Made by a program: the position numbers and the translations under genes. The notes beneath the pieces were generated by a model. That model was not told the origin of the DNA and did no database searches. It saw only the letters and a program-made list of their open reading frames with translations. Below are positions 1-64,000 of a stretch of 64,000 nucleotides of DNA, piece after piece (the first letter of the stretch is position 1; each line of letters starts with the position of its first letter). The DNA comes from an uncultured Poribacteria bacterium. Lineage in GTDB: Bacteria > Poribacteria > WGA-4E > WGA-3G. Location: NCBI GenBank assembly GCA_958296135.2, contig CATQHZ020000002.1, positions 64,001 through 128,000 on the forward strand. The letters are read 5' to 3'.

Positions 1-595
1 TATAGAATGCTAGTTCATCATAAGTCGCTTGTCGTTCTAATTGCCGTTCAAGCTCTTCCCTGATCCGTGGCAACTTAGCTTGTAGCATTTGCTTATGATA
101 AGCTAATCGAACTACAGGACCACCATTTGTGACTAACTGCTGGATCTCGGTAAACATATGCATTTGAGCCCAGTAAGGAAAGTCTTTATCCTCATTGATT
201 GTCCATTTTTCAAGAGCTGTATAGATCCCCAAAATTCCTTCATGGATTAGATCCACGCTATCAATTGGAAACCGTTCTGTTGCCCAACGGAATCGATTAG
301 CAGTCTTGGCTGCCAACCTATATAGGAACAGGACAAGTAACTCTCGACTTTCCTCAGATCCCATCTGAGCGTCCATAGCCAGATCATTTATTGCTTTCGG
401 ATCGATTACCGGATGTAACCACGGTTTGGAGTCCGCTCCACTATAACCCAAAAGCGTCCATAACAACTCATAAGGATTGTCATAATCTAACCTATTGAAA
501 TCGGCGAAGTCCCGAATCTCCATATGATGTTTAGTCACATAATCAGGATCTAATTTTAACCAATTTCGCATGCCATCATAACCACCTTGAATCAT
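1..595 (-). CDS. Phage sigma70-family RNA polymerase sigma factor #2 (partial, runs off window start; absent from ORF track)
   Basis: Manual translation from ATG at 595: MIQGGYDG...AQMGSEESRELLVLFLYRLAAKTANRF...DLIHEGILGIYTALEKW...FPYWAQMHMFTEIQQLV...VVRL...IREELERQLERQATYDELA, matching sigma regions 2.1-3.0. Open to position 1; GGGAG SD upstream. Confidence 0.8.
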   Translation of the reverse strand, partial: MIQGGYDGMRNWLKLDPDYVTKHHMEIRDFADFNRLDYDNPYELLWTLLGYSGADSKPWLHPVIDPKAINDLAMDAQMGSEESRELLVLFLYRLAAKTANRFRWATERFPIDSVDLIHEGILGIYTALEKWTINEDKDFPYWAQMHMFTEIQQLVTNGGPVVRLAYHKQMLQAKLPRIREELERQLERQATYDELAFY

Positions 596-665
596 TTTTT
601 TATGCTCCCATTGAACGGAGACCTTTCGGTTCCATATTTAATTAAAATTTAAGTTCATTGTCCTT

Positions 666-726
666 TATATATAATATAGGCGATTTGGAGCGGTTATCAG
701 ATCAGACAACCGATAAATTTTCGCCC
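666..726 (-). promoter_or_regulatory. Class A promoter/operator motif, copy 1
   Basis: Plus strand TATATATAATATAGGCGATTTGG-N4-GTTATCAGATCAGACAACCGATAAATTTTCGCC; 5 intergenic copies, each upstream of a minus-strand gene. Confidence 0.75.
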
Positions 727-756
727 AAGACAACCGCTCTGGCTGATGGTTTGGAT

Positions 757-1368
757 CTACTCCGGCTTAGATACAAGGATCGCAACCGGTTCTGGTTTAC
801 TTCGATATCCATTACGTTCCCGCAATGCTGTATTGACGCTGACAGAACTAACATTATAGATCTTAGAAATCTTATTACCACTCATTCCTTGTTCTTCATG
901 CATCCGATACCATTCTTCTTTCATCTCATCGGTTATTTTTTTCTTGCGACCGGTTTTCTTTGGTATACGTGCCAGGGCTTGTTTGCGAAGTTCATCAATC
1001 CCCTCGACCTCAGTATATTTTTCCTGAGCCAAGATCGATTGCAACAATTGGGTTGTAAGCCGTAACTCAAATTCTTGATAGACTTTGTAAAGCAATTGGA
1101 TAGGAGACTGTCCAGCCTCAATAAACTGCTTATGAATAAACACAATGATATCGTCAGAAAGTCTGGTTCTGCCTCTTGGTTTTGGTTTCAGTAAGAACTC
1201 CACACCTTCTACTTGCTGTGGATAAACATAGGACTTCTTACTTTTATGTAATTCAAGCAACTCTTTTGTTTTGCTAATCGACTTCGAACTCGCCGGATCT
1301 AGTTCAATTGTTTGATCATGAACTAGACCAGTATCGGTGACGTTAAAAACCTTAAATGCTAACATCAT
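757..1368 (-). CDS. Putative DNA-binding protein with two HTH-like domains (paralog of 1389-1985)
   Basis: KPKPRGRTRLSDD linker and C-terminal GMSGNKISKIYNVSSVSVNTALR HTH; start moved to ATG after AAGGAGG. Confidence 0.6.
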   Translation of the reverse strand: MMLAFKVFNVTDTGLVHDQTIELDPASSKSISKTKELLELHKSKKSYVYPQQVEGVEFLLKPKPRGRTRLSDDIIVFIHKQFIEAGQSPIQLLYKVYQEFELRLTTQLLQSILAQEKYTEVEGIDELRKQALARIPKKTGRKKKITDEMKEEWYRMHEEQGMSGNKISKIYNVSSVSVNTALRERNGYRSKPEPVAILVSKPE

Positions 1369-1388
1369 AACCTCCTTACAGATCATGA

Positions 1389-1985
1389 TTATCGATTATG
1401 TTTTGTTCGAACTCCATTTGCTTCAATAAACCCAAGTTGACTCCTTAACATTTTATTAATTGCTGTATCAGAATAATTAAATTCATCCATTCTGGATATT
1501 TCCCGACCACTTAACCCGTTACCACCATCATGCAATGCCAGGATCTTTACTTTATCCTCTTCAGATATTGGGTTTCTTTTCTTGCGGACTACTTTTCGGT
1601 TATCAACTCCCTCGATTAACTCATCAGGCACAGCTACATCAGCATATGTTTTGCGAGCTAATACGTTTGCAACGGACTCAGCCGATACTACAATTTGATT
1701 TTCTTTATGCAACCGAGATCCAATGATGAAAGGACTTAATCCTTCATTAGATCTAAGTTCAAAGATCTTTATTACAAGATCATCAGATAACTTAGCGGCT
1801 CCACGTCGTTTTGGCTTAATGAGTGGCCAGATATGATCTTCATACATTGGCCACACATAATACTTCTTATCCTTTTCCAGATCGCGAACTTTCTTTAAGG
1901 ACTCTGTATCGCTTTCCTCAAACTCAAGTTCCTGATCCAATACAACTTCTTGTCCATCAAACCGGTAAACGTGATACTTAAGCAT
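1389..1985 (-). CDS. Putative DNA-binding protein with two HTH-like domains (paralog of 757-1368)
   Basis: KPKRRGAAKLSDD linker and GLSGREISRMDEFNYSDTAINKMLR HTH; colinear similarity to neighbour. Confidence 0.6.
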   Translation of the reverse strand: MLKYHVYRFDGQEVVLDQELEFEESDTESLKKVRDLEKDKKYYVWPMYEDHIWPLIKPKRRGAAKLSDDLVIKIFELRSNEGLSPFIIGSRLHKENQIVVSAESVANVLARKTYADVAVPDELIEGVDNRKVVRKKRNPISEEDKVKILALHDGGNGLSGREISRMDEFNYSDTAINKMLRSQLGFIEANGVRTKHNR

Positions 1986-2415
1986 TTTTGATCCTCTCTG
2001 TAATTTCTATATGGTTTCGCAACCGATCCAAATCGTAAGATGCATGATCCAATTCGTTATATGCCTTTATTCCTACAATCTGCGATATGGCTGTCCGAAT
2101 AACGCCTTCGATTTCGCGTTGCATTATCGGTAAATTAAGAGACGGAGACATCGTTGCTCCATAAAAGCGCATGACTAATTTAATGTCCGGAACGCAATTC
2201 CGTAAGATCTTCCTGACTGGTTCATCTTTCAATATTGTGAAATCGACTCCAGCCGTTACCGGAGATTGAATATTTGTCATAATAAGAATGAAAGGATCCC
2301 ATTCTTCGCCGGTCTCCTTAACTTCTTTATGATGAAATTCATATCCCGCTATAATGTTCTTGGCTGCCGATTCAATGCTTTGATTTAAGGTCTCGATCAA
2401 CTTTTGGTTCAACAT
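1978..2415 (-). CDS. Hypothetical protein
   Basis: 145-aa ORF, GGAGG SD, first gene after class A motif. Confidence 0.6.
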   Translation of the reverse strand: MLNQKLIETLNQSIESAAKNIIAGYEFHHKEVKETGEEWDPFILIMTNIQSPVTAGVDFTILKDEPVRKILRNCVPDIKLVMRFYGATMSPSLNLPIMQREIEGVIRTAISQIVGIKAYNELDHASYDLDRLRNHIEITERIKNA

Positions 2416-2455
2416 TTTAAATCCTCCATTATGCTTAATTTTAATTCATTTCTCC

Positions 2456-2515
2456 TATATATAATATAGGCGATTTGGCCCTGTTATCAGATCAGACAAC
2501 CGATAAATTTTCGCC
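2456..2515 (-). promoter_or_regulatory. Class A promoter/operator motif, copy 2
   Basis: Near-identical to copy 1. Confidence 0.75.
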
Positions 2516-2557
2516 ATAGACTGAGACAGGCTGTTCAGTGACAACCAACCGCCCTAC

Positions 2558-3406
2558 TCATATCTTAAATCCCATTTGGTCGAGAATATCTTTCAATTCT
2601 GGATCTTTCTTTGCAGCAATCTTAATTTTTTTAATAGCATTAAGTTTAATGATTGATACAGCTTGAGTGGTAAGATTAAGTTCTTCTCCAATTTCTCTTC
2701 CGCTTAATCCATCTCGAACTCGTTCTAGTACGAACCTTTCTCGATCATCTAATGATTTCATAACATAATTCAATAGATCTTTTAATTCGATCTCGTTAAT
2801 CTGAGATTTTTGACGTGGATCTTCTATTGTTTCCTGAAGTTCAACCATTGAATCTTCAAATACTGGTTTATTTAAACTTTGAGCTGATCCAGCAAACTCA
2901 AGCAACCCTACATATTCTCGCAATGTAAGCTTAGATTTGTAAGATTTCTGAAACTCTTTATGATTTTTAATAACCTCAGGGTTCTCCATAAGTTCATCTG
3001 TTGTAGCTTCTCGCCCAAGTTTTTCTTCAATCGAAGACTTAATCCGCAACAATTTTAATAGAGCATATGTTTGTGGTTCCGGCAATCTGATTATATGCCG
3101 ACTTTTATTAAGATATCTTAACATTTGCTGCTGAATTGCTTTTGGAGCATAAGTTCTTAACCTAGCTCTATTGATATCATATTTATCCACAGCTCGAATA
3201 AGCCCTATAAATCCTTCTTGAACCAAATCTTCATACGATCCATAACCGGAATATTCTGTTGCCATTTTAAGAACTAAATATTTATGTCCCATTATTAAAT
3301 CATCTCTTGCTAATTCGTCACCATCTTTCATTTTTTCATAAAGATCTTGTTCTTGTTCTTTGCTTATATAGATTTTAGTTTCCATATAATTCATAACTTG
3401 ATTCAT
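2558..3406 (-). CDS. Phage sigma70-family RNA polymerase sigma factor #1
   Basis: GDELARDDLI, EDLVQEGFIGLIRAVDKYD, RLRTYA, IIRLP, LGREAT, SLNKPV, region 4 HTH SGREIGEELNLTTQAVSII; start after AAGGAG. Confidence 0.9.
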   Translation of the reverse strand: MNQVMNYMETKIYISKEQEQDLYEKMKDGDELARDDLIMGHKYLVLKMATEYSGYGSYEDLVQEGFIGLIRAVDKYDINRARLRTYAPKAIQQQMLRYLNKSRHIIRLPEPQTYALLKLLRIKSSIEEKLGREATTDELMENPEVIKNHKEFQKSYKSKLTLREYVGLLEFAGSAQSLNKPVFEDSMVELQETIEDPRQKSQINEIELKDLLNYVMKSLDDRERFVLERVRDGLSGREIGEELNLTTQAVSIIKLNAIKKIKIAAKKDPELKDILDQMGFKI

Positions 3407-3407
3407 A

Positions 3408-3647
3408 TTAGGTCTCCTTAAGTTTGTATAACCATTTATCTGTATCTCCATCATGAAATAACTCTAGTTTGCCACCAACGGTTAACTTCCATGATGCTCT
3501 TGCCGTAATATCTCCTTCACGCATCATTCTTGCGGTCTCAACTACTCCTCCCTTGTCTCGAATGAAGTCTAGAATTATAGTGTCTATTTCTTCTCTAGAC
3601 TTATCTTTATACAAAGAATCTAGTTTAATTACTCGATCATCGATCAT
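3408..3647 (-). CDS. Small hypothetical protein, possibly winged-helix
   Basis: 79-aa ORF translationally coupled to neighbours. Confidence 0.5.
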
Positions 3648-4087
3648 TCTTCATCTCCATATTTTTCTTTAAGATCTTCAAGTTCCACAAGAGCATCGTC
3701 AAGATCGAACGAAACGTGCAATAGAGAACTTTTTAATTCTTCGATCGACTCCCTTGCCAATAGTAATTCTTCATAATATTCATCACGTTCGCCTTCCATA
3801 ATCGATAATTCATCTTCCATACTTTCATAGTTATCTTTAATGTCTTCAAGTTGGCTTTCAAGATCATCAATTTCTTCATACGGATCAACTGAATTACCAG
3901 ATTGGTCAACTTTTTCATACGTTTTATGAAAGATTTCTGGTTTACATGGATACTTTTCGCCATTTACACCAATTATTAGATAGTCTCCAACTTCACCACG
4001 CATGGTTCCTTCTAAGGTTTCTATGTGGATAACTTCTTTTATCTCTTTAGCTTGAACTACTACTGGTTTCTTTCTATATAATTCCAT
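3644..4087 (-). CDS. Conserved phage protein (YRKKPVV...TLEG...GDY...YPCKPEIF family) fused to an acidic coiled coil
   Basis: Widespread phage motif set in the first 60 aa; Glu/Asp-rich heptad tail. Confidence 0.7.
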
Positions 4088-4455
4088 TACAAATACGCTC
4101 CATATGATTCTTTTTTAGTAATCTGAACTGCTAGATCACCAATTTCAATTTGTCTTTTATTTTTAAATTCATCTTTCGCATTTACTCCAGAATGCCGAAA
4201 TGCCCAATATTGATAAAGTGCTTGTTCCGGTTTTGCCAAAGATGTTTTTTCGTTAACTTCAATAACTTCAATAATGTCTTTTTCAATACGAACTATATCA
4301 AGAGGATCTTTTGAGTCAGGATCAAGTATCTCTTCTGATCCATAAACAGTAAACATCATTCTATTTTTAATTCCATCACTAGATCCTTTATTTAGAATAA
4401 GTGTATGCCCATAAATTCCTGCAATTTTAGCTTCATTCATATATTTAGACCGCAT
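4087..4455 (-). CDS. FlgT C-terminal-like domain protein
   Basis: [11 protein letters not shown]...FTVYG..EILDPD..IEVIEV pattern. Confidence 0.45.
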
Positions 4456-4837
4456 ATCTGTATGGAACTTTGACGCAATTATCTTCTACTGCATAAAGTT
4501 CAATAACCTTTTCAAAATTTATAAGTTTTTTAATATGATTCTTAGACTTTAACCCATCAAACCGATCATGAATTTGGCTTTCTGTTAAATCCATAAATTT
4601 ATCTACATCAAGCTCTCGTCTCGGGTCACAGTATAACCACAACCATGATAAATGCAACAATTCTAAATCATCTGGGGTTACATGTCGCTCACTTAAATAC
4701 CTATAAATGTCTATACCTCTTCCTTCAAGAGCTCGTTGCTCCACACTGGAACGTGACTCGTTTTTCTTACGAGCCACTTTGTTCTTTTTTGATAAATCGC
4801 TACTAATTGCCATATTACCCTCCAGCTTTGACAGCAC
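4445..4837 (-). CDS. Hypothetical protein
   Basis: ORF overlapping both neighbours in the operon. Confidence 0.5.
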   Translation of the reverse strand: MLSKLEGNMAISSDLSKKNKVARKKNESRSSVEQRALEGRGIDIYRYLSERHVTPDDLELLHLSWLWLYCDPRRELDVDKFMDLTESQIHDRFDGLKSKNHIKKLINFEKVIELYAVEDNCVKVPYRYAV

Positions 4838-5036
4838 CCATTACTACTATTTCTAGTGGGTATCCATCAAATGATCGTTGAATGTCCAATCTTTTCGCTA
4901 ACGCCGAATTTTCATTGTCGACGTAAACCTTTAGAACTGGTTTACCGGTTTCATTCCCAACACCAACTCCAACAAATCCATCTTCATCACCATAATAGTG
5001 AACAAATAATTGTTTTGCTTTATTAATTTCCATCAT
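4815..5036 (-). CDS. Small protein resembling an isolated protease propeptide-like domain
   Basis: VGVGVG...LKVYV...DGYPLEIVVMG pattern; GGAGG SD. Confidence 0.4.
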   Translation of the reverse strand: MMEINKAKQLFVHYYGDEDGFVGVGVGNETGKPVLKVYVDNENSALAKRLDIQRSFDGYPLEIVVMGAVKAGG

Positions 5037-5045
5037 GTGCCTCCA

Positions 5046-5795
5046 TTAACTCTGATCACCATAATAATCAAAGTAGTTACGTGCCGTTTCTCGTAATCTT
5101 AGCCTATACAACCTAGAACTATCATTATCGAATTGATCTACAAGCTCTTCCCACAAGAATCGAATAAAGTTCTCGGTTGTAGCATTTTCTCGAATTACTT
5201 CATTAAGAACTCTGTTTCTAAGTGGTTCTAGAACTTTTTCTACAGTTTCATCCATAAACTCTGGACTAATAACCGTTCCATGAAGCGGATCCAGAGTTCC
5301 TCTTACAGAAACCGATAAGATATACTCATGACCGTGAAGTGTATTACACTTACCGTAAAGTTCGACATTTTCTTCAACAATTAAATCATCATTATTAGTT
5401 CTGTGAGCAGCATTAAAAGTATAAGTTCGTGTAGTATCCATAAAGTTGTTATCCCCAGCATCATGCCATACGTTTTTATTTTCATGCAATCTAATTCTTC
5501 TGACTAACCCATAATTCAATCTTATTGATTCCCATAACTTAGCAGCCAATACCGAAAACGAATAGTCAATTGTTTTATGGTCAAAATTTTCTAGTATTTT
5601 ATTAATGTCAGCGTCTAAAAGGCCTAAATCCATTATCATATGTGATCTTGGATCTCTTGTTCCGCAAATTTCTACTAGGAGTTCGCAATTTCGACCATCA
5701 TATAACTGATCGCAATCCCGCTTATCCCAAATTTCATCGTCAATTCTTCGTCTACTTGCTATCTCAAATCTATAAGACCTAGTTCCATAATTCAT
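5046..5795 (-). CDS. queD: 6-carboxytetrahydropterin synthase, tandem two-domain form
   Basis: C-domain FNAAHR...YGKCNTLHGHEY...TTEN...LRET; N-domain is a degenerate copy. Confidence 0.85.
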   Translation of the reverse strand: MNYGTRSYRFEIASRRRIDDEIWDKRDCDQLYDGRNCELLVEICGTRDPRSHMIMDLGLLDADINKILENFDHKTIDYSFSVLAAKLWESIRLNYGLVRRIRLHENKNVWHDAGDNNFMDTTRTYTFNAAHRTNNDDLIVEENVELYGKCNTLHGHEYILSVSVRGTLDPLHGTVISPEFMDETVEKVLEPLRNRVLNEVIRENATTENFIRFLWEELVDQFDNDSSRLYRLRLRETARNYFDYYGDQS

Positions 5796-6049
5796 AGTTT
5801 ACCTCTTGTTATTTCCAATATATTGTAATAATTCGTCTGATTTGGGAACACTTTTCATACAACGACTTGTTTTTTAAAAAGCCTGCTACCTCCCTCAGCC
5901 ACAAAGGAAAGATAGGTATGATAAAAAACACCTCGCTGCACGAAAACTTTTCAAATTTCTGGAGAAAATTTTCACGAAATCGGGTTAACGCCAACTAAAA
6001 AACCGTTGATTTTGGAGTTAACTCCGAATTTTTTCATGAAAAAAGCACC

Positions 6050-6492
6050 GGCAACCCCTCGAGCGCAAAGTGGCTGCAAGTTCGAAGCAAGTTGGAGCCT
6101 TGCAATCCACAAGTCCGCTAAGTTTCATAGTATATTTATAGTAGGTATATATATTATATTATATATATTTCTTATGCTTGTGGGCTCCTCTTACCCAAAC
6201 CCCAGCCGCTGGGGGATATAGGAAAAACTTAGAAAACTTAGCGAACTTGTGCGGCTGAGGGCTGCAACTTGCACCACGACTTGCAACAACTTAGCGAACT
6301 TGTGCGGCTGAGGGGTTCGCAAGGATTTTAACCCAAACGCCCAAAACCAACCTTTATTTTGTGACTAAACGGATATCCAGATTGCTCCCAAACGCCCATA
6401 AAAATCGCTTAAATGGCGTTATATGGGGTTTTGGGAGACCAATTAGGATAAGGGGAGGGGAGACAGCCAGGAGCCGTCTTAAATCGACGATT
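6050..6492. repeat. Origin-like element copy 1: inverted AAGTT/AACTT iteron arrays around an AT-rich core
   Basis: AAGT(T) repeats at 6076-6125, (TA)n core at 6127-6170, (A)ACTT repeats at 6226-6301; shares long blocks with 52110-52730. Confidence 0.7.
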
Positions 6493-6493
6493 T

Positions 6494-9118
6494 TTAGGAT
6501 AATTCGCCTTCGCTTGATAAATTTTTAAACGAATAAGCGTTCTTATTATCCTTCTTACCATTCGTGACTAATTTCCAGTGTCCAAAGACTTTATCAACAT
6601 TCGCTCTAAAATAAAGTCCAAGGTTTCGCCTTCGAGCATTCTCATGATAACTTTCGCTACCTTTGAACCAAGATCCAAGTAAATTATCATCTTCTTCACC
6701 ATCACGAAATGATGCTATATCAAATACATCTGACACTGTCCATGATTCTTCATTAAACTGATGAATAACTTTATCGCGAAAAATACACCAATCGCTAAAT
6801 TCTGGATTAGCTTTTATGCGAGCTTCAGTATCATTATTCAAAAATTGCTGTAATGGTCTTATTGGATTACCTAATTCATCATTAACTTCATAATCAATAT
6901 TAGTATCAAGCATCTGAAATATACCACTCATATATTTCGCCCAAACATTAGATCTATGTTTCGCCCGACCTCTTTGTTTTCCATTATTAATCCATTCTGT
7001 TACAATAGCATAAACTGCTGAAAATAATACTTCTCGATTCTTAATCGTATCGCTTAAAATCGATTCTGTTTTAAATTCTCGTTCAGCAACTCTCTGTTCT
7101 GCGTCAAGCCTAATAAAACAAGCTCTATCAACAAGATCAGCATTAGCATCAACGTTATTTCCAGTCAATATGTAAGTCGCAGTATTATCAGCTCGAATCA
7201 TTTTACTTTTACCAAGAATTCTAAATCGAATTGTTGGTTCACTAATAGCAGATGCCAAAGAACTGCTAGCTACGATGACCTGTTCTGTAATGTTATCAAG
7301 AACTACAACCTCTGTCCCAAGAATAAGTTCAGCACCAATAGCCTTTCTAATTTCCTCTTCATTTGTGGGCAACTGGGTACTTCCGGCAGGTTCGCCAGTA
7401 ATGACTGCAGAAAGAATCTGTGCAAGAGTTGATTTGCCAGCTCCTTGACTATTAGCAGTAATAATAAACAGTGGAGGCAATTCTCCTTCTGGAAGTGCTG
7501 GTCGAACAAGCATAGTAATTAAAAGAGCGATCGTATTACAAAGATCGGAATAATCTTTAAACGGAAAATCAGCCAACCACTCACCTAAAGTATTGTAAGC
7601 TGTTTCAATACTCATATCCTGAACTTCTACTAATTTACTCGGTTCTAAATACATCTGAGATTCTTTATGATATCCAGGTTCATTAATAATCTCCCAACTT
7701 TTAGTCACAATTGGATGATTAATAATCTGTATTAAATATGGAATTTTATCCAAATTTTGATGATGAATAATATCAGATCCGATGCTAGTTGGTGGTTCTG
7801 GTAAAAGAACTTCGCTAACCATATCTTCTTTCTTTGTCAATCTATAAAAACTAGCAATTCTATTTAGAGCTCCTTTAATATCTTCCCGAGTAAACTGTTC
7901 AAAAATACTAGATGTAACTTCTTTACTATAATCTTCACTAACACGTTTCATCTCGGTACTATACCTGATACGTCCCAATTGATTTTCTTTTACAAAGATC
8001 TTAACTATATTAGGATCTTCTTTTTCTATTAATCTCATAACTTCAGTAGCCACTTCATTTGATTTACGTGGCTCAATTATATCATCATCTGTTAAACCAT
8101 ATGTATAAACGCTTGGTAATATTTTCTGTTTTTGTTTCGCATTTTCTTTCATAACTTTTTTAACCGGTTTTGTTTTAATTTCTTCTTTCGGCTGAAAGAC
8201 TTGATTACAATAATCAATTGCTCTTTGAATACTAGTTTCAATATACGTTTCTCCTTTTTCCTCACGATAAAGACCACTTTCTTCAAACAGGCGTTTCATT
8301 TGATCTGCATTCTTTCCAGTATAGAACGCAAGCATATTTAGAAACGCTAAATCAGCACTACTTTGACTCTTACCATAATCCTTCCAATTACCACTAAACA
8401 GATCTTGAAATTTATCTCCATTAGATGCACTAGTGGCTATTTTAAGAACTGTATTATCATCTAAATATTCATAATTACTAATTACTTGTGACCTTTTCTT
8501 TCTTTTCTTAATCCCAAACGAATCAATAATACTTTTGCAGGCTTGTTTAACAGCATCTCTATGATGCCCATTACTAAAATCAGGTTGACAACTAGAAATT
8601 TTATCTCCTGTAGTTGCGAAAATTCTATTTCCATGATAAAATTCTATTGCCGCTCCCGAATTATCTTTCCATTCCTTCTTAAATCCAGACTTCGCACTTG
8701 TAATAGTTCGTTTTAGTTCAACAAATTCATTATCGTCAAGTAACTCTTCCGTCCATAAAATAGCATGAATCCCAGTTCCGGAAGGTGAAAACTCTACATA
8801 AGCACCATTTTCTAGTAAAAGCTCTATGATCCGCTTACTTGGTTCATGCCATCTATCTGTTTTCTTATCATATACATTATCAAAATCGAATCCTGTCCAA
8901 CTATCACCTAAAGCGAACGAAACCCCATCAAACTTAAATAATTTCCGAGCTGAATTCGCCTGACCAAACGAGCTCCATGTGTCAGGATTGCTATGTGATG
9001 CTGATTTATTTTGAACAGTCTTTGGTACATTATTATATTTACCCTTTCTTTTCTCTTTCCTCCAACATACCCATCTATTTGCTTTCCTCATTTCTATTGG
9101 AATAGCTTCATAATTCAC
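6494..9118 (-). CDS. NrS-1-like primase-polymerase fused to a P-loop helicase
   Basis: RWVCWR, GFDFD, EFSPSGTGIHA, IEFYHG, SQSSADLAFLNMLAFY; Walker A NSQGAGKST and Walker B VVVLDN. True start is GTG at 9118 after GGAGG (the ORF-track start lies inside a tRNA). Confidence 0.85.
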   Translation of the reverse strand: MNYEAIPIEMRKANRWVCWRKEKRKGKYNNVPKTVQNKSASHSNPDTWSSFGQANSARKLFKFDGVSFALGDSWTGFDFDNVYDKKTDRWHEPSKRIIELLLENGAYVEFSPSGTGIHAILWTEELLDDNEFVELKRTITSAKSGFKKEWKDNSGAAIEFYHGNRIFATTGDKISSCQPDFSNGHHRDAVKQACKSIIDSFGIKKRKKRSQVISNYEYLDDNTVLKIATSASNGDKFQDLFSGNWKDYGKSQSSADLAFLNMLAFYTGKNADQMKRLFEESGLYREEKGETYIETSIQRAIDYCNQVFQPKEEIKTKPVKKVMKENAKQKQKILPSVYTYGLTDDDIIEPRKSNEVATEVMRLIEKEDPNIVKIFVKENQLGRIRYSTEMKRVSEDYSKEVTSSIFEQFTREDIKGALNRIASFYRLTKKEDMVSEVLLPEPPTSIGSDIIHHQNLDKIPYLIQIINHPIVTKSWEIINEPGYHKESQMYLEPSKLVEVQDMSIETAYNTLGEWLADFPFKDYSDLCNTIALLITMLVRPALPEGELPPLFIITANSQGAGKSTLAQILSAVITGEPAGSTQLPTNEEEIRKAIGAELILGTEVVVLDNITEQVIVASSSLASAISEPTIRFRILGKSKMIRADNTATYILTGNNVDANADLVDRACFIRLDAEQRVAEREFKTESILSDTIKNREVLFSAVYAIVTEWINNGKQRGRAKHRSNVWAKYMSGIFQMLDTNIDYEVNDELGNPIRPLQQFLNNDTEARIKANPEFSDWCIFRDKVIHQFNEESWTVSDVFDIASFRDGEEDDNLLGSWFKGSESYHENARRRNLGLYFRANVDKVFGHWKLVTNGKKDNKNAYSFKNLSSEGELS

Positions 9119-9147
9119 ATTTTTACCTCCACCATAAAAATAAAAAA

Positions 9148-9230
9148 TGCCGGCGGATGGAATCGAACCATCAATGTCCCGAAGGACCACGGATTTACAG
9201 TCCGCTGCCTTACCAATTGGCTACACCGAC
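9148..9230 (-). tRNA. tRNA-Tyr (GTA)
   Basis: GTCGGTG...GCGGA CTGTAAA TCCGT, long variable arm GTCCTTCGGGAC, GGTTCGATTCC, CGCCGGC A; CCA not encoded. Confidence 0.95.
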
Positions 9231-9275
9231 ATTAGAATAACATTATTAAATAGAGTACCAGGATTTTTTGAAAAC

Positions 9276-9608
9276 TTAACTTTTATCTCGCGTTTCTTTA
9301 AGCAATCCTGCTATAAACTCGTCAAAACCCTCTACATTTTGTTCGACAAATACAACTCTAATATATTCTACAAATTCTACCATCGGATCGTTATCTTTGA
9401 CCTTGACCAACTCAAACAATCTTTCAAGTTCTCTAATAACTTTAATTATTTGTTGTTTGCCAGCAACGCTATACCATCTTTGCGTTAAATGCTCATAAAT
9501 TTCGCGATATTCTTTTACCCGATCTTCATGATAGTCAATTTTTTCGTTTGCGGCTTCAATTTGTTGCGTTATATCGTCGATCTTAACCTTAAGTTTTTTG
9601 CTATCCAC
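9276..9608 (-). CDS. Hypothetical coiled-coil protein
   Basis: GTG start after GGAGG, first gene after class B motif. Confidence 0.6.
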   Translation of the reverse strand: MDSKKLKVKIDDITQQIEAANEKIDYHEDRVKEYREIYEHLTQRWYSVAGKQQIIKVIRELERLFELVKVKDNDPMVEFVEYIRVVFVEQNVEGFDEFIAGLLKETRDKS

Positions 9609-9631
9609 TTTTCGGTCCTCCTGTCTACCTT

Positions 9632-9666
9632 TAAAATATTAAATTTTCAACCCAATTTAAATCCAA
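9632..9666 (-). promoter_or_regulatory. Class B promoter motif, copy 1
   Basis: Plus strand TAAAATATTAAATTTTCAA-N6-TTAAATCCAA; 10 intergenic copies. Confidence 0.8.
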
Positions 9667-9689
9667 CAAAAAACCCATTATGATTAATG

Positions 9690-9836
9690 GACTTTCAATC
9701 TCCCAATGGGCTGCCAAAAGGCTTCCCAACGCCGTCCCAAAACGGCATATTCAACCCATTTTGGGTTCCAAAAGGGAGATGGGGCTCCATATAAAAGGGA
9801 GCCCATAGTTCATAGGTACCAAATAAAATTGAACTT
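9690..9836. repeat. Structured intergenic repeat copy 1 (copy 2 at 29726-29872)
   Basis: 56-bp core 9781-9836 matches 29817-29872 at 54/56; hairpins GGGCTCC/GGAGCCC and AGTTCA/TGAACT. Confidence 0.75.
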
Positions 9837-10126
9837 CATTTTTTCAAGATATGATCTGCTAAAAGTGCGCATAGATCGTATTTAATATAATTAGATACGT
9901 TCTCTTGAAATTCTTCCGGTGTCATTTCTTTCAGGCTTCTGCCATAAATGAGATGAACTACATATAGCATTTCATATTTTGAAAACTTATGATCCTCTAT
10001 AACTCTAAATATTTCGTTTTCGAGATCAATTCGATCCAGATCAGGATCTGTTAAATCAATGTCTTTGTGACCAATAATAAATTGATCTAAAGATTGACAT
10101 AACAGATCCTCGGTTCTAATGCTCAT
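9836..10126 (-). CDS. Hypothetical protein
   Basis: 96-aa acidic ORF. Confidence 0.55.
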   Translation of the reverse strand: MSIRTEDLLCQSLDQFIIGHKDIDLTDPDLDRIDLENEIFRVIEDHKFSKYEMLYVVHLIYGRSLKEMTPEEFQENVSNYIKYDLCALLADHILKK

Positions 10127-10131
10127 TGTTA

Positions 10132-10560
10132 TTAGAGCCCCAACTCATATTCAAGATCCGCAACCAAATTAGCAGGCGGATACCCAACTTTCTTGCTATA
10201 AAAGAATACTTCGCCCTCTTCCTTACGCTTGTAGTATCGGCGAAATTCAAAGACCCTGTTCAAAAACGCTTTGCCAGCAGCCTTCGATTTTTGCAACTGA
10301 TATACAAAAGTTTGCTGTTCGGTTTTATCATCTTCGTCACGATCCAAATATGCTAGGATCATTTCGCTTATGTCGCATACTGGGATATCTTCAACAAACT
10401 GATCGATCTCGTTATCAACGACTTGATTCAAATAAACTTCGGGTTTGGTCTGCATGATTTGGTCCTCATTATCGGTTTGATTAACATGTACCAATTGTTC
10501 GACATCATCAACGACTTCTACAGCTACCTTCTTTGTTAGATCCGTCAATCGATTTTGCAT
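10132..10560 (-). CDS. Hypothetical protein
   Basis: 142-aa ORF, first after class A copy 3. Confidence 0.6.
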   Translation of the reverse strand: MQNRLTDLTKKVAVEVVDDVEQLVHVNQTDNEDQIMQTKPEVYLNQVVDNEIDQFVEDIPVCDISEMILAYLDRDEDDKTEQQTFVYQLQKSKAAGKAFLNRVFEFRRYYKRKEEGEVFFYSKKVGYPPANLVADLEYELGL

Positions 10561-10632
10561 TTTTTTATTATCCTTTATTATTGATCCATTTTTTTAATCA
10601 TTTTTTATTTAAAAATTAGGAGCCATTACTCC

Positions 10633-10694
10633 TATATATAATATCGCCAATTTGGCTCGGTTATCAGATCAGACAACCGATAAATTTTTCGCCC
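10633..10694 (-). promoter_or_regulatory. Class A promoter/operator motif, copy 3
   Basis: TATATATAATAT...GTTATCAGATCAGACAACCGATAAATTTTTCGCCC. Confidence 0.75.
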
Positions 10695-10700
10695 AGACAT

Positions 10701-11000
10701 CTAACCGTCGGATGGTTCTCCTACTATATAAAATCTGTCATATCTTACTTCAATTTCGATTTCTGGGACTTCCATTAATGAATCAAACGCATATATCCAA
10801 GCTTTTAACGCATCAGATACTTTATAGATCTGAATCTTATAGTCTTTTGCATATTGGTTTAAAGAGATTGGGCAAAATACCCAACCTCTACCAACACGAA
10901 CTTCATCGTCAATCTGCTCACGCAAACATAAAGCGATCGGACCACTTGTATCCGTATCCTTAACGCCTTGTTTAATATATGATTGATCTACTTTAAACAT
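10701..11000 (-). CDS. Hypothetical phage protein
   Basis: 99-aa ORF coupled to upstream gene. Confidence 0.55.
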   Translation of the reverse strand: MFKVDQSYIKQGVKDTDTSGPIALCLREQIDDEVRVGRGWVFCPISLNQYAKDYKIQIYKVSDALKAWIYAFDSLMEVPEIEIEVRYDRFYIVGEPSDG

Positions 11001-11362
11001 TATCGTACCTCATGAACTTCTTTCCATTTAGCAACCAAACGAGCCTTTCCATAAACCATCATATACTCATCAATGCAATCATGAAAGTCATGAAATTCAA
11101 TACCGGATACTAGGGCATCAAATTCTTCTATTGTTGCATAAGTGAACAACATATAGTCAAAAGAATTAAAATTACTGCAAAGCAAAACGCTTTCGCAAGC
11201 TGTTTCAAGATCGCATGCAGAATCATTTATTGCTTCATCTACTTCTATTACTAGATGAGTAAAAAGCTCTTCTAGTTTCTTATCAAAATACCGATACATT
11301 TTACTTTCACCGTCGCCACCCTTTATGAATTCATCAAAAATATGATACATGTTATTCCTCAA
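11000..11362 (-). CDS. Hypothetical protein
   Basis: 120-aa acidic ORF. Confidence 0.55.
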   Translation of the reverse strand: MRNNMYHIFDEFIKGGDGESKMYRYFDKKLEELFTHLVIEVDEAINDSACDLETACESVLLCSNFNSFDYMLFTYATIEEFDALVSGIEFHDFHDCIDEYMMVYGKARLVAKWKEVHEVR

Positions 11363-12644
11363 TATTAATTTTAACGTTTGGAAAAGACAATTTTTTAGTT
11401 TTTGTTTTCTTTACTTTAGGCACTTGTTTTACTGGATTAAATAAATCCGTCTGTTTAGGAGTTCCATCAAATAAAACTTCTTCTTCGTTATCCACAATAG
11501 GAACTGCTCCAGCAAATCTTTGTTGAGTTATCTCAATATTTTCTTTGCTTACATCAATACCGATCCAGTGGTATCCCAACTTTTCCGCAATTATTGCAGT
11601 TGTTCCAAATCCAAGAAACGCATCTAATACTCGTGGCGGTCGATCGTCAGGACTTTTAATAAATTTTAAAATACGTTCTATAAGTTCTTCGGTCTTACCA
11701 CCTTTATGACCTCCATTTTCTGGTATTGATACTTGCTCTGGTTTAACGTCATGCCAAGTATCATCAATACCGAACCAGGAATGCCCATTAACTTCTTTTG
11801 GATACTCTTTTTTGTGAACAGCAAATGATCCAAGCTTCTTAACTAGTTCTCGAATATGATTTCCATCTTTTAATGTAATATGCTTTCTATTTTTGATATA
11901 ATAGAGCCGCCCATCATTTAAAAGATGATTCATTTTATTATGATTATGCATCCACTTCTTAACTAAGCCATAGAAATTTGTTTCTGGCCTCGTCACAAAA
12001 GTAACAGGATATTGAGCATATCTCCTAATACCATCAGTATGAGGGAACTTTTCTTCAATTTCTTTATCTTTAATTACTCTAAATTCAGCCTTCTGATCAA
12101 ATTCATACTTTGTTTGATCTTTCGCATAAAATAAAACATATCCAGAACATCTACCCAATCGTTTACTAAATCCGGTTTCGCTTCGTTTACCTTTTCTACC
12201 AACGCTACGTCGATAATTAATCAAATTAATTTTATTATTAAATCCAAAGATCATATCTAGTAAGATTTCGAGATATGCAACTTCTTTATCATCACAAATA
12301 AGAAATAATGATCCATGATCCATTAAAATTCTATGAATTTCGCATAATCGAACCGCCATAAATGTTAAATATGACTTTCGACTTATGTTTTGTTCAGGCA
12401 ACCTATACAAAAATTCATAAACATCTAAATTTAAATCATATAAATTTCTAACATCATCATCTCGATCATCATTCCACTTCCATTCATTTCGATCATCATC
12501 AAAATTTGTATAATTTCGCCCACTATTAAATGGAGGATCAATACAGACTGCATCGACATAATTATCGGGAATCTTTTTAAGAACTTCTAAATTATCGCCG
12601 CAATAGACAGTTCTGTTTGGAAATTTATCGCTAGTTTTAAACAT
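11352..12644 (-). CDS. Beta-class N6/N4 DNA methyltransferase
   Basis: GDNLEVL, IDPPFNSG, VLDAFLGFGTT, WIGID; QTDLF motif near C-terminus. Confidence 0.85.
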   Translation of the reverse strand: MFKTSDKFPNRTVYCGDNLEVLKKIPDNYVDAVCIDPPFNSGRNYTNFDDDRNEWKWNDDRDDDVRNLYDLNLDVYEFLYRLPEQNISRKSYLTFMAVRLCEIHRILMDHGSLFLICDDKEVAYLEILLDMIFGFNNKINLINYRRSVGRKGKRSETGFSKRLGRCSGYVLFYAKDQTKYEFDQKAEFRVIKDKEIEEKFPHTDGIRRYAQYPVTFVTRPETNFYGLVKKWMHNHNKMNHLLNDGRLYYIKNRKHITLKDGNHIRELVKKLGSFAVHKKEYPKEVNGHSWFGIDDTWHDVKPEQVSIPENGGHKGGKTEELIERILKFIKSPDDRPPRVLDAFLGFGTTAIIAEKLGYHWIGIDVSKENIEITQQRFAGAVPIVDNEEEVLFDGTPKQTDLFNPVKQVPKVKKTKTKKLSFPNVKINIEE

Positions 12645-12650
12645 AATAAA

Positions 12651-13232
12651 TTATTTTCCTGTGACTTTACTGGCTCTTTTCTTAATATCATCTAGTGACT
12701 GTATTGCGGATATAAAATTTTTATTCAAATAATAATGTTCTTTACGATTTTTATATTGATCGTCTTTTAGGTTTTTTTGAAAATATTGCTCATGATCTCC
12801 TTCAAATAAATGAAGGAGAAACATATCAGGAGCAGTAGTTTGATGATCTTTTAAACGTCTAAACGGATCTTGACTCCTTCCAATCTTTATATAATCGGAA
12901 CTACCGTTCCATAGTACATATGTATATTGATTAGCAGGATCAATCGGTTTAATATTAATATCTACTGTTAAATTTCGGTTATTAATCGATCTTATTTCTA
13001 TTCCAGGTTGCCCAATAGAACTTCTTACTTCTGGTTCAAGTTCCTCAAACATAAAAGCATTATTAGGCAACCCTATTAACTTATGACTTCCAAATACAGA
13101 TCCTACATATTTTTTAATATGATTAAAATGATCTAAATTCTCGACAGTCCAAGGTTTTTTACCATGCTTTTGAATAATAGCATTTTTAAGATCTCCGATA
13201 TTTGGAAACTTCACATATGATCCTTTGCTCAC
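12651..13232 (-). CDS. GIY-YIG / T5orf172-like nuclease domain protein
   Basis: YTYVLWN...YIKIGRSQDPFRRLKDHQT. Confidence 0.65.
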   Translation of the reverse strand: MSKGSYVKFPNIGDLKNAIIQKHGKKPWTVENLDHFNHIKKYVGSVFGSHKLIGLPNNAFMFEELEPEVRSSIGQPGIEIRSINNRNLTVDINIKPIDPANQYTYVLWNGSSDYIKIGRSQDPFRRLKDHQTTAPDMFLLHLFEGDHEQYFQKNLKDDQYKNRKEHYYLNKNFISAIQSLDDIKKRASKVTGK

Positions 13233-13243
13233 TTTTTATCTCC

Positions 13244-13915
13244 TTAAATTAATGTTACCTGTTTATCGTTTTCTTCTGCCAATTGATCTTGTCGATTTAA
13301 TACAAGAGCATCTATAAAAAGCTTTAAAACCTCTGGATTTTTCATTATAGCAGGCAATAGAACTTTGTTTTCTGCTTCCTTAATATGTTCTCCCAACCGC
13401 TTAATTATGTAACCCTTTAAGGCAATATTCTGAACACCAAGTTCCTTTGCTAATGTCGATCCAGCATCAATAAAATGATAATTTGGCTGATCCGGAATCA
13501 TATCTTTATACATAGAACCCAATAAAAATATATGGGTTGTATGATCATTTTTAGTTAACGGTAATTCAAGAGCTTGAACATATTGTTTACCAAGCAAATA
13601 AATTATCAGATCCCATTTTTGAGCTTCCCGACTCATATCATTATGAATCTGAAGTTCCCTTGCTGTGGATAAAATCTCTTCATTCGACATCGAATTAAAT
13701 GTAACATTGTAAGGCGATACCATATCAAGTTCTTTAAGCAACCCATATTTGGCACTTATGATATATAATCCCATTCCAAACATACCGTAAGTATCGCGCA
13801 TATCACGCACGCCATGTGAAACGTAATGGTGCTGGAGCCCTTGATAAAAGACTCCAGCATATCCAGGTATATTCATCTTCTTTGCGGTACAGCTAGTCAC
13901 TATTAACGTCTTCAT
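13244..13915 (-). CDS. DUF6884/YaaA-like protein, candidate DpdA accessory factor
   Basis: IVTSCTAKK...YQGLQH...YIISAKYGLL...PYNVTF; C-terminal QVTLI. Confidence 0.6.
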   Translation of the reverse strand: MKTLIVTSCTAKKMNIPGYAGVFYQGLQHHYVSHGVRDMRDTYGMFGMGLYIISAKYGLLKELDMVSPYNVTFNSMSNEEILSTARELQIHNDMSREAQKWDLIIYLLGKQYVQALELPLTKNDHTTHIFLLGSMYKDMIPDQPNYHFIDAGSTLAKELGVQNIALKGYIIKRLGEHIKEAENKVLLPAIMKNPEVLKLFIDALVLNRQDQLAEENDKQVTLI

Positions 13916-14157
13916 TTTCCTTCATACCTCGTATAAATTTCATCTTCTTCCTTTTGTGTTCTTTTAGAAAGTTCCTCTACACGCCAATGATCAAAATAGT
14001 TTTCCTCATAGATCTCGTCGCTGTCAGGATATTCATCTTGATCTTTATCCATTTCTTCTCTTATGATCTGATCTCGTTCTTCATAATGCCGGTTCCACAG
14101 ATCATGGATTTCCCACTGCATTCCTTCGCTCATATACATACCTCTCAAGGTTGTCAC
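13912..14157 (-). CDS. Small acidic hypothetical protein
   Basis: ORF coupled to downstream gene. Confidence 0.5.
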   Translation of the reverse strand: MTTLRGMYMSEGMQWEIHDLWNRHYEERDQIIREEMDKDQDEYPDSDEIYEENYFDHWRVEELSKRTQKEEDEIYTRYEGK

Positions 14158-14527
14158 GATCTTCCATAATCTGAATAATTATGATCTCGCGATTTTGATC
14201 CAACTTCTCATTAGCAATTCTAAGAGCTATCTTAAGGCAAGCATTACGAAAGTCTAAACCATACTTAGTCGGATGTTTCTCTAGATCTTTCTTTCGGAAA
14301 GTTATCTCAATTTCAACACCCTTATCTGGATTCCAACTTAAACAATTAGGATCTACACTATAAGATACTCGCTGATCATAAAACCATGGATGATCATCAT
14401 CATAAAACCATTTCCAATTCCACCAACTAAAATTAATTTCATCAGCTACTTCTTCAAGAGTTTCTCTCAGATACTCGTAATCTTCTTTAGAATCATCTAT
14501 TGTCTTTTGAGTAAGAATAAAAGTCAT
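14102..14527 (-). CDS. Hypothetical protein (tandem paralog of 14524-14928)
   Basis: Shared MTFILT, EINFSW, RVSYSV, HPTKYGL.FRN. Confidence 0.65.
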   Translation of the reverse strand: MTFILTQKTIDDSKEDYEYLRETLEEVADEINFSWWNWKWFYDDDHPWFYDQRVSYSVDPNCLSWNPDKGVEIEITFRKKDLEKHPTKYGLDFRNACLKIALRIANEKLDQNREIIIIQIMEDRDNLERYVYERRNAVGNP

Positions 14528-14928
14528 TGTTTTTCCTTTGCATTCCTTCGCTCATATGTACATTTCTCCATTGCTTTGCTATCTTCTCTTATAGTAATAG
14601 TTAGGAACTTACGATTTTCGCTCAACATCTCATTAGCAAATCTAAGAGCGGTTTTAAGACAATCATTACGAAAGTTTAAACCATACTTAGTCGGATGTTT
14701 CTTCAGATCTTCCTTTCGGAAATTTATCGAAATTTCAGCGCTCTCATTTACATGCACATCCAAATTTGAAAAATCAGGACTTACACTATAAGATACTCTA
14801 GAATCAAAAACCATTTCGAACCAACTAAAATTAATTTCTGTAGATACTTCATAAAGAGCATCGCTTAGATACGTAAGATCTTCATTAATAGGAGTAAGTT
14901 TTTCCCTGTCCGTAAGAATAAAAGTCAT
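14524..14928 (-). CDS. Hypothetical protein (tandem paralog of 14102-14527)
   Basis: Start reassigned to MTFILT by alignment with its paralog. Confidence 0.65.
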   Translation of the reverse strand: MTFILTDREKLTPINEDLTYLSDALYEVSTEINFSWFEMVFDSRVSYSVSPDFSNLDVHVNESAEISINFRKEDLKKHPTKYGLNFRNDCLKTALRFANEMLSENRKFLTITIREDSKAMEKCTYERRNAKEKQ

Positions 14929-15202
14929 TGTTCTTCCTCTTTTTTCTATATTGTTTGCGATTTTCATCTCGATCAAAATACGCATTATGAATTGTTCTGC
15001 CATCTGGCATCAAAATTACACGCAGGCACTTTCTTTCGGATTGAATAAACTTCCAAACGGAAATTCTGTTGTTATCTTGCACCTTATACTTGGTTGGGTT
15101 CTCAATTGCATCTCTAATCCAAGAGAACTTGATATTTTTACGATCATTTCTTTGACGGCTCTTATAGAAATACGTTGTATACCGATATTGTACATGGCTC
15201 AT
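14885..15202 (-). CDS. Putative RelE/DUF4258-like ribonuclease toxin
   Basis: WIRDAIENP...QDNNRISVW...LRVILMPDGRTIHNAYFDR resembles small toxins normally paired with DUF2283. Confidence 0.55.
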   Translation of the reverse strand: MSHVQYRYTTYFYKSRQRNDRKNIKFSWIRDAIENPTKYKVQDNNRISVWKFIQSERKCLRVILMPDGRTIHNAYFDRDENRKQYRKKRKNNDFYSYGQGKTYSY

Positions 15203-15231
15203 TTTTTTATCTCCTTATTGCTTTATATTAT

Positions 15232-15266
15232 TAAAATATTAAATTTTCAACCCCATTTAAATCCAA
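15232..15266 (-). promoter_or_regulatory. Class B promoter motif, copy 2
   Basis: Exact consensus match. Confidence 0.8.
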
Positions 15267-15295
15267 GCAATGGGGAGCCGGAGCTCCCAATTTTT

Positions 15296-15541
15296 TCAAT
15301 CTATGCTAATGATATTAACTCCATCTCGAGCACTAACAATAGCACTTATGAACTTCTCCATCCATTCATCACATTCTTCTTCTGTCCCCTTAAATAATGT
15401 TACTGTTTCGTAACAATCTTGATAGAAGCTAGCACATCTAGCTCTAACGCGCCAACCGTCAGTAAGTTTTGCTGAATGAATATCAAAGACATTATCAAAA
15501 TTAACAAGCGTTCCATCAAGGCCTTCAAGTAGGATTTTCAT
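15296..15541 (-). CDS. Hypothetical phage protein
   Basis: 81-aa ORF. Confidence 0.55.
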   Translation of the reverse strand: MKILLEGLDGTLVNFDNVFDIHSAKLTDGWRVRARCASFYQDCYETVTLFKGTEEECDEWMEKFISAIVSARDGVNIISID

Positions 15542-15551
15542 TTATTTGTCC

Positions 15552-16352
15552 TTAATTTAAATTTAGAATAAGTAATTCGTTATAGATCTTACATTTATTT
15601 CGCCAAGCAACATCTATAACATCAAAATCTTTATACAGTTCTCTAATTAGATCATGGTCGCCATAAGACATCATCCAATTAGGAATTTGTTTTAATCTTT
15701 CCGCTAACTCGTTATGATCAAACAGATCTTCAAATCCAACCTGCTGATAATAATATTCTTTTTCAACATATGGTGGATCTAAATATAGAAGCCGCCCATT
15801 AGAACTATCTAACGCTTCTCTGTAATCCGCATACTTAATTGTTACCAATTTATTTTGCCACGATCGAAATTTAGTAAATCGTTTTAAGCTTAAATTCTTA
15901 AGTTTACTACTTAAAGCAATTCTTAAGTTTTTGCCGCCCCACCCAACAGATGTAACATTCCAATACATGGATGCTCTACGTAAATCATCATATTGATTAC
16001 CATTAAAATCTAATGATCCCTTTTTAAATCCATTATATGTATAATACCTTCTTTCTTCATACGAAAGAGGATAAAATTTTAACAGATCATCTATAACTAG
16101 ATCAGCGTCATTAATCCAATACTTCCAAAAGTTAGCTAGTGGTTCAAAGAAATCGGATCCATGAACTTTAATATTAAGATCGGTTAATCTAAGTTCTAGA
16201 CCGCCGCCACCAAAAAATGGCGATACTATTTCTTTTGTTCCTTTTGGCAAATATTTTAAAAAACAGGGATAGAAGTTCCGCTTACTACCCATATACTTTA
16301 ACGGAGTCTCAATTGATGGAGACCCCAATAAATTTAATTGCTTGTCTTTCAT
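15552..16352 (-). CDS. Dam-family (alpha class) DNA adenine methyltransferase
   Basis: LKYMGSK, IVSPFFGGG, YLDPPY, WMMSY; N-terminal QLNLL. Confidence 0.88.
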   Translation of the reverse strand: MKDKQLNLLGSPSIETPLKYMGSKRNFYPCFLKYLPKGTKEIVSPFFGGGGLELRLTDLNIKVHGSDFFEPLANFWKYWINDADLVIDDLLKFYPLSYEERRYYTYNGFKKGSLDFNGNQYDDLRRASMYWNVTSVGWGGKNLRIALSSKLKNLSLKRFTKFRSWQNKLVTIKYADYREALDSSNGRLLYLDPPYVEKEYYYQQVGFEDLFDHNELAERLKQIPNWMMSYGDHDLIRELYKDFDVIDVAWRNKCKIYNELLILNLN

Positions 16353-16387
16353 ATTCAACCTCAATATTTTTTTTAACTCTTTGTTCC

Positions 16388-16447
16388 TATATATAATATA
16401 GCCGATGGGGGGCTGTTATCAGAGCAGACAACCACTCTTTTTCGCCC
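16388..16447 (-). promoter_or_regulatory. Class A promoter/operator motif, copy 4 (central GATC replaced by GAGC)
   Basis: TATATATAATATAG...GTTATCAGAGCAGACAACC...TTTCGCCC. Confidence 0.7.
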
Positions 16448-16460
16448 CCAGACAACTAAC

Positions 16461-18158
16461 CTATTTTCTGATCACCATTTTCCTTGTGGCTATAAAATTC
16501 TTAGTAATCAGCGTGTAAAAGTAAACTCCACTGGCTACTCGTTCTCCATATTCATTTTTGCCATCCCAATATGCCGCCCTTGATCTACTCATATAAACCC
16601 CGCTTGGCTGATGTCCAAGATCTAATGATCTGACAAGTTGCCCATTCACTCCATAGATTTCTATAGTCACATTGGTTGGTTCATCCAATTCATATGGAAT
16701 CCACGTTTCAGGATTAAACGGGTTTGGATAGTTAACGCCCAATGCGGCGTTAGTCACAAAAGTAGGTTGTTGAGGAGCCGCTCCATAACTCGATCTATCC
16801 TGACCGAATAACTGATCTCCCATATATTTAATGTCATTTATTACTTGTCGATACCTTATATTATCCTGTTTAATAAAATCATTCATCGTTTCTTGAGCAA
16901 TATATGGACCATTGTCATCAATTATTTCATCAATTATTTCTTCGATTTCTATAAACCCATCATTATGACATGTCATACAGCTTGTTCCATTAATAATTGG
17001 ACTATTATCTGAAATATCATCTGGAGTATTATCTGGAATTGCAACAATATCAGTTGGAGCCTGTGGTAGCCTTACTCCTTTACTATTAGTAATAAAATAA
17101 GCATGTAATCCATTTGGTAATGTGAATATCATTTCGCCGCCAGCATGTTCAAAATTTAATGGATGTTCAGCAATATTATTTATTCCAGTGCTATTATCAA
17201 AATCATATGATCTATAATAAACACCATTAGCGGCTTCTGATTTCATAAGAGGATACTTAAACGGAATTCGTTCAACTATTCTATTGTGGTAAGATACATT
17301 AGATTTACCTTCTGCTATTCCAACGACATCATATAATTTCTGGCTAGCAAATGGATTTGGAGTATAGAAAACAATTCCTCCAAGAGGTGAATACGGGATT
17401 GATGGAGATAATCTTTCATTAGTCAATTCATCTTCAGTATTTGGTAATCTTAATATATCATGATATAAAGGAGGTTTAGAAGCGTTTTCAAGAAACCAAT
17501 CAATAGGAATAATCGGATATTTTGGTTGTGTTACCCCATCAACCATATCTAATATTTCATCATAAATAGAATTTGATTGATAAGATCCATCATCTTGATA
17601 ATGAGCTTCTAATAATTGCCAACTTGTAGATCCTGCAGGACCAAAAGAAGTTCGAACATTAATTGAAAAAATCATTCCATATGATCCATGAACTATTTCA
17701 GGATAAATAATTGTTGGTCTCCATGAAAAACGATTTAATAACTTAGTTAAATCTATAAAATCTGATTTTCTATTATTAGTCACAGTAAAATATCGTTTCC
17801 ATTCTTGATCGTATCCATCACCATATTCTAAATCATCTTTAACAAGAGATAAAATTTCATTATCACTTAATTCATGCCAATCAGAACTTCTAGAATCGAC
17901 CCAATCTTGTATAGAGTCAATATCGGATTGATCTAATTCTGGTTTGCCTAATGGCATTACTCCAAACCCATCTACTCCATTAGTAATCGCATTAGGAATT
18001 AAATTTACATTTCGATCTAAAAATTGATTATCATGACAACTACTACAATTCTTTTCAAGTATATTAGAAACTTCTTGTTCTATTTGTGCTGGCGATGGTC
18101 CAGCATTCAGTGACATACAAGCTGATAATGCCATAGCGCCAAGCGTCTTGAACTTCAT
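16461..18158 (-). CDS. Secreted c-type cytochrome-like protein with Poribacteria-type C-terminal FlgD-Ig/secretion domain
   Basis: Signal peptide-like N-terminus; CxxCH twice (CSSCH, CMTCH); NYPNPFNPETWIPY...AAYWDGKNEYGERVASGVYFY...ATRKMVIRK. Confidence 0.75.
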   Translation of the reverse strand: MKFKTLGAMALSACMSLNAGPSPAQIEQEVSNILEKNCSSCHDNQFLDRNVNLIPNAITNGVDGFGVMPLGKPELDQSDIDSIQDWVDSRSSDWHELSDNEILSLVKDDLEYGDGYDQEWKRYFTVTNNRKSDFIDLTKLLNRFSWRPTIIYPEIVHGSYGMIFSINVRTSFGPAGSTSWQLLEAHYQDDGSYQSNSIYDEILDMVDGVTQPKYPIIPIDWFLENASKPPLYHDILRLPNTEDELTNERLSPSIPYSPLGGIVFYTPNPFASQKLYDVVGIAEGKSNVSYHNRIVERIPFKYPLMKSEAANGVYYRSYDFDNSTGINNIAEHPLNFEHAGGEMIFTLPNGLHAYFITNSKGVRLPQAPTDIVAIPDNTPDDISDNSPIINGTSCMTCHNDGFIEIEEIIDEIIDDNGPYIAQETMNDFIKQDNIRYRQVINDIKYMGDQLFGQDRSSYGAAPQQPTFVTNAALGVNYPNPFNPETWIPYELDEPTNVTIEIYGVNGQLVRSLDLGHQPSGVYMSRSRAAYWDGKNEYGERVASGVYFYTLITKNFIATRKMVIRK

Positions 18159-18210
18159 AACATGGCTCCCACATGAGTTCGGGAGGGGAATTGAACCCCT
18201 CCCAATGTTA

Positions 18211-18408
18211 CTAATAGTCTTGCGTAACTAGAAAGTTAATTTTATTTCGAAGCCCATCATATAAATCATTAATTTCTTTTTGTGACTTACATTTATCTAG
18301 TTTTTGATCCGCAATAGCAAACTGATTAAGAATCTCTTTACGCATTACACCGATCACGGTTTTTGTTATCGGAATGTTATGATTTAAAAGCTCTGAATTT
18401 ATACTCAT
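18211..18408 (-). CDS. Hypothetical protein
   Basis: 65-aa ORF in operon. Confidence 0.5.
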   Translation of the reverse strand: MSINSELLNHNIPITKTVIGVMRKEILNQFAIADQKLDKCKSQKEINDLYDGLRNKINFLVTQDY

Positions 18409-18413
18409 TTTAA

Positions 18414-19130
18414 TTACTCCTTTGCATATTTAGCATCATAGTTTCTGATAACTCTTAACGCTTGTGCCAATTCCGCATTATCAGATTCTAATTCTTCAAC
18501 TTTATTTGTTAACGCTTCAACAAGTATTGTAAGATCATCATTATTATTATTCAATTCTTCGTTTTTACGTGTTAAAGATTCAACTTCCTCTAGAAGATCT
18601 TTATTATCATGTTCAGAATCTTCGAGTTTAAGAGTTAATTGGTTAATATTTGCTATTTGATTTTCGATTCGCTGATCTTTCGCTGCTAATTCTTTTTTGT
18701 GTTCTTGTTCTTTTTCAACTATTTCTGCGATCGCTTTTACTACTGATTGGACATCCATTTGTTCTTCTCCTGTATTTGGATTAGAAATTAAATTAGAAAC
18801 TTCATTTATTACATCGATATGATACTTACCATATCGATCTTCCATAAGTTTATCTGCATTATCCGTTAACTGATATTGACCCCAACCAATTCGAGGTAGA
18901 ATACCAAAAGTTTCAAGGTTGTTAATTGCCGAATCAAATACCGCTTCATGCCATTCGTCATAAATTACAGATATTTGATTAGCAACATTATGAACAATAT
19001 CTTGTCGGTTGACGGTACCATCTCTAAATTTCTTAACTTCCAAATATATAAGGATATGTGTCGCTTTAGATCTTGAAGTTAAATTAAGAACCCTTATTTG
19101 CTCGTCTGTTAAACCTAGATCTTTAATCAT
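18414..19130 (-). CDS. Putative winged-helix plus long coiled-coil protein
   Basis: AINNLETFGILPRIGWGQYQLT wing-like motif; C-terminal heptad repeats. Confidence 0.55.
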   Translation of the reverse strand: MIKDLGLTDEQIRVLNLTSRSKATHILIYLEVKKFRDGTVNRQDIVHNVANQISVIYDEWHEAVFDSAINNLETFGILPRIGWGQYQLTDNADKLMEDRYGKYHIDVINEVSNLISNPNTGEEQMDVQSVVKAIAEIVEKEQEHKKELAAKDQRIENQIANINQLTLKLEDSEHDNKDLLEEVESLTRKNEELNNNNDDLTILVEALTNKVEELESDNAELAQALRVIRNYDAKYAKE

Positions 19131-19141
19131 CTTTAACCTCC

Positions 19142-19438
19142 TTACAGGTTGAGCAGCATTTCGCTGCTCATGATTGGCGGTCCAAGATCATAATCAACCT
19201 TGTCTCCCCACTCCAAATACTCTTCTTCTTCTTCATTAAGATCGATATTATGTTCTAGTTTGACGTTAATCGCATCAACAATATCGTCAAAATCATGCAA
19301 AATGATCTGTTCTTCAAGATAGCCACGATCAATATAATTAAGTTCGTCTTCCTTCATATCAACAATATCTTCAAAGGTAAATACTTCATGAAACTGTTCA
19401 AGTTCGATCTGATTCATATTATATAGTTTCTTACGCAT
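19142..19438 (-). CDS. Highly acidic hypothetical protein
   Basis: 98-aa Asp/Glu-rich ORF. Confidence 0.55.
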   Translation of the reverse strand: MRKKLYNMNQIELEQFHEVFTFEDIVDMKEDELNYIDRGYLEEQIILHDFDDIVDAINVKLEHNIDLNEEEEEYLEWGDKVDYDLGPPIMSSEMLLNL

Positions 19439-19829
19439 TTTTCTTATCCTCCAATTCTTGATATCGTTCCTGTTTCTTTAAAAGCTCTTCCAAATATTGT
19501 TCGCAAACCTCTTTATATTGTTCTAGATGACGTTCGCTACGATGCGATCGAGCCGCCAATGTAATTTCATATCGGAACAACCACATCTTGAGACTATTTT
19601 CCCAAGTTTCGCCATAATTGCCTTCGCTTACATAATGTGGCCGAACCTCTTGTAAAAGCTCTATTCCTTCAGAGTGCAATACTTCCAAATTTTCGTCCAA
19701 AGTTCCTTCTTCAAATTCATTCAATAAATCTTCTACTTCATAAATCAGATCAGAACATTCCCATTTATCATTTGGAATTGGCAAATCTTTCTGACCAGGA
19801 ACTCGAGGACCATTTGTCCAGTTAACCAT
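19431..19829 (-). CDS. Acidic hypothetical protein
   Basis: First gene after class A copy 5; N-terminal QKDLPI. Confidence 0.55.
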   Translation of the reverse strand: MVNWTNGPRVPGQKDLPIPNDKWECSDLIYEVEDLLNEFEEGTLDENLEVLHSEGIELLQEVRPHYVSEGNYGETWENSLKMWLFRYEITLAARSHRSERHLEQYKEVCEQYLEELLKKQERYQELEDKKNA

Positions 19830-19871
19830 TTTTATTAACCCCTTAAATTTTTATTTTTTAATCATTTCTCC

Positions 19872-19933
19872 TATATATAATATAGGCGATTTGGCCTTGT
19901 TATCAGATCAGACAACCGAAAAATTTTTCGCCC
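19872..19933 (-). promoter_or_regulatory. Class A promoter/operator motif, copy 5
   Basis: Near-identical to copy 2. Confidence 0.75.
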
Positions 19934-19981
19934 AGCCAACAGGGAGAGGGGGTTGTTCCTCCCCTCCAAAAATTGAATTTA

Positions 19982-20257
19982 TTATTTGCTAGCCCTGATT
20001 TCAAAATCAGGCGATATTCGTATAATTCTATCAGACTTCGCTAAATCTCCATTTCTTATTTGATTTTCAGTAAATTCAGCACCGCTTTTAGCTTGATTTA
20101 TGAATCCTTGATCGTGATTATATGAATCAATTATGAATTTAAGATCTTTAGTTGGATCAATACCATTATCCACAAGGGCTTTGATACGTCCAATCTGCCA
20201 CGCTAACGAATCCGCTCTTAGCATTTTTTGATTTAACCGTCGCATTTTCTTATCCAT
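19982..20257 (-). CDS. Hypothetical protein
   Basis: 91-aa ORF with GGAGG SD. Confidence 0.55.
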   Translation of the reverse strand: MDKKMRRLNQKMLRADSLAWQIGRIKALVDNGIDPTKDLKFIIDSYNHDQGFINQAKSGAEFTENQIRNGDLAKSDRIIRISPDFEIRASK

Positions 20258-20265
20258 TTAACCTC

Positions 20266-21414
20266 CTAAAAGAATGATACTTGTTGGTTTTTGTAAACCG
20301 TAGAAAAGATTTTAAATTGAGCATTACCATATTTTTCAAGTAATCCTACTTCAAGATCTCTATGCGTCCAACTTATTTGATCAAGCATGCAAAAATTGTG
20401 CATTCTTCTATACAAATATCCTGGTATACCTTCTACGTTTGATTCTTTTTTTAATCGGCTAAGATCTTCACAAAACGGACATCTATGATTTGTGACTTCC
20501 CGAGCCCATCTAAGTTTTTCTTCTGTCATATTGTCGTCTTCATTATCCCGAAGGAGACTACACGATATGCCACCAATATATGGAAAATAAATCTTGCCAA
20601 GCCCAGCACCAATAATCGGAGTGCTTGCGTCAAAGGTCCTAATACCCAAATAGTGCAATATAAATACAGATCCTGGAGACGATATTCCTAAACAATGAAT
20701 TCCAACTCCTTTCTTTTTTAATACTTTTTGTAATTCGTTTAACATAGTTAACGCAGCACCTCTTAATTGTCGTGGCGATCCAGGATGCGTTAAGCATGAT
20801 GCGGAATAAGATGCAAATTTACTCTTATCAAGCATTGGTTTATATGAATTATACATATAATCAATATCTTGATCCTTTCTTAAATGAAATACTGGTGCGA
20901 CTTTACCTTGAATTTCTGGTTTTAAGCACTCAAAAAACTTAAGGGACGCTTCAATTGTATTGTTAATCTTTCTTTTATATCCGTCATGATAAACATCAGA
21001 CAGATTTGGCGGATGATCGGGCATAATGTAAATGTCCGCCCAATCATATTCGTTATAGAGTTCTTCATTGTGCTTCTGAAGATCATCTAAATTAGAAATA
21101 CCTCTACTCTTTAACGATCCTGTTAGAACTTGAAATCCCCCAGAATCAAACATTATATTATCAATTACGCCTTCGCCTTTTAACTCCTTAAGATAATCTA
21201 AAATGCCTTTATTTTTTCGTAAAGCCACAGGTGTTAAGAGCATATTTCTAAATGGTTTTGCTTTTGGCGTTCCTTGCCAATCATAATTGTTAACCAAATC
21301 CATCGCAAATTCAACATGATCAGACATTACGTTTCTGGTTGGAGTACCAATCGCCTGAAAGAATGAACTTTTATGTCGTTTGAACCCGTCATTTTCTTCC
21401 TTAAGATCTACCAT
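20266..21414 (-). CDS. dpdA: DpdA-like (TGT-fold) guanine transglycosylase
   Basis: MFDSGGFQ, PDHPP, PVFH, IHCLG, TFDAS, Zn site HRCPFC...HN; C-terminal QVSFF; preQ0 genes present in window. Confidence 0.75.
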   Translation of the reverse strand: MVDLKEENDGFKRHKSSFFQAIGTPTRNVMSDHVEFAMDLVNNYDWQGTPKAKPFRNMLLTPVALRKNKGILDYLKELKGEGVIDNIMFDSGGFQVLTGSLKSRGISNLDDLQKHNEELYNEYDWADIYIMPDHPPNLSDVYHDGYKRKINNTIEASLKFFECLKPEIQGKVAPVFHLRKDQDIDYMYNSYKPMLDKSKFASYSASCLTHPGSPRQLRGAALTMLNELQKVLKKKGVGIHCLGISSPGSVFILHYLGIRTFDASTPIIGAGLGKIYFPYIGGISCSLLRDNEDDNMTEEKLRWAREVTNHRCPFCEDLSRLKKESNVEGIPGYLYRRMHNFCMLDQISWTHRDLEVGLLEKYGNAQFKIFSTVYKNQQVSFF

Positions 21415-21459
21415 TTATTACCTCTATATTTTTTAAGTCTTTTTGTCCCTCTATATTAT

Positions 21460-21494
21460 TAAAATATTAAATTTTCAAGCCCAATTAAATCCAA
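21460..21494 (-). promoter_or_regulatory. Class B promoter motif, copy 3
   Basis: Consensus match directly upstream of dpdA. Confidence 0.8.
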
Positions 21495-21500
21495 TAAAAT

Positions 21501-24500
21501 TTAAAATTCAATAAAATTTTCAGCCCGTTTGTTCCTATTAGTAGGAATAACACATCCTTTTCCAAACAATTCCTCAATTTTGTCAACGATCTTTGGATTG
21601 TAATCCAATTTATAGTCACTAGAACTTTGAGCAACTACTGTTCCATAATCGATAGTCTTCAAATGTAATACTAAGTTCTTATTACCCTGATAATCTTTAA
21701 CTATTTGTTGTAATGATTCCAATTTTTCTTGGTTATCAATGTCAGGTTCTTGAATAACTACTTCGACTGTATCTATGAGTTTGCCTATATCCTCTAGATT
21801 CATAATCCGATTAATAACTAATTGTTTAGTCTTCTTTCTAGAATCGGTTGATAGTGATCCGTGTACTAATGAAATCATTCCGCTTTCAACTTGATCAGAA
21901 TACGATTGCCAAGTATTCGGAAACGCTACCGCATTAAGAGTTCCTTCTAGATCTTCTATTACCATAGAAGCCATTGATTCTTTCTTTCTAGTCTTAAACG
22001 GTTTAAGATCTGTAATCAATCCAACTAAATAAATATCATTTTTCCTATCTAAAGCGGTTACCGTATTAGAATTCGTAAAATTCTTTATTATTTGTTTGTG
22101 CTGTTCCAATGGATGACCAGAAACATAGAATCCGAGTTGATCCTTTTCATTTTGGAGCTGTTCTATAATTGACCATGGTTCAACCTCTTTCATTGTGGCT
22201 ACAGCTTTCGGACCGCTATCAAACATATCAAATAAATTAACTTGCCCTTGATCTTTATCAGATTTTGCACTTTCTGCAGTCTTCATAACTAGATCAAGAT
22301 TTTCCAGAAATTGTGCCCGATGACCATCAAACGAATCTAACGCTCCACACATGATTAAGTTTTGGATCGTCTTCTTACTAACCGTCTTTGTATCAACTCG
22401 CTCGCAAAAGTCTTCAAATGATTCGAATTTACCATCTTTTCTAGCATTAAGTATCTCTTCGATCGCGCTTTCACCAACATTACTAATTGCAATTAATCCG
22501 AACAGAATAGAATCTTTGTCCACAGAAAAATGGCGTTGACTTCTATTGATATCTGGCGGCAACAATTTTATGGTTCTATCTAGAAATTCTTCTAGGTTAA
22601 CGCATTCATTCCTATACTTAATAAATTTATCGGTATTTGTATGCTCACCAGTCATCATCGCCGCCATAAATTCATGCGGATAATGAGTTTTTAAGTATGC
22701 CATTCTATAAGCTAGAATCGAATAAGCGACCGTATGACTTTTATTAAACGCATATTGACCAAACGGTTCCAAAATATCAAAAACTTGACTAGCTTTCTCT
22801 TCAGAAATTCCATTTTCTATAGCACCATCAACAAACTTTTCGCGCTGTTCCATTAGAAGCGGTTTATTCTTCTTACCCATTGCCGATCTAAGCACATCAG
22901 CTTCACCCATTGTGAACCCAGCCATATCTCGAGCGATCTGCATTACCTGTTCCTGATAAACACAAACCCCATAAGTTCCTTCTAGAGCATCTTTTAACAG
23001 AGGATCTAAGTAAGTAATTGCTTCCCGACCATGCTTCCTATTAATAAATTGCTTCATCATTCCACTCTTCAGTGGTCCAGGTCGGTATAATGCTGGAATT
23101 GCTACAAATTCCTCAAAACTTTCTGGTCGTAAATCAATTGTTACCTGTTTCATACCAGGCGATGTCTCTAATTGAAATAATCCTTGAAGTAATCCCTTTT
23201 GAATTAAATTAAAAGTTGGTTCATCATCAAACGGAATCTCAGTTAATATGATTTCTTTACCATGATTTTCTTTAATTAGTTCTAGGCAATCATAAACTTC
23301 AGTTAAACTCCTGATTCCGAGCGTATCAAACTTAATAATTCCAATATCTTCTACGGCTTTACCTTCATATTGTGTCGCTATTTGATCGTTTCGATCCTTA
23401 AAAAGTGGAACATAATCTGTCAGAGGTCCATTTGACACCACAATAGCAGAGGCATGACAAGAAACATGGCGTTTCATTCCCTCCACTTTCTGTGCTAAAT
23501 CAATTAACTCTCGATTTTTTGGAAGTTCAGCCTCTTTTCTCAATGCAGAATTTTCTGATAATGCATCATCTATTGTAAACTTATTAGCAGATTCTGGAAT
23601 TAAACTAGTAATCTTCTTAATTTGTTCGTTTGGTATTTCTAATGCTTTACCAACATTATTAATTGCCGCTTTTGCACTTAATGTTGAAAATGTTGCTACC
23701 TTTCCGACAGAATCATGCCCATATTTATCAACTAAATATTGGATTACATGTTCCCGCGCTCGATCCGAGAAATCAATATCAATATCTGGCGGACTAATTC
23801 TATCCAGATTTAGAAAACGTTCAAAAAAGCATCCATAATCCATCGGATTAAATGTAATTACATCAAGTGCGAAAAGCACCAAACTGCTACCACCACTACC
23901 ACGAGCAGAAAGAGGATATCCTTTGCTATTAGCAAAGCGCACATAATCCCAAACAACCAAGAAATAACCGGCATACCCTGTTTTAGCAATGATTTCCAGT
24001 TCATAATCTAGCCGTTCCTTAATTTCGGTTGATAATTCCCCATATTTCTTTTTCAAACTTGTATAACAAAGTTCTTTTAGGTAAGAATCATTAGTATGAC
24101 CTTGAGGAACTTCGTATTCTGGCAGTAAATTATCTCCATAATCAAGCTCAATATTACAGCGTTCCGCAATCCGCATAGTATTTGTTAATGCTTCTTCCGG
24201 ATACATCTTGAGAGCTTCTTTCATTTCGTCATAAGTTTTAAAATAGAAATGATTATCAAACATCATTCTATCTGTATCATTAACCGTCTTCTTCATTTGA
24301 ATGCAAAGCAGAATATCATGCATATAATGATCTTCTCGATTCAGGTAATGACAGTCATTAGTTCCAACTATTGGTATATCGTATTCTTTTGCTAATTCAT
24401 AAATAACTGGATAAGCTTGTTCTTCTTCTTTAATATAATGATTTTGCACTTCGGCATACAAATTGTCTTTGCCAAGCACATCGATTAACTGCTTAAAATT

Positions 24501-24962
24501 AGCAATACCCTTCTCTTTACTTGTGGATATAGCTTTCGGCACAAAGCCAGCAACACAACCAGTTAATCCAATGATTCCTTCATTGTGATCTCGAAGAATT
24601 TCCATATCGATTCGTGGTTTACTATAGAATCCTTCTGTATAGCCCACAGAAACCATCTTAAGTAGATTCTTATATCCAGTAGCATTTTCGGCAAGCAATG
24701 TTAAATGATATGGTGGTCCCTGTTCCTTGCCTCTAGTCTTTCTACTGCCTGGCGCGACATAAACTTCACAGCCAACAATTGGATTGACACCCTTTTGCCG
24801 AGCCTTTGTCATGAAATCCCATGCAGTAAACATATTTCCATGATCTGTTAAACCCACAGCGGATGAGCTGTTTTGGACAGCCCAATCCACCATGTCTTCG
24901 ATCTTACAAGCACCATCAAGCAGACTTCCATCTGAATGATTATGTAAATGTATAAATTCCAT
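21501..24962 (-). CDS. dnaE: DNA polymerase III alpha subunit
   Basis: PHP FIHLHNHS/TDHG, RGSGGSS, PDIDIDF, KFDTLG, AFNKSH, clamp motif QVNLF; no intein. Confidence 0.97.
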   Translation of the reverse strand: MEFIHLHNHSDGSLLDGACKIEDMVDWAVQNSSSAVGLTDHGNMFTAWDFMTKARQKGVNPIVGCEVYVAPGSRKTRGKEQGPPYHLTLLAENATGYKNLLKMVSVGYTEGFYSKPRIDMEILRDHNEGIIGLTGCVAGFVPKAISTSKEKGIANFKQLIDVLGKDNLYAEVQNHYIKEEEQAYPVIYELAKEYDIPIVGTNDCHYLNREDHYMHDILLCIQMKKTVNDTDRMMFDNHFYFKTYDEMKEALKMYPEEALTNTMRIAERCNIELDYGDNLLPEYEVPQGHTNDSYLKELCYTSLKKKYGELSTEIKERLDYELEIIAKTGYAGYFLVVWDYVRFANSKGYPLSARGSGGSSLVLFALDVITFNPMDYGCFFERFLNLDRISPPDIDIDFSDRAREHVIQYLVDKYGHDSVGKVATFSTLSAKAAINNVGKALEIPNEQIKKITSLIPESANKFTIDDALSENSALRKEAELPKNRELIDLAQKVEGMKRHVSCHASAIVVSNGPLTDYVPLFKDRNDQIATQYEGKAVEDIGIIKFDTLGIRSLTEVYDCLELIKENHGKEIILTEIPFDDEPTFNLIQKGLLQGLFQLETSPGMKQVTIDLRPESFEEFVAIPALYRPGPLKSGMMKQFINRKHGREAITYLDPLLKDALEGTYGVCVYQEQVMQIARDMAGFTMGEADVLRSAMGKKNKPLLMEQREKFVDGAIENGISEEKASQVFDILEPFGQYAFNKSHTVAYSILAYRMAYLKTHYPHEFMAAMMTGEHTNTDKFIKYRNECVNLEEFLDRTIKLLPPDINRSQRHFSVDKDSILFGLIAISNVGESAIEEILNARKDGKFESFEDFCERVDTKTVSKKTIQNLIMCGALDSFDGHRAQFLENLDLVMKTAESAKSDKDQGQVNLFDMFDSGPKAVATMKEVEPWSIIEQLQNEKDQLGFYVSGHPLEQHKQIIKNFTNSNTVTALDRKNDIYLVGLITDLKPFKTRKKESMASMVIEDLEGTLNAVAFPNTWQSYSDQVESGMISLVHGSLSTDSRKKTKQLVINRIMNLEDIGKLIDTVEVVIQEPDIDNQEKLESLQQIVKDYQGNKNLVLHLKTIDYGTVVAQSSSDYKLDYNPKIVDKIEELFGKGCVIPTNRNKRAENFIEF

Positions 24963-25435
24963 TAACCACTCCTAATAGGTTTTGGCAATCTAATAATTTC
25001 ATTAATTGAGTCTGGATTATCAAAATATTCCTGAGTTATTTGCCAGAATTGTAGTCTTGGATATTCTATTCCATTATGATTAAAGCAACCCATTGATTTA
25101 GCTTCTTCTCTCATTCCAGTGCTAACTTTTTCCACAGTAATAAATACTCCGGCTATCGCATTATTTATGTTCATAGAATGACAAAACGCTCTAATCTGAG
25201 CAAGCGTCGGTTTTCCAGATTTAACTTCTGCCATAACTGGACCTTTAGCTGATTCTAATCCTTCTGAAATCCATTCAGAATAGTGACCAATACCATCAAA
25301 TCCACCATCGGCAGAATTATTAGTTGGAGTTAGATTTAGTTTACTAACTGCCCAATCAGAAAAACTATGATAAAGCTTACTATTTAACAGATCATTAAGT
25401 TCATTCATATTATCTGGATTTAATTGATTTTGCAT
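24962..25435 (-). CDS. Stand-alone Mrr-like PD-(D/E)xK domain, duplicate of the upstream MTase C-terminus
   Basis: DGGFDG...AEVKSGKPTLAQIRAF...GVFITVEK nearly identical to 25509 C-terminus. Confidence 0.7.
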   Translation of the reverse strand: MQNQLNPDNMNELNDLLNSKLYHSFSDWAVSKLNLTPTNNSADGGFDGIGHYSEWISEGLESAKGPVMAEVKSGKPTLAQIRAFCHSMNINNAIAGVFITVEKVSTGMREEAKSMGCFNHNGIEYPRLQFWQITQEYFDNPDSINEIIRLPKPIRSG

Positions 25436-25508
25436 TATATCTCCTTAGTATTATTTTGTTTTAATTAGACAATATTACAGTGGGGAGTGAATATACACTC
25501 CCATAATT

Positions 25509-27056
25509 TTATATTATTTCTAATAGATCAGCTTGATTATCTTCTACATGTGGATCCATTTTTCTGCTAATTTTAATTCTATCTGGCAATTTAATTAATT
25601 GATTAATTGACTCTGGATTGTCAAAATATTCTTGAGTTATTTGCCAGAATTGTATTTTTTTATATTGAATGCCATTATGATTAAAGTTTCCCATTTTACT
25701 GCCTTCTTCTTTCATTCCAGCACTAACTTTTTCCACAGTAATGAATACTCCGGCTATCGCATTATTTTTCTTTACTGATTGACAAAATGCTCTAACCTGA
25801 GCCAGTGTTGGTTTTCCAGATTTGACTTCTGCTATAACAATTCCATCATTTAGTTTCATATTTTGCGGAACCCATACCTCGACATCGCCAACTCCATCAT
25901 AACCTCCATCATTAGAATTCTGAGTTGGATTTAATCCTATTCTTGTAACCGCCCAATTAGCAAAATCATGATAAGATTTATTATTCTTAACTAATTCATG
26001 AACTTCCTGCATATTGGTCGGATAACCTTCCAAATCATAATCAATACAAGCTTTTAATTTATATCTTTCATATATCCGATCTTTCATTGGTTCAAGAGCT
26101 AGTAATGTAAGATCTATTCCTTCCCAACGTCTTCTTTTTGCTTGAGCCGCATCAATTGTTGTTCCGCAACCAGCAAATGGATCTAAAACTAAATCTCCTT
26201 TATTTGAAGATGCTTCAATCATCATTTCATATAATTTTCTTGGCTTTTGAGTTGGATAACCTGTTCGCTCTTTACTCTGAGTTGCTGTACCAAAACTAGG
26301 TATATCAGTCCAATAATCTGGAGTTGGAATTCCTAAATATTCATCAAGATACTTTCTTTTTCCATGTTCTTTGGTATAAACCTTATATCGTCTTCCATCT
26401 TCATCAATTTTAGGAAATCTTTTTTCAAGATCTTCTTGACTTATATTTTGATACAATCGATTGAAAGTAGACTTATTTGATTTTCTATAAAATAGAATAT
26501 TATCATGCTTTCTTGGATACCCATACTTAGGAGGATTTCCTTTAACTGCATATGTCCAGATTATTTCATTTAGAAAATTTTCGTTATCGCAATTATTTTT
26601 TTGATCAAAAACAGCATCAAAAATTACTTTTAAATAATGGCTTGCTGTCGGATCGCAATGCAGATAAATACTTCCTGTCGGTTTTAAAATTCTATGCATT
26701 TCAACAATTCGTGGCCCCATAAAAGCTAAATATGAACGCATAGCACCACGCCATCCAGTTTCTTTATGTTGCAATAAATAATCACAGCCAATTAGAGCTT
26801 GATCAACTGAACTATAAACCGTATCATTTAATAAATCATCTTTAGCTCTAATCCGAATATCTTCTCTAGAATTTTCTGCCGATTTATCGTAAAACCATAT
26901 ATCGGTAAATGCTTTCTTTTGAGCTTGCGATTCTAAAAAGTCGTTATAATCTCTTCCACTATTAAAAGGTGGATCTGTGCATATTATATCAACTCTATTA
27001 GACTTCATTTCGCGCATTACTTCTAAATTATCGCCAAAATAAAGTTTATTTCTCAT
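25509..27056 (-). CDS. Beta-class DNA methyltransferase fused to Mrr-like endonuclease domain
   Basis: GDNL, DPPFNS, GYPTQKP, VLDPFAGCGTT; DGGYDG..EVK; C-terminal QADLL. Confidence 0.88.
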   Translation of the reverse strand: MRNKLYFGDNLEVMREMKSNRVDIICTDPPFNSGRDYNDFLESQAQKKAFTDIWFYDKSAENSREDIRIRAKDDLLNDTVYSSVDQALIGCDYLLQHKETGWRGAMRSYLAFMGPRIVEMHRILKPTGSIYLHCDPTASHYLKVIFDAVFDQKNNCDNENFLNEIIWTYAVKGNPPKYGYPRKHDNILFYRKSNKSTFNRLYQNISQEDLEKRFPKIDEDGRRYKVYTKEHGKRKYLDEYLGIPTPDYWTDIPSFGTATQSKERTGYPTQKPRKLYEMMIEASSNKGDLVLDPFAGCGTTIDAAQAKRRRWEGIDLTLLALEPMKDRIYERYKLKACIDYDLEGYPTNMQEVHELVKNNKSYHDFANWAVTRIGLNPTQNSNDGGYDGVGDVEVWVPQNMKLNDGIVIAEVKSGKPTLAQVRAFCQSVKKNNAIAGVFITVEKVSAGMKEEGSKMGNFNHNGIQYKKIQFWQITQEYFDNPESINQLIKLPDRIKISRKMDPHVEDNQADLLEII

Positions 27057-27270
27057 TATCATCTCCTTCAAGATCTTTTAAATATAGTTCTATGTCTAGC
27101 GTTTGTTCTACGAATGTATAAGCATCATATAAACCTTCCAGAATTTCTTTAATTTCTGGAACTTTATCCTCACCATGTTTTTCTACAATATCTTCGATCG
27201 CATCAAGTAAATGATCAAGAGCTATATCTACATCTCGTATTAAGCTGTGGTCGAATCTTTCTTCTGGCAT
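27046..27270 (-). CDS. Small acidic hypothetical protein
   Basis: GGAGG SD; 74 aa. Confidence 0.55.
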   Translation of the reverse strand: MPEERFDHSLIRDVDIALDHLLDAIEDIVEKHGEDKVPEIKEILEGLYDAYTFVEQTLDIELYLKDLEGDDNEK

Positions 27271-27418
27271 TCGTCCTCCTCCTTGTCAACTACCTTATAT
27301 TCCCACCCATTTCCACCCCAAACTCTAATCATTTCTTTACCTTCTGGCAAATTAATTTGTGCCTGAGAACCTAATATTGCCATCGCAACTTCATAAAAGT
27401 TATACTTTTTCATTTAAT

Positions 27419-28528
27419 TTATCCTACTAGATCTTTGACAGCCTGATATACTCCAGACATTTCTTGCTTATTAAATCTATGAGATATTTGACGTAAAATA
27501 TCGGTCACAGAAAGATCGTGGTCCAGATCTTTCATGGCGAGTTCTACACGTCTTTTAAATGTAAATCTTTGATCGAATTCATCTAGGACTTTTTGAATTC
27601 TGCGTTCGCTAAGTTCTATTTGCTGTTTTGGGAACTCTTCTAGAAGTAATGCGCATAGCGATTTATGATCTACTTTATCAAAGACTTCTAAAACGTTATT
27701 TGCTGTGGCTCTAATAATATTGACATCCAACGGATAGGAAGCCCAATGAATCTTCTCAATACTAGTCGGTTTACATTTAAATAAATGCCATTTGTAATCT
27801 TTATCTTGTAAATACCATACAGATCCTTCTTCACCTTTGAATCCTTTTTCTGTGACTATTAAATTCTTTTCCCATTCTTGCTGTTCTAATTGATAATTAA
27901 AGATATAGTCACAATCATAAACGTTTAATAGTTCTGCGGATGGTATTTTACTGCTATAACTTAATCCCGCCGCCGGATCAATGCTAAAATTAGATGGTGG
28001 ATGTATTTGGATATCGTCTTCCGTCTGCTCCAAAGCAAATAGAAATTTGATATCTAATTTATGATCATACTCAATTAAATGATGATGATCTTTGCCATAC
28101 ATTTCAAATGCGAACCCAGTTAAGAATGGATACTCCTGAAATAATGTTGGTATATTTATGTATTGCACTAAACATAACTTCCATTTGTCAAGAATAACGC
28201 CACGCAAGAATGGAAATAACCGCACCTTAAACGTGGTATAAATATGACCATTATATTTATAACGATACATGAAAATATTAGTGCCATCATACTTTCTATA
28301 CGAGAAAATCCGATACGCACTTGGAAATTTCCAATTACCGCTTTGATTAAATGGATATTTCAACTTTGGTGTTCCATAAATAGTTTGCGGAGCAGGTTCT
28401 CCATTAATTTTATGAATTATCAACGCACCATACTTGTGACCTTTATCCATAGAAATTTCACAATCAAGTTCGTTGCCTGGATTAAAAGGATCACGCTCTA
28501 AGAATTTTCTCGTATTTTTAAATGTCAT
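27419..28528 (-). CDS. Putative ATP-dependent RNA ligase (nucleotidyltransferase superfamily)
   Basis: Motif I KYDGTN, FEMYG, EEGSV, FKCK. Confidence 0.7.
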   Translation of the reverse strand: MTFKNTRKFLERDPFNPGNELDCEISMDKGHKYGALIIHKINGEPAPQTIYGTPKLKYPFNQSGNWKFPSAYRIFSYRKYDGTNIFMYRYKYNGHIYTTFKVRLFPFLRGVILDKWKLCLVQYINIPTLFQEYPFLTGFAFEMYGKDHHHLIEYDHKLDIKFLFALEQTEDDIQIHPPSNFSIDPAAGLSYSSKIPSAELLNVYDCDYIFNYQLEQQEWEKNLIVTEKGFKGEEGSVWYLQDKDYKWHLFKCKPTSIEKIHWASYPLDVNIIRATANNVLEVFDKVDHKSLCALLLEEFPKQQIELSERRIQKVLDEFDQRFTFKRRVELAMKDLDHDLSVTDILRQISHRFNKQEMSGVYQAVKDLVG

Positions 28529-28530
28529 GA

Positions 28531-28698
28531 TTAGTCCTCATTTATCCAAAATAATGCAGTTGCTGTAGCTAACGCTACTAACGATAAAAATATGATGGCA
28601 GCCCATTTCATTATTTCAGTTTGAAGATTAAATCCCGCTAGAACTACTCCAACAGGCATCAATAATACTAAAACTGCCTTTCCAAATGATTTTAACAT
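28531..28698 (-). CDS. Small two-TM membrane protein (not in ORF track)
   Basis: MLKSFGKAVLVLLMPVGVVLAGFNLQTEIMKWAAIIFLSLVALATATALFWINED. Confidence 0.55.
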   Translation of the reverse strand: MLKSFGKAVLVLLMPVGVVLAGFNLQTEIMKWAAIIFLSLVALATATALFWINED

Positions 28699-28780
28699 AA
28701 TTACCCCCTATTTGATAACATCAAAAACAAAATAACCCATAAACAAATCGAAGTAAATTCATCCATGATTTAAGCTCCCA

Positions 28781-29641
28781 TTAAATTAATTTAACAGTAT
28801 CACCATATCTTTTAGGAAAGATTACTACTTCTTTGGCTGATTTATGAGTATTTGTTCCTTGATTCCACCATTGATGTTTAATAATAAAATCATCATCAGA
28901 ATAAAGATCAAGAATCAATTCATGATTATTATATGATAACATCCATAAAGAATTACGATTTCTTAATATGTCTCTAAGTTCTTCATGATTAAAATCAGTA
29001 TGAAATTTATGGCTATCTCCATATAAGTTTCCGCGTACTGGATATGGAGGATCAAGATATGTGAACGTATCCGGATACCGATTTAATTGATCTTTGTAAT
29101 CTAAAAGATCTACTGTTATTAATGAATTACGAAAGACATCTAATCTATCAAAGAATGTCATTCGATCATGTTCATATCCTTTTAAATATGCATCCCGACC
29201 AATAATAACATAATTTCTTAAACCAGCAAATGGTATTCCATTCCATGAAAGACAATAAAACAACCATAAATACGCCGCCCGATCAAGATTATTTGTAATT
29301 TTAAAATAATCTTCTTTTTGAAGTTCTTTTAATTCTTCTCTTGTATCACTAAGTAATATTTCTTGTGCTCTTCTAGATAAGTTTTTATTATCAGTTAAAA
29401 TATGCTTCCATAAATTAACCAGCGGTTCAAATAGATCAGATCCAAGCACCCTAATATTTCTACCAGTCAAATACAATTCAAAAGATCCGCCACCAAAAAA
29501 TGGTGATACTACTTCTTTCGTACCTGGAGGTAGAATATTAGCGAAATGTTTTGCTGCTGTAGATTTACTTCCTGGATATCTAAATACTCTATCTACAGAT
29601 CTATTATCTTGTTCAAAGAAATTGAACTGTTTATTAGGCAT
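28781..29641 (-). CDS. Dam-family (alpha class) DNA adenine methyltransferase
   Basis: FRYPGSK, VVSPFFGGG, YLDPPY, WMLSY; N-terminal QFNFF. Confidence 0.88.
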   Translation of the reverse strand: MPNKQFNFFEQDNRSVDRVFRYPGSKSTAAKHFANILPPGTKEVVSPFFGGGSFELYLTGRNIRVLGSDLFEPLVNLWKHILTDNKNLSRRAQEILLSDTREELKELQKEDYFKITNNLDRAAYLWLFYCLSWNGIPFAGLRNYVIIGRDAYLKGYEHDRMTFFDRLDVFRNSLITVDLLDYKDQLNRYPDTFTYLDPPYPVRGNLYGDSHKFHTDFNHEELRDILRNRNSLWMLSYNNHELILDLYSDDDFIIKHQWWNQGTNTHKSAKEVVIFPKRYGDTVKLI

Positions 29642-29668
29642 TATTTTTTAGTCTCCTTGTTATATTAT

Positions 29669-29703
29669 TAAAATATTAAATTTTCAATCCCTTTTAAATC
29701 CAA
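29669..29703 (-). promoter_or_regulatory. Class B promoter motif, copy 4
   Basis: Consensus match. Confidence 0.8.
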
Positions 29704-29725
29704 TATTTTTTGGGGAGCAATAAAA

Positions 29726-29872
29726 ATTTTCAACTCCCATATTGGGCTCCGAAAAGTTTTCCCAACGCCGCCTTAAACCCGCCATAATGGGGCTTCTCCA
29801 ACTCCCAATTGGGTTTGGGGCTCCATATAAAGGGGAGCCCATAGTTCATAGGTACTAAATAAAATTGAACTT
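29726..29872. repeat. Structured intergenic repeat copy 2
   Basis: Colinear with 9690-9836 at a constant offset of 20036 bp (core and TTCCCAACGCCG block). Confidence 0.75.
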
Positions 29873-29884
29873 TTTATTTTCAAT

Positions 29885-30373
29885 CTATTTACGCGATTTA
29901 TTCTGCTTTAAGTAGTGAGATAAAACTTCCTGAATTACTGGAACTGGTATTAACTGCTTAAGAGCATTTCTCTGTGCTTTATGAACAGCTTTCGTAAAAG
30001 CAAACGGATCATTTTTCTTAAATGCTTTTTTCGGTTGTTCACAAGCACCATATCTTGAAGATCCTGTTATTGTATCAACCGCTTTGGCAATCGCTCTCCA
30101 AGCGTCTTCAGTTTCTTCATATTGAATTGACTCGATCTCCAGACCACCACGCCGATTAGCGGCTTCATTAATACCCGCTAACGTTAATCCTTGAATTGTT
30201 CTTCCACCCGATTTGATCGAGTAGACATAATCCTGAATTGCATGACCTCTCATATCAGCAATAATTGATTCGTCATCAATGATCTGAAGTTTTGTTCCAA
30301 ATTCTTCCAATGGCTCTCCATCGCTAGTCACCGGAATTCCATCGCTTGATATTACAGCTTCTTTATTCTCCAT
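29885..30373 (-). CDS. Putative Rad52/Sak-like single-strand annealing protein
   Basis: GLTLAGINEAA...AIAKAVD...RYGACEQ...FAFTKAVHKAQRNALKQLI. Confidence 0.45.
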   Translation of the reverse strand: MENKEAVISSDGIPVTSDGEPLEEFGTKLQIIDDESIIADMRGHAIQDYVYSIKSGGRTIQGLTLAGINEAANRRGGLEIESIQYEETEDAWRAIAKAVDTITGSSRYGACEQPKKAFKKNDPFAFTKAVHKAQRNALKQLIPVPVIQEVLSHYLKQNKSRK

Positions 30374-30782
30374 TAGTTTCTCCTTGTTTGTGTTCATTAT
30401 ATATTACTTCAATTTCTAGATCCTGCAAATCCAACTTAGAATGCTTTTTCAAAACATTAAACGTATCTTCTAAAGAATCAGCAATAACTTCCATTGTCTT
30501 TAATCCTTTAAGAGTTATGTTTTCAGATACAATAATAACGCATGTAATTTTATTAGACCCTTCTTCAGACGTAACTAGTAACACCGGATTAAAATCTTCA
30601 AACTCATAACTAGAAGTCATTACCATCATTTTTAAAAAATGAATTTCTAAATCATGTGTTATTCTATCGAATACAGTATACTCTATCGGTTGATCTAACA
30701 AACTAATAAAGTTCTGGCTAGAAACTACCCCAACTCCAATACAAATAACACATAAAATTACGATCAATAATTTATTTGTCAT
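30363..30782 (-). CDS. Secreted or membrane-anchored hypothetical protein
   Basis: Hydrophobic N-terminal signal LLIVILCVICIGVGVV. Confidence 0.55.
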   Translation of the reverse strand: MTNKLLIVILCVICIGVGVVSSQNFISLLDQPIEYTVFDRITHDLEIHFLKMMVMTSSYEFEDFNPVLLVTSEEGSNKITCVIIVSENITLKGLKTMEVIADSLEDTFNVLKKHSKLDLQDLEIEVIYNEHKQGETNGE

Positions 30783-31110
30783 TTTGTTTTACCTTATTAA
30801 GATTTTCAGCCATACTTTGAAGATCGTTTCTTCTTAATTCTACTTCTTGTCTAATACTATTAACATGTGCCCGATATAAATAAAGATTATTTTCTGCTAT
30901 TTCATGCGATATAACATAACTTATAAATAGGCGATCTAGAATCTTTCTAATTAAGCGACATTGATCTTCATTAAATGTTGAAGCATTATACATACCTCTT
31001 TCTGATGCGTAATCCAACAGAAAACCTAATTCTTCTTCATCGAAGTTCGTTCCTAATTTTGGATGATCTAATTTACGTAAAATTTGTTCTGGCGTTTGTT
31101 CTTTTGACAT
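30772..31110 (-). CDS. Hypothetical protein
   Basis: Coupled ORF. Confidence 0.55.
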   Translation of the reverse strand: MSKEQTPEQILRKLDHPKLGTNFDEEELGFLLDYASERGMYNASTFNEDQCRLIRKILDRLFISYVISHEIAENNLYLYRAHVNSIRQEVELRRNDLQSMAENLNKVKQNDK

Positions 31111-31111
31111 T

Positions 31112-31846
31112 TTATTCTCCTTGATAGAAATAAAACCACTGTTCCATACATAATTGATAAAACAGCTTCTTTGATCTTGAATTAATATCTGCGATTCCTG
31201 GATCGATTATTACTTTAAACCATACTATAAATTCATGTAGCCTACTTATAAGATCATCACTTTTTGAATTCCATTCTTCAAATACTAATTTACAAGCTAA
31301 TTTCCGAAAACTTTCAGTATACTCATCACGCCAACCTTTACTTTCTGTAAGTTGATTAAGTTCTTGAATCTTAAGTATGATGTTATTTGTTCCGCTTGTT
31401 TCTTCCCAAAGCTTTTTTCCATAAGCCGTTGCTTGCTTAATCAACTCAGATTCTCTTTGATACGAATCCTTTGTTTCTCCTTCATCTTTTCCAAGTAAAA
31501 CTACCTTGGTTATCCTTTGTAATTTATGCTTCTTATTTAATGTGACCCGAGCCTGAAATGTTATTTGATCATTTACCTTAAGTATTGAACTCCATTGCCC
31601 ACAATTTAACCATAACTCATCAAATAGTTGACCTTTTACGTTCTCCATTAATGGATAATCGTCACAAATGCTAGCGACTCTATCTGGATCTAGACGAACA
31701 TTTGATAAACATATAATTCTTTGTGGTCCAGCATATCCCATTGTTTTATCAAACTTGGTTACCGTCGCATTAAATGGCCATCTAACACCATCAAGTAATT
31801 TTAAATTATTTCTGTCCATGTTATTGGCTCCATACACTTTGGACAC
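31112..31846 (-). CDS. Hypothetical protein, possible N-terminal OB fold
   Basis: FNATVTKF...ICLSNV...LKVNDQITFQARV. Confidence 0.5.
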   Translation of the reverse strand: MSKVYGANNMDRNNLKLLDGVRWPFNATVTKFDKTMGYAGPQRIICLSNVRLDPDRVASICDDYPLMENVKGQLFDELWLNCGQWSSILKVNDQITFQARVTLNKKHKLQRITKVVLLGKDEGETKDSYQRESELIKQATAYGKKLWEETSGTNNIILKIQELNQLTESKGWRDEYTESFRKLACKLVFEEWNSKSDDLISRLHEFIVWFKVIIDPGIADINSRSKKLFYQLCMEQWFYFYQGE

Positions 31847-32448
31847 TTTCCATTACGAACTCGTTTAAGTAATTTCTTTCTCTTCCATTCTTGCCCACAA
31901 GGGCAAACTCCTTTCCATTTATCTAGTCCGTGTTTAATCGTATGACAAATACTAGCCTTACATCCAATTGATTTCGCCGTCTGCTTCCAATAAAAGTCAT
32001 GTCCATGACCTGGACCTACTATTGCATGCGCTATTTCATGCAATACAGTATCAAATAATTCTTCCTTTGAAGCATTCATGCAGTAAGTTACTGATAAGCT
32101 AATTGTTCTAGTTCCGTATCTGCAAACACCACCACGATTTTGTGCTAAATCAAACCCAAATTCCCAGTCATGCAAATTGAATTCTTTTAGTTTATCATGT
32201 GCGAAATTATAAACTTCTTCTAGTGATACTTCAGGCACTACTGATCGCTCTTTAATATTTAATATACTATAAGGAACTTTCCAAATAGTACTATTTGATC
32301 CTACCGCAACCCGAGCTTTATCTTTATTTAATTTTCTTACTTGTCCCCGCATAATTCCCTTTCTTGTAGGAAATGTTACAATTGTTGATGGCGGATAAAA
32401 TTGACCTGGAAAACTAGAATCAAGCAGCATAATTAGCATCCTCCCCAT
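31801..32448 (-). CDS. SprT-like zinc metalloprotease
   Basis: GGVC, DTVLHEIAHA, GHGHD..WK, CxC...CxxC zinc ribbon. Confidence 0.85.
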   Translation of the reverse strand: MGRMLIMLLDSSFPGQFYPPSTIVTFPTRKGIMRGQVRKLNKDKARVAVGSNSTIWKVPYSILNIKERSVVPEVSLEEVYNFAHDKLKEFNLHDWEFGFDLAQNRGGVCRYGTRTISLSVTYCMNASKEELFDTVLHEIAHAIVGPGHGHDFYWKQTAKSIGCKASICHTIKHGLDKWKGVCPCGQEWKRKKLLKRVRNGKCPKCMEPITWTEII

Positions 32449-32692
32449 AAACTTCTTTATATAGTTCGTTAATTCGTTCTAAGTTTTTTGATACCCATTC
32501 CATTAGCTCGTGATAATCCCAACCCATTAGATCGCCTACAATATAGAATTCACCATAAGAGTAAAAGAATTCGTCAAATGATTTAAGCATATCTTCTTTA
32601 TATGTTTTAAACTTTTCTTCAATTAGCGGATCTGGATAGATAAATTCCTCCAGATACCGCTCTGCCAGCTTCCAATACTTTTCGCGATCCAT
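32420..32692 (-). CDS. Hypothetical protein
   Basis: 90-aa ORF with GGAG SD. Confidence 0.55.
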   Translation of the reverse strand: MDREKYWKLAERYLEEFIYPDPLIEEKFKTYKEDMLKSFDEFFYSYGEFYIVGDLMGWDYHELMEWVSKNLERINELYKEVYGEDANYAA

Positions 32693-32704
32693 AGTTTACT
32701 CCAA

Positions 32705-33244
32705 TTATTTAATCATAGATAAAAACTCTTGGCGAGCCGAATGATCTTTTCTAAATACCCCTTCCATTGCACTTGTGATCATATAAGCGTCTTGTTTTTG
32801 AACTCCTCTCATTGACATACAAGTATGCCGAGCTTTACATATAACCCCAACTCCCAACGGATCTAATAAATTCGTTAAAGTATCAGCTATTTGATTTGTT
32901 AATCTTTCTTGAACTTGTAATCTCCTAGCAAACATATCTACGATACGCGGAATTTTACTAAGTCCAATAATTTTTCCATGTGGAATATATCCAACATCAC
33001 AAGAACCCATAAATGGGAGCAGATGATGTTCACATAAACTATGAAATTCTATATCACGGACTACAACCATTTGATCATAGTTTCCATGAAATACCGCATT
33101 ATTTAAAAGTTGTTCTGGATCAATAGAATATCCAGCGGTTAAGTCTTTCATTGCCTGAGCGGCTCTTGATGGAGTCTTTAATAATCCTTCTCGTTCAGGA
33201 TCTTCTCCAATTGATTCTAAAATGTTAAAGTAATGATGTACCAT
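32705..33244 (-). CDS. folE: GTP cyclohydrolase I
   Basis: [49 protein letters not shown]. Confidence 0.97.
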
Positions 33245-33408
33245 TATTCTCTCCACGGATCCCCATTCACCGCATAATATGTTAAAAATCCCACTATAAT
33301 TACTACTATTAATGCGGCTATTATAAATCCAATCATATTCTTCCTTCCAAATACAAAATACGCTAGTATGATGATAAACGTAGCTAGTAATTCTATGAGT
33401 CCAATCAT
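33244..33408 (-). CDS. Small two-TM membrane peptide (not in ORF track)
   Basis: [54 protein letters not shown]; TAATG coupling to folE. Confidence 0.55.
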
Positions 33409-33488
33409 TTTTTGCTTCCGCTAAAAAGACAATATACTAAATATATTACTAATAACGTAGACACAAATCCAATAACAAAGTAACCCAT
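33405..33488 (-). CDS. 27-aa single-TM peptide (not in ORF track)
   Basis: [27 protein letters not shown]; TAATG and ATGA coupling on either side. Confidence 0.5.
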
Positions 33489-33691
33489 TATTCTTCCTCT
33501 ATAAGCTTAACTATTTGCTCTAAGTTTTCAAATGCTTCAACTGAATTATCACCAATACCAGCAAACCAATGATAGCTTTCATTCTTATGTTGAGCCATCC
33601 AGATAAATTCTGGTTGACCAGATTCATCACATTTATTCATTACTGGTCTTAATGTAGCAATAGTATTTAATAAATGTTCTCTATTATTCAT
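33488..33691 (-). CDS. Hypothetical protein
   Basis: Coupled 67-aa ORF. Confidence 0.5.
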   Translation of the reverse strand: MNNREHLLNTIATLRPVMNKCDESGQPEFIWMAQHKNESYHWFAGIGDNSVEAFENLEQIVKLIEEE

Positions 33692-33902
33692 CTTCCGAAT
33701 CCTCGTCGTAATAATCTAATGTAGCCACAATCCTTAATAGCGATTCTCCAATAGCAGTAAATATAATTCCACATATTAGCATTCCAAATGGTATAGATAA
33801 TACTACAAAAATCCAAAACCAGATTGATTGCGTATCAAAGATAGCAATCAATCCAGCAATTACCGCTGCCATTCCAGAAATTCCAATTAAAAGATTACTC
33901 AT
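33684..33902 (-). CDS. Small membrane protein
   Basis: Two hydrophobic segments. Confidence 0.6.
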   Translation of the reverse strand: MSNLLIGISGMAAVIAGLIAIFDTQSIWFWIFVVLSIPFGMLICGIIFTAIGESLLRIVATLDYYDEDSEDE

Positions 33903-34078
33903 TATTGGTTATTCCTTTTTGTAATCAAAATCGACTTCCAGATCTCTAAAATCTATTCCCTGTATAATCAACAATTCTCGCACCGATTCACGTAAATCAT
34001 ATTCAAAATGTTCTTTGTTTTCTACTTGAAAGTCAGTAACGCCTTTTATCTTAAGTTTAACATTGATCTGCATTTGCT

Positions 34079-34411
34079 TTACTCCCCAAGAATTTCCTTA
34101 TCCAGTGACTCGAGCCTAAATGCTTCTTCTCGAGCTTCGTTAAAATCAGCAATTAGTTCATTTAGATCTGATCTTTCGCATTCCAAGCTACGATTAAAAT
34201 AAACTTGGAATTCGTCTTCATAATTAGGATCATCACAATCTTCTGGCCATGTTAATAACAAATAAATATAATCCCCTTCTACGAGAACTTCTTCAATATG
34301 AAAATCATTTAAAGTATACATTTTGTTCGCGATTTCAATTCTGCATGATCTAAACATGTTATGATCATTCAATTCCCATTTAAACATAAAACCATCTTGC
34401 TGTTCTTCCAT
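34079..34411 (-). CDS. Acidic hypothetical protein
   Basis: 110-aa ORF with GGAG SD. Confidence 0.55.
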   Translation of the reverse strand: MEEQQDGFMFKWELNDHNMFRSCRIEIANKMYTLNDFHIEEVLVEGDYIYLLLTWPEDCDDPNYEDEFQVYFNRSLECERSDLNELIADFNEAREEAFRLESLDKEILGE

Positions 34412-34414
34412 CTT

Positions 34415-35002
34415 TTATCTCCTATATTTTGTTACAGTAAACGTTAATTTCTGACACGTGCTTGCCCATGAATCTGTTCTAAATGACTTTTGTGTCCATA
34501 CATCAGGACACCAATAATGTAAGAACTTTCTTTTACATCCCAACTTAAATAATGCTACTATGCTTTTAATATCGTATTGCACTGCATTTCGCAATATACC
34601 CATTAATTCTCGTTTATAGAGTTCGATTTGATGCGTTACTGTTGTCGTTTGATATCGATTTAAGTTTTGTTTCGCCAAATTTGCTAGGCTTAGTCGTTGC
34701 CATAAATCACCTTCTATGTTCTCTAACATGGAGAATGATTTAAGATCAGTTAAAAGATCTTGGTTTGCATATCCATTAAGCACTTTTAAATCAAACTGAC
34801 CATTAAAAGTAACTACCAAATCTGCTTCTAATAAAGTTCTAATTAATTTCTTAACATCCTTTTCTTCATAGATCCTATATGTTCTGGTGACGGCATTGTA
34901 AGTTGCCGCCACCGATAATCCTAATTGTTCTATGTTCTGCCAACTATCAGGATTTTGTTCATCAGCTTTCTGAGGTTTTACATTCAGATAAACTAATCTC
35001 AT
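34415..35002 (-). CDS. YprB/RNase_H_2-like exonuclease fold, probably inactive
   Basis: LGLSVAATY...YEE...ADLVVTFNG.FD..VL; ExoI DxE position reads NVK. Confidence 0.6.
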   Translation of the reverse strand: MRLVYLNVKPQKADEQNPDSWQNIEQLGLSVAATYNAVTRTYRIYEEKDVKKLIRTLLEADLVVTFNGQFDLKVLNGYANQDLLTDLKSFSMLENIEGDLWQRLSLANLAKQNLNRYQTTTVTHQIELYKRELMGILRNAVQYDIKSIVALFKLGCKRKFLHYWCPDVWTQKSFRTDSWASTCQKLTFTVTKYRR

Positions 35003-35011
35003 TTTTTACCT

Positions 35012-35692
35012 CTATTGATACGGAATCGGATCTTCAATACCAGATTCTTTAAACGCCGCAAGCCTAATTAAGCAAGAGTCACATTTTCCACAAGCTCGTC
35101 CATATTCATCAGGATCATAACACGAACTTGTAAAAGCGTAATTAACATCTAAGCTTGTTCCCAATCGAATAATATCTACTTTTGTCAATTCGATTAACGG
35201 AGTATAAACATTTATCGGACTACCTTCTACCGTTCTTTTTGTGGCCACATTGACCATGTTTTGATATGCTTTAATATATTCTGGCCTGCAATCTGGATAC
35301 CCAGAATAATCTACAGCATTAACACCAGTAAAAATTGCTTCCGCTCCAAGAACTTCCGCATACGATAACGCAAAACTAAGAAAAATAGTATTCCTTGCAG
35401 GAACATATGTTACCGGAATTGCGTCTGTCATTTCATCCAATGATCTTCCCTTCGGAACTTCGATCGTCGGATCATTAAGAGCACTACCACCAAAAGTCGT
35501 AAAAGAAACAACCTTATGATCAACAGCATTATGAATCTTACTTGTCGTTTTCGCGCAACTTAATTCATATTTATGACGCTGATTGTAATCAAAACTTAAC
35601 GTATGCGTCTCATATCCACCAGCTCGTGCGACCCCCAATGCGGTCGCACTATCCAATCCACCCGACAAAAGTACTACTGCTTTCTTACTCAT
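35012..35692 (-). CDS. queC: 7-cyano-7-deazaguanine synthase
   Basis: LLSGGLDS, YVPARNTIF, YSGYPDCRPE, SCY...CGKCDSC. Confidence 0.97.
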   Translation of the reverse strand: MSKKAVVLLSGGLDSATALGVARAGGYETHTLSFDYNQRHKYELSCAKTTSKIHNAVDHKVVSFTTFGGSALNDPTIEVPKGRSLDEMTDAIPVTYVPARNTIFLSFALSYAEVLGAEAIFTGVNAVDYSGYPDCRPEYIKAYQNMVNVATKRTVEGSPINVYTPLIELTKVDIIRLGTSLDVNYAFTSSCYDPDEYGRACGKCDSCLIRLAAFKESGIEDPIPYQ

Positions 35693-36092
35693 TATTCAAT
35701 TCTCCTTCTAAATCCGCTAATCTATGCCACGGATTTTCTGGTAATTTTGCAAAACTTTGATTGCTATCTAAACCTGAAACCCACCATTCCCCTTTATTCC
35801 ATAAAAAGCAAAGCTCATAACCACTAGCTACACTTGGTCGCAGATTACTATTAATACCGGTAATCAATTTAGCCTTCTCTTCTCCTGTATCTCGAGCATA
35901 AAACTTACAATTTTTAATTGTTGGTTCAATAAAAGAAGCATCGCCTAAAGAAAGCAATTCATTAACTTTATCTTCTTCATAATAATGATCGTGCAAAATT
36001 CTAGCATTTTGATCGAGATAACCGCCCCAATGACAATAAATATATTCTGCACCGTTCTCCGTCTTTCTTCCAATATAGTTTACCGCACTCAT
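35685..36092 (-). CDS. Conserved phage protein (YCHWxGY family)
   Basis: IYCHWGGY...LHDHY...LGDAS motif. Confidence 0.6.
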   Translation of the reverse strand: MSAVNYIGRKTENGAEYIYCHWGGYLDQNARILHDHYYEEDKVNELLSLGDASFIEPTIKNCKFYARDTGEEKAKLITGINSNLRPSVASGYELCFLWNKGEWWVSGLDSNQSFAKLPENPWHRLADLEGELNNE

Positions 36093-36427
36093 TATCGTCT
36101 CCTGTATCGTTGATCATAAGCCTTGTGACGTTCCCACCATCCTAATAGTACCCGAGCTTGAGGCTCGTTAATATTAGATACCATAAGATTAACAAACTCT
36201 TGTTCTCCAAGACCATTAATTTCTTTGCATAAAAGACCAGTTTCATCCAAAGTAGGATCATAAACATCTGTCAACTTTGTCTTTAACCATTCATGTAATC
36301 TTTCTGCTTGCCCATTCAATTCATTACGTTCAATTTCACTTGGTGTCGGATCAACTCTGCATGGCATGATTTGTTCTCCTGTTTCCCCTATCTGTGGGGG
36401 AATAACGTAACCTGTTGTGTCTATCAT
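36092..36427 (-). CDS. Hypothetical phage protein
   Basis: MPC...LC...WWERHKAYD pattern. Confidence 0.55.
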   Translation of the reverse strand: MIDTTGYVIPPQIGETGEQIMPCRVDPTPSEIERNELNGQAERLHEWLKTKLTDVYDPTLDETGLLCKEINGLGEQEFVNLMVSNINEPQARVLLGWWERHKAYDQRYRRR

Positions 36428-36502
36428 TAGATTTATTTTTTAGTTTTCGTAGTTCGGATTTCAGATCATTATCAATTTTTATTAAACGTTCTCTAGTAAA
36501 CA

Positions 36503-36700
36503 TTATTCTTCCCAATGAAAAGATACTACGTTTGGCATCAGATCTAAAACATTTGCCAAACTATAATATTGTTCGCCGCCCCACCCAAGATCTTCACGCC
36601 AAAGAACTTGAACATTACCTTGTTCATATACTACTCCTTGTGCGATCTTATTATCGGCGGCATCTTTTAATACAAATGGTCGTCGTTTTTTATTTTTCAT
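36503..36700 (-). CDS. Hypothetical phage protein
   Basis: IAQGVVYEQGNVQVLWR. Confidence 0.5.
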   Translation of the reverse strand: MKNKKRRPFVLKDAADNKIAQGVVYEQGNVQVLWREDLGWGGEQYYSLANVLDLMPNVVSFHWEE

Positions 36701-36950
36701 TTACTGCTGATTTCAACCTTTCCTGAGTGATTTCTTCATTAAGAGCCCATAATCTACATCGAATAGTATGAACTCTGCCATAAGCCGCATACGCAGCCAA
36801 AGTTCGCTCGTTCTTTAGCTTCTTAATTCGTTCTTCTAGATCCCCAATCTTTTTATTGAATGGATTGAATGGACTGCTAACATTTTCAGCTTCTTGAAGA
36901 GCAGCTTTTAATTGATCATTAAGTTCCTTCTTTTTCTCATTAACGCCCAT
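36690..36950 (-). CDS. Hypothetical coiled-coil protein
   Basis: First gene after class B copy 5. Confidence 0.55.
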   Translation of the reverse strand: MGVNEKKKELNDQLKAALQEAENVSSPFNPFNKKIGDLEERIKKLKNERTLAAYAAYGRVHTIRCRLWALNEEITQERLKSAVNEK

Positions 36951-36968
36951 AATTATCTCCTATATTAT

Positions 36969-37003
36969 TAAAATATTAAATTTTCAAGCCAATTTAAATC
37001 CAA
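36969..37003 (-). promoter_or_regulatory. Class B promoter motif, copy 5
   Basis: Consensus match. Confidence 0.8.
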
Positions 37004-37639
37004 CTAAATTTTATACATCTTCAAAATTTCCCTGATTTGATGATATACAGACTCTTCTGGAAGCATTCCATTAACGACATAATTATTACTTTTAGCTCTT
37101 CCCATCGCTAAATAAACGTTCCTCCTATATTCGATAACTTGATCTGAAACCTTCTCGTATTTATCAAGATCTTTACGATATCTCAATCTACGTTTTTGCT
37201 CATCTGGATCAATATCAAGAATAATAGTCACAGTAGGAACCGGATTATTTTTAATGGTATCGTGAAGATCCCAAACCTTAATAGTATTATGAAGATCCCA
37301 AACCGCATCTGTTGTTTCTGGCTGATATTGAACCTCTCTATGACTATAAATATGACTACTATAAACATATCTGTCATAGACTACGTTGGCTCCAAGATCT
37401 AGCATATGTTGCACATATTGCAGATTACGAGATCTAGATCCAGTAATAAAATATTGCTCGGTAACTTCTGATAAATCATCCATATGTAATAATCGTTTCA
37501 AAAGATTCGGAAACGAAGAAGTGCTATGCGATCCAAGTTCATGAAAATAACTCGCTGGCAATTTCCTACATAAATGATGCGCTTGTGTTGTTTTACCACA
37601 ACCATTTAATCCTTCTAAAATAATAAATTTTCCACTCAT
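37004..37639 (-). CDS. tmk: Thymidylate kinase
   Basis: FIILEGLNGCGKTTQ, VVYDRYVYSS. Confidence 0.88.
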   Translation of the reverse strand: MSGKFIILEGLNGCGKTTQAHHLCRKLPASYFHELGSHSTSSFPNLLKRLLHMDDLSEVTEQYFITGSRSRNLQYVQHMLDLGANVVYDRYVYSSHIYSHREVQYQPETTDAVWDLHNTIKVWDLHDTIKNNPVPTVTIILDIDPDEQKRRLRYRKDLDKYEKVSDQVIEYRRNVYLAMGRAKSNNYVVNGMLPEESVYHQIREILKMYKI

Positions 37640-38454
37640 GCTATCATCCTCGCTTTTAATCTTCCATAACTTGCATAATTACATAATTCGATATCATCCA
37701 TATCGTAATCATCAATAAAGTCTTTCTTTTTTATAGAAATATTAGGTAAATGAGCCGGTTTTCTATCTAGTTGAGTTATCGCTACTGGAAAGTGCTCATG
37801 ATATAAATGAACATCGCCCATGCTATGAATAAAATATAGTGGATTTAAATCTGTTATTCTAGCAACTAAGTGCAATAATAACGAATAAGATGCAATATTA
37901 AATGGAACCCCAAGAAAAACATCACATGATCTTTGATATAAGGATAAGCTTATATCTTGCGGATTCCCAGATCCATCTGGATATACATGAAACTGAAATA
38001 ATACATGACATGGTGGCAAACACATTTCATGTAATTCGGCTGGATTCCATGCTGTTACAACATGTCGCCTGCTAAATGGATCTTTCTTAATATTATCTAT
38101 ACATTCTTGCAGTTGATCGATTTCATAATTCGATGTATGATCCTGCCATTTTCTCCATTGAACACCATAAATTGGACCAAGTTCACCATATTGCCCGAAT
38201 ACTTGTGCGTTTCTGTTCCAAATGTTACATCCTAATTTCTTAAAATCATCTACATGATCATAAGCTCGAATAAAACCGATCAGTTCCGCTTTAATCACAT
38301 CAAAGTCTATCTTCTTTGTGGTCAATAATGGAAACCCATCTCGAAGATCATACCTAATATGATAGCCATGTAGTGTCCTTACTGGAGCATTTCTGCTGGA
38401 CAGATCTACTCCAGTATTCAGAACATCTCGTAATAAATTCTGATATTTTACCAC
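37636..38454 (-). CDS. thyA: Thymidylate synthase
   Basis: GFPLLTTKK, LGPIYGVQWR, SRR, LPPCH, YQRSCDVFLGVPFNIASY, HLY. Confidence 0.96.
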   Translation of the reverse strand: MVKYQNLLRDVLNTGVDLSSRNAPVRTLHGYHIRYDLRDGFPLLTTKKIDFDVIKAELIGFIRAYDHVDDFKKLGCNIWNRNAQVFGQYGELGPIYGVQWRKWQDHTSNYEIDQLQECIDNIKKDPFSRRHVVTAWNPAELHEMCLPPCHVLFQFHVYPDGSGNPQDISLSLYQRSCDVFLGVPFNIASYSLLLHLVARITDLNPLYFIHSMGDVHLYHEHFPVAITQLDRKPAHLPNISIKKKDFIDDYDMDDIELCNYASYGRLKARMIA

Positions 38455-38846
38455 GTTTCAAATACCTCTGTTGACATTTCCCGAGTAACAAGAATTATTC
38501 CTTTTTCGGTTGATGTTACATAAACATTAGCCTTTGGTCTTGTTTTTGGATAATGAATTAGATCGACTATTGGTCCTTTATTTAATGTAAGATGCGCTAT
38601 ATGCTGTTCATCTAGATCTTCTTTTGAATCTCTAATCATTCGATTGCAACATTCTCTCCATTCAGCATCATGATGACTTATCCATTCTTTTATTGTTTTC
38701 TTGTCATAAGAAAAACTATAAATCGATATATTGTCATACTTATAAGTTTGTCGATACAGCATCGGAAATACATGTTCAACTGGATCGTCCTTCCACGCTT
38801 TTTTAATAACCCCTGAAAAACTAAAACAAATACTTGTATAACTCAT
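38448..38846 (-). CDS. Hypothetical protein, possibly degenerate HAD-like
   Basis: ICFSFSGVI resembles the DxDGV motif without its Asp residues; lies next to an RNA ligase. Confidence 0.4.
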   Translation of the reverse strand: MSYTSICFSFSGVIKKAWKDDPVEHVFPMLYRQTYKYDNISIYSFSYDKKTIKEWISHHDAEWRECCNRMIRDSKEDLDEQHIAHLTLNKGPIVDLIHYPKTRPKANVYVTSTEKGIILVTREMSTEVFETW

Positions 38847-39913
38847 TAGTTAAATTCACTCCCGCCTTTACGCAATAAGTATGCTTCTGAAATGCTTTTA
38901 AAAATAGCTCTTCCAAATGTGGAATTAAGCCGTTCTGGACTCGGTTTAACTACGACTCCTTCTCGCATATTACCACCAAGAGTTGATCTACCATCTGTAT
39001 ATTCCATTAAAATGTCTTTGCTATATGGACCATGATATAGAATTGGAACATAATTAAGTGCCGGATATACTAAATCAAGCAAATATGTTACTTCGCTCAA
39101 TTCTAAGTATTTTCCTTTACCTGGTTGCCCAACATAAATATCAAATACCCGAAAATCATGTTGCATAGTATTATATTGCAAATCCTGAATTCCACGCCCA
39201 TAAATTTCACCAAGAACATAAAATGGAGTTCCAACTGTTACTACGCTATCATTAATTTTATCTCGAATTGCATCTATAGTCGGCTGAATTTTCTTCCAAG
39301 TTTGGCTATAAACATTATCTGGATCTTCTGGATCTAAAACGATTCCTCTACCAGATAATCCTTTACTTGTGACTATTGGAGTTTCTTCTGGATCATCGTT
39401 ATAATATCCACAGCAACACCAAGTGCCATGTAATTTTTCGGTAATTGTGACTATTTCACCATCTTGAAGTTCTCCAGGAAACTTTTTAATATTATGAATT
39501 GGATATGATAGAGTCTTACCATACATTGCACCCAAAGTTCTACCACTCAATTTAGTTGGAATTGGTGGTTCATATTTAATAATACCAAGCTCTTCCATGA
39601 CATCGTCGCCAATGTTCTTGCCTGGCATTGGATAAATTAAACCTTGTGAAAGAACTCCCCGCAACTTAATTGCCTTAACTCGATTCTTCGCCTTCCCAGT
39701 TAGCTTACCAGTTAGATTAAGTTCTTCTAAAAGATCATCTGGAACAATAGAAGCTTCTGGAATGTAAGCTACTGGATCTCCATCTTTGATTGTTCCCTTT
39801 TGAACGATCGATTGATAATCGCCAATGTTACATAATTCAATTCTGTCAGCATTTGGATGTTCACTGATCTTTGCTTCGTAAACTAAAACCTCAAATTCAT
39901 TCATTTTGTGCAC
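38846..39913 (-). CDS. RNA ligase, DRB0094/Rnl5 family
   Basis: HPNADRIE, KLRGVLSQG, TEKLHGT, GEIYG, FDI, REGVVVK, FKSISEAYLL. Confidence 0.9.
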   Translation of the reverse strand: MHKMNEFEVLVYEAKISEHPNADRIELCNIGDYQSIVQKGTIKDGDPVAYIPEASIVPDDLLEELNLTGKLTGKAKNRVKAIKLRGVLSQGLIYPMPGKNIGDDVMEELGIIKYEPPIPTKLSGRTLGAMYGKTLSYPIHNIKKFPGELQDGEIVTITEKLHGTWCCCGYYNDDPEETPIVTSKGLSGRGIVLDPEDPDNVYSQTWKKIQPTIDAIRDKINDSVVTVGTPFYVLGEIYGRGIQDLQYNTMQHDFRVFDIYVGQPGKGKYLELSEVTYLLDLVYPALNYVPILYHGPYSKDILMEYTDGRSTLGGNMREGVVVKPSPERLNSTFGRAIFKSISEAYLLRKGGSEFN

Positions 39914-40000
39914 CTGCCTGCCTTATATGCATTCCAAAAATAAAATAAACTTCTTTGATTTCCATCTGGATGTTGCTTGTAATATAATCGTTTAAATTGC

Positions 40001-40261
40001 TTAAACGTATATGTCTTCATCAGATCGAATTTCATTTTCATCCTCCGCTACATAGTTTTCCTCATAACCCTCAAGCCATATAGTAGCACCACTACAATAT
40101 GGCTTTTCAAAGTCCTGCTTTAATGTCCACGAACCAAAGAGCTCTACTTTCTTCGCATATTTAACTCCCTTATAGGTTCGAATGGCAATACAAGCATCAT
40201 CTCTACCAGTTTTCTTATTGCTCTTCACTATGTGTCTATTAATGTAAATTCTTGCTTTCAT
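40001..40261 (-). CDS. Conserved phage hypothetical protein
   Basis: IYINRHIVKSNKK...SGATIWLE. Confidence 0.6.
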   Translation of the reverse strand: MKARIYINRHIVKSNKKTGRDDACIAIRTYKGVKYAKKVELFGSWTLKQDFEKPYCSGATIWLEGYEENYVAEDENEIRSDEDIYV

Positions 40262-40713
40262 TATAGAAACCTAACAGCGGCAACTATTACAATCGCGACC
40301 GCAACCGGAACCCCAATAGTGATTGCCCAAGCAATCCTACTAGATTTTTTCTCCTCTTTTGCTTCTTCTTTTGTTCTGTATCTAAAAGCAGACCAAAGAT
40401 CAGAATAATATGCTTCGTAATTATCTGGATCGTTTTCCATTTGAATATAAACCGGTGGTATACTATTATCTTCAATCATTCTTAAATACTTACCGTAATC
40501 ATTAAAAGCCCATTCGCGCAACCATCTTTTAACGTTTTGCCTATGCATATCGTTATGGCACCATTGATCCCATTCCTTTTGAACTTCTATTTCTTTTCGC
40601 AAATATGCCCAACGATCTGCTTCAGCCTTATTAACTCTTTCTTGCTCAATTAGAATTTTAATTTTCGCTCTAATTTCTTCGTCTGTAAGATGACTTGTGT
40701 TTAAGTTACTCAT
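40261..40713 (-). CDS. Hypothetical protein with C-terminal TM anchor
   Basis: IAWAITIGVPVAVAIVIVAAV. Confidence 0.6.
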   Translation of the reverse strand: MSNLNTSHLTDEEIRAKIKILIEQERVNKAEADRWAYLRKEIEVQKEWDQWCHNDMHRQNVKRWLREWAFNDYGKYLRMIEDNSIPPVYIQMENDPDNYEAYYSDLWSAFRYRTKEEAKEEKKSSRIAWAITIGVPVAVAIVIVAAVRFL

Positions 40714-40714
40714 T

Positions 40715-40930
40715 TTAAACTCCTTCCACTTTATCTAGTGGAGCCCTTACAATAGCACCTGTTTGCGGAATTAAAACCTCCATTATTTCAGCAACTCCAA
40801 AGTCAGATTGATCTACAAGAATTCTTTTCATTTTTCCAACTACAGATTTGCCACTAATATAGTTAATTCTAACTGTATCATTTTCCGAAAAGTTTTTGTA
40901 ATGAACATACTTCTTCATTGTGACCTCCAT
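40715..40930 (-). CDS. Small SH3-like hypothetical protein
   Basis: Beta-rich 71-aa ORF. Confidence 0.45.
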   Translation of the reverse strand: MEVTMKKYVHYKNFSENDTVRINYISGKSVVGKMKRILVDQSDFGVAEIMEVLIPQTGAIVRAPLDKVEGV

Positions 40931-41415
40931 TATCGAATCGAAAGTCGAAATCCCTTTTCTATGAAGACTCCATCTGGCACTTCACCAGTCGCTTTAATGT
41001 AATCCTTAATAGCCGCCTTAGATACTTCCACTTTCACTTTCTTAAAATCATCCGATACTAATCCGTCGTTTTCAACTACGATCTTACCTGGTTTTTGAGC
41101 TGTTCCAATAGTAAAATGCCCAACGCGCTTCTTATGTTCGCTATTATCCATTAGATCCATTACAATCTGTTTTCGTAAATATTCTACGCTCTTTTGTGCT
41201 CGATGCTTCTTATCCCTGAACTCTCGTTCCGCTTCAGCAAATACTTCAATATCAGATTCCAAATTCTTAACAATTTTAACATATTCTTCCAATAGAACTT
41301 CTCGATCTTCTTTGATTTGCTTTAATTCAGTCTCTTGATCTTCGCTTAGTCCTGTCATTTCAGCCTGATCTTGTATCCATCGCACATTTTCTCTGATGTC
41401 GTATAATGTTGCCAT
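40930..41415 (-). CDS. Siphovirus Gp157-family protein
   Basis: MATLYDI...IVKNLESD...SKAAIKDYIKATGEVPDGV...LSIR; start after AAGGAG. Confidence 0.8.
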   Translation of the reverse strand: MATLYDIRENVRWIQDQAEMTGLSEDQETELKQIKEDREVLLEEYVKIVKNLESDIEVFAEAEREFRDKKHRAQKSVEYLRKQIVMDLMDNSEHKKRVGHFTIGTAQKPGKIVVENDGLVSDDFKKVKVEVSKAAIKDYIKATGEVPDGVFIEKGFRLSIR

Positions 41416-41437
41416 GATTAAACTCCTTGATTTTAAA

Positions 41438-42142
41438 CTAAACTCCGCGCTTGGTCCCCCAGAGCCGAGTATGCAGTCTATCCGAATATCGAAATCCATG
41501 TGCCATACACAATTCAACTAACCATAATTGCTTATCTTCAACTTCTTTTGCTGTTCTTCCTTCTGGCATCAATAAGACATTACGATTACTATATTGCCTT
41601 AAACTTCCCAGAATATCTTGAATCTCTTCAAGCTCGCTCCCATCTACTACGACAAACTTAAGCTGATAATCCCGAAGATTATTATGAGTGCAACGACTAA
41701 TAAATTCATCGATCACATCAATCTTAACTCGTTCTCGATCATGTTTCTTCGCCCACTTCGGATCGCGATCATATGGAGTTGAACTTTCTAACTTTGGACT
41801 CATCGACATTAAATCAAATTCAACTTCCTCAAAGATCGTAGCATTTGTTTCAATCGTAATATGATAGCCGTCATACCAAAGTTGGTCACAAAGAAATCTT
41901 AATTCTTTTTTCCATACGAATGGTTCGCCACCAGTAATAACTACGTTCTTACAGCCATACTCTTCAATCATGTTGACTGCTTGTTCTACTGTGACCTCTT
42001 TATTTTCCGGCTTCCAACTAGTATATGGCGTATCGCACCAATGACATCTTAAGTTGCAGTGAGAAACCCGAAAAAATACGCTTGGTAGACCTGTCTTAAT
42101 TCCTTCACCTTGAATCGAGTAGAAAATTTCTGACATCTTCAT
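41438..42142 (-). CDS. queE: 7-carboxy-7-deazaguanine synthase (radical SAM)
   Basis: EIFYSIQGEG, CNLRCHWCDT, ITGGEP, IETN, SPK, RLH. Confidence 0.96.
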   Translation of the reverse strand: MKMSEIFYSIQGEGIKTGLPSVFFRVSHCNLRCHWCDTPYTSWKPENKEVTVEQAVNMIEEYGCKNVVITGGEPFVWKKELRFLCDQLWYDGYHITIETNATIFEEVEFDLMSMSPKLESSTPYDRDPKWAKKHDRERVKIDVIDEFISRCTHNNLRDYQLKFVVVDGSELEEIQDILGSLRQYSNRNVLLMPEGRTAKEVEDKQLWLVELCMAHGFRYSDRLHTRLWGTKRGV

Positions 42143-42918
42143 AATTTATTATCCTCTAATAGATTTATTTGACCAGATTTTTTATCTTGTTCTAATCTTC
42201 TTTTATGAAATTCTTCTTTAACTCTTCTGCTAATTTCTTTTCTTGTTTCAATGGAATGATTTTTATTATACATTCCATTATTTTCACCGCTAACTAAATA
42301 TCCTTTACCATACATCGGATTAGATTTTCCGGTTCTGCCATACATTGGGTGGTTTTTACCTTGAAGGCTTGGTCTTGGTCCACGTAATTTTTCTTTATGA
42401 TCTTCAGACAACGATTTATTCTTATTCCAAGCAACTTGCCCTCGTCTTCCATAATTTGGATGATCTTTACCAGTTTTCCCATATAAAGGACTATTTTTCC
42501 CTTGCAAATGCGGTCTCGGACCACGAGCATTTGGTCTTGGACCACGAAGTTTTTCTTTAACCTCTTCCGACCATGGTTTATTCTTATTCCAAGGTTCTTT
42601 TCCATAAGTTGGATGATCTTCTCCACAAGGAAATCCTTCGCCGCCAATAGTTAAATTATATCCAAACCCTTTATATGTATTAAGAGATGCTATTGTTCGT
42701 ATTTCTAAATCTGATAGCATCCATTCTGGTATATTATCATAAAGAATTTCCCAACCGAAATTATTAGATCCATATTTTTGTATTGCTGAATCTATTCCAA
42801 TTTTCAAATTACTTCTAAAATGTTCCCGAATTCGATCTTTTATATTTCTAGCAGTTTTCCCAATATATGATTTTTGGTTACTTATTTTATAGATTCTATA
42901 AATACATCCATATTTCAT
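42139..42918 (-). mobile_element. Free-standing GIY-YIG homing endonuclease with NUMOD3 repeats
   Basis: GCIYRI...SYIGKT, GYNLTIGG, repeated NPMYGK/PWNK units; sits between dnaN and queE; hairpin next to SD. Confidence 0.85.
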
Positions 42919-42961
42919 AATTAATTCTCCTTTATGGGTAGGGCTAAACCCTACCATTATG

Positions 42962-44074
42962 TTATGCAGATAAAAGAGCGATCGTATAGATCTGATTCTC
43001 TTTATCAGGACATTTTAAAGTAATTCTAAGATTATCTGGTGACATTAAAATCATAACTTCTTCGCAATCTAAATGATTTAAAACTCCAGACAAAAACTTC
43101 GCATTAATTTTAAAATCGATAGCTTCTGTTTTACTAGAAATATCTACAGACTCGTGACCATCATATTCCAGGTTGTTCTGAGCTGTAATATCTAAAGTAT
43201 TTTCTTCTTCGTTAACCGAAAGATCAATCCCATAACTATCATCTCGAGCAAATAACCCAATTCTTTGAATTGCTCTTAATAGTTGATCTTTATTTGCGAG
43301 TACCGCTTTTCCATTCTCGAAGTTAATAATCGCCCAGTAATTTGGATAACCTTCATCGCCTAGTTCGATTTTTCTAGACGAAAACTGATATGTATTAGTA
43401 AAGAATACTAAGTAATTATTTTCCACAAAGACAAAGATGTCTTCATCATCAGAAAATACCTTTTTAATTTCCTGACAAGACTTCAATGGAATTACCATTT
43501 GCTCTATTTCTTTATCAATTTTAGTTTGATATGTAGCTACAGCAAACATTCTTCCATCGCAACCAGCAAACTCGATTTTATCACTGTAAAACGTAAGAGA
43601 AACCCCATGAAGCCGATATCGAACTTCTTCAGTTGATGCTGCAAAATCAGTATCGATCAGAGCCGCTTTTAAATTTCCAGCCGGAATAATAAAATCAACT
43701 TCTTCTTCATTTACTTCTGGCATTCTAGGAAATTCGTCAGCCTCTAGTCCGCCAAAAGAATATTTACCTTTACCACTTAATACCTGCAATCGATCAGTAG
43801 TCGTAGTTCTTAAATCTACTTCTTTTGCGTCCAAAGACTTAATTAGATTTGCTAACTTTTTACAATTAACTGTAATTTTACCCCGTTCCTCAGTTTTGCC
43901 ATCAACTAAAATTCTTGTTGATATTTCTCCATTAGTCGCTGTGCAATATAATCCATGATCAACAGCATCTAAAAGAACGTTTTGCAGAATTGGAGTCGTC
44001 GTTCTATTTGGAGTAACAGATTGCAACTTCTGTAACGCTTGTGCCAATTCTTTTTGCTTTATAGTAATTTTCAT
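42962..44074 (-). CDS. dnaN: DNA polymerase III beta sliding clamp
   Basis: TPILQNVLL, ATNGE, ADEFP, FAASTEEVRYRLHGV, CDGR, YPNY, INAKFL; 370 aa. Confidence 0.93.
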   Translation of the reverse strand: MKITIKQKELAQALQKLQSVTPNRTTTPILQNVLLDAVDHGLYCTATNGEISTRILVDGKTEERGKITVNCKKLANLIKSLDAKEVDLRTTTTDRLQVLSGKGKYSFGGLEADEFPRMPEVNEEEVDFIIPAGNLKAALIDTDFAASTEEVRYRLHGVSLTFYSDKIEFAGCDGRMFAVATYQTKIDKEIEQMVIPLKSCQEIKKVFSDDEDIFVFVENNYLVFFTNTYQFSSRKIELGDEGYPNYWAIINFENGKAVLANKDQLLRAIQRIGLFARDDSYGIDLSVNEEENTLDITAQNNLEYDGHESVDISSKTEAIDFKINAKFLSGVLNHLDCEEVMILMSPDNLRITLKCPDKENQIYTIALLSA

Positions 44075-44460
44075 TCCTTTTCTTTTTCCTCCACCAGTTT
44101 CTCTAATTGATTATTCATATTTCCAGTTATAATATTAAATACATCAACCATAATATCGTCTACTTCATATTCTTCAAAATCGCCATCAAGCTCCAATAGA
44201 ACTGTTTCGCGTTCGGCTTCATAACGCTCATACGCTTCCTTATACGCATCGTAACATAGCTCCCGACACTCAGCTTCCGCAACTTCAGATAACTCGATTT
44301 TATCTTCAACTTCAGGCGAAACATCTAAATGATCCGACCAAAAACATTCTACAGCCGACGCAAGAAATTCGTGATAAAGATCATCGCTCCAAGCGCTAGC
44401 ATAATCATCAGCATTGTATCCTTTCTCTATACAATATCCAATATTCCTTAACATGATCAA
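44071..44460 (-). CDS. Highly acidic hypothetical protein
   Basis: First gene after class B copy 6, coupled to dnaN. Confidence 0.55.
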   Translation of the reverse strand: MIMLRNIGYCIEKGYNADDYASAWSDDLYHEFLASAVECFWSDHLDVSPEVEDKIELSEVAEAECRELCYDAYKEAYERYEAERETVLLELDGDFEEYEVDDIMVDVFNIITGNMNNQLEKLVEEKEKE

Positions 44461-44487
44461 TTCCTCCTTGGCTTTGCTCTATATTTT

Positions 44488-44522
44488 TAAAATATTAAAT
44501 TTTCAACCCAATTTAAATCCAA
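44488..44522 (-). promoter_or_regulatory. Class B promoter motif, copy 6
   Basis: Consensus match. Confidence 0.8.
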
Positions 44523-44551
44523 CGAAATTAACTTTCGTTAATCATATTTTC

Positions 44552-44944
44552 CTAAAACATAAAATGGAGTTGGACCGGTTCTCTTTTTGGAGGTTCATAG
44601 ACACCCAAAATTCTTTCATATTTATTGATTAGTTTCATAAAGAAATCAGATTCGTCGCCAAAAAATTCTTGAACTTTAGCGCACCAGTCCGCCCTCTCTG
44701 AAAATTCATCAGTCAAAGAATTATAGATTTCTTTTAGTTGATTAGCTTGTTCTTTTTCATCAATCTTTTCGTATTCTACTATAACATCAGCAACATAATT
44801 TTGCAAATACTCTATATTTGCATAAGTATCATAACTTGGCTCATCAGCATTGACAAGCCAAAACATTTCATTTCTAGCATAAGCGATCTTTTGCTTCATT
44901 CTAGCATTATGTAATGCTGTTTTTACTGCACTATTCCAATCCAT
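44552..44944 (-). CDS. Hypothetical protein with C-terminal clamp-binding-like QLHFMF
   Basis: 130-aa ORF. Confidence 0.55.
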   Translation of the reverse strand: MDWNSAVKTALHNARMKQKIAYARNEMFWLVNADEPSYDTYANIEYLQNYVADVIVEYEKIDEKEQANQLKEIYNSLTDEFSERADWCAKVQEFFGDESDFFMKLINKYERILGVYEPPKREPVQLHFMF

Positions 44945-45593
44945 GATCTAACCCCCATGCTTGATTTACAATTTTCCACGCTTTATTTTCGTCCAGCATG
45001 ATTATATTTCTTTCGTCAGTCATTAATGTATGAAGCTCTTTAATGTCTAATTGACGTTTTGCGTCGCCTTCGCCACTGCAATCATATACATTTGCTCTTA
45101 AATCGTTTATTAGCGACCAAATCTTTTTATGTAAGTAATCCACATAAACGTTGTATCGCGTATCTACCGGAACATCCTTAGCATCCAGTTTGCTTTCAAG
45201 AGTAAATAACTCAATTGGTTGCAATTCTTTATTTTCTTTCGCCTTACGATCAATAATCTTATCTAGAATTTCAATCTTAACTTTCCTAAACTCAGATTCT
45301 TTAACTTTTTCCCAATCTAGTTCGTTTGGCTGATAATGTTTATATCTTTTTTCCTCATCCAAATAATAGTTCCTTTGAATTTCTGCTAGCTCCCAAACGG
45401 CGCACGAGCTAATTTTTCCATTATCTTCTAATTCAAATAGAACGTTCGATACGCATTCTTCAACCTTATCGAATGCCCATTTATGAGTATCCGAACCGGT
45501 TTGAATTTGATGAACGCAATCGCTTACGTTTTTCTCTATGATCTTCTGAACTGTACGAGACGCTTCTACCCATGTGGTCGGTTTATTACTCAT
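44931..45593 (-). CDS. Hypothetical protein (tandem paralog of 45590-46396)
   Basis: Shared YQPNELDWE...ELQPIELF...LMTDERNIIMLDENKAWKIVN. Confidence 0.7.
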   Translation of the reverse strand: MSNKPTTWVEASRTVQKIIEKNVSDCVHQIQTGSDTHKWAFDKVEECVSNVLFELEDNGKISSCAVWELAEIQRNYYLDEEKRYKHYQPNELDWEKVKESEFRKVKIEILDKIIDRKAKENKELQPIELFTLESKLDAKDVPVDTRYNVYVDYLHKKIWSLINDLRANVYDCSGEGDAKRQLDIKELHTLMTDERNIIMLDENKAWKIVNQAWGLDHGLE

Positions 45594-46396
45594 TGATTAT
45601 GCCCCCATGCTTTATTTACAATTTTCCATGCTTTATTTTCGTCTAACATTATTATATTTCTTTCGTCAGTCATTAATTGGTGCAATTTTTCAATATTCCT
45701 TTGGCGTCTCATAACAGTATCATGACCATATTTATATGTTTCTGCCTTTAGATCGTTTATTAGCAACCAAATTTTCTTATGTAAGTAGTCCACATAAAGA
45801 TTATAGCGCGTATCCACTGGAATATCCTTCGCATCCATATTGCTTTCAAGAGCAAATAGTTCTATTGGCTGTAATTCTTTTTTAGAATTTGGTTTGCGCT
45901 CAATAATCTTATCTAGAATTTTAATCTTAACTTTCCTAAACTCAGATTCTTTAATTTCTTCCCAATCTAGTTCGTTTGGTTGGTAATTTAAATATTCCGA
46001 TTCTTGATCTTTATAGAATTCCTTTTGAACGCTTTCTTGATCTTTATAGAATTCCTTTTGAACGCTAGCTAGCTCCCAAACTTTTAGATTTGCATCTTCT
46101 AACCTGAATAAAATATTATATACGCATTCTTTAACTTTAATAAATACCCATCTGCGAGTATCTGGACCAGTCTCAATTTGATGAACCAAATCACTTATTT
46201 GCTTCTTTATAATATCTTGAATTACAGTTAGGTTTGCATCTTTTAACTCGAATAAAATATTAGATACGCATTCTTCAACTTCTTCGCCAGCATCTGAACC
46301 ATACCGAATTCGCTTAACGCAATTACGTATTTGCTTCTTTATAATATCTTGAATTGCCGGAGATGTTCCTAACCAAGCTATTGGTTTATTACTCAT
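45590..46396 (-). CDS. Hypothetical protein (tandem paralog, with internal duplications)
   Basis: Start MSNKP by alignment; SVQKEFYKDQE twice; IQDIIKKQI twice. Confidence 0.7.
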   Translation of the reverse strand: MSNKPIAWLGTSPAIQDIIKKQIRNCVKRIRYGSDAGEEVEECVSNILFELKDANLTVIQDIIKKQISDLVHQIETGPDTRRWVFIKVKECVYNILFRLEDANLKVWELASVQKEFYKDQESVQKEFYKDQESEYLNYQPNELDWEEIKESEFRKVKIKILDKIIERKPNSKKELQPIELFALESNMDAKDIPVDTRYNLYVDYLHKKIWLLINDLKAETYKYGHDTVMRRQRNIEKLHQLMTDERNIIMLDENKAWKIVNKAWGHNQ

Positions 46397-46409
46397 TATG
46401 GACCTCATT

Positions 46410-46446
46410 AAAAAGCCCCTTGAATGCAATTAAGATTCAAGAGGCT
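46410..46446 (-). terminator. Intrinsic terminator after ssb
   Basis: AGCCTCTTGAAT-loop-ATTCAAGGGGCT followed by TTTT. Confidence 0.65.
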
Positions 46447-46457
46447 ATTATTATTAG

Positions 46458-46862
46458 TTAAAACGGAATATCGTCTTCGTTTTCTTCATCGTCATCATCG
46501 TCACGATCTTCACGCAATTTATCATTATCAGCTTTGCTACCAGTAAATGCAAACGAAAACACATTTACTTTGTGTCTACTCTGCTTACCTCGTTCCTCGT
46601 CTTCCCATGTGTCAAGCTGAAGTTTTCCATTAACCAGAATCTGTTGACCTTTCACAAAATGTTCACCGATTATTTCGCCCGTCTTGTTCCAAGCGACACA
46701 ATCCATAAACATCGGCTTATCGACTACTTCCCCGTCACGATTAGTATATCGCTCGTTACAAGCTACACTAAAATTACATACTGCCGTTCCGTTATCGCCC
46801 AGAAACTTTACTTCTGGATCTCGTGTCAAATTACCCAACAATGTCACATTATTAAAACTCAT
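46458..46862 (-). CDS. ssb: Single-stranded DNA-binding protein
   Basis: NNVTLLGNLTRDPE, CVAW, KGQQILVNGKL, acidic tail DDIPF. Confidence 0.96.
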   Translation of the reverse strand: MSFNNVTLLGNLTRDPEVKFLGDNGTAVCNFSVACNERYTNRDGEVVDKPMFMDCVAWNKTGEIIGEHFVKGQQILVNGKLQLDTWEDEERGKQSRHKVNVFSFAFTGSKADNDKLREDRDDDDDEENEDDIPF

Positions 46863-46876
46863 TTTCTTGCTCCCTT

Positions 46877-47176
46877 TTATCGAACTACTGCGTATGGCGG
46901 ATGCCGAAATGCCCATTGCACTCGTTGACCACCATCTAAATCATCATCATAAACCGAAAAATATACTCGCCATTTCGTCCAGATTTCAAAAGTTCTACCT
47001 GGTTCCTCTTGTTCTATGTGAATAAAATCTTCTGAAGTTTCACCAGTAACTTCCAACAATTGTTTTAATTGCTCGATGGCCTCTTCCATGAAGACATAGT
47101 CCTCATCATCGAGTTCATCGAACTCTTCATCAGATATAGAATATTGGTTCTCATACAAAAATTCTTCCCAATCCAT
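46877..47176 (-). CDS. Acidic hypothetical protein
   Basis: First gene after class B copy 7. Confidence 0.55.
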   Translation of the reverse strand: MDWEEFLYENQYSISDEEFDELDDEDYVFMEEAIEQLKQLLEVTGETSEDFIHIEQEEPGRTFEIWTKWRVYFSVYDDDLDGGQRVQWAFRHPPYAVVR

Positions 47177-47193
47177 AATTGACCTCCTATAAT

Positions 47194-47228
47194 TAAAATA
47201 TTAAATTTTCAACCAAATTTAAATCCAA
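47194..47228 (-). promoter_or_regulatory. Class B promoter motif, copy 7
   Basis: Consensus match. Confidence 0.8.
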
Positions 47229-47244
47229 GGAAATGGGGGAGCAT

Positions 47245-47460
47245 TTAAGCTCCCTTTTGTAGATGTTGTCTAATATCTTCTTTAATGAATTCATAATGAA
47301 GAATATTATTTTCTCTTCTACATTCTGGACAATTAAAGAGATAATCTTCAGGCTTGCTCCAATACATGCGATTATACCAAATATTATGTTGCGGACATCT
47401 TAAATATTGAATTCTATCGTCATCTGTATCTGACTTACAGCTTAAGACATTGAGTTCCAT
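47245..47460 (-). CDS. Small zinc-finger protein
   Basis: CPQH...CPEC. Confidence 0.5.
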   Translation of the reverse strand: MELNVLSCKSDTDDDRIQYLRCPQHNIWYNRMYWSKPEDYLFNCPECRRENNILHYEFIKEDIRQHLQKGA

Positions 47461-47731
47461 CTGGCATCTCCAATCTGTAGTATAAAGTATTAGTTTCTTT
47501 ATCTAGATAAGTTTCAAGAACCTCTTCTAGAACAAGATAATTTAGAGCGTCATTATATTCCCACATAATTCCAACTTCTGCCATTTTTAAATATCTAGCA
47601 ACTTTTGGCTGTAGATCAGCAGCAGAAACCCAATCGTTTTCTTCAAACAAAAGACGCTTAATATGATGTGCCATTTCAGGCACATTAATACTAAAGCCAT
47701 ACATGATAAGTCTCCTATCCAGTCGAACCAA
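47435..47731 (-). CDS. Possible winged-helix protein
   Basis: ALNYLVLEEVLE...YYRL. Confidence 0.45.
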   Translation of the reverse strand: MVRLDRRLIMYGFSINVPEMAHHIKRLLFEENDWVSAADLQPKVARYLKMAEVGIMWEYNDALNYLVLEEVLETYLDKETNTLYYRLEMPDGTQCLKL

Positions 47732-48173
47732 ACCCGCCTCGAGATTTATGAAACCTACTTAAGTTTTCTAGATCTTCATCGTCACATTCCTTCCAGCAGT
47801 CAACAACCCCAACTTTGTAAAATACTCCTTGAGCCAACCTTGTTCCAGCAGGAATAGTCACAGAAGTAGATTTGAAGTTGAAGTTAAGCACTTGAATTTT
47901 AATTTCATCCTCTGGACCGCAATAATCTTGATCAATGATGCCAACTCCTTGTGGCATCATTATTCCCCATTTTCTTGGCGCGCTACTTCTTAGTGCAACC
48001 ATTAACATATAACCTGCCGGAACCTGAATAACATTATTTGCTGGAATTAAAGCAATTTCACCAGCCAAAATAGTTACTTTTTCCCGAGTGACAAAATCAA
48101 ATCCAACAGATCCGTTTGTTTGGTATTTTGGAAGTCCGTAATCTTTATTTATTCTCTTGATTGGTACAAACAT
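47715..48173 (-). CDS. dut: dUTPase (trimeric type)
   Basis: SVGFD, LRSS, GIIDQDYCG, RLAQG, SRGGFGSTG. Confidence 0.95.
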   Translation of the reverse strand: MFVPIKRINKDYGLPKYQTNGSVGFDFVTREKVTILAGEIALIPANNVIQVPAGYMLMVALRSSAPRKWGIMMPQGVGIIDQDYCGPEDEIKIQVLNFNFKSTSVTIPAGTRLAQGVFYKVGVVDCWKECDDEDLENLSRFHKSRGGFGSTG

Positions 48174-48633
48174 CTTTAACCTCAACTTTCTTAAGAATTG
48201 GATTCATCTTCAATACACGCCGCACTTGATTAGTAGTTAAACCAACTGCCACCAACCGAGCAATTCGGCTTGGCAACATTCCACCATTATATTTTTCGTA
48301 AACGAAGTCGATTGGAACAAATCGTTTTAGTGCATGTTTAACATCTCGTACTGTTGTTCCTAAACTGGATGCAATATCTCGTTCTGACATTCCATCCCAA
48401 TACAGATTTAGCAACAATTCACGATTATCCTTCAAATACTCTTGATGAATACTATCATTTTTTGGTTTCGGTACCGGTTTCAAATTAACTTTCGAATCTT
48501 CTGTCGGTTCTGGTTCATCTTCACCATGATAATGGTTAATCCGATCCAAAATACGACCTACCGCTTGTGCAATTTCAACGCAAATAAAATCGTTCAAAGC
48601 ATCGTTAACTACAAATTTTCTGTTCGCTGTCAT
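48145..48633 (-). CDS. HTH DNA-binding protein
   Basis: GMSERDIASSLGTTVRDVKHALKR plus a second HTH-like repeat. Confidence 0.6.
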   Translation of the reverse strand: MTANRKFVVNDALNDFICVEIAQAVGRILDRINHYHGEDEPEPTEDSKVNLKPVPKPKNDSIHQEYLKDNRELLLNLYWDGMSERDIASSLGTTVRDVKHALKRFVPIDFVYEKYNGGMLPSRIARLVAVGLTTNQVRRVLKMNPILKKVEVKDVCTNQENK

Positions 48634-49012
48634 TTTGACTCTCCTTATCAATAATTTCTTGAGCTTCTAAATATAATTCCCGAATTTCAGGATCTAATTT
48701 ACTAATATCATATCGATCAAGTTTACTAAGAAACATTTCTTCAAAAATATTCGCTAATTCTTTTAAGTTTTTTTCACTAAGATTTATTGCATACTCTTTA
48801 CCAAATCTCATTTCAATGCCAGTCGGAATTTTCGATTTGAAAGCATATAAAAATTGACCGAATTCCCCACGAGAGTCAACATATTCTTGGATTGCATGAT
48901 ACTGAAGAGTGGATGCTGATACGATATTATTTAACCATTCATATACGTCTTTATGTTCATTTTTTAAATAGGATATGTTATCCTTAAATGAATAATCTTT
49001 TAATTGGCGCAT
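48605..49012 (-). CDS. Hypothetical protein
   Basis: Coupled ORF. Confidence 0.55.
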   Translation of the reverse strand: MRQLKDYSFKDNISYLKNEHKDVYEWLNNIVSASTLQYHAIQEYVDSRGEFGQFLYAFKSKIPTGIEMRFGKEYAINLSEKNLKELANIFEEMFLSKLDRYDISKLDPEIRELYLEAQEIIDKESQNDSEQKICS

Positions 49013-49488
49013 TCTTTTTCCTCCAATCTAACAGATTGATAAATATATGTATCATAATATTCCGTCAAATAATCCCTTAGAGATCTAATTGCCGGATGAT
49101 TATTATAGATTTGAGCATAACTCGTTAATAACCAATAACTTTGAAACATATCTTTATCAGCAATTATGGAATCAGTTATCATTTCGCCAATCATACCAGA
49201 ATTATTTACTAAAAACTCATCAGTAATATCAGTATCTTCCATAATGCCAAATAATGCATCCATATAACTAATATGAACATAATCTTCATCTCCAAAATGA
49301 CCCCAATAGAACCCGTCATCATTGAGCGCATAAAAATATGCTATAGCAAATTTTGGATCAAATTCATCATCTAGTGCATATGTCTCTAATGTAATCCGGC
49401 TATCGCTATAGCATTCAAAATTAACTTCTTCAACTGTCGAATCTTCCAACCATCCAACCGCTTCTATTAATAATGCTTCAACTTTCAT
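49000..49488 (-). CDS. Acidic hypothetical protein
   Basis: AAGGAGG SD, after class B copy 8. Confidence 0.6.
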   Translation of the reverse strand: MKVEALLIEAVGWLEDSTVEEVNFECYSDSRITLETYALDDEFDPKFAIAYFYALNDDGFYWGHFGDEDYVHISYMDALFGIMEDTDITDEFLVNNSGMIGEMITDSIIADKDMFQSYWLLTSYAQIYNNHPAIRSLRDYLTEYYDTYIYQSVRLEEKECAN

Positions 49489-49516
49489 TATTTTTGCCTC
49501 CTTAATGGCTTAATAA

Positions 49517-49551
49517 TAAAATATTAAATTTTCAACCCAATTTAAATCCAA
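49517..49551 (-). promoter_or_regulatory. Class B promoter motif, copy 8
   Basis: Consensus match. Confidence 0.8.
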
Positions 49552-49570
49552 TATAAAAATACTTGGAAAA

Positions 49571-49916
49571 TGGAGATGGCGGGAGTCGAACCCGCGTCTG
49601 CAGTATCTATCATAAAAAATATGCTACATGTTTAGTACCAATTTAAGTTTCGCAAGTGCTAGCTTTGATACAGAGCCTACACTGAACTATTCTGCTTAAT
49701 AAGAATTATGGTCACAGAAATCCCATAATAATTTGCACTTCGCTATTGCAATCTTATTTATTGAAGGCTAAATAATAAGATTGTGCTGCTTAAGCAGCCA
49801 GAGCATATTCAAAATTGTCTTCGAATATTAGTTGTTGTCGCCATTTAACGAGACCTGCGACATTCTCGACATGCAATTCTTTATTCAACGATCCACATCG
49901 ATTCCAATTCATCCCC
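49571..49916 (-). ncRNA. ssrA: tmRNA; predicted tag (A)EDNFEYALAA
   Basis: 5' GGGGATG pairs with 3' CATCTCC-A including G3:U70; T-arm GCGGGTTCGACTCCCGC; internal GAAGACAATTTTGAATATGCTCTGGCTGCTTAA; 346 nt. Confidence 0.93.
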
Positions 49917-49924
49917 TTAAAAAA

Positions 49925-49998
49925 TACCGCTGAAGAGATTTGAACTCTTACTGAAAAGTGTTTAAGACTTTTGCCTCTGCCAGTTGGGCTACAGCGGC
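49925..49998 (-). tRNA. tRNA-Leu (TAA), short variable loop
   Basis: GCCGCTG...AAAGT CTTAAAC ACTTT TCAGT AAGAGTTCAAATCTCTT CAGCGGT A. Confidence 0.85.
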
Positions 49999-50003
49999 TT
50001 ATA

Positions 50004-50810
50004 TTATGATCTTTTATTTCGAGGTCCAGAAACTCTAATTTCTATTCCTTCTTCCGTAAGGATCTTTTTTATATGAGTTGAACTACAGTTATATTCTATT
50101 CTTAAAGCGTATACTGATTTTCCATTTAAATACTGATCAATAATTTCTTCTTTCTGTGCTCGAATATCATATCGATAACTAATATTATTTACTCCAATAT
50201 TGCCAGGAATACTATCATCAATTTTAGTTCTTTTATTATCAGTAATATTATTATTACTATCTTTAATTCTTCTAAGCGGTAAATCAATTATATTATTTTC
50301 AAAACAAATCGTTTTAAAAAGATCTGTTTTTATAATTTTATCAATTGTAGAAATAGAACTATTTAAGTAATTAGCAATATCTTTTTTATGAATTTCATAT
50401 CCTTCTTTTTTAGATTTAATATAATATTTAGCAATTTCTTTAACCCGCTCTCCCAAAAACGACAATCCTATCTGATTTATATCAAATTCTATTCTTTCTT
50501 CATCTGTTGTTTCAACTGGTATTTTTTCAGTTAAGCTCCGATAAATTAATTGATCGTCAATACCCAACTTAGGTTTTAAAGCATCTTTTAAAGCCTTTTC
50601 TAAATTATCAATATCGTACCCATTATTTAATTTACTTTTTAAAATATAGAAGTTAGCAATTAATCCAAACTTATAACATTTATCTAAATTAAAATCTGGA
50701 ACTTGTTTTCTAATGTCATCGTAATATTTGTTCCTATCATACATTTTATCCGAATTGCAATTTACCCTTAAAGTATAATAACTTCTTGGGATAATCTTAA
50801 CAATATACAT
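50004..50810 (-). CDS. rusA: RusA-like Holliday junction resolvase with C-terminal HTH extension
   Basis: DIDNLEKALKDAL...IDDQLI catalytic pattern; two HTH-like segments downstream. Confidence 0.65.
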   Translation of the reverse strand: MYIVKIIPRSYYTLRVNCNSDKMYDRNKYYDDIRKQVPDFNLDKCYKFGLIANFYILKSKLNNGYDIDNLEKALKDALKPKLGIDDQLIYRSLTEKIPVETTDEERIEFDINQIGLSFLGERVKEIAKYYIKSKKEGYEIHKKDIANYLNSSISTIDKIIKTDLFKTICFENNIIDLPLRRIKDSNNNITDNKRTKIDDSIPGNIGVNNISYRYDIRAQKEEIIDQYLNGKSVYALRIEYNCSSTHIKKILTEEGIEIRVSGPRNKRS

Positions 50811-50824
50811 ATTTACCTCCAAAA

Positions 50825-50898
50825 AGTCCCTAGCAGGACTCGAACCTGCAACTTCCGGATTAGAAATCCAGTGCTCTGTCCAATTGAGCTATAGGAAC
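50825..50898 (-). tRNA. tRNA-Arg (TCT)
   Basis: GTTCCTATAGCTCAATTGGACAGAGCA CTGGA TTTCTAA TCCGG ... GCAGGTTCGAGTCCTGC TAGGGAC. Confidence 0.93.
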
Positions 50899-50901
50899 AC
50901 G

Positions 50902-51060
50902 CGATAAAGGAAGCAAGGAGGTTAAAAAAATCTTCCTTTATCGATACCGGATCGATGGTCCTTGTAGTTGGGGTAACCAAGAAAAACCAACTAATAGACT
51001 GATCCTTCCTATAAAGACCTTGAATAGAACTTTTAATTCAATTCCCATTATTTAAACTGT
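50902..51060 (-). ncRNA. Candidate structured ncRNA in the leader of tRNA-Arg
   Basis: Perfect 12-bp stem 50902-50913/50932-50943 and a second long hairpin 50949-51005; downstream of a class B promoter motif. Confidence 0.4.
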
Positions 51061-51077
51061 CCTATCCTTTATATTAT

Positions 51078-51112
51078 TAAAATATTAAATTTTCAACCCC
51101 TTTTAAATCCAA
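51078..51112 (-). promoter_or_regulatory. Class B promoter motif, copy 9
   Basis: Consensus match upstream of the RNA gene cluster. Confidence 0.8.
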
Positions 51113-51142
51113 GAAATTTTTATTTGAAAATTATTTTTTCAA

Positions 51143-51958
51143 TCAAATTAATACTACTTGACGATTTGGATCTATGTTATTTAGTCTGTTATTGCTTAAC
51201 TCAACAAAATTATTATTAATCTCAAAGGATATAAAATTTCTATTGGTGCGCTTACATACCGCCGCACATGTTCCTACCCCAGAAAATGGATCAAGAACCA
51301 AATCGTCTTCTAAAGAGCTAGCTAATATTAATCGTTCAAATAATTTTTCCGGTTTCTGAATCGTATTTAATGCGTCTCGAGAAACGAGTTCTTTTGAATT
51401 ATATGTAAGCTGTTTAATATCCCCCCAAACATCTCCTGGGTTCTTTCCATCTTTATTAAATTTAGTTTTGCTATATTTACCACCTATTACAGACGGAACC
51501 TGTTCACAGCGAATACGATGAGATAATTCCACTAGTTGTGGTACCCGAATATCATCCAGGTTATAACATCGAGGACGCTTTCCTTTAATAAAATAACAAA
51601 TGATATCATAATTATTTGTATAATTAATTTTCCCTTGTGACAATCTACTCGGTTGATACCAAACGATTTTTGATTTTAATGTTAGAAATTTTCTATAATC
51701 AATAAAATCAATACAATCCGGTTTTCCAAATAAATATAGAGATCCACCTTCTTTTAATTTTTCAGCAAATAACTCAATAAGATTTAAATTAAATTCTTGA
51801 ATTAATTCTATTTTGTCCCAGTCATAATTTGTTATACCATAAGGACCATCACATATAATTAAATCTACGGATTCATTATCTACTGATTTAATTAGTTCAA
51901 ACATATCTCCACAATAAATATTATTTAATTTTATCATAATTTCTTTTTTATTGGTCAC
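51143..51958 (-). CDS. Beta-class N6/N4 DNA methyltransferase
   Basis: VDLIICDGPY, NPGDVW, QKPEKL, VLDPFSGVGT; C-terminal QVVLI. Confidence 0.88.
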   Translation of the reverse strand: MTNKKEIMIKLNNIYCGDMFELIKSVDNESVDLIICDGPYGITNYDWDKIELIQEFNLNLIELFAEKLKEGGSLYLFGKPDCIDFIDYRKFLTLKSKIVWYQPSRLSQGKINYTNNYDIICYFIKGKRPRCYNLDDIRVPQLVELSHRIRCEQVPSVIGGKYSKTKFNKDGKNPGDVWGDIKQLTYNSKELVSRDALNTIQKPEKLFERLILASSLEDDLVLDPFSGVGTCAAVCKRTNRNFISFEINNNFVELSNNRLNNIDPNRQVVLI

Positions 51959-52011
51959 AAAAATAGGATGTTATTTTTTAGTAATAAATTTGGCTCCCGT
52001 TCGCTTAATAA

Positions 52012-52046
52012 TAAAATATTAAATTTTCAACCCCTTTTAAATCCAA
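52012..52046 (-). promoter_or_regulatory. Class B promoter motif, copy 10
   Basis: Consensus match. Confidence 0.8.
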
Positions 52047-52109
52047 ATTGGAGAAAAATGCTTGAAAAAATGGAGAAAAAATGACATATTTAGCTCTCAA
52101 GAGTCCTGC

Positions 52110-52730
52110 GAAGCCCTCGAGCGCAAAGGTTGTGCAAGTTCGAAGCAAGTTGTGGTGCAAGTTGCAGCCCTCGACCGCACAAGTTGTGCAAGTTTACCTA
52201 TAAATCCCTTACTAATTTGTTAAAGGGTTTTTATATAATTTCTTATGCTCTCGAGCACCATTCACGGAACAAAGCCCTCGCACTCTTGACTCTGTGACCA
52301 GAAAAAGCGGAATTTGGGTATACTTTGAAGTATCACTTTTTGACGATTTTGGAGTGGAGAAAGCCCTCATCCTTCCGGCAAATAATTGCCGGTATGCTCG
52401 CGGACAGCAATCAAGTTCCCAAACCCCAGCCGCTGGGGATATAGGAAAAACCACGAAAACTTGCACTACTTGTGCGGCTGAGGGCTGCAACTTGCACCAC
52501 AACTTGCTCCTGACTTAGCGGACTTGTGCGGTCGAGGGCTGCAACTTGATTTTGGAGTAAATAAAAAATTAACCTTGTTCTCCTTGTGATCATTAGATCG
52601 GGATATCGGGGTCTAAAAATGTCGCCCAAATGGGTCTATTTACCGCCCAGAGGGGTTTATATGGTGCCCAAATCTAAATTGAGACATATGGTAGTGGAGC
52701 GGTAATTTGACCTGTCTTAAATCGCCGATT
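52110..52730. repeat. Origin-like element copy 2 with a 51-bp inverted repeat
   Basis: 52145-52195 is the reverse complement of 52457-52507 at 48/51; shares several blocks with 6050-6492. Confidence 0.75.
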
Positions 52731-55081
52731 TAGGAAATTGACCTTAATTGGAGTTCCGTTAAATATGGTTTAGTTTGATGAGTAACTTTAAGAACTTGAA
52801 ATACTTGATCGTCAATAAGTGAGTTCTGTTTTTCTCGAAGCAATATAAATTGACCAACCTTAATATAGAAACTTGGCTTTAATTGTAAATTAATAATATA
52901 TCTGATTTTACCATAGAAGTCTCTATATTTTTCCGCTAACCAGAATACCCATTCTGAATCGTGATGATCAAGATCAACAGTTAAATCTAGTTTGCGCGGT
53001 TTATTATTTTGAATGCTAGTTTCATCTCTTATGACTTCTTCGTTTTCCGAAACACCACTTCCATATTTAATTGTAATAATATTGTATAATTGCTGTAAAT
53101 CTTGCTTCATATTAAGAGTATTGATTGGGCGTTCAGAATATGAAACTTCTTCCATATCGATTATATGATCAATAAATTCCATTCGTGCCATATTACATAG
53201 CTCATCCGCTTCTGTTCCTGATTGCGCTCGCTGAACTCCTGTCAGTTGATTATTATCGTCGTTTCTTCCAGTATAACTAAAGATTTCCCAGTCGTTGGTT
53301 TGACCTGCTATCCTTACAAATCCTTCGGTAGGAACAATCATATTAGGATTAGTATATGCAAGACTAGTAACGGTCGCGCCAGGAGCGATATTAGATGTTA
53401 ATGCCGCTATTGGTTGAAATTTTGGTCGAAAAATAAATTGGATGCCATCGAATCCAATGTATGAAAAACAAAGGCGAGCCATCTCTTGAATTACTTCGTA
53501 TCCAGTTTTACCATTTGTTAAAGTAACTGGGTTGCGAAATCCAAACCGATCACCAAATTCTAGCAGTGTCCAATTATCAATTCGAGTTTCTGGTGCGTCT
53601 AAACCTTCTCGGTTTTCGGTGCTTTCCCAATCTGTAGATTTAATCGATCTAATGGCTCCATACCCAGAATGCAAATATAAACTATTTCCTACTGTGACCA
53701 TAGGAGAACTCATTTGGATATGCTGACTATATGTAATATTATCAGTCCGATCAACTGCATTTGGATTAAATAAACGTGATCGCCATGGAACTCCATGTGA
53801 TATTGGCGATGTTCCAGTCAACGGAATAGATTGTAAGGTTCCAGATCCAGTTCTTACTTCGCTTTCCTCTCTATGATAACTTCCTTGAAAATAATATAGC
53901 TGTCCATTTAATTCGGTTAAGGATCTTGGCGAGTCATCCATTGATTCATAGCGATTTAATATGGTTGCCGTAGCACTAGGTTGATTTGGTATTCTAAATA
54001 AGATTGCTCTTGATATTCTTCCCTGATCTAGTAAGTTTGATTGAGTTCTATTTTGAATTTGAACTGTTCCGTAAAAGTTATTACCAATTAATTTTAAATC
54101 TGAAACTCCTTTAAAAGCTCCGCCAGTAGTTCCTAGCATTGGATCGATAGCTGAATTAAAATCTTGTTCTCCACTATCGTAAATAACGGCAGGAGTTCCA
54201 CTTGGAACGGTCCCAGTAGGTGATCCAGTCGGTAATGTGGTATCAAATAAAAATGATTCCGTAATATCTTCAGATGGTCCAGTTTCACCACTAATACTTG
54301 TCTCGCTATCTTGTTTAACTCGAATAGTGCATTCTCCACTTCCAGTTAAATTAATTGGCAATTGCATTGTATTAGTAGTATGAGTAAATGTCATAACATC
54401 AAATGTTACTCCAGTTCCTGTTATTTTAATATCGTCATCATCATCTGGACCAATAGTTCGATCTTGCCTTTCTTTTATTTCAGAATTCCAAACAAAACCA
54501 ATATCAGTGCTTGATCCAGTAAAAATAGGAGCTGTCGGAACAATAATGTCAACTCTTGGTTTTGCAGTAGTTGCTAATGTACCTGCCAATGTGCTATATC
54601 CAAATGATGCTGTTACTGATTCTGGAGGACCATATACAGCTGCACTATCAACTCCAATAACTGGAATAGTTGATGCTGAATTAGAAAATACGGTTACCCA
54701 TACAGTCCCAGCTGAATTTGGATTTAAAGTCATTCTTAGATTATATTCGCCCGATGTTGCTTCTTGCAGTTCTCCAATTATTATTCTGCCACTATTTGCA
54801 GTTCCTAATCGAATCCTATCCGCAATACCTGTATCGTCTTCAACTTGAATTTGGATGTCACCAATAGAAAATCCTTGAACATTTATTGGGCTTCCCGAAC
54901 GTGTCCAATCAAAATTAATAAATACCTCTAAACCCGATCCAGGATTTTCAAAAGGTGGATCGGGGTTTGTTAGACTGCATCTTTCAAATGAAATACTAAC
55001 ATTAGGAGCATTTACTGTTCCTGCAATCGCTGCGGTCGGCCCCTCTAAACTGGCGACAAATGTAAAATTGCTTGCTGGCAT
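52730..55081 (-). CDS. Probable virion tail/baseplate-hub protein with N-terminal Ig-like domains
   Basis: C-terminal YNIITIKYG...DETSIQ...LKPSFYIKVGQFI...FQVLKV tail-protein-like pattern; ends a run of large beta-rich genes. Confidence 0.6.
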   Translation of the reverse strand: MPASNFTFVASLEGPTAAIAGTVNAPNVSISFERCSLTNPDPPFENPGSGLEVFINFDWTRSGSPINVQGFSIGDIQIQVEDDTGIADRIRLGTANSGRIIIGELQEATSGEYNLRMTLNPNSAGTVWVTVFSNSASTIPVIGVDSAAVYGPPESVTASFGYSTLAGTLATTAKPRVDIIVPTAPIFTGSSTDIGFVWNSEIKERQDRTIGPDDDDDIKITGTGVTFDVMTFTHTTNTMQLPINLTGSGECTIRVKQDSETSISGETGPSEDITESFLFDTTLPTGSPTGTVPSGTPAVIYDSGEQDFNSAIDPMLGTTGGAFKGVSDLKLIGNNFYGTVQIQNRTQSNLLDQGRISRAILFRIPNQPSATATILNRYESMDDSPRSLTELNGQLYYFQGSYHREESEVRTGSGTLQSIPLTGTSPISHGVPWRSRLFNPNAVDRTDNITYSQHIQMSSPMVTVGNSLYLHSGYGAIRSIKSTDWESTENREGLDAPETRIDNWTLLEFGDRFGFRNPVTLTNGKTGYEVIQEMARLCFSYIGFDGIQFIFRPKFQPIAALTSNIAPGATVTSLAYTNPNMIVPTEGFVRIAGQTNDWEIFSYTGRNDDNNQLTGVQRAQSGTEADELCNMARMEFIDHIIDMEEVSYSERPINTLNMKQDLQQLYNIITIKYGSGVSENEEVIRDETSIQNNKPRKLDLTVDLDHHDSEWVFWLAEKYRDFYGKIRYIINLQLKPSFYIKVGQFILLREKQNSLIDDQVFQVLKVTHQTKPYLTELQLRSIS

Positions 55082-55090
55082 AATTGTCTC

Positions 55091-58000
55091 CTAATCGTTA
55101 TTGACTGCCATATCTCGTAAATAAATATCTAGTTTGCCTACTGGAACCGCATCCGGAAACGTAAATATTAATTTATAGTATTTCGCTCGAGTTACCCCAG
55201 CTACTAAATCTTGATCCCGATCGGCTGCCGGTAAAGAAATGTCTGGATCTTGAGTAACCCCATATTTAATATTTGAATTACCAAATACTGGAAGTGGATC
55301 CATTCCTTCTAAAAGAAAATCCCCAAAACTTAAACCTTGGACTTCAGTATTGAAATCTATAAGAACTTCATTTTCTGCACCATTGCCAACCAATACGTCA
55401 GGACGTTCAATATTAATTATTTGTGGAATCGTTTCCGTATTGTAAAATATTGTTCCTAAATATTGTTGGAATTCTGGTCCGATCTGATTATCATTTCCTA
55501 ATACGTTAAAGCTTCTCTGTCTTAATGATAACTGAATAGCACCCTCATTTCCTTGTGGGATTGGTATAGTCACAGTATAAGACGATCTGCCCGATAAAGT
55601 GTCAGTATTATTGACTGGGATACTTATACTAATTAGTTCTGATTCTGGAGAATTATTTACAGATGAACCATCACTTTTAACGGAATTGGCTTTTAATCTG
55701 AATTTAAAGAACCCATTCTTTGGTAATGCTGACGTTGCCATAACAGTGACGTTTCCACCGCTAACTACTGAACTTCCGCTTATCGTAATTGTAAAATCAG
55801 AATCGACTGTGTTTAGTGCGTTTAGAACTTCTATATCAGTATCTTCAATTTCTTCTACTGGAGCCCCAGTAAATGTTAATGTTCCGCTTAATGATCTACC
55901 ACCAACAATATTTGACCATGTAGGAATCGCAATGATTAAATCGGCGATCGTATTATTGACAGTTGCTGAATCAGCACTGGTAATATCTGTTGCCGGAGCA
56001 TTATTACTACCGCCATCACTATCAACGCTTAATTCGTTTATTCTTAAGAAATAATCAATACCCGCGATCTGATTTACCGGAGTAGCAATTACAGATACGA
56101 ATCCGCCATCTGTTGCAGTGTCAGAACTAACACTTATAGTCCAATCTGGATCCACTATATTTCCAGTTGTTATTACTGAAAAATCTGATCCAGTTATTCC
56201 AGCAACTGAAGCTCCATTAAAAATACATCTTCCGCTTAATGTTCTCCCACCAGTTATATTTGACCAAGAAGCCGTAGCCACAATTGGAACGTTTCCTATT
56301 GTGAAAGCTAGTGACGGAACATCTGCTTCTGGTTTATTTGTACCAAATGCGTCTTCTTTAAGAACTAATCTATATGTTCCAGCAGCCACTAAATTAGTTG
56401 GCGATGCCTTAATAGTCCTAATAGTGCCAGTACCTGTACTCGTAATTGGCCAGTCCACAGCAGATTGGGTTGTATAAACATAATTTGGTGAACTTCCCGA
56501 TCTAAGTTGAACTTCAAAATCATCTGTAGCACTAAACGCCGCGCCAGGATCTTCTGATATTGTCAATATAAGACTTACTGATCGATCGCCCGCTGGAGTA
56601 GCTGGAGTAGCAGGCCAGTATGCGTATGGAACAGTATTATAATTAACGGTTCCGGAAGTTTCTATCGCTGTTGGACCACCCTTATATGTCGTAGATCCAT
56701 CAACAGCATTTCTTTGTAGTGCAATACTATAAGTCCCACTTAATCTAGCGGGATTAGTTACCGTAATTTGAAATATTCTAGAGTTAATAGCTGTTGATGA
56801 TGCTATTAATGTAATACTTGTATTTGATGGAATATTAAAATCTGATGCCGTAATTTGAGTAACTGGGATCGCTACATTAAAAGTCAAAGTAAATACGCTA
56901 GTCGCACCAGTTTGAATTCCTGTCGGAGCCGTAAATGTACTTACTGTTAATTGAGGTCTATTATCAACTAAAGTTGTCGAACTAGTTTCGGCTGTTGCTG
57001 GAGTATTATTAGCATTAGATCCGTCTGATCTAACCGATGTAGCATTTAATCTTAGCGCATATTGAGCGTTTTGATTTGCTGGAGGAGTAGCGGCAATCGT
57101 TATCCCAGTACCAGAAGTTGCCGTAGAACTTGGAGTATCAAACATCCAACCGCTTTGAACCGTACCAGACGAATTAACTACCGCAAAATCAGTTTGTTCT
57201 ATATTGGTTATTTGAGCAGTTACTCCACTTGGATTTCTAAATGTTAATGTTCCCTGTAATTTACCGCCAGTAAAAGTTACCCCAGTCCATCCTGCTGTGG
57301 CTATATGGTGAGTAACATTATATGTGGTAGGGCTTGGAGTTGCTGTATAAGCCGCCGTTGGACCTGATCTGTAGACAGTTGTACTAGTTCCAGAAATAGC
57401 ATTAGCTTTTAATGCTAACGTATATGAACCCGATATTCCGCTTGGTAAACTAACGACTACGCTATAAGTTGTTTGGCTTCCACTCGTCGGAGTTATCGAA
57501 CTAATCGTTATCGCACCTCTTGCGGAACCAGTAAGACGACTATCGGTCAAAGTAAAATCAGAACTCGTTAACTGGGTTGCTGGAACATTTTGAGATAAAA
57601 CTAACATATAAGTCCTAGTTCGATCAGCATCTGTTCCTGTTGGGCGACTAAATGAAGTAACATTGACTGATGGTCTGGTATCATAAGCGACCTGCGTTGA
57701 AGTAGAGGTCGATGCTGGACCACGCTGATGCGTAGTAGAAGCATTAACAGCATTAGCATTTAATGCGATCCTATAAGATCCTTGAGTATTTGTCGGATTA
57801 TTGACTACTACATCAAATATAGTTGCAGTGGTTGCCGCCCCTCTTCCAGTTACTGATGCTATTGATGCACCAGTTTCAGGGGCAAAATCGTTATTTTCTA
57901 CCTGAGTCTTTAAAACTGCAGTGCTAAACGTTAATACGAATGTACTAGTAGAACCAGATTGCGTTCCCGTTGGTGCGTTAAACGAATCTACCGTTAATGC

Positions 58001-61000
58001 TGGTCTATTATCGATCGCAACAGCATTTGTTGTGGCTACAGTCGATGGCGCATTATCTGTGGTACTACCATCTGACATAACGCTTGTTGCTTTTAGACGG
58101 AGTTTATATGAAGCATTTCTATTTGCTGGTGGAGTAGCTCTAATCAGAGTTCCAGTACCAGATGTTATTGAACTTGAATCGGTTATTCCGGTAGGTAATT
58201 CAAATGTCCATCCAGTCTGAACCGCATCCGAAGAATCTAATATCTCGAAATCGCCTGTTTCTAATCCAGTTATAGTCGCACCGCTAAACGTTATTGTTCC
58301 CTGAAGCTTTCCGCTTGTATAAGATACTGAACTCCATGCCGCTGAGGCTATTGTTCTTGTATTAAATGTGACTGATGTTGAAGTATAATCATTTGCTGGA
58401 CCGCCTACATATGAAGTCGTAGAATCAATAGCATCAGCTAGTAATGTCACTGAATATGTTCCAGATCCACTTGATGGCTGATCTACTTTAACGGTATAAG
58501 TTGCCTGACTTCCTGTTGTTGGCGTTATTGAATTTATTGAGGCATTCGTATTTGATACAGTAAAATCTGCTGCCGTTAATTGACTAGCTGGTACACTCCG
58601 ATCAAGGACTAATGTGAAATCAGCAGTGGATCCGGTTTGTGTTCCGCTTGGAGCAGTAAACCTTGTTACTGAAACTCGAGGTCTTGTATCATAAGTAACT
58701 AATTCAGAATTAGAAACTGCTGACGGACCTTCTAAATAAGTCGTTCCATCGGGAATCGAGTCAGCTTTTAACATAATCCTATAAGTTCCATTCTGAACCG
58801 TTGGATTATTAACAGCAATATCAAATACCCGTGCCATCGTATTAGTTGGTCCATCGGTATAAGTCGGCGTTATAGACGAAAAACCAGTTCCAGAAGAAAA
58901 AGTAAAATCGGATCCTGTCAACTGATCTGTTGGAATAACTGATCCAAATGTCAATCTAAAGGTACTAGTGGATCCGGTTTGTGTTCCGCTTGGAGCCGTA
59001 AATCCTGTTACTCTTAACGCTTGTCTATTGTCCACAGCAATAGCGTCACTATTGACTGCGGCTGCCGGAGCATTATCGGTCGTTGATCCATCAGATCTGA
59101 CTGATGTTGCTTCTAGGCTTAACTTAAATGATGCGTTTTGACCTGCTGGCGGAGTTGCCGATATTCTTATTCCAATATCATCAGTTGCGGTTGCGCTTGG
59201 CAAATCAAATGTCCATCCAGATTGTGCGACATCACTAGTATTAAGAACTTCAAAATCATCTCTAGTTATCCCAGTTATGTTCGCACCACTAAATGTTAAT
59301 GTTCCAGTCAGTTTACCACCAGTATAAGATACTCCACTCCATGCCGCTGTGGCTACTATTGCTGGCACATTATATGTTGTTGGGGTTGGTGTTGCGGTAT
59401 AAGCATCAGAAGGGCCAGATTGATAAGGATCAGTTTCTTGAGCCGTAATGGCATCCGCATTTAATGCTAATGTATATGAACCGCTAATATTTGACGATAT
59501 ACTAATGACTACACTATAAGTCGTCTGGCTTCCACTAGTTGGAGTTACCGAACTAATATTAACAGTTCCATTTCCAGTTGTTCTAGTATCAGTCAAAGTA
59601 AAATCAGAAGTCGTTAATTCACTCGAGGGAACACTTTGTCCAAAAACTAAGGTATAGGTTCTAGTTCTATCCGCATCTGTTCCAGTTGGGCGACTAAACG
59701 ATGTTACAGTAATAGCCGTTCTAGTATCAACTTCATATTCCGCACTTGAAATTCCAATTCCATTAGTCGGGAAATTATTTACAGTGCTTCCTCCAGATCG
59801 AACACTTGCTGGTTTTAGTCTTAATTTAAAGTCACCACTTGCAGTAGATCCAACAGGAGGCGTTCCAGTAATCGCTACAGAACCTCCAGAAGCTACTGTT
59901 GATCCAGTTGGGTTAATACTAATAGTCCATCCATATTGTGGAATATCATCTGAATCTAAAACTTCAAAATCCGCTATTGTTAAGTCTGTTATTGCCGCTC
60001 CAGTAAAAGTAATAGATGAAGTTATTACTCCGGTTCCAGTCAGCGTTCCCCATATTGCAGTAGGCAATGTTCTAACATTATCTACGACTACTGGATAGGA
60101 AGTTAAAGTATTTGCGGCTGGATAAGTTCTACTACTTACAGATATTCCATTCGCTAAAAGCTCGAGATAAAATTCTCCTTGAGTATTCGCGGGAGGTGTC
60201 GCTATTACGGTAGCATTACCTCCAGAACGATTGATAGCAATTGTCCATCCTGATTGAACAGTTTCGCTGGAATTTAGAACTCGAAAATAATTAGTTCCTC
60301 TAGGAGATATAGATCCGCGAACCTGACTTAGCGTAACAGATAATGTTGTTCCACCTTCAAGATTTGACCAATCAAACCATTTTACCAGATATTCTAGGTT
60401 ATTAGTTACTACGAATGTATTTGCAAGCGGAATATTATCCGTTAAAGATCCAGATAATCTCATAGAATTAGATTTTACTTGCACGCTTCCAATTACGGCA
60501 GATAATGGAAATACGCTTAAAGTAATATATCCCCCAGCAGGAATTCGATTCGATGAAATTTTTGTATTTACAAAATTGGATTCCTGTACAATAGGATAAT
60601 TTACAGTAGTTCCGTCACCAAATCTAAAATCAGATTTATTAATTCCGGTAACTTCTACTGTCGAATTAACGCGTATTGTAAGATCGCCAGTTCTGGTAGA
60701 TGCATTACTAAAATAAATTCTAGTATCTATGGCTACAAATTGTGAAGTTATTGGATTAGGTGGTGCGGTCACCCCAGAGAAATTACCGCTATTAGCTTTC
60801 ATTCGAACCGCAAAATTTCCAGTAATTCCATTTGGCGGACGTACCGTTAGACTTATAGATCCCTCAACCTGGAAGATAAATATTCTAGTAACGGTGATCG
60901 TCCATCCACTTTGAATCTGATTAGAATCATTAATTACTTCAAAATCAGAAGAAGTAATACCAGATATTTGAGTAGGACCATAAACTGATACACCGACAGA

Positions 61001-61864
61001 TAATGCATTTCCGACAGTTCTTGAATAACCTACACTTCCAAAATTAAGACCAACTCCAGCATTTGGATTTCCAGTGTTATTAATAGGCACTAAATACGAT
61101 ACTAGATCGGTAGGAGGCGCAGTAATCGAGGTTCCAGTTACTTGAAGGCTATTAGCTTTTAATCGAAGTCTAAATAATCCATTAGTTCCAGATGGTGCGA
61201 CCGCAAAAGGCTGAGTATTACGATTCCTAGCAATACTACTGGCACTCGCGGTAATGCTCCATCCGGTTTGAACTTGATTAGAATCATTAATTACTTCAAA
61301 ATCAGAAGAAGTAATACCGGTAATACCTTGATACTGACTTTGCAATGAACCTTGAATCCAAGCTTGACTAGCAGTTCTACCGCGAGCAAAACCGAACCTT
61401 ATAATAACTGATCCGTTTATGTAAAATAAAGGACTAGTTATAGAATTTGCTGGCGCATTATCAGTAGAAGATCCTCCAGTTCTTACACTATTAGCTAATA
61501 ATCGAATTCTAAAATTACCATCAGTATCTGCTGGCGCAATTAGCCCTATAGGAATTGACTGATTTGATCTAGTAGTAGAAAAAGACCCGCTAATATTATT
61601 ACTAGTCCAATCAGTTTGAACTACTCCACTTTCATTTAATATTTGGAAATCTGTAAATTCTAATCCTGTAATAGGTTCAGAAAATACAATCCAAGCATTA
61701 AAAGAAGCCCAACGAGATCTGATTAAACCAACCCATCTAGCAAATGGAACATCCACACTTTGACCAATATCTTCAGTATCGAGGCTAAATATGGGAACCG
61801 GAGCTCCAAACATGTTTTTCTTAACTAGGACAGGGGGTTGAAATTTGTCTTTTTTATCTTCCAT
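55091..61864 (-). CDS. Giant Ig-like repeat protein (2257 aa), probable virion fibre/adhesin
   Basis: Roughly 18-19 Thr/Ser-rich modules of ~110-120 aa in two types (ITG...DFEV...QSGW and VTSF..P.GTQ...DF). Confidence 0.75.
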   Translation of the reverse strand: MEDKKDKFQPPVLVKKNMFGAPVPIFSLDTEDIGQSVDVPFARWVGLIRSRWASFNAWIVFSEPITGLEFTDFQILNESGVVQTDWTSNNISGSFSTTRSNQSIPIGLIAPADTDGNFRIRLLANSVRTGGSSTDNAPANSITSPLFYINGSVIIRFGFARGRTASQAWIQGSLQSQYQGITGITSSDFEVINDSNQVQTGWSITASASSIARNRNTQPFAVAPSGTNGLFRLRLKANSLQVTGTSITAPPTDLVSYLVPINNTGNPNAGVGLNFGSVGYSRTVGNALSVGVSVYGPTQISGITSSDFEVINDSNQIQSGWTITVTRIFIFQVEGSISLTVRPPNGITGNFAVRMKANSGNFSGVTAPPNPITSQFVAIDTRIYFSNASTRTGDLTIRVNSTVEVTGINKSDFRFGDGTTVNYPIVQESNFVNTKISSNRIPAGGYITLSVFPLSAVIGSVQVKSNSMRLSGSLTDNIPLANTFVVTNNLEYLVKWFDWSNLEGGTTLSVTLSQVRGSISPRGTNYFRVLNSSETVQSGWTIAINRSGGNATVIATPPANTQGEFYLELLANGISVSSRTYPAANTLTSYPVVVDNVRTLPTAIWGTLTGTGVITSSITFTGAAITDLTIADFEVLDSDDIPQYGWTISINPTGSTVASGGSVAITGTPPVGSTASGDFKLRLKPASVRSGGSTVNNFPTNGIGISSAEYEVDTRTAITVTSFSRPTGTDADRTRTYTLVFGQSVPSSELTTSDFTLTDTRTTGNGTVNISSVTPTSGSQTTYSVVISISSNISGSYTLALNADAITAQETDPYQSGPSDAYTATPTPTTYNVPAIVATAAWSGVSYTGGKLTGTLTFSGANITGITRDDFEVLNTSDVAQSGWTFDLPSATATDDIGIRISATPPAGQNASFKLSLEATSVRSDGSTTDNAPAAAVNSDAIAVDNRQALRVTGFTAPSGTQTGSTSTFRLTFGSVIPTDQLTGSDFTFSSGTGFSSITPTYTDGPTNTMARVFDIAVNNPTVQNGTYRIMLKADSIPDGTTYLEGPSAVSNSELVTYDTRPRVSVTRFTAPSGTQTGSTADFTLVLDRSVPASQLTAADFTVSNTNASINSITPTTGSQATYTVKVDQPSSGSGTYSVTLLADAIDSTTSYVGGPANDYTSTSVTFNTRTIASAAWSSVSYTSGKLQGTITFSGATITGLETGDFEILDSSDAVQTGWTFELPTGITDSSSITSGTGTLIRATPPANRNASYKLRLKATSVMSDGSTTDNAPSTVATTNAVAIDNRPALTVDSFNAPTGTQSGSTSTFVLTFSTAVLKTQVENNDFAPETGASIASVTGRGAATTATIFDVVVNNPTNTQGSYRIALNANAVNASTTHQRGPASTSTSTQVAYDTRPSVNVTSFSRPTGTDADRTRTYMLVLSQNVPATQLTSSDFTLTDSRLTGSARGAITISSITPTSGSQTTYSVVVSLPSGISGSYTLALKANAISGTSTTVYRSGPTAAYTATPSPTTYNVTHHIATAGWTGVTFTGGKLQGTLTFRNPSGVTAQITNIEQTDFAVVNSSGTVQSGWMFDTPSSTATSGTGITIAATPPANQNAQYALRLNATSVRSDGSNANNTPATAETSSTTLVDNRPQLTVSTFTAPTGIQTGATSVFTLTFNVAIPVTQITASDFNIPSNTSITLIASSTAINSRIFQITVTNPARLSGTYSIALQRNAVDGSTTYKGGPTAIETSGTVNYNTVPYAYWPATPATPAGDRSVSLILTISEDPGAAFSATDDFEVQLRSGSSPNYVYTTQSAVDWPITSTGTGTIRTIKASPTNLVAAGTYRLVLKEDAFGTNKPEADVPSLAFTIGNVPIVATASWSNITGGRTLSGRCIFNGASVAGITGSDFSVITTGNIVDPDWTISVSSDTATDGGFVSVIATPVNQIAGIDYFLRINELSVDSDGGSNNAPATDITSADSATVNNTIADLIIAIPTWSNIVGGRSLSGTLTFTGAPVEEIEDTDIEVLNALNTVDSDFTITISGSSVVSGGNVTVMATSALPKNGFFKFRLKANSVKSDGSSVNNSPESELISISIPVNNTDTLSGRSSYTVTIPIPQGNEGAIQLSLRQRSFNVLGNDNQIGPEFQQYLGTIFYNTETIPQIINIERPDVLVGNGAENEVLIDFNTEVQGLSFGDFLLEGMDPLPVFGNSNIKYGVTQDPDISLPAADRDQDLVAGVTRAKYYKLIFTFPDAVPVGKLDIYLRDMAVNND

Positions 61865-61875
61865 AATAATTTTTC

Positions 61876-64000
61876 CTAAATGATGGTTGGTATAATAACC
61901 CCTTCATTACTTGTGATAATAAAATCTTCTGGCATTAAACCATCAATATTTGTTTCGACTCCGTTGACATATGTCGTTATTGTGAATGAAGCTGTTTGAC
62001 CGGTTTGCTCATCTGTTGGCACTTGTGATGCTACTACATATGGAAGAGATAATGCAGCGGTCGTTCTGCTGAAATAGAATGATTTTGCTATTGGGTCGTT
62101 GCCCTCTAAGACTGAATTGGCTGGTAGTGCTACTGTAAAGGTTCCAGATGTGTTGTCTTGAAGATTGACTGTTAATCTCCAGACTCTGTTTGGCGTAATT
62201 ACGTCTAGATCGCCTCCGCAAGCACCACCTACAATGAAATCGGATGCTGTTAATCCAGTAGCGTCTTTATTATCAGTAGTAATTGCTATATGGACAGTCG
62301 CTAGATTTAATGGTTCTACTTCAGGGGTCATTGTCATCGTATCGGAATAAGCATCTCCAATACTAAATGTTGGTTTAACTCTAGTATCAAATCCCCATGA
62401 TCCCGAATTTTGTGGTAGTTCTGGTCCAGTGGTGTTATCATCTGTAGCCATTACCGAATTCTTTGCTAAAACTACATTTAATGTTCCAGATGAACTAATC
62501 GGATTTGTTATCTGTATCGTATAAAGATGATCAATAAAATTTGGATCCTGTGCAATAGCTACTCCACCGATCTGAACTTCAGTATTAGCAAGCCCTCTAA
62601 ATGGTCGCGATAATCGAATTACCCATAATGTTACAGCGCCAGTAGCTTCTGCTCTTGGAGATCTGGTCACAGAAAGAATGGTTGGCGGATCAGCTCCAGT
62701 AAGATTTAGAGTGACCGTTGGAGCTGTTGCCCTTGCTGTACCTAGTTCAATTTCAAAATCCTGAGCTAAAATATTATGCGATGGAATCGGATCGTGACCA
62801 GTAATTGAGAAATCAGTATTGGTTAATCCATAGATCTTTTCACCAAAATTAGCTCTAATATTTGTCATAGCTCCAGTTTGAATCGCATTCGGAATACTAA
62901 AGATGGCACTTGGTGGAATACCAGTCACAGTATCAGCAGTCCGATCGAATCGAAACGATTTAGATACAAGCTGATTACCTTCAATAATAACATTACTTGG
63001 AATTGAAACAGTTAGGATGCCTTTAGTATCCTCTTCAATACTAATCTGTAATCTCCAAATCCGATTAGTGGTTAATATTACTAATGTTCCAATACAACCC
63101 CCTGATACTATAAAATCAGATGCTGTTAATCCAGTTGCGTCTTTATCATCAGTTGTAATATGAACATATATTGTCGCGTTATCGAATGGTTCTGTTAAAG
63201 CCGTAGTATCGCTAACGCTAGCAGAAGCATAAGCATTTTCAATACTAAACGCTGGTTTAACTCGGGTATCAAATCCCCATGATCCCGAATTCTGCGGTAG
63301 TTCTGGTCCAGTGGTATTATCGTCAGTAGTCATTACTGAGTTCTTCGCTAAAACTACATTTAATGTTCCAGATGAACTAGTCGGATTGGTTATCTGTATC
63401 GTATAAAGATGATCAATAAAATTTGGATCCTGTGCAATAGGAACCCCACCAATGTGAACTTCAGTGTTATCAAGCCCTCTAAACGGTCTCGATAATCGGA
63501 TTACCCATAATGTTACAGCGCCAGTAGCTTCTGCTCTTGGAGATCTGGTCACAGAAAGAATAGTTGGCGGATCCGCTCCGGTAAGATTTAGGGTTACCGT
63601 TGGAGCTGTCGCTATCGCAGTTCCTAATTCGATTTCAAAATCCTGAGCCAAAATATTATGTGACGGAATCGGATCATGACCAGTAATTGTGAAATCGGTA
63701 TTGGTTAACCCATAGATCTTTTCACCAAAATTAGCTCTGATGTTGGTCGTTACTCCAGTTTGAATCGCATTCGGAATACTAAAGATGGCACTTGGTGGAA
63801 TACTAGTCGCAATATCAGCAGTCCGATCGAATCGAAACGATTTAGATACAAGCTGATTACCTTCAATAATAACATTACTTGGAATTGAAACAGTTAGGAT
63901 GCCTTTAGTATCCTCTTCAATACTAATTTCTAATCTCCAAATCCGATTAGCGGTTAATGTTGCTAACGTTCCAGAGCATGCACCAGAAACAATAAAGTCT
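61876..64000 (-). CDS. Ig-like repeat structural protein (partial; true start lies beyond window end)
   Basis: The repeat unit continues in frame upstream of the ORF-track start; TGLTASDFIV Big-like motifs. Confidence 0.75.
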   Translation of the reverse strand, partial: DFIVSGACSGTLATLTANRIWRLEISIEEDTKGILTVSIPSNVIIEGNQLVSKSFRFDRTADIATSIPPSAIFSIPNAIQTGVTTNIRANFGEKIYGLTNTDFTITGHDPIPSHNILAQDFEIELGTAIATAPTVTLNLTGADPPTILSVTRSPRAEATGAVTLWVIRLSRPFRGLDNTEVHIGGVPIAQDPNFIDHLYTIQITNPTSSSGTLNVVLAKNSVMTTDDNTTGPELPQNSGSWGFDTRVKPAFSIENAYASASVSDTTALTEPFDNATIYVHITTDDKDATGLTASDFIVSGGCIGTLVILTTNRIWRLQISIEEDTKGILTVSIPSNVIIEGNQLVSKSFRFDRTADTVTGIPPSAIFSIPNAIQTGAMTNIRANFGEKIYGLTNTDFSITGHDPIPSHNILAQDFEIELGTARATAPTVTLNLTGADPPTILSVTRSPRAEATGAVTLWVIRLSRPFRGLANTEVQIGGVAIAQDPNFIDHLYTIQITNPISSSGTLNVVLAKNSVMATDDNTTGPELPQNSGSWGFDTRVKPTFSIGDAYSDTMTMTPEVEPLNLATVHIAITTDNKDATGLTASDFIVGGACGGDLDVITPNRVWRLTVNLQDNTSGTFTVALPANSVLEGNDPIAKSFYFSRTTAALSLPYVVASQVPTDEQTGQTASFTITTYVNGVETNIDGLMPEDFIITSNEGVIIPTII
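62150..64000 (-). repeat. Intragenic near-identical tandem repeat, 882-bp (294-aa) period
   Basis: For example 62759 and 63641 both begin TCCTGAGC.AAAATATTATG; just over two units visible. Confidence 0.9.

What the first reader, a model, noticed from the sequence alone, without database searches (positions are those of the whole stretch)
11352..51958. Candidate new system: DNA-modification enzymes tethered to a phage-encoded sliding clamp
Seen in sequence: all seven predicted DNA-modification proteins carry a QxxL[F/L/I]-type pentapeptide at or near a terminus. These are MTase 11352 (QTDLF), DUF6884-like 13244 (QVTLI-stop), Dam 15552 (N-term QLNLL), DpdA-like 20266 (QVSFF-stop), MTase-Mrr 25509 (QADLL), Dam 28781 (N-term QFNFF) and MTase 51143 (QVVLI-stop). 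DnaE has QVNLF, the GIY-YIG endonuclease QINLL and ORF 44552 ends QLHFMF. The soluble precursor enzymes (FolE, QueC, QueD, QueE, ThyA, Dut, Tmk) have no such terminal motif. Established: QL[S/D]LF and QLxLxF are beta-clamp-binding motifs, and the phage encodes DnaN. Inference: unrelated folds converged on clamp tags so that methylation and 7-deazaguanine insertion occur right behind the fork. Physical tethering would replace gene clustering and leave little unmodified DNA exposed to host restriction.
Basis: partly seen in the sequence, partly recalled or inferred. Interest (0 to 1): 0.88.

Follow-up and report, generated by a model that had tools for sequence, protein, structure and literature searches.

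The report
Clamp-docking tags on phage DNA-modifying enzymes
A 144-kb phage that encodes its own sliding clamp carries short clamp-docking peptides on the free ends of its DNA methylases and its 7-deazaguanine-inserting enzyme, which suggests these enzymes ride the clamp to modify new DNA just behind the replication fork.

Summary

Evolution is the main evidence. In three unrelated enzyme families the terminal Q-x-x-[LF]-[FLI] peptide is kept across the phage clade while the adjoining linker drifts, and it is absent or nearly absent from more distant homologs:
- DpdA-like transglycosylase: 16 of 21 homologs carry it, plus 3 with a shortened form. It is in 0 of 79 and 2 of 80 distant homologs.
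- DUF6884: 12 of 13 homologs, and 0 of 42 cellular ORFs.
- Dam: 17 of 23 homologs, 4 of 96 distant Dam proteins and 2 of 80 viral Dam loci.

AlphaFold2 leaves both tested tags disordered. The phage DnaE has QVNLF at the position of the E. coli alpha internal clamp motif.

The best reading is genuine beta-clamp-binding motifs on DNA-modifying enzymes. Four points remain unsupported or weak:
- Binding itself was not shown.
- Three methylase tags are untested or ambiguous.
- The two Dam tags are inherited, not convergent.
- The partner need not be the phage clamp. A complete phage without dnaN also has a tagged Dam, and only 2 of 8 methylases in five other dnaN phages carry the tag.

I found no paper describing this. 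It is a new variant of a known mechanism.

The parts
20266..21414 (-). DpdA-like DNA-guanine transglycosylase (TGT superfamily), 382 aa, with the C-terminal tag QVSFF (codons 20269-20283)
   Evidence: The profile of 22 homologs hits PDB 7ui4 'DNA-guanine transglycosylase' at E=2.5e-4. Eleven of 22 members hit Pfam TGT; the window protein itself does not. The AF2 model has pLDDT 90.4 with residues 377-382 below 50. The top Foldseek hits are TGT, E~2e-9, TM~0.55. The tag is conserved in 16 of 21 homologs, with 3 shortened forms.
13244..13915 (-). DUF6884 protein, 223 aa, with the C-terminal tag QVTLI (13247-13261)
   Evidence: Pfam PF21818, 47.2 bits against a cut-off of 30. Twelve of 13 homologs end in QV[ST]LI, QLELF, QMELF, QLELL, QMNLF or QLNFL+3. 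None of 42 cellular DUF6884 ORFs has the tail.
28781..29641 (-). D12-class Dam methyltransferase, 286 aa, with the N-terminal tag QFNFF (29615-29629)
   Evidence: Pfam PF02086. Seventeen of 23 homologs at 42-66% identity carry the pentapeptide ahead of motif I. Four of 96 more distant Dam proteins do. Residues 1-8 have pLDDT below 50 in a model of mean 87.1.
15552..16352 (-). Second D12-class Dam, 266 aa from the ATG at 16352, with the N-terminal tag QLNLL (16326-16340)
   Evidence: Pfam PF02086. It is a paralog of Dam 28781, aligned from residue 1 at 34% identity. The start agrees with the public gene call.
25509..27056 (-). N6_N4 methyltransferase fused to an Mrr-like domain, with the tag QADLL 3 aa from the C-end (25521-25535)
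   Evidence: Pfam PF01555, PF22722 and PF04471. Its 90% cluster has one member, so conservation could not be tested.
11352..12644 (-). N6_N4 methyltransferase, 430 aa, with QTDLF (11439-11453) 28 aa before the C-end, after the catalytic domain
   Evidence: Pfam PF01555 covers residues 30-374. QTDLF is kept in the two full-length relatives at 90% identity or more. This is weak evidence.
51143..51958 (-). N6_N4 methyltransferase, 271 aa, with the C-terminal QVVLI (51146-51160); an ambiguous tag
   Evidence: Pfam PF01555. The closest full-length representative (64% identity) lacks a tail, and another (65% identity, 227 aa) ends in QESFL. Nine of 116 full-length family representatives end in the motif, against 14 of 3,889 background ORFs.
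21501..24962 (-). DnaE (Pol III alpha), 1,153 aa, with the internal motif QVNLF (22230-22244)
   Evidence: Six Pfam domains. QVNLF aligns with the QLDLF residues of the E. coli alpha chain in 5fku. That this stretch is the internal clamp-binding site is recalled.
42962..44074 (-). DnaN beta sliding clamp, 370 aa: the proposed docking platform
   Evidence: All three beta-clamp Pfam domains. Full-length match to solved beta clamps, E down to 6e-33. It is 37% identical to the dnaN of the co-assembled chromosome.
42139..42957 (-). GIY-YIG/NUMOD3 endonuclease, with the tag QINLL 5 aa from the C-end (42157-42171); candidate client
   Evidence: Pfam PF01541 and PF07460. Conservation was not tested (singleton cluster).
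44552..44944 (-). ORF of unknown family, 130 aa, ending in QLHFMF (44555-44572), two genes upstream of dnaN; candidate client
   Evidence: No Pfam or PHROG family. The tail is kept in 3 relatives at 90% identity or more. The Atlas gave nothing usable.
32705..33256 (-). FolE (GTP cyclohydrolase I), a preQ0 pathway enzyme without a tag
   Evidence: Pfam PF01227, E=8e-76. No motif.
35012..35692 (-). QueC, a preQ0 pathway enzyme without a tag
   Evidence: Pfam PF06508, E=5e-73. No motif.
41438..42142 (-). Radical-SAM QueE-like enzyme without a tag
   Evidence: Pfam PF04055 and PF13353. No motif.
5046..5795 (-). QueD-like enzyme without a tag
   Evidence: PHROG 2389, QueD-like, E=3e-11. No motif.

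Best explanation
The window is the replication and DNA-modification module of a 144-kb phage. The phage makes preQ0 with FolE, QueD, QueE and QueC. It encodes a TGT/DpdA-type transglycosylase, five DNA methyltransferases and a DUF6884 DNA-binding protein. It replicates with its own DnaE and DnaN. Several of these DNA-acting enzymes have acquired a short disordered terminal peptide of the bacterial beta-clamp-binding type, Q-x-[S/T/N/D/E]-[L/F]-[F/L/I]. This is firm for DpdA-like, DUF6884 and the Dam lineage, and likely but untested for the others. Inferred mechanism: the peptide docks into the hydrophobic cleft of a beta clamp left on freshly replicated DNA. That clamp may be the phage's own DnaN, the host's, or both. 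Docking concentrates the enzyme on nascent duplex and lets it slide, so that methylation and guanine-to-7-deazaguanine exchange closely follow the fork and shorten the time phage DNA is unmodified. Shown here: the motifs exist, they are conserved as motifs, they are absent from non-phage homologs, they are predicted disordered, and they match the motif in the phage's own polymerase. Inferred: the binding, which clamp is the partner, and the benefit.
For: (1) DpdA-like. Sixteen of 21 homologs (87-27% identity) end exactly in Q-x-[STD]-[LF]-[FLVW], 3 end in Q-L-[LY]-F and 2 have nothing. Anchored at the C-end, entropy is 0 bits at -5 (Q), about 1 bit at -3, -2 and -1, and 2.8 bits at -4. It is mostly 2-3.2 bits over the next 20 positions, with exceptions at -15 (1.45) and -17 (1.78). 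That is the recalled QxSLF clamp-motif profile. None of the 79 C-complete homologs in bacterial genomes ends so (read by eye), and 2 of 80 metagenome homologs do.
(2) DUF6884. Twelve of 13 homologs carry the tag. None of 42 cellular ORFs of the same phylum does, including the near relative on the co-assembled chromosome, which ends before the phage linker and tag.
(3) Dam. Seventeen of 23 clade homologs carry the N-terminal pentapeptide. Three more have Q-x-E-[FL]-D-L, which resembles the recalled hexapeptide class. Four of 96 distant Dam proteins and 2 of 80 IMG/VR Dam loci were flagged.
(4) AF2 models. DpdA-like has pLDDT 90.4 with residues 377-382 below 50. Dam has pLDDT 87.1 with residues 1-8 below 50.
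(5) The phage DnaE's QVNLF aligns with the QLDLF residues of E. coli alpha in 5fku. That this is the internal clamp-binding site is recalled.
(6) DnaN is a complete beta clamp.
(7) Enrichment statistics are.
(8) An independent look at five cultured dnaN phages. The N6_N4 MTase of Alteromonas phage XX1924 ends in QTELF-COOH and abuts dnaN. The N6_N4 MTase of Microcystis phage Mae-JY04 ends in QIDLFGAVA near dnaN. That is 2 of 8 MTases against 3 of 257 other ORFs with a C-terminal hit (P=0.008).
(9) Nine of 116 full-length N6_N4 representatives end in the motif, against 14 of 3,889 background ORFs (P=5e-10).
Against: No binding was measured. Six of 8 MTases in the five other dnaN phages lack the strict motif; two of these end in P-S-L-F without the Q. 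The closest full-length relative of MTase 51143 lacks a tail. Endings in L-I (QVTLI, QVVLI) are unusual for the recalled consensus, although relatives of DUF6884 switch to L-F. The tags of MTase 11352, MTase-Mrr, GIY-YIG and ORF 44552 have no informative relatives. The Dam tag sits at a nearly fixed 10 aa from motif I, which could mean a structural role. The segments of the phage DnaN that align with the conserved cellular 'TD..L' stretch and C-terminal 'PMRL' stretch differ (CDGRMF, ALLSA). That these segments line the cleft is recalled, so canonical specificity cannot be assumed. A complete phage without dnaN has a tagged Dam. The TGT family also includes protein-modifying members (10.1101/2025.04.06.647259, listing only).
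Confidence: 0.7

Rival explanations
1. The terminal peptides are conserved short linear motifs, but their partner is not a beta clamp. The partner could be another phage replisome protein, the phage-encoded Hsp70/DnaJ pair, or a protease that times enzyme turnover.
For: Conservation shows selection, not the identity of the partner. The phage encodes Hsp70 and a DnaJ-domain protein. The segments of its DnaN that align with the conserved cellular 'TD..L' and 'PMRL' stretches diverge. No binding evidence exists.
Against: The position profile (invariant Q, variable position 2, small polar position 3, L/F, F/L, at an extreme terminus) matches the recalled clamp motif. It also matches the phage DnaE's own QVNLF at the canonical site. 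MTases with QTELF and QIDLF lie next to dnaN in unrelated phages.
Confidence: 0.17
2. The tags do bind a clamp, but they mainly serve takeover. Many phage proteins would saturate the host clamp's cleft to displace host polymerases and repair proteins, rather than to speed modification.
For: At least eight phage proteins carry candidate tags. Clamp-cleft competitors such as the SocB toxin are described (PMC9690074, passages).
Against: The tags sit specifically on DNA-modifying enzymes and not on abundant early proteins. Six of the 7 modification proteins carry one near an end, against 2 of 162 others. The phage also adds clamp supply by encoding dnaN.
Confidence: 0.05
3. The finding is chance and post hoc pattern matching: a loose five-residue pattern, in an L/F/I/N/K-rich low-GC proteome, picked out by eye.
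For: The pattern is loose; the interior of the phage proteome holds 38-42 matches. The classes were defined after the fact. Some cited instances are weak (QVVLI, and QTDLF at 28 aa from the end).
Against: The tag is conserved in three families while the flanks vary, and it is absent from 79, 80, 96, 80 and 42 more distant homologs with only a few exceptions. There is terminal enrichment and an independent recurrence in other phages.
Confidence: 0.05

Closest known systems
Bacterial beta-clamp clients with QL[SD]LF / QLxLxL clamp-binding motifs (Pol II, Pol IV, Pol V, Pol III alpha, MutS, Hda); motif definitions recalled (Dalrymple 2001, not read here), general concept in PMC9690074 (passages)
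   Same: A five- or six-residue Q-led hydrophobic peptide sits at an extreme terminus or in a linker. It is disordered and conserved among orthologs, and many clients share one cleft (the 'toolbelt'). The N-terminal position resembles Hda and the C-terminal position resembles Pol II/IV (recalled).
   Different: The clients here are DNA methyltransferases, a DpdA-type 7-deazaguanine transglycosylase and a DUF6884 protein. My searches found none of these described as clamp clients. Several endings are F-F, L-L or L-I rather than L-F. The clamp may be phage-encoded.
Eukaryotic DNMT1-PCNA (PIP-box recruitment of the maintenance methyltransferase); PMC9690074, passages
   Same: A DNA methyltransferase is tethered by a short motif to the sliding clamp, so that methylation follows replication.
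   Different: The clamp (PCNA), the motif (PIP box) and the domain of life all differ. It concerns maintenance of an epigenetic mark rather than protection from restriction. There is no homology between the systems.
Phage T4 alpha-glucosyltransferase-gp45 clamp interaction (proposed in 2004; cited as ref. 20 in bioRxiv 10.64898/2025.12.06.692756, passages)
   Same: It is the same idea: a phage DNA-hypermodification enzyme rides the phage sliding clamp and modifies DNA together with replication.
   Different: That preprint reports no co-purification of alpha-GT or beta-GT with gp45 in vitro or in vivo, so the T4 case is contested. T4 gp45 is not a DnaN-type clamp, and no canonical motif was involved.
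DpdA / Dpd 7-deazaguanine DNA modification system (PDB 7ui4 'DNA-guanine transglycosylase')
   Same: It has the TGT fold and a profile match to DpdA, and a preQ0 pathway is encoded alongside.
   Different: The match is distant (E=2.5e-4 over 52 residues). There is no close relative among 50,697 cultured phage records. The clade has a C-terminal clamp-type tag that bacterial-genome homologs lack.
Phage Mu MuC using the host beta clamp for late transcription (PMC12867686; search listing and start of abstract only)
   Same: A phage protein uses the beta clamp as a landing pad on replicated DNA.
   Different: MuC is a transcription activator, not a modification enzyme, and it uses the host clamp only.

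Membership tests
beta-clamp-binding-motif clients | Pentapeptide of type Q-x-x-[LM]-F, or hexapeptide Q-x-x-L-x-L (consensus recalled) | tested here: met
   Ten peptides fit Q-x-x-[LF]-[FLI], or QLHFMF. Clade consensus for DpdA-like is QxSLF. Three Dam relatives have Q-x-E-[FL]-D-L.
beta-clamp-binding-motif clients | The motif lies at a terminus or in a flexible segment outside the folded domain | tested here: met
   AF2: DpdA-like residues 377-382 have pLDDT below 50 in a model of mean 90.4. Dam residues 1-8 are below 50 in a model of mean 87.1. The other proteins were not modelled.
beta-clamp-binding-motif clients | The motif is conserved among orthologs while the flanks vary | tested here: met
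   Met for DpdA-like (16+3 of 21), DUF6884 (12 of 13) and Dam (17 of 23). Inconclusive for MTase 51143. Not testable for MTase 11352, MTase-Mrr, GIY-YIG and ORF 44552, which have only relatives at 90% identity or more, or none.
beta-clamp-binding-motif clients | [quoted passage not shown] | not testable with these tools
   This needs ITC, FP, pull-down or a co-structure. Nothing here measures it.
DpdA / TGT superfamily | TGT (TIM-barrel) fold | tested here: met
   Foldseek top 50 hits are all tRNA-guanine transglycosylases, E 2e-9 to 2e-8, TM about 0.5-0.58.
DpdA / TGT superfamily | Sequence match to the family model or to solved DpdA | tested here: inconclusive
   The window protein alone gives no Pfam hit at 0.01. 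Eleven of 22 clade members hit PF01702. The profile hits 7ui4 at E=2.5e-4 over 52 residues.
DpdA / TGT superfamily | Catalytic Asp and zinc site | tested here: inconclusive
   The invariant columns are D90 S91 G92 G93 Q95 and H310 C312 C315 H339. Assigning them to catalysis and to zinc is recalled from TGT and was not superposed here.
DpdA / TGT superfamily | Acts on DNA and inserts preQ0 | not testable with these tools
   Context only: FolE, QueC, QueD-like and QueE-like genes lie in the same genome.
DnaN beta sliding clamp | Three beta-clamp domains over the full length | tested here: met
   PF00712, PF02767 and PF02768. Residues 1-365 align to solved clamps.
Pol III alpha (DnaE) | Internal clamp-binding motif after the HhH domain | tested here: met
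   QVNLF at 907-911 aligns with QLDLF of the 5fku alpha chain. HHH_6 covers residues 798-884.
DUF6884 (PF21818) | Pfam match above the cut-off, and the CxxxK and LSAxxG motifs (PMC11701544, passages) | tested here: met
   47.2 bits against a cut-off of 30. C9-T-A-K-K13 and I-S-A-K-Y-G are conserved in the alignment.
D12 Dam and N6_N4 DNA methyltransferases | Pfam match above the cut-off | tested here: met
   PF02086: 82.3 and 86.5 bits. PF01555: 96.9, 134.1 and 129.9 bits.

The most novel reading that the evidence does not exclude
Tethering post-replicative DNA-modification enzymes to the beta sliding clamp through canonical clamp-binding peptides may be a general, so far undescribed phage strategy. 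On this reading, this lineage has assembled a whole 'modification toolbelt' on a phage-encoded clamp: DpdA-type 7-deazaguanine transglycosylase, several methyltransferases, a DUF6884 base-flipping protein and a homing-type endonuclease. The clamp's diverged cleft would have co-evolved with the unusual F-F, L-L and L-I endings of its clients. The same logic recurs in unrelated phages of Alteromonas and Microcystis, where tagged methylases sit next to dnaN, and in about 8% of one N6_N4 methylase family.
Probability: 0.35. Interest if true: 0.85.

Novelty: new variant of a known kind. Interest (0 to 1): 0.72.

Why it matters
How phages modify a whole genome fast enough to escape host restriction is an old question. 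Coupling to replication was proposed for T4 in 2004, and a 2025 preprint failed to reproduce it. This window offers a cleaner, testable case: canonical clamp-type peptides that are conserved, disordered and terminal, on enzymes whose only shared property is that they act on new DNA. If binding is confirmed, three things would follow. DNA methyltransferases and DpdA would join the bacterial clamp interactome. It would give a prokaryotic parallel to DNMT1-PCNA. It would also give a one-line sequence rule for finding replication-coupled modification enzymes in phage genomes. The tag could be removed to test how much 'modification lag' matters in phage-host conflict.

Tried and rejected
(1) Complex prediction: DnaN alignment A4 with the last 40 residues of the DpdA-like alignment A1. 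After nine queue-full answers the job ran and returned 'no answer' (score 0.00, controls not run). It says nothing either way.
(2) Single-protein scans of IMG/VR with DpdA-like and DnaN found no relative. The DUF6884 alignment found none. The DpdA alignment found two distant loci without the tag.
(3) The cultured-phage collection has no close relative of DnaN (27% or less) or of DpdA-like (three hits at 29% or less).
So I could not test whether tagged enzymes co-occur with dnaN in those phages.
(5) Cluster look-ups gave only relatives at 90% identity or more. That is too close to test the tags of MTase 11352, MTase-Mrr, GIY-YIG and ORF 44552.
(6) The Atlas search for ORF 44552 gave no usable lead.
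I dropped the tally. One search already gives the positional entropy for DpdA-like.
(9) Rejected idea: that phage-clamp ownership is required. The complete L178 phage has a tagged Dam and no PF00712 match.
(10) Rejected idea: seven independent convergences. The Dam pair is paralogous.
Supplementary files of papers were not opened. None bears directly on a claim made here.

Full report
SETTING. The window is G000:C2:64001-128000. C2 is a 143,886-bp contig of 36.8% GC, assembled alongside a 5.01-Mb chromosome of 54.4% GC. Nearly all its genes lie on the minus strand: 169 of 184 ORFs of 50 aa or more. It carries capsid, protease, tape-measure and tail-tube genes, so it is a phage genome.

It holds:
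- primase-helicase (6494-9190)
- three N6_N4 methyltransferases (11352, 25509, 51143)
- two D12 Dam methyltransferases (15552, 28781)
- DUF6884 (13244)
- a TGT/DpdA-like protein (20266)
- DnaE (21501) and DnaN (42962)
- SSB, RusA-like, Gam-like, SprT-like and RNA-ligase genes
- FolE, QueC, QueD-like and QueE-like genes
- Tmk, ThyA and Dut

The public gene calls agree with the starts that put QLNLL and QFNFF at residues 5-9 of the two Dam proteins. The seven soluble precursor enzymes have no match to even a broad version of the pattern.

Terminal enrichment on the phage is modest but real. There are 7 hits within 5 aa of an end, against 1.86 expected from interior frequency (P=0.003). The C-terminal rates are several-fold to about tenfold above those of 3,889 ORFs on the co-assembled chromosome. 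On the chromosome, 6 ORFs end exactly in the pattern and 23 have it within 5 aa. On the phage the figures are 3 and 5 of 169.

The concentration on DNA-modifying proteins is striking: 6 of 7 against 2 of 162 (P=6.6e-9). Those classes were defined after the fact, so I do not lean on that number.

THE MAIN EVIDENCE IS EVOLUTIONARY. I tested three families with searches that reach beyond close relatives.

DpdA-like. There are 21 homologs from metagenomes, at 87% down to 27% identity. Sixteen end exactly in Q-x-[S/T/D]-[L/F]-[F/L/V/W], three end in the shortened Q-L-[L/Y]-F, and two have nothing.

Anchored at the C-terminus, entropy is 0 bits at -5, about 1 bit at -3, -2 and -1, and 2.8 bits at -4. 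It is mostly 2-3.2 bits over the preceding 20 positions, dipping to 1.45 bits at -15 and 1.78 bits at -17. This profile is the recalled QxSLF clamp motif.

Two members have 200-residue N-terminal extensions and still keep the tail. More distant homologs were found with the family alignment. None of the 79 C-complete ones in bacterial genomes ends this way (read by eye). Two of 80 from JGI metagenomes do: QPSLF and QIRLF.

DUF6884. Twelve of 13 homologs end in QV[ST]LI, QLELF, QMELF, QLELL, QMNLF or QLNFL+3. The window's odd L-I ending is therefore a local variant of an L-F motif. Among 42 cellular DUF6884 ORFs from 30 loci of the same phylum, none has the tail. Several of these are very close to the phage clade (E down to 3e-59), including one on the co-assembled chromosome. 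They stop where the phage protein's linker begins.

Dam. Of 23 homologs at 42-66% identity, 17 carry the pentapeptide upstream of methyltransferase motif I. Three more carry Q-x-E-[F/L]-D-L, one is N-terminally truncated, and two have degenerate forms. Among the next 96 Dam proteins (45% identity or less), 4 were flagged, and most start directly at motif I. Among 80 IMG/VR Dam loci, 2 were flagged and only one is convincing.

The two window Dam proteins are paralogs aligned from residue 1. Their tags are therefore a single acquisition.

STRUCTURE AND CONTEXT. The AlphaFold2 model of the DpdA-like protein is confident (pLDDT 90.4, pTM 0.90) except for residues 377-382, which are the tag. The Dam model (pLDDT 87.1) is confident except for residues 1-8. 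This argues against the tags being part of the folds, although the Dam tag sits at a nearly fixed 10 aa from motif I.

The DpdA-like model matches tRNA-guanine transglycosylases, and the family profile hits the solved DNA-guanine transglycosylase 7ui4.

The phage DnaE has QVNLF where the E. coli alpha chain of 5fku has QLDLF. I recall that site as the internal clamp-binding site, so the phage's own polymerase uses the same kind of peptide.

DnaN is a complete three-domain beta clamp. Its best cellular match is the dnaN of the co-assembled chromosome, at 37% identity. Two of its stretches differ from the cellular consensus: CDGRMF where cells have the conserved 'TD..L' stretch, and a C-terminal ALLSA where cells have PMRL. 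That these stretches line the cleft is recalled. This leaves room for altered specificity, but it also means canonical binding cannot simply be assumed.

WHAT IS WEAK. MTase 51143 (QVVLI): the closest full-length representative (64% identity) and the next (49%) lack a tail, while a 227-aa one at 65% ends in QESFL. MTase 11352, MTase-Mrr 25509, the GIY-YIG/NUMOD3 endonuclease and ORF 44552 have either no relatives or only relatives at 90% identity or more in the look-up. Their tags therefore rest on resemblance alone.

DUF6884 is described as a putative DNA-binding, base-flipping protein possibly involved in repair (PMC11701544, passages). It is not a known modification enzyme.

PHAGE CLAMP OR HOST CLAMP? 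I looked at five cultured phages that encode dnaN.
- Alteromonas phage XX1924: the N6_N4 methylase ends in QTELF-COOH and directly abuts dnaN.
- Microcystis phage Mae-JY04: the N6_N4 methylase ends in QIDLFGAVA, two genes from dnaN.
- Salinibacter phage M1EM-1: the methylase ends in TPSLFS.
- Rhizobium phage RR1-A: one methylase ends in MPSLFD..., and its PAPS-reductase-like protein starts MMQPTLF.
- Agrobacterium phage Rivra: none of its three annotated methyltransferases is tagged.

Strictly counted, 2 of 8 methylases and 3 of 257 other ORFs have a C-terminal hit (P=0.008). The five methylases of Rivra and RR1-A are counted by annotation only.

In the other direction, a complete IMG/VR phage whose Dam ends in QLSLF has no PF00712 match. 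In addition, 9 of 116 full-length representatives of the N6_N4 family end in the motif, against 14 of 3,889 background ORFs. The tag therefore seems to be a recurrent feature of phage-type methylases and is not bound to phage-encoded clamps.

LITERATURE. Six full-text searches found no paper that describes clamp-binding motifs on bacterial or phage DNA methyltransferases or on DpdA. The searches combined clamp-binding motif, methyltransferase or methylase, phage, DnaN, DpdA, 7-deazaguanine and sliding clamp. The library lacks most subscription journals, so this is not proof of absence.

The nearest ideas are these:
- DNMT1-PCNA (PMC9690074, passages).
- The proposed T4 alpha-glucosyltransferase-gp45 interaction, which a 2025 preprint could not reproduce (10.64898/2025.12.06.692756, passages).
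- Mu MuC using the beta clamp (PMC12867686, listing only).

VERDICT. Clamp-type tags on the DpdA-like, DUF6884 and Dam enzymes are very likely functional motifs. A beta clamp is the most likely partner (about 0.7). 'All seven', 'convergent' and 'phage clamp' go beyond the evidence. This is a new variant of a known mechanism: new client classes for the clamp toolbelt, in a phage. It can be tested directly with peptides and two purified clamps.

Noticed in passing
window 49571-49916 (-), with tRNA-Leu 49925-49998, tRNA-Arg 50825-50898 and tRNA-Tyr 9147-9231: The phage encodes its own tmRNA (tag peptide EDNFEYALAA) next to two tRNAs, between the replication module and MTase 51143.
   Followed up: no
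G000:C2:9021-10880 and 11979-12305 (outside the window): The phage encodes a full-length Hsp70/DnaK (PF00012, E=5e-256) and a DnaJ-domain protein.
   Followed up: no
window 16461-18158 (-): A 565-aa protein lies in the middle of the DNA-metabolism genes. It has an N-terminal signal-like start, an FlgD Ig-like domain and a weak T9SS-type C-terminal sorting domain.
   Followed up: no
window 44931-45593 and 45590-46429 (-): Two tandem paralogs share their starts and ends. They have no Pfam or PHROG family and lie just upstream of ORF 44552 and dnaN. No clamp-loader gene was recognised on the contig.
   Followed up: partly
G000:C1:458138-459175 and C1:4307761-4308102; relatives G001-G040: The co-assembled chromosome holds the closest cellular dnaN match among the 41 same-order genomes searched (37% identity) and a close DUF6884 relative. 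This points to that lineage as host or gene donor despite an 18-point GC gap. Genomes of this bacterial family carry 2-5 dnaN-like genes, often in tandem.
   Followed up: partly
L279 (Alteromonas phage XX1924) 32863-33864; L280 (Microcystis phage Mae-JY04) 3758-5194: N6_N4 methylases ending in QTELF-COOH and QIDLFGAVA lie beside the phage dnaN genes in two unrelated cultured phages.
   Followed up: yes
L278 (Salinibacter phage M1EM-1) 31096-31755; L282 (Rhizobium phage RR1-A) 40567-41778 and 22699-23190: A NUMOD3/I-TevI-like ORF ends in GQLRLPLGAT, which resembles the hexapeptide clamp motif and parallels the window's tagged GIY-YIG/NUMOD3 enzyme. A PAPS-reductase-like protein between two methylases starts MMQPTLF. 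A hypothetical ORF ends in QLQLFGSQND.
   Followed up: partly
proteins P0209, P0239, P0243, P0246, P0255, P0267, P0280, P0284, P0157: About 8% (9 of 116) of full-length representatives of the N6_N4 methylase family around MTase 51143 end in Q-x-x-[LF]-[FLI] within 2 aa of the C-terminus, against 0.36% of background ORFs.
   Followed up: partly
window 24962-25435 (-): A stand-alone Mrr-like (NA-iREase1) protein hits the same two Pfam families as the C-terminal domain of the neighbouring MTase-Mrr fusion 25509, at similar scores. The two were not compared directly. The stand-alone protein has no tag.
   Followed up: no
window 55091-61864 and 61876 to beyond the window end (C2:125876-140839): Two giant ORFs of 2,257 aa and about 4,987 aa follow the module. 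They were not scanned against any family library here, so their role is unknown.
   Followed up: no
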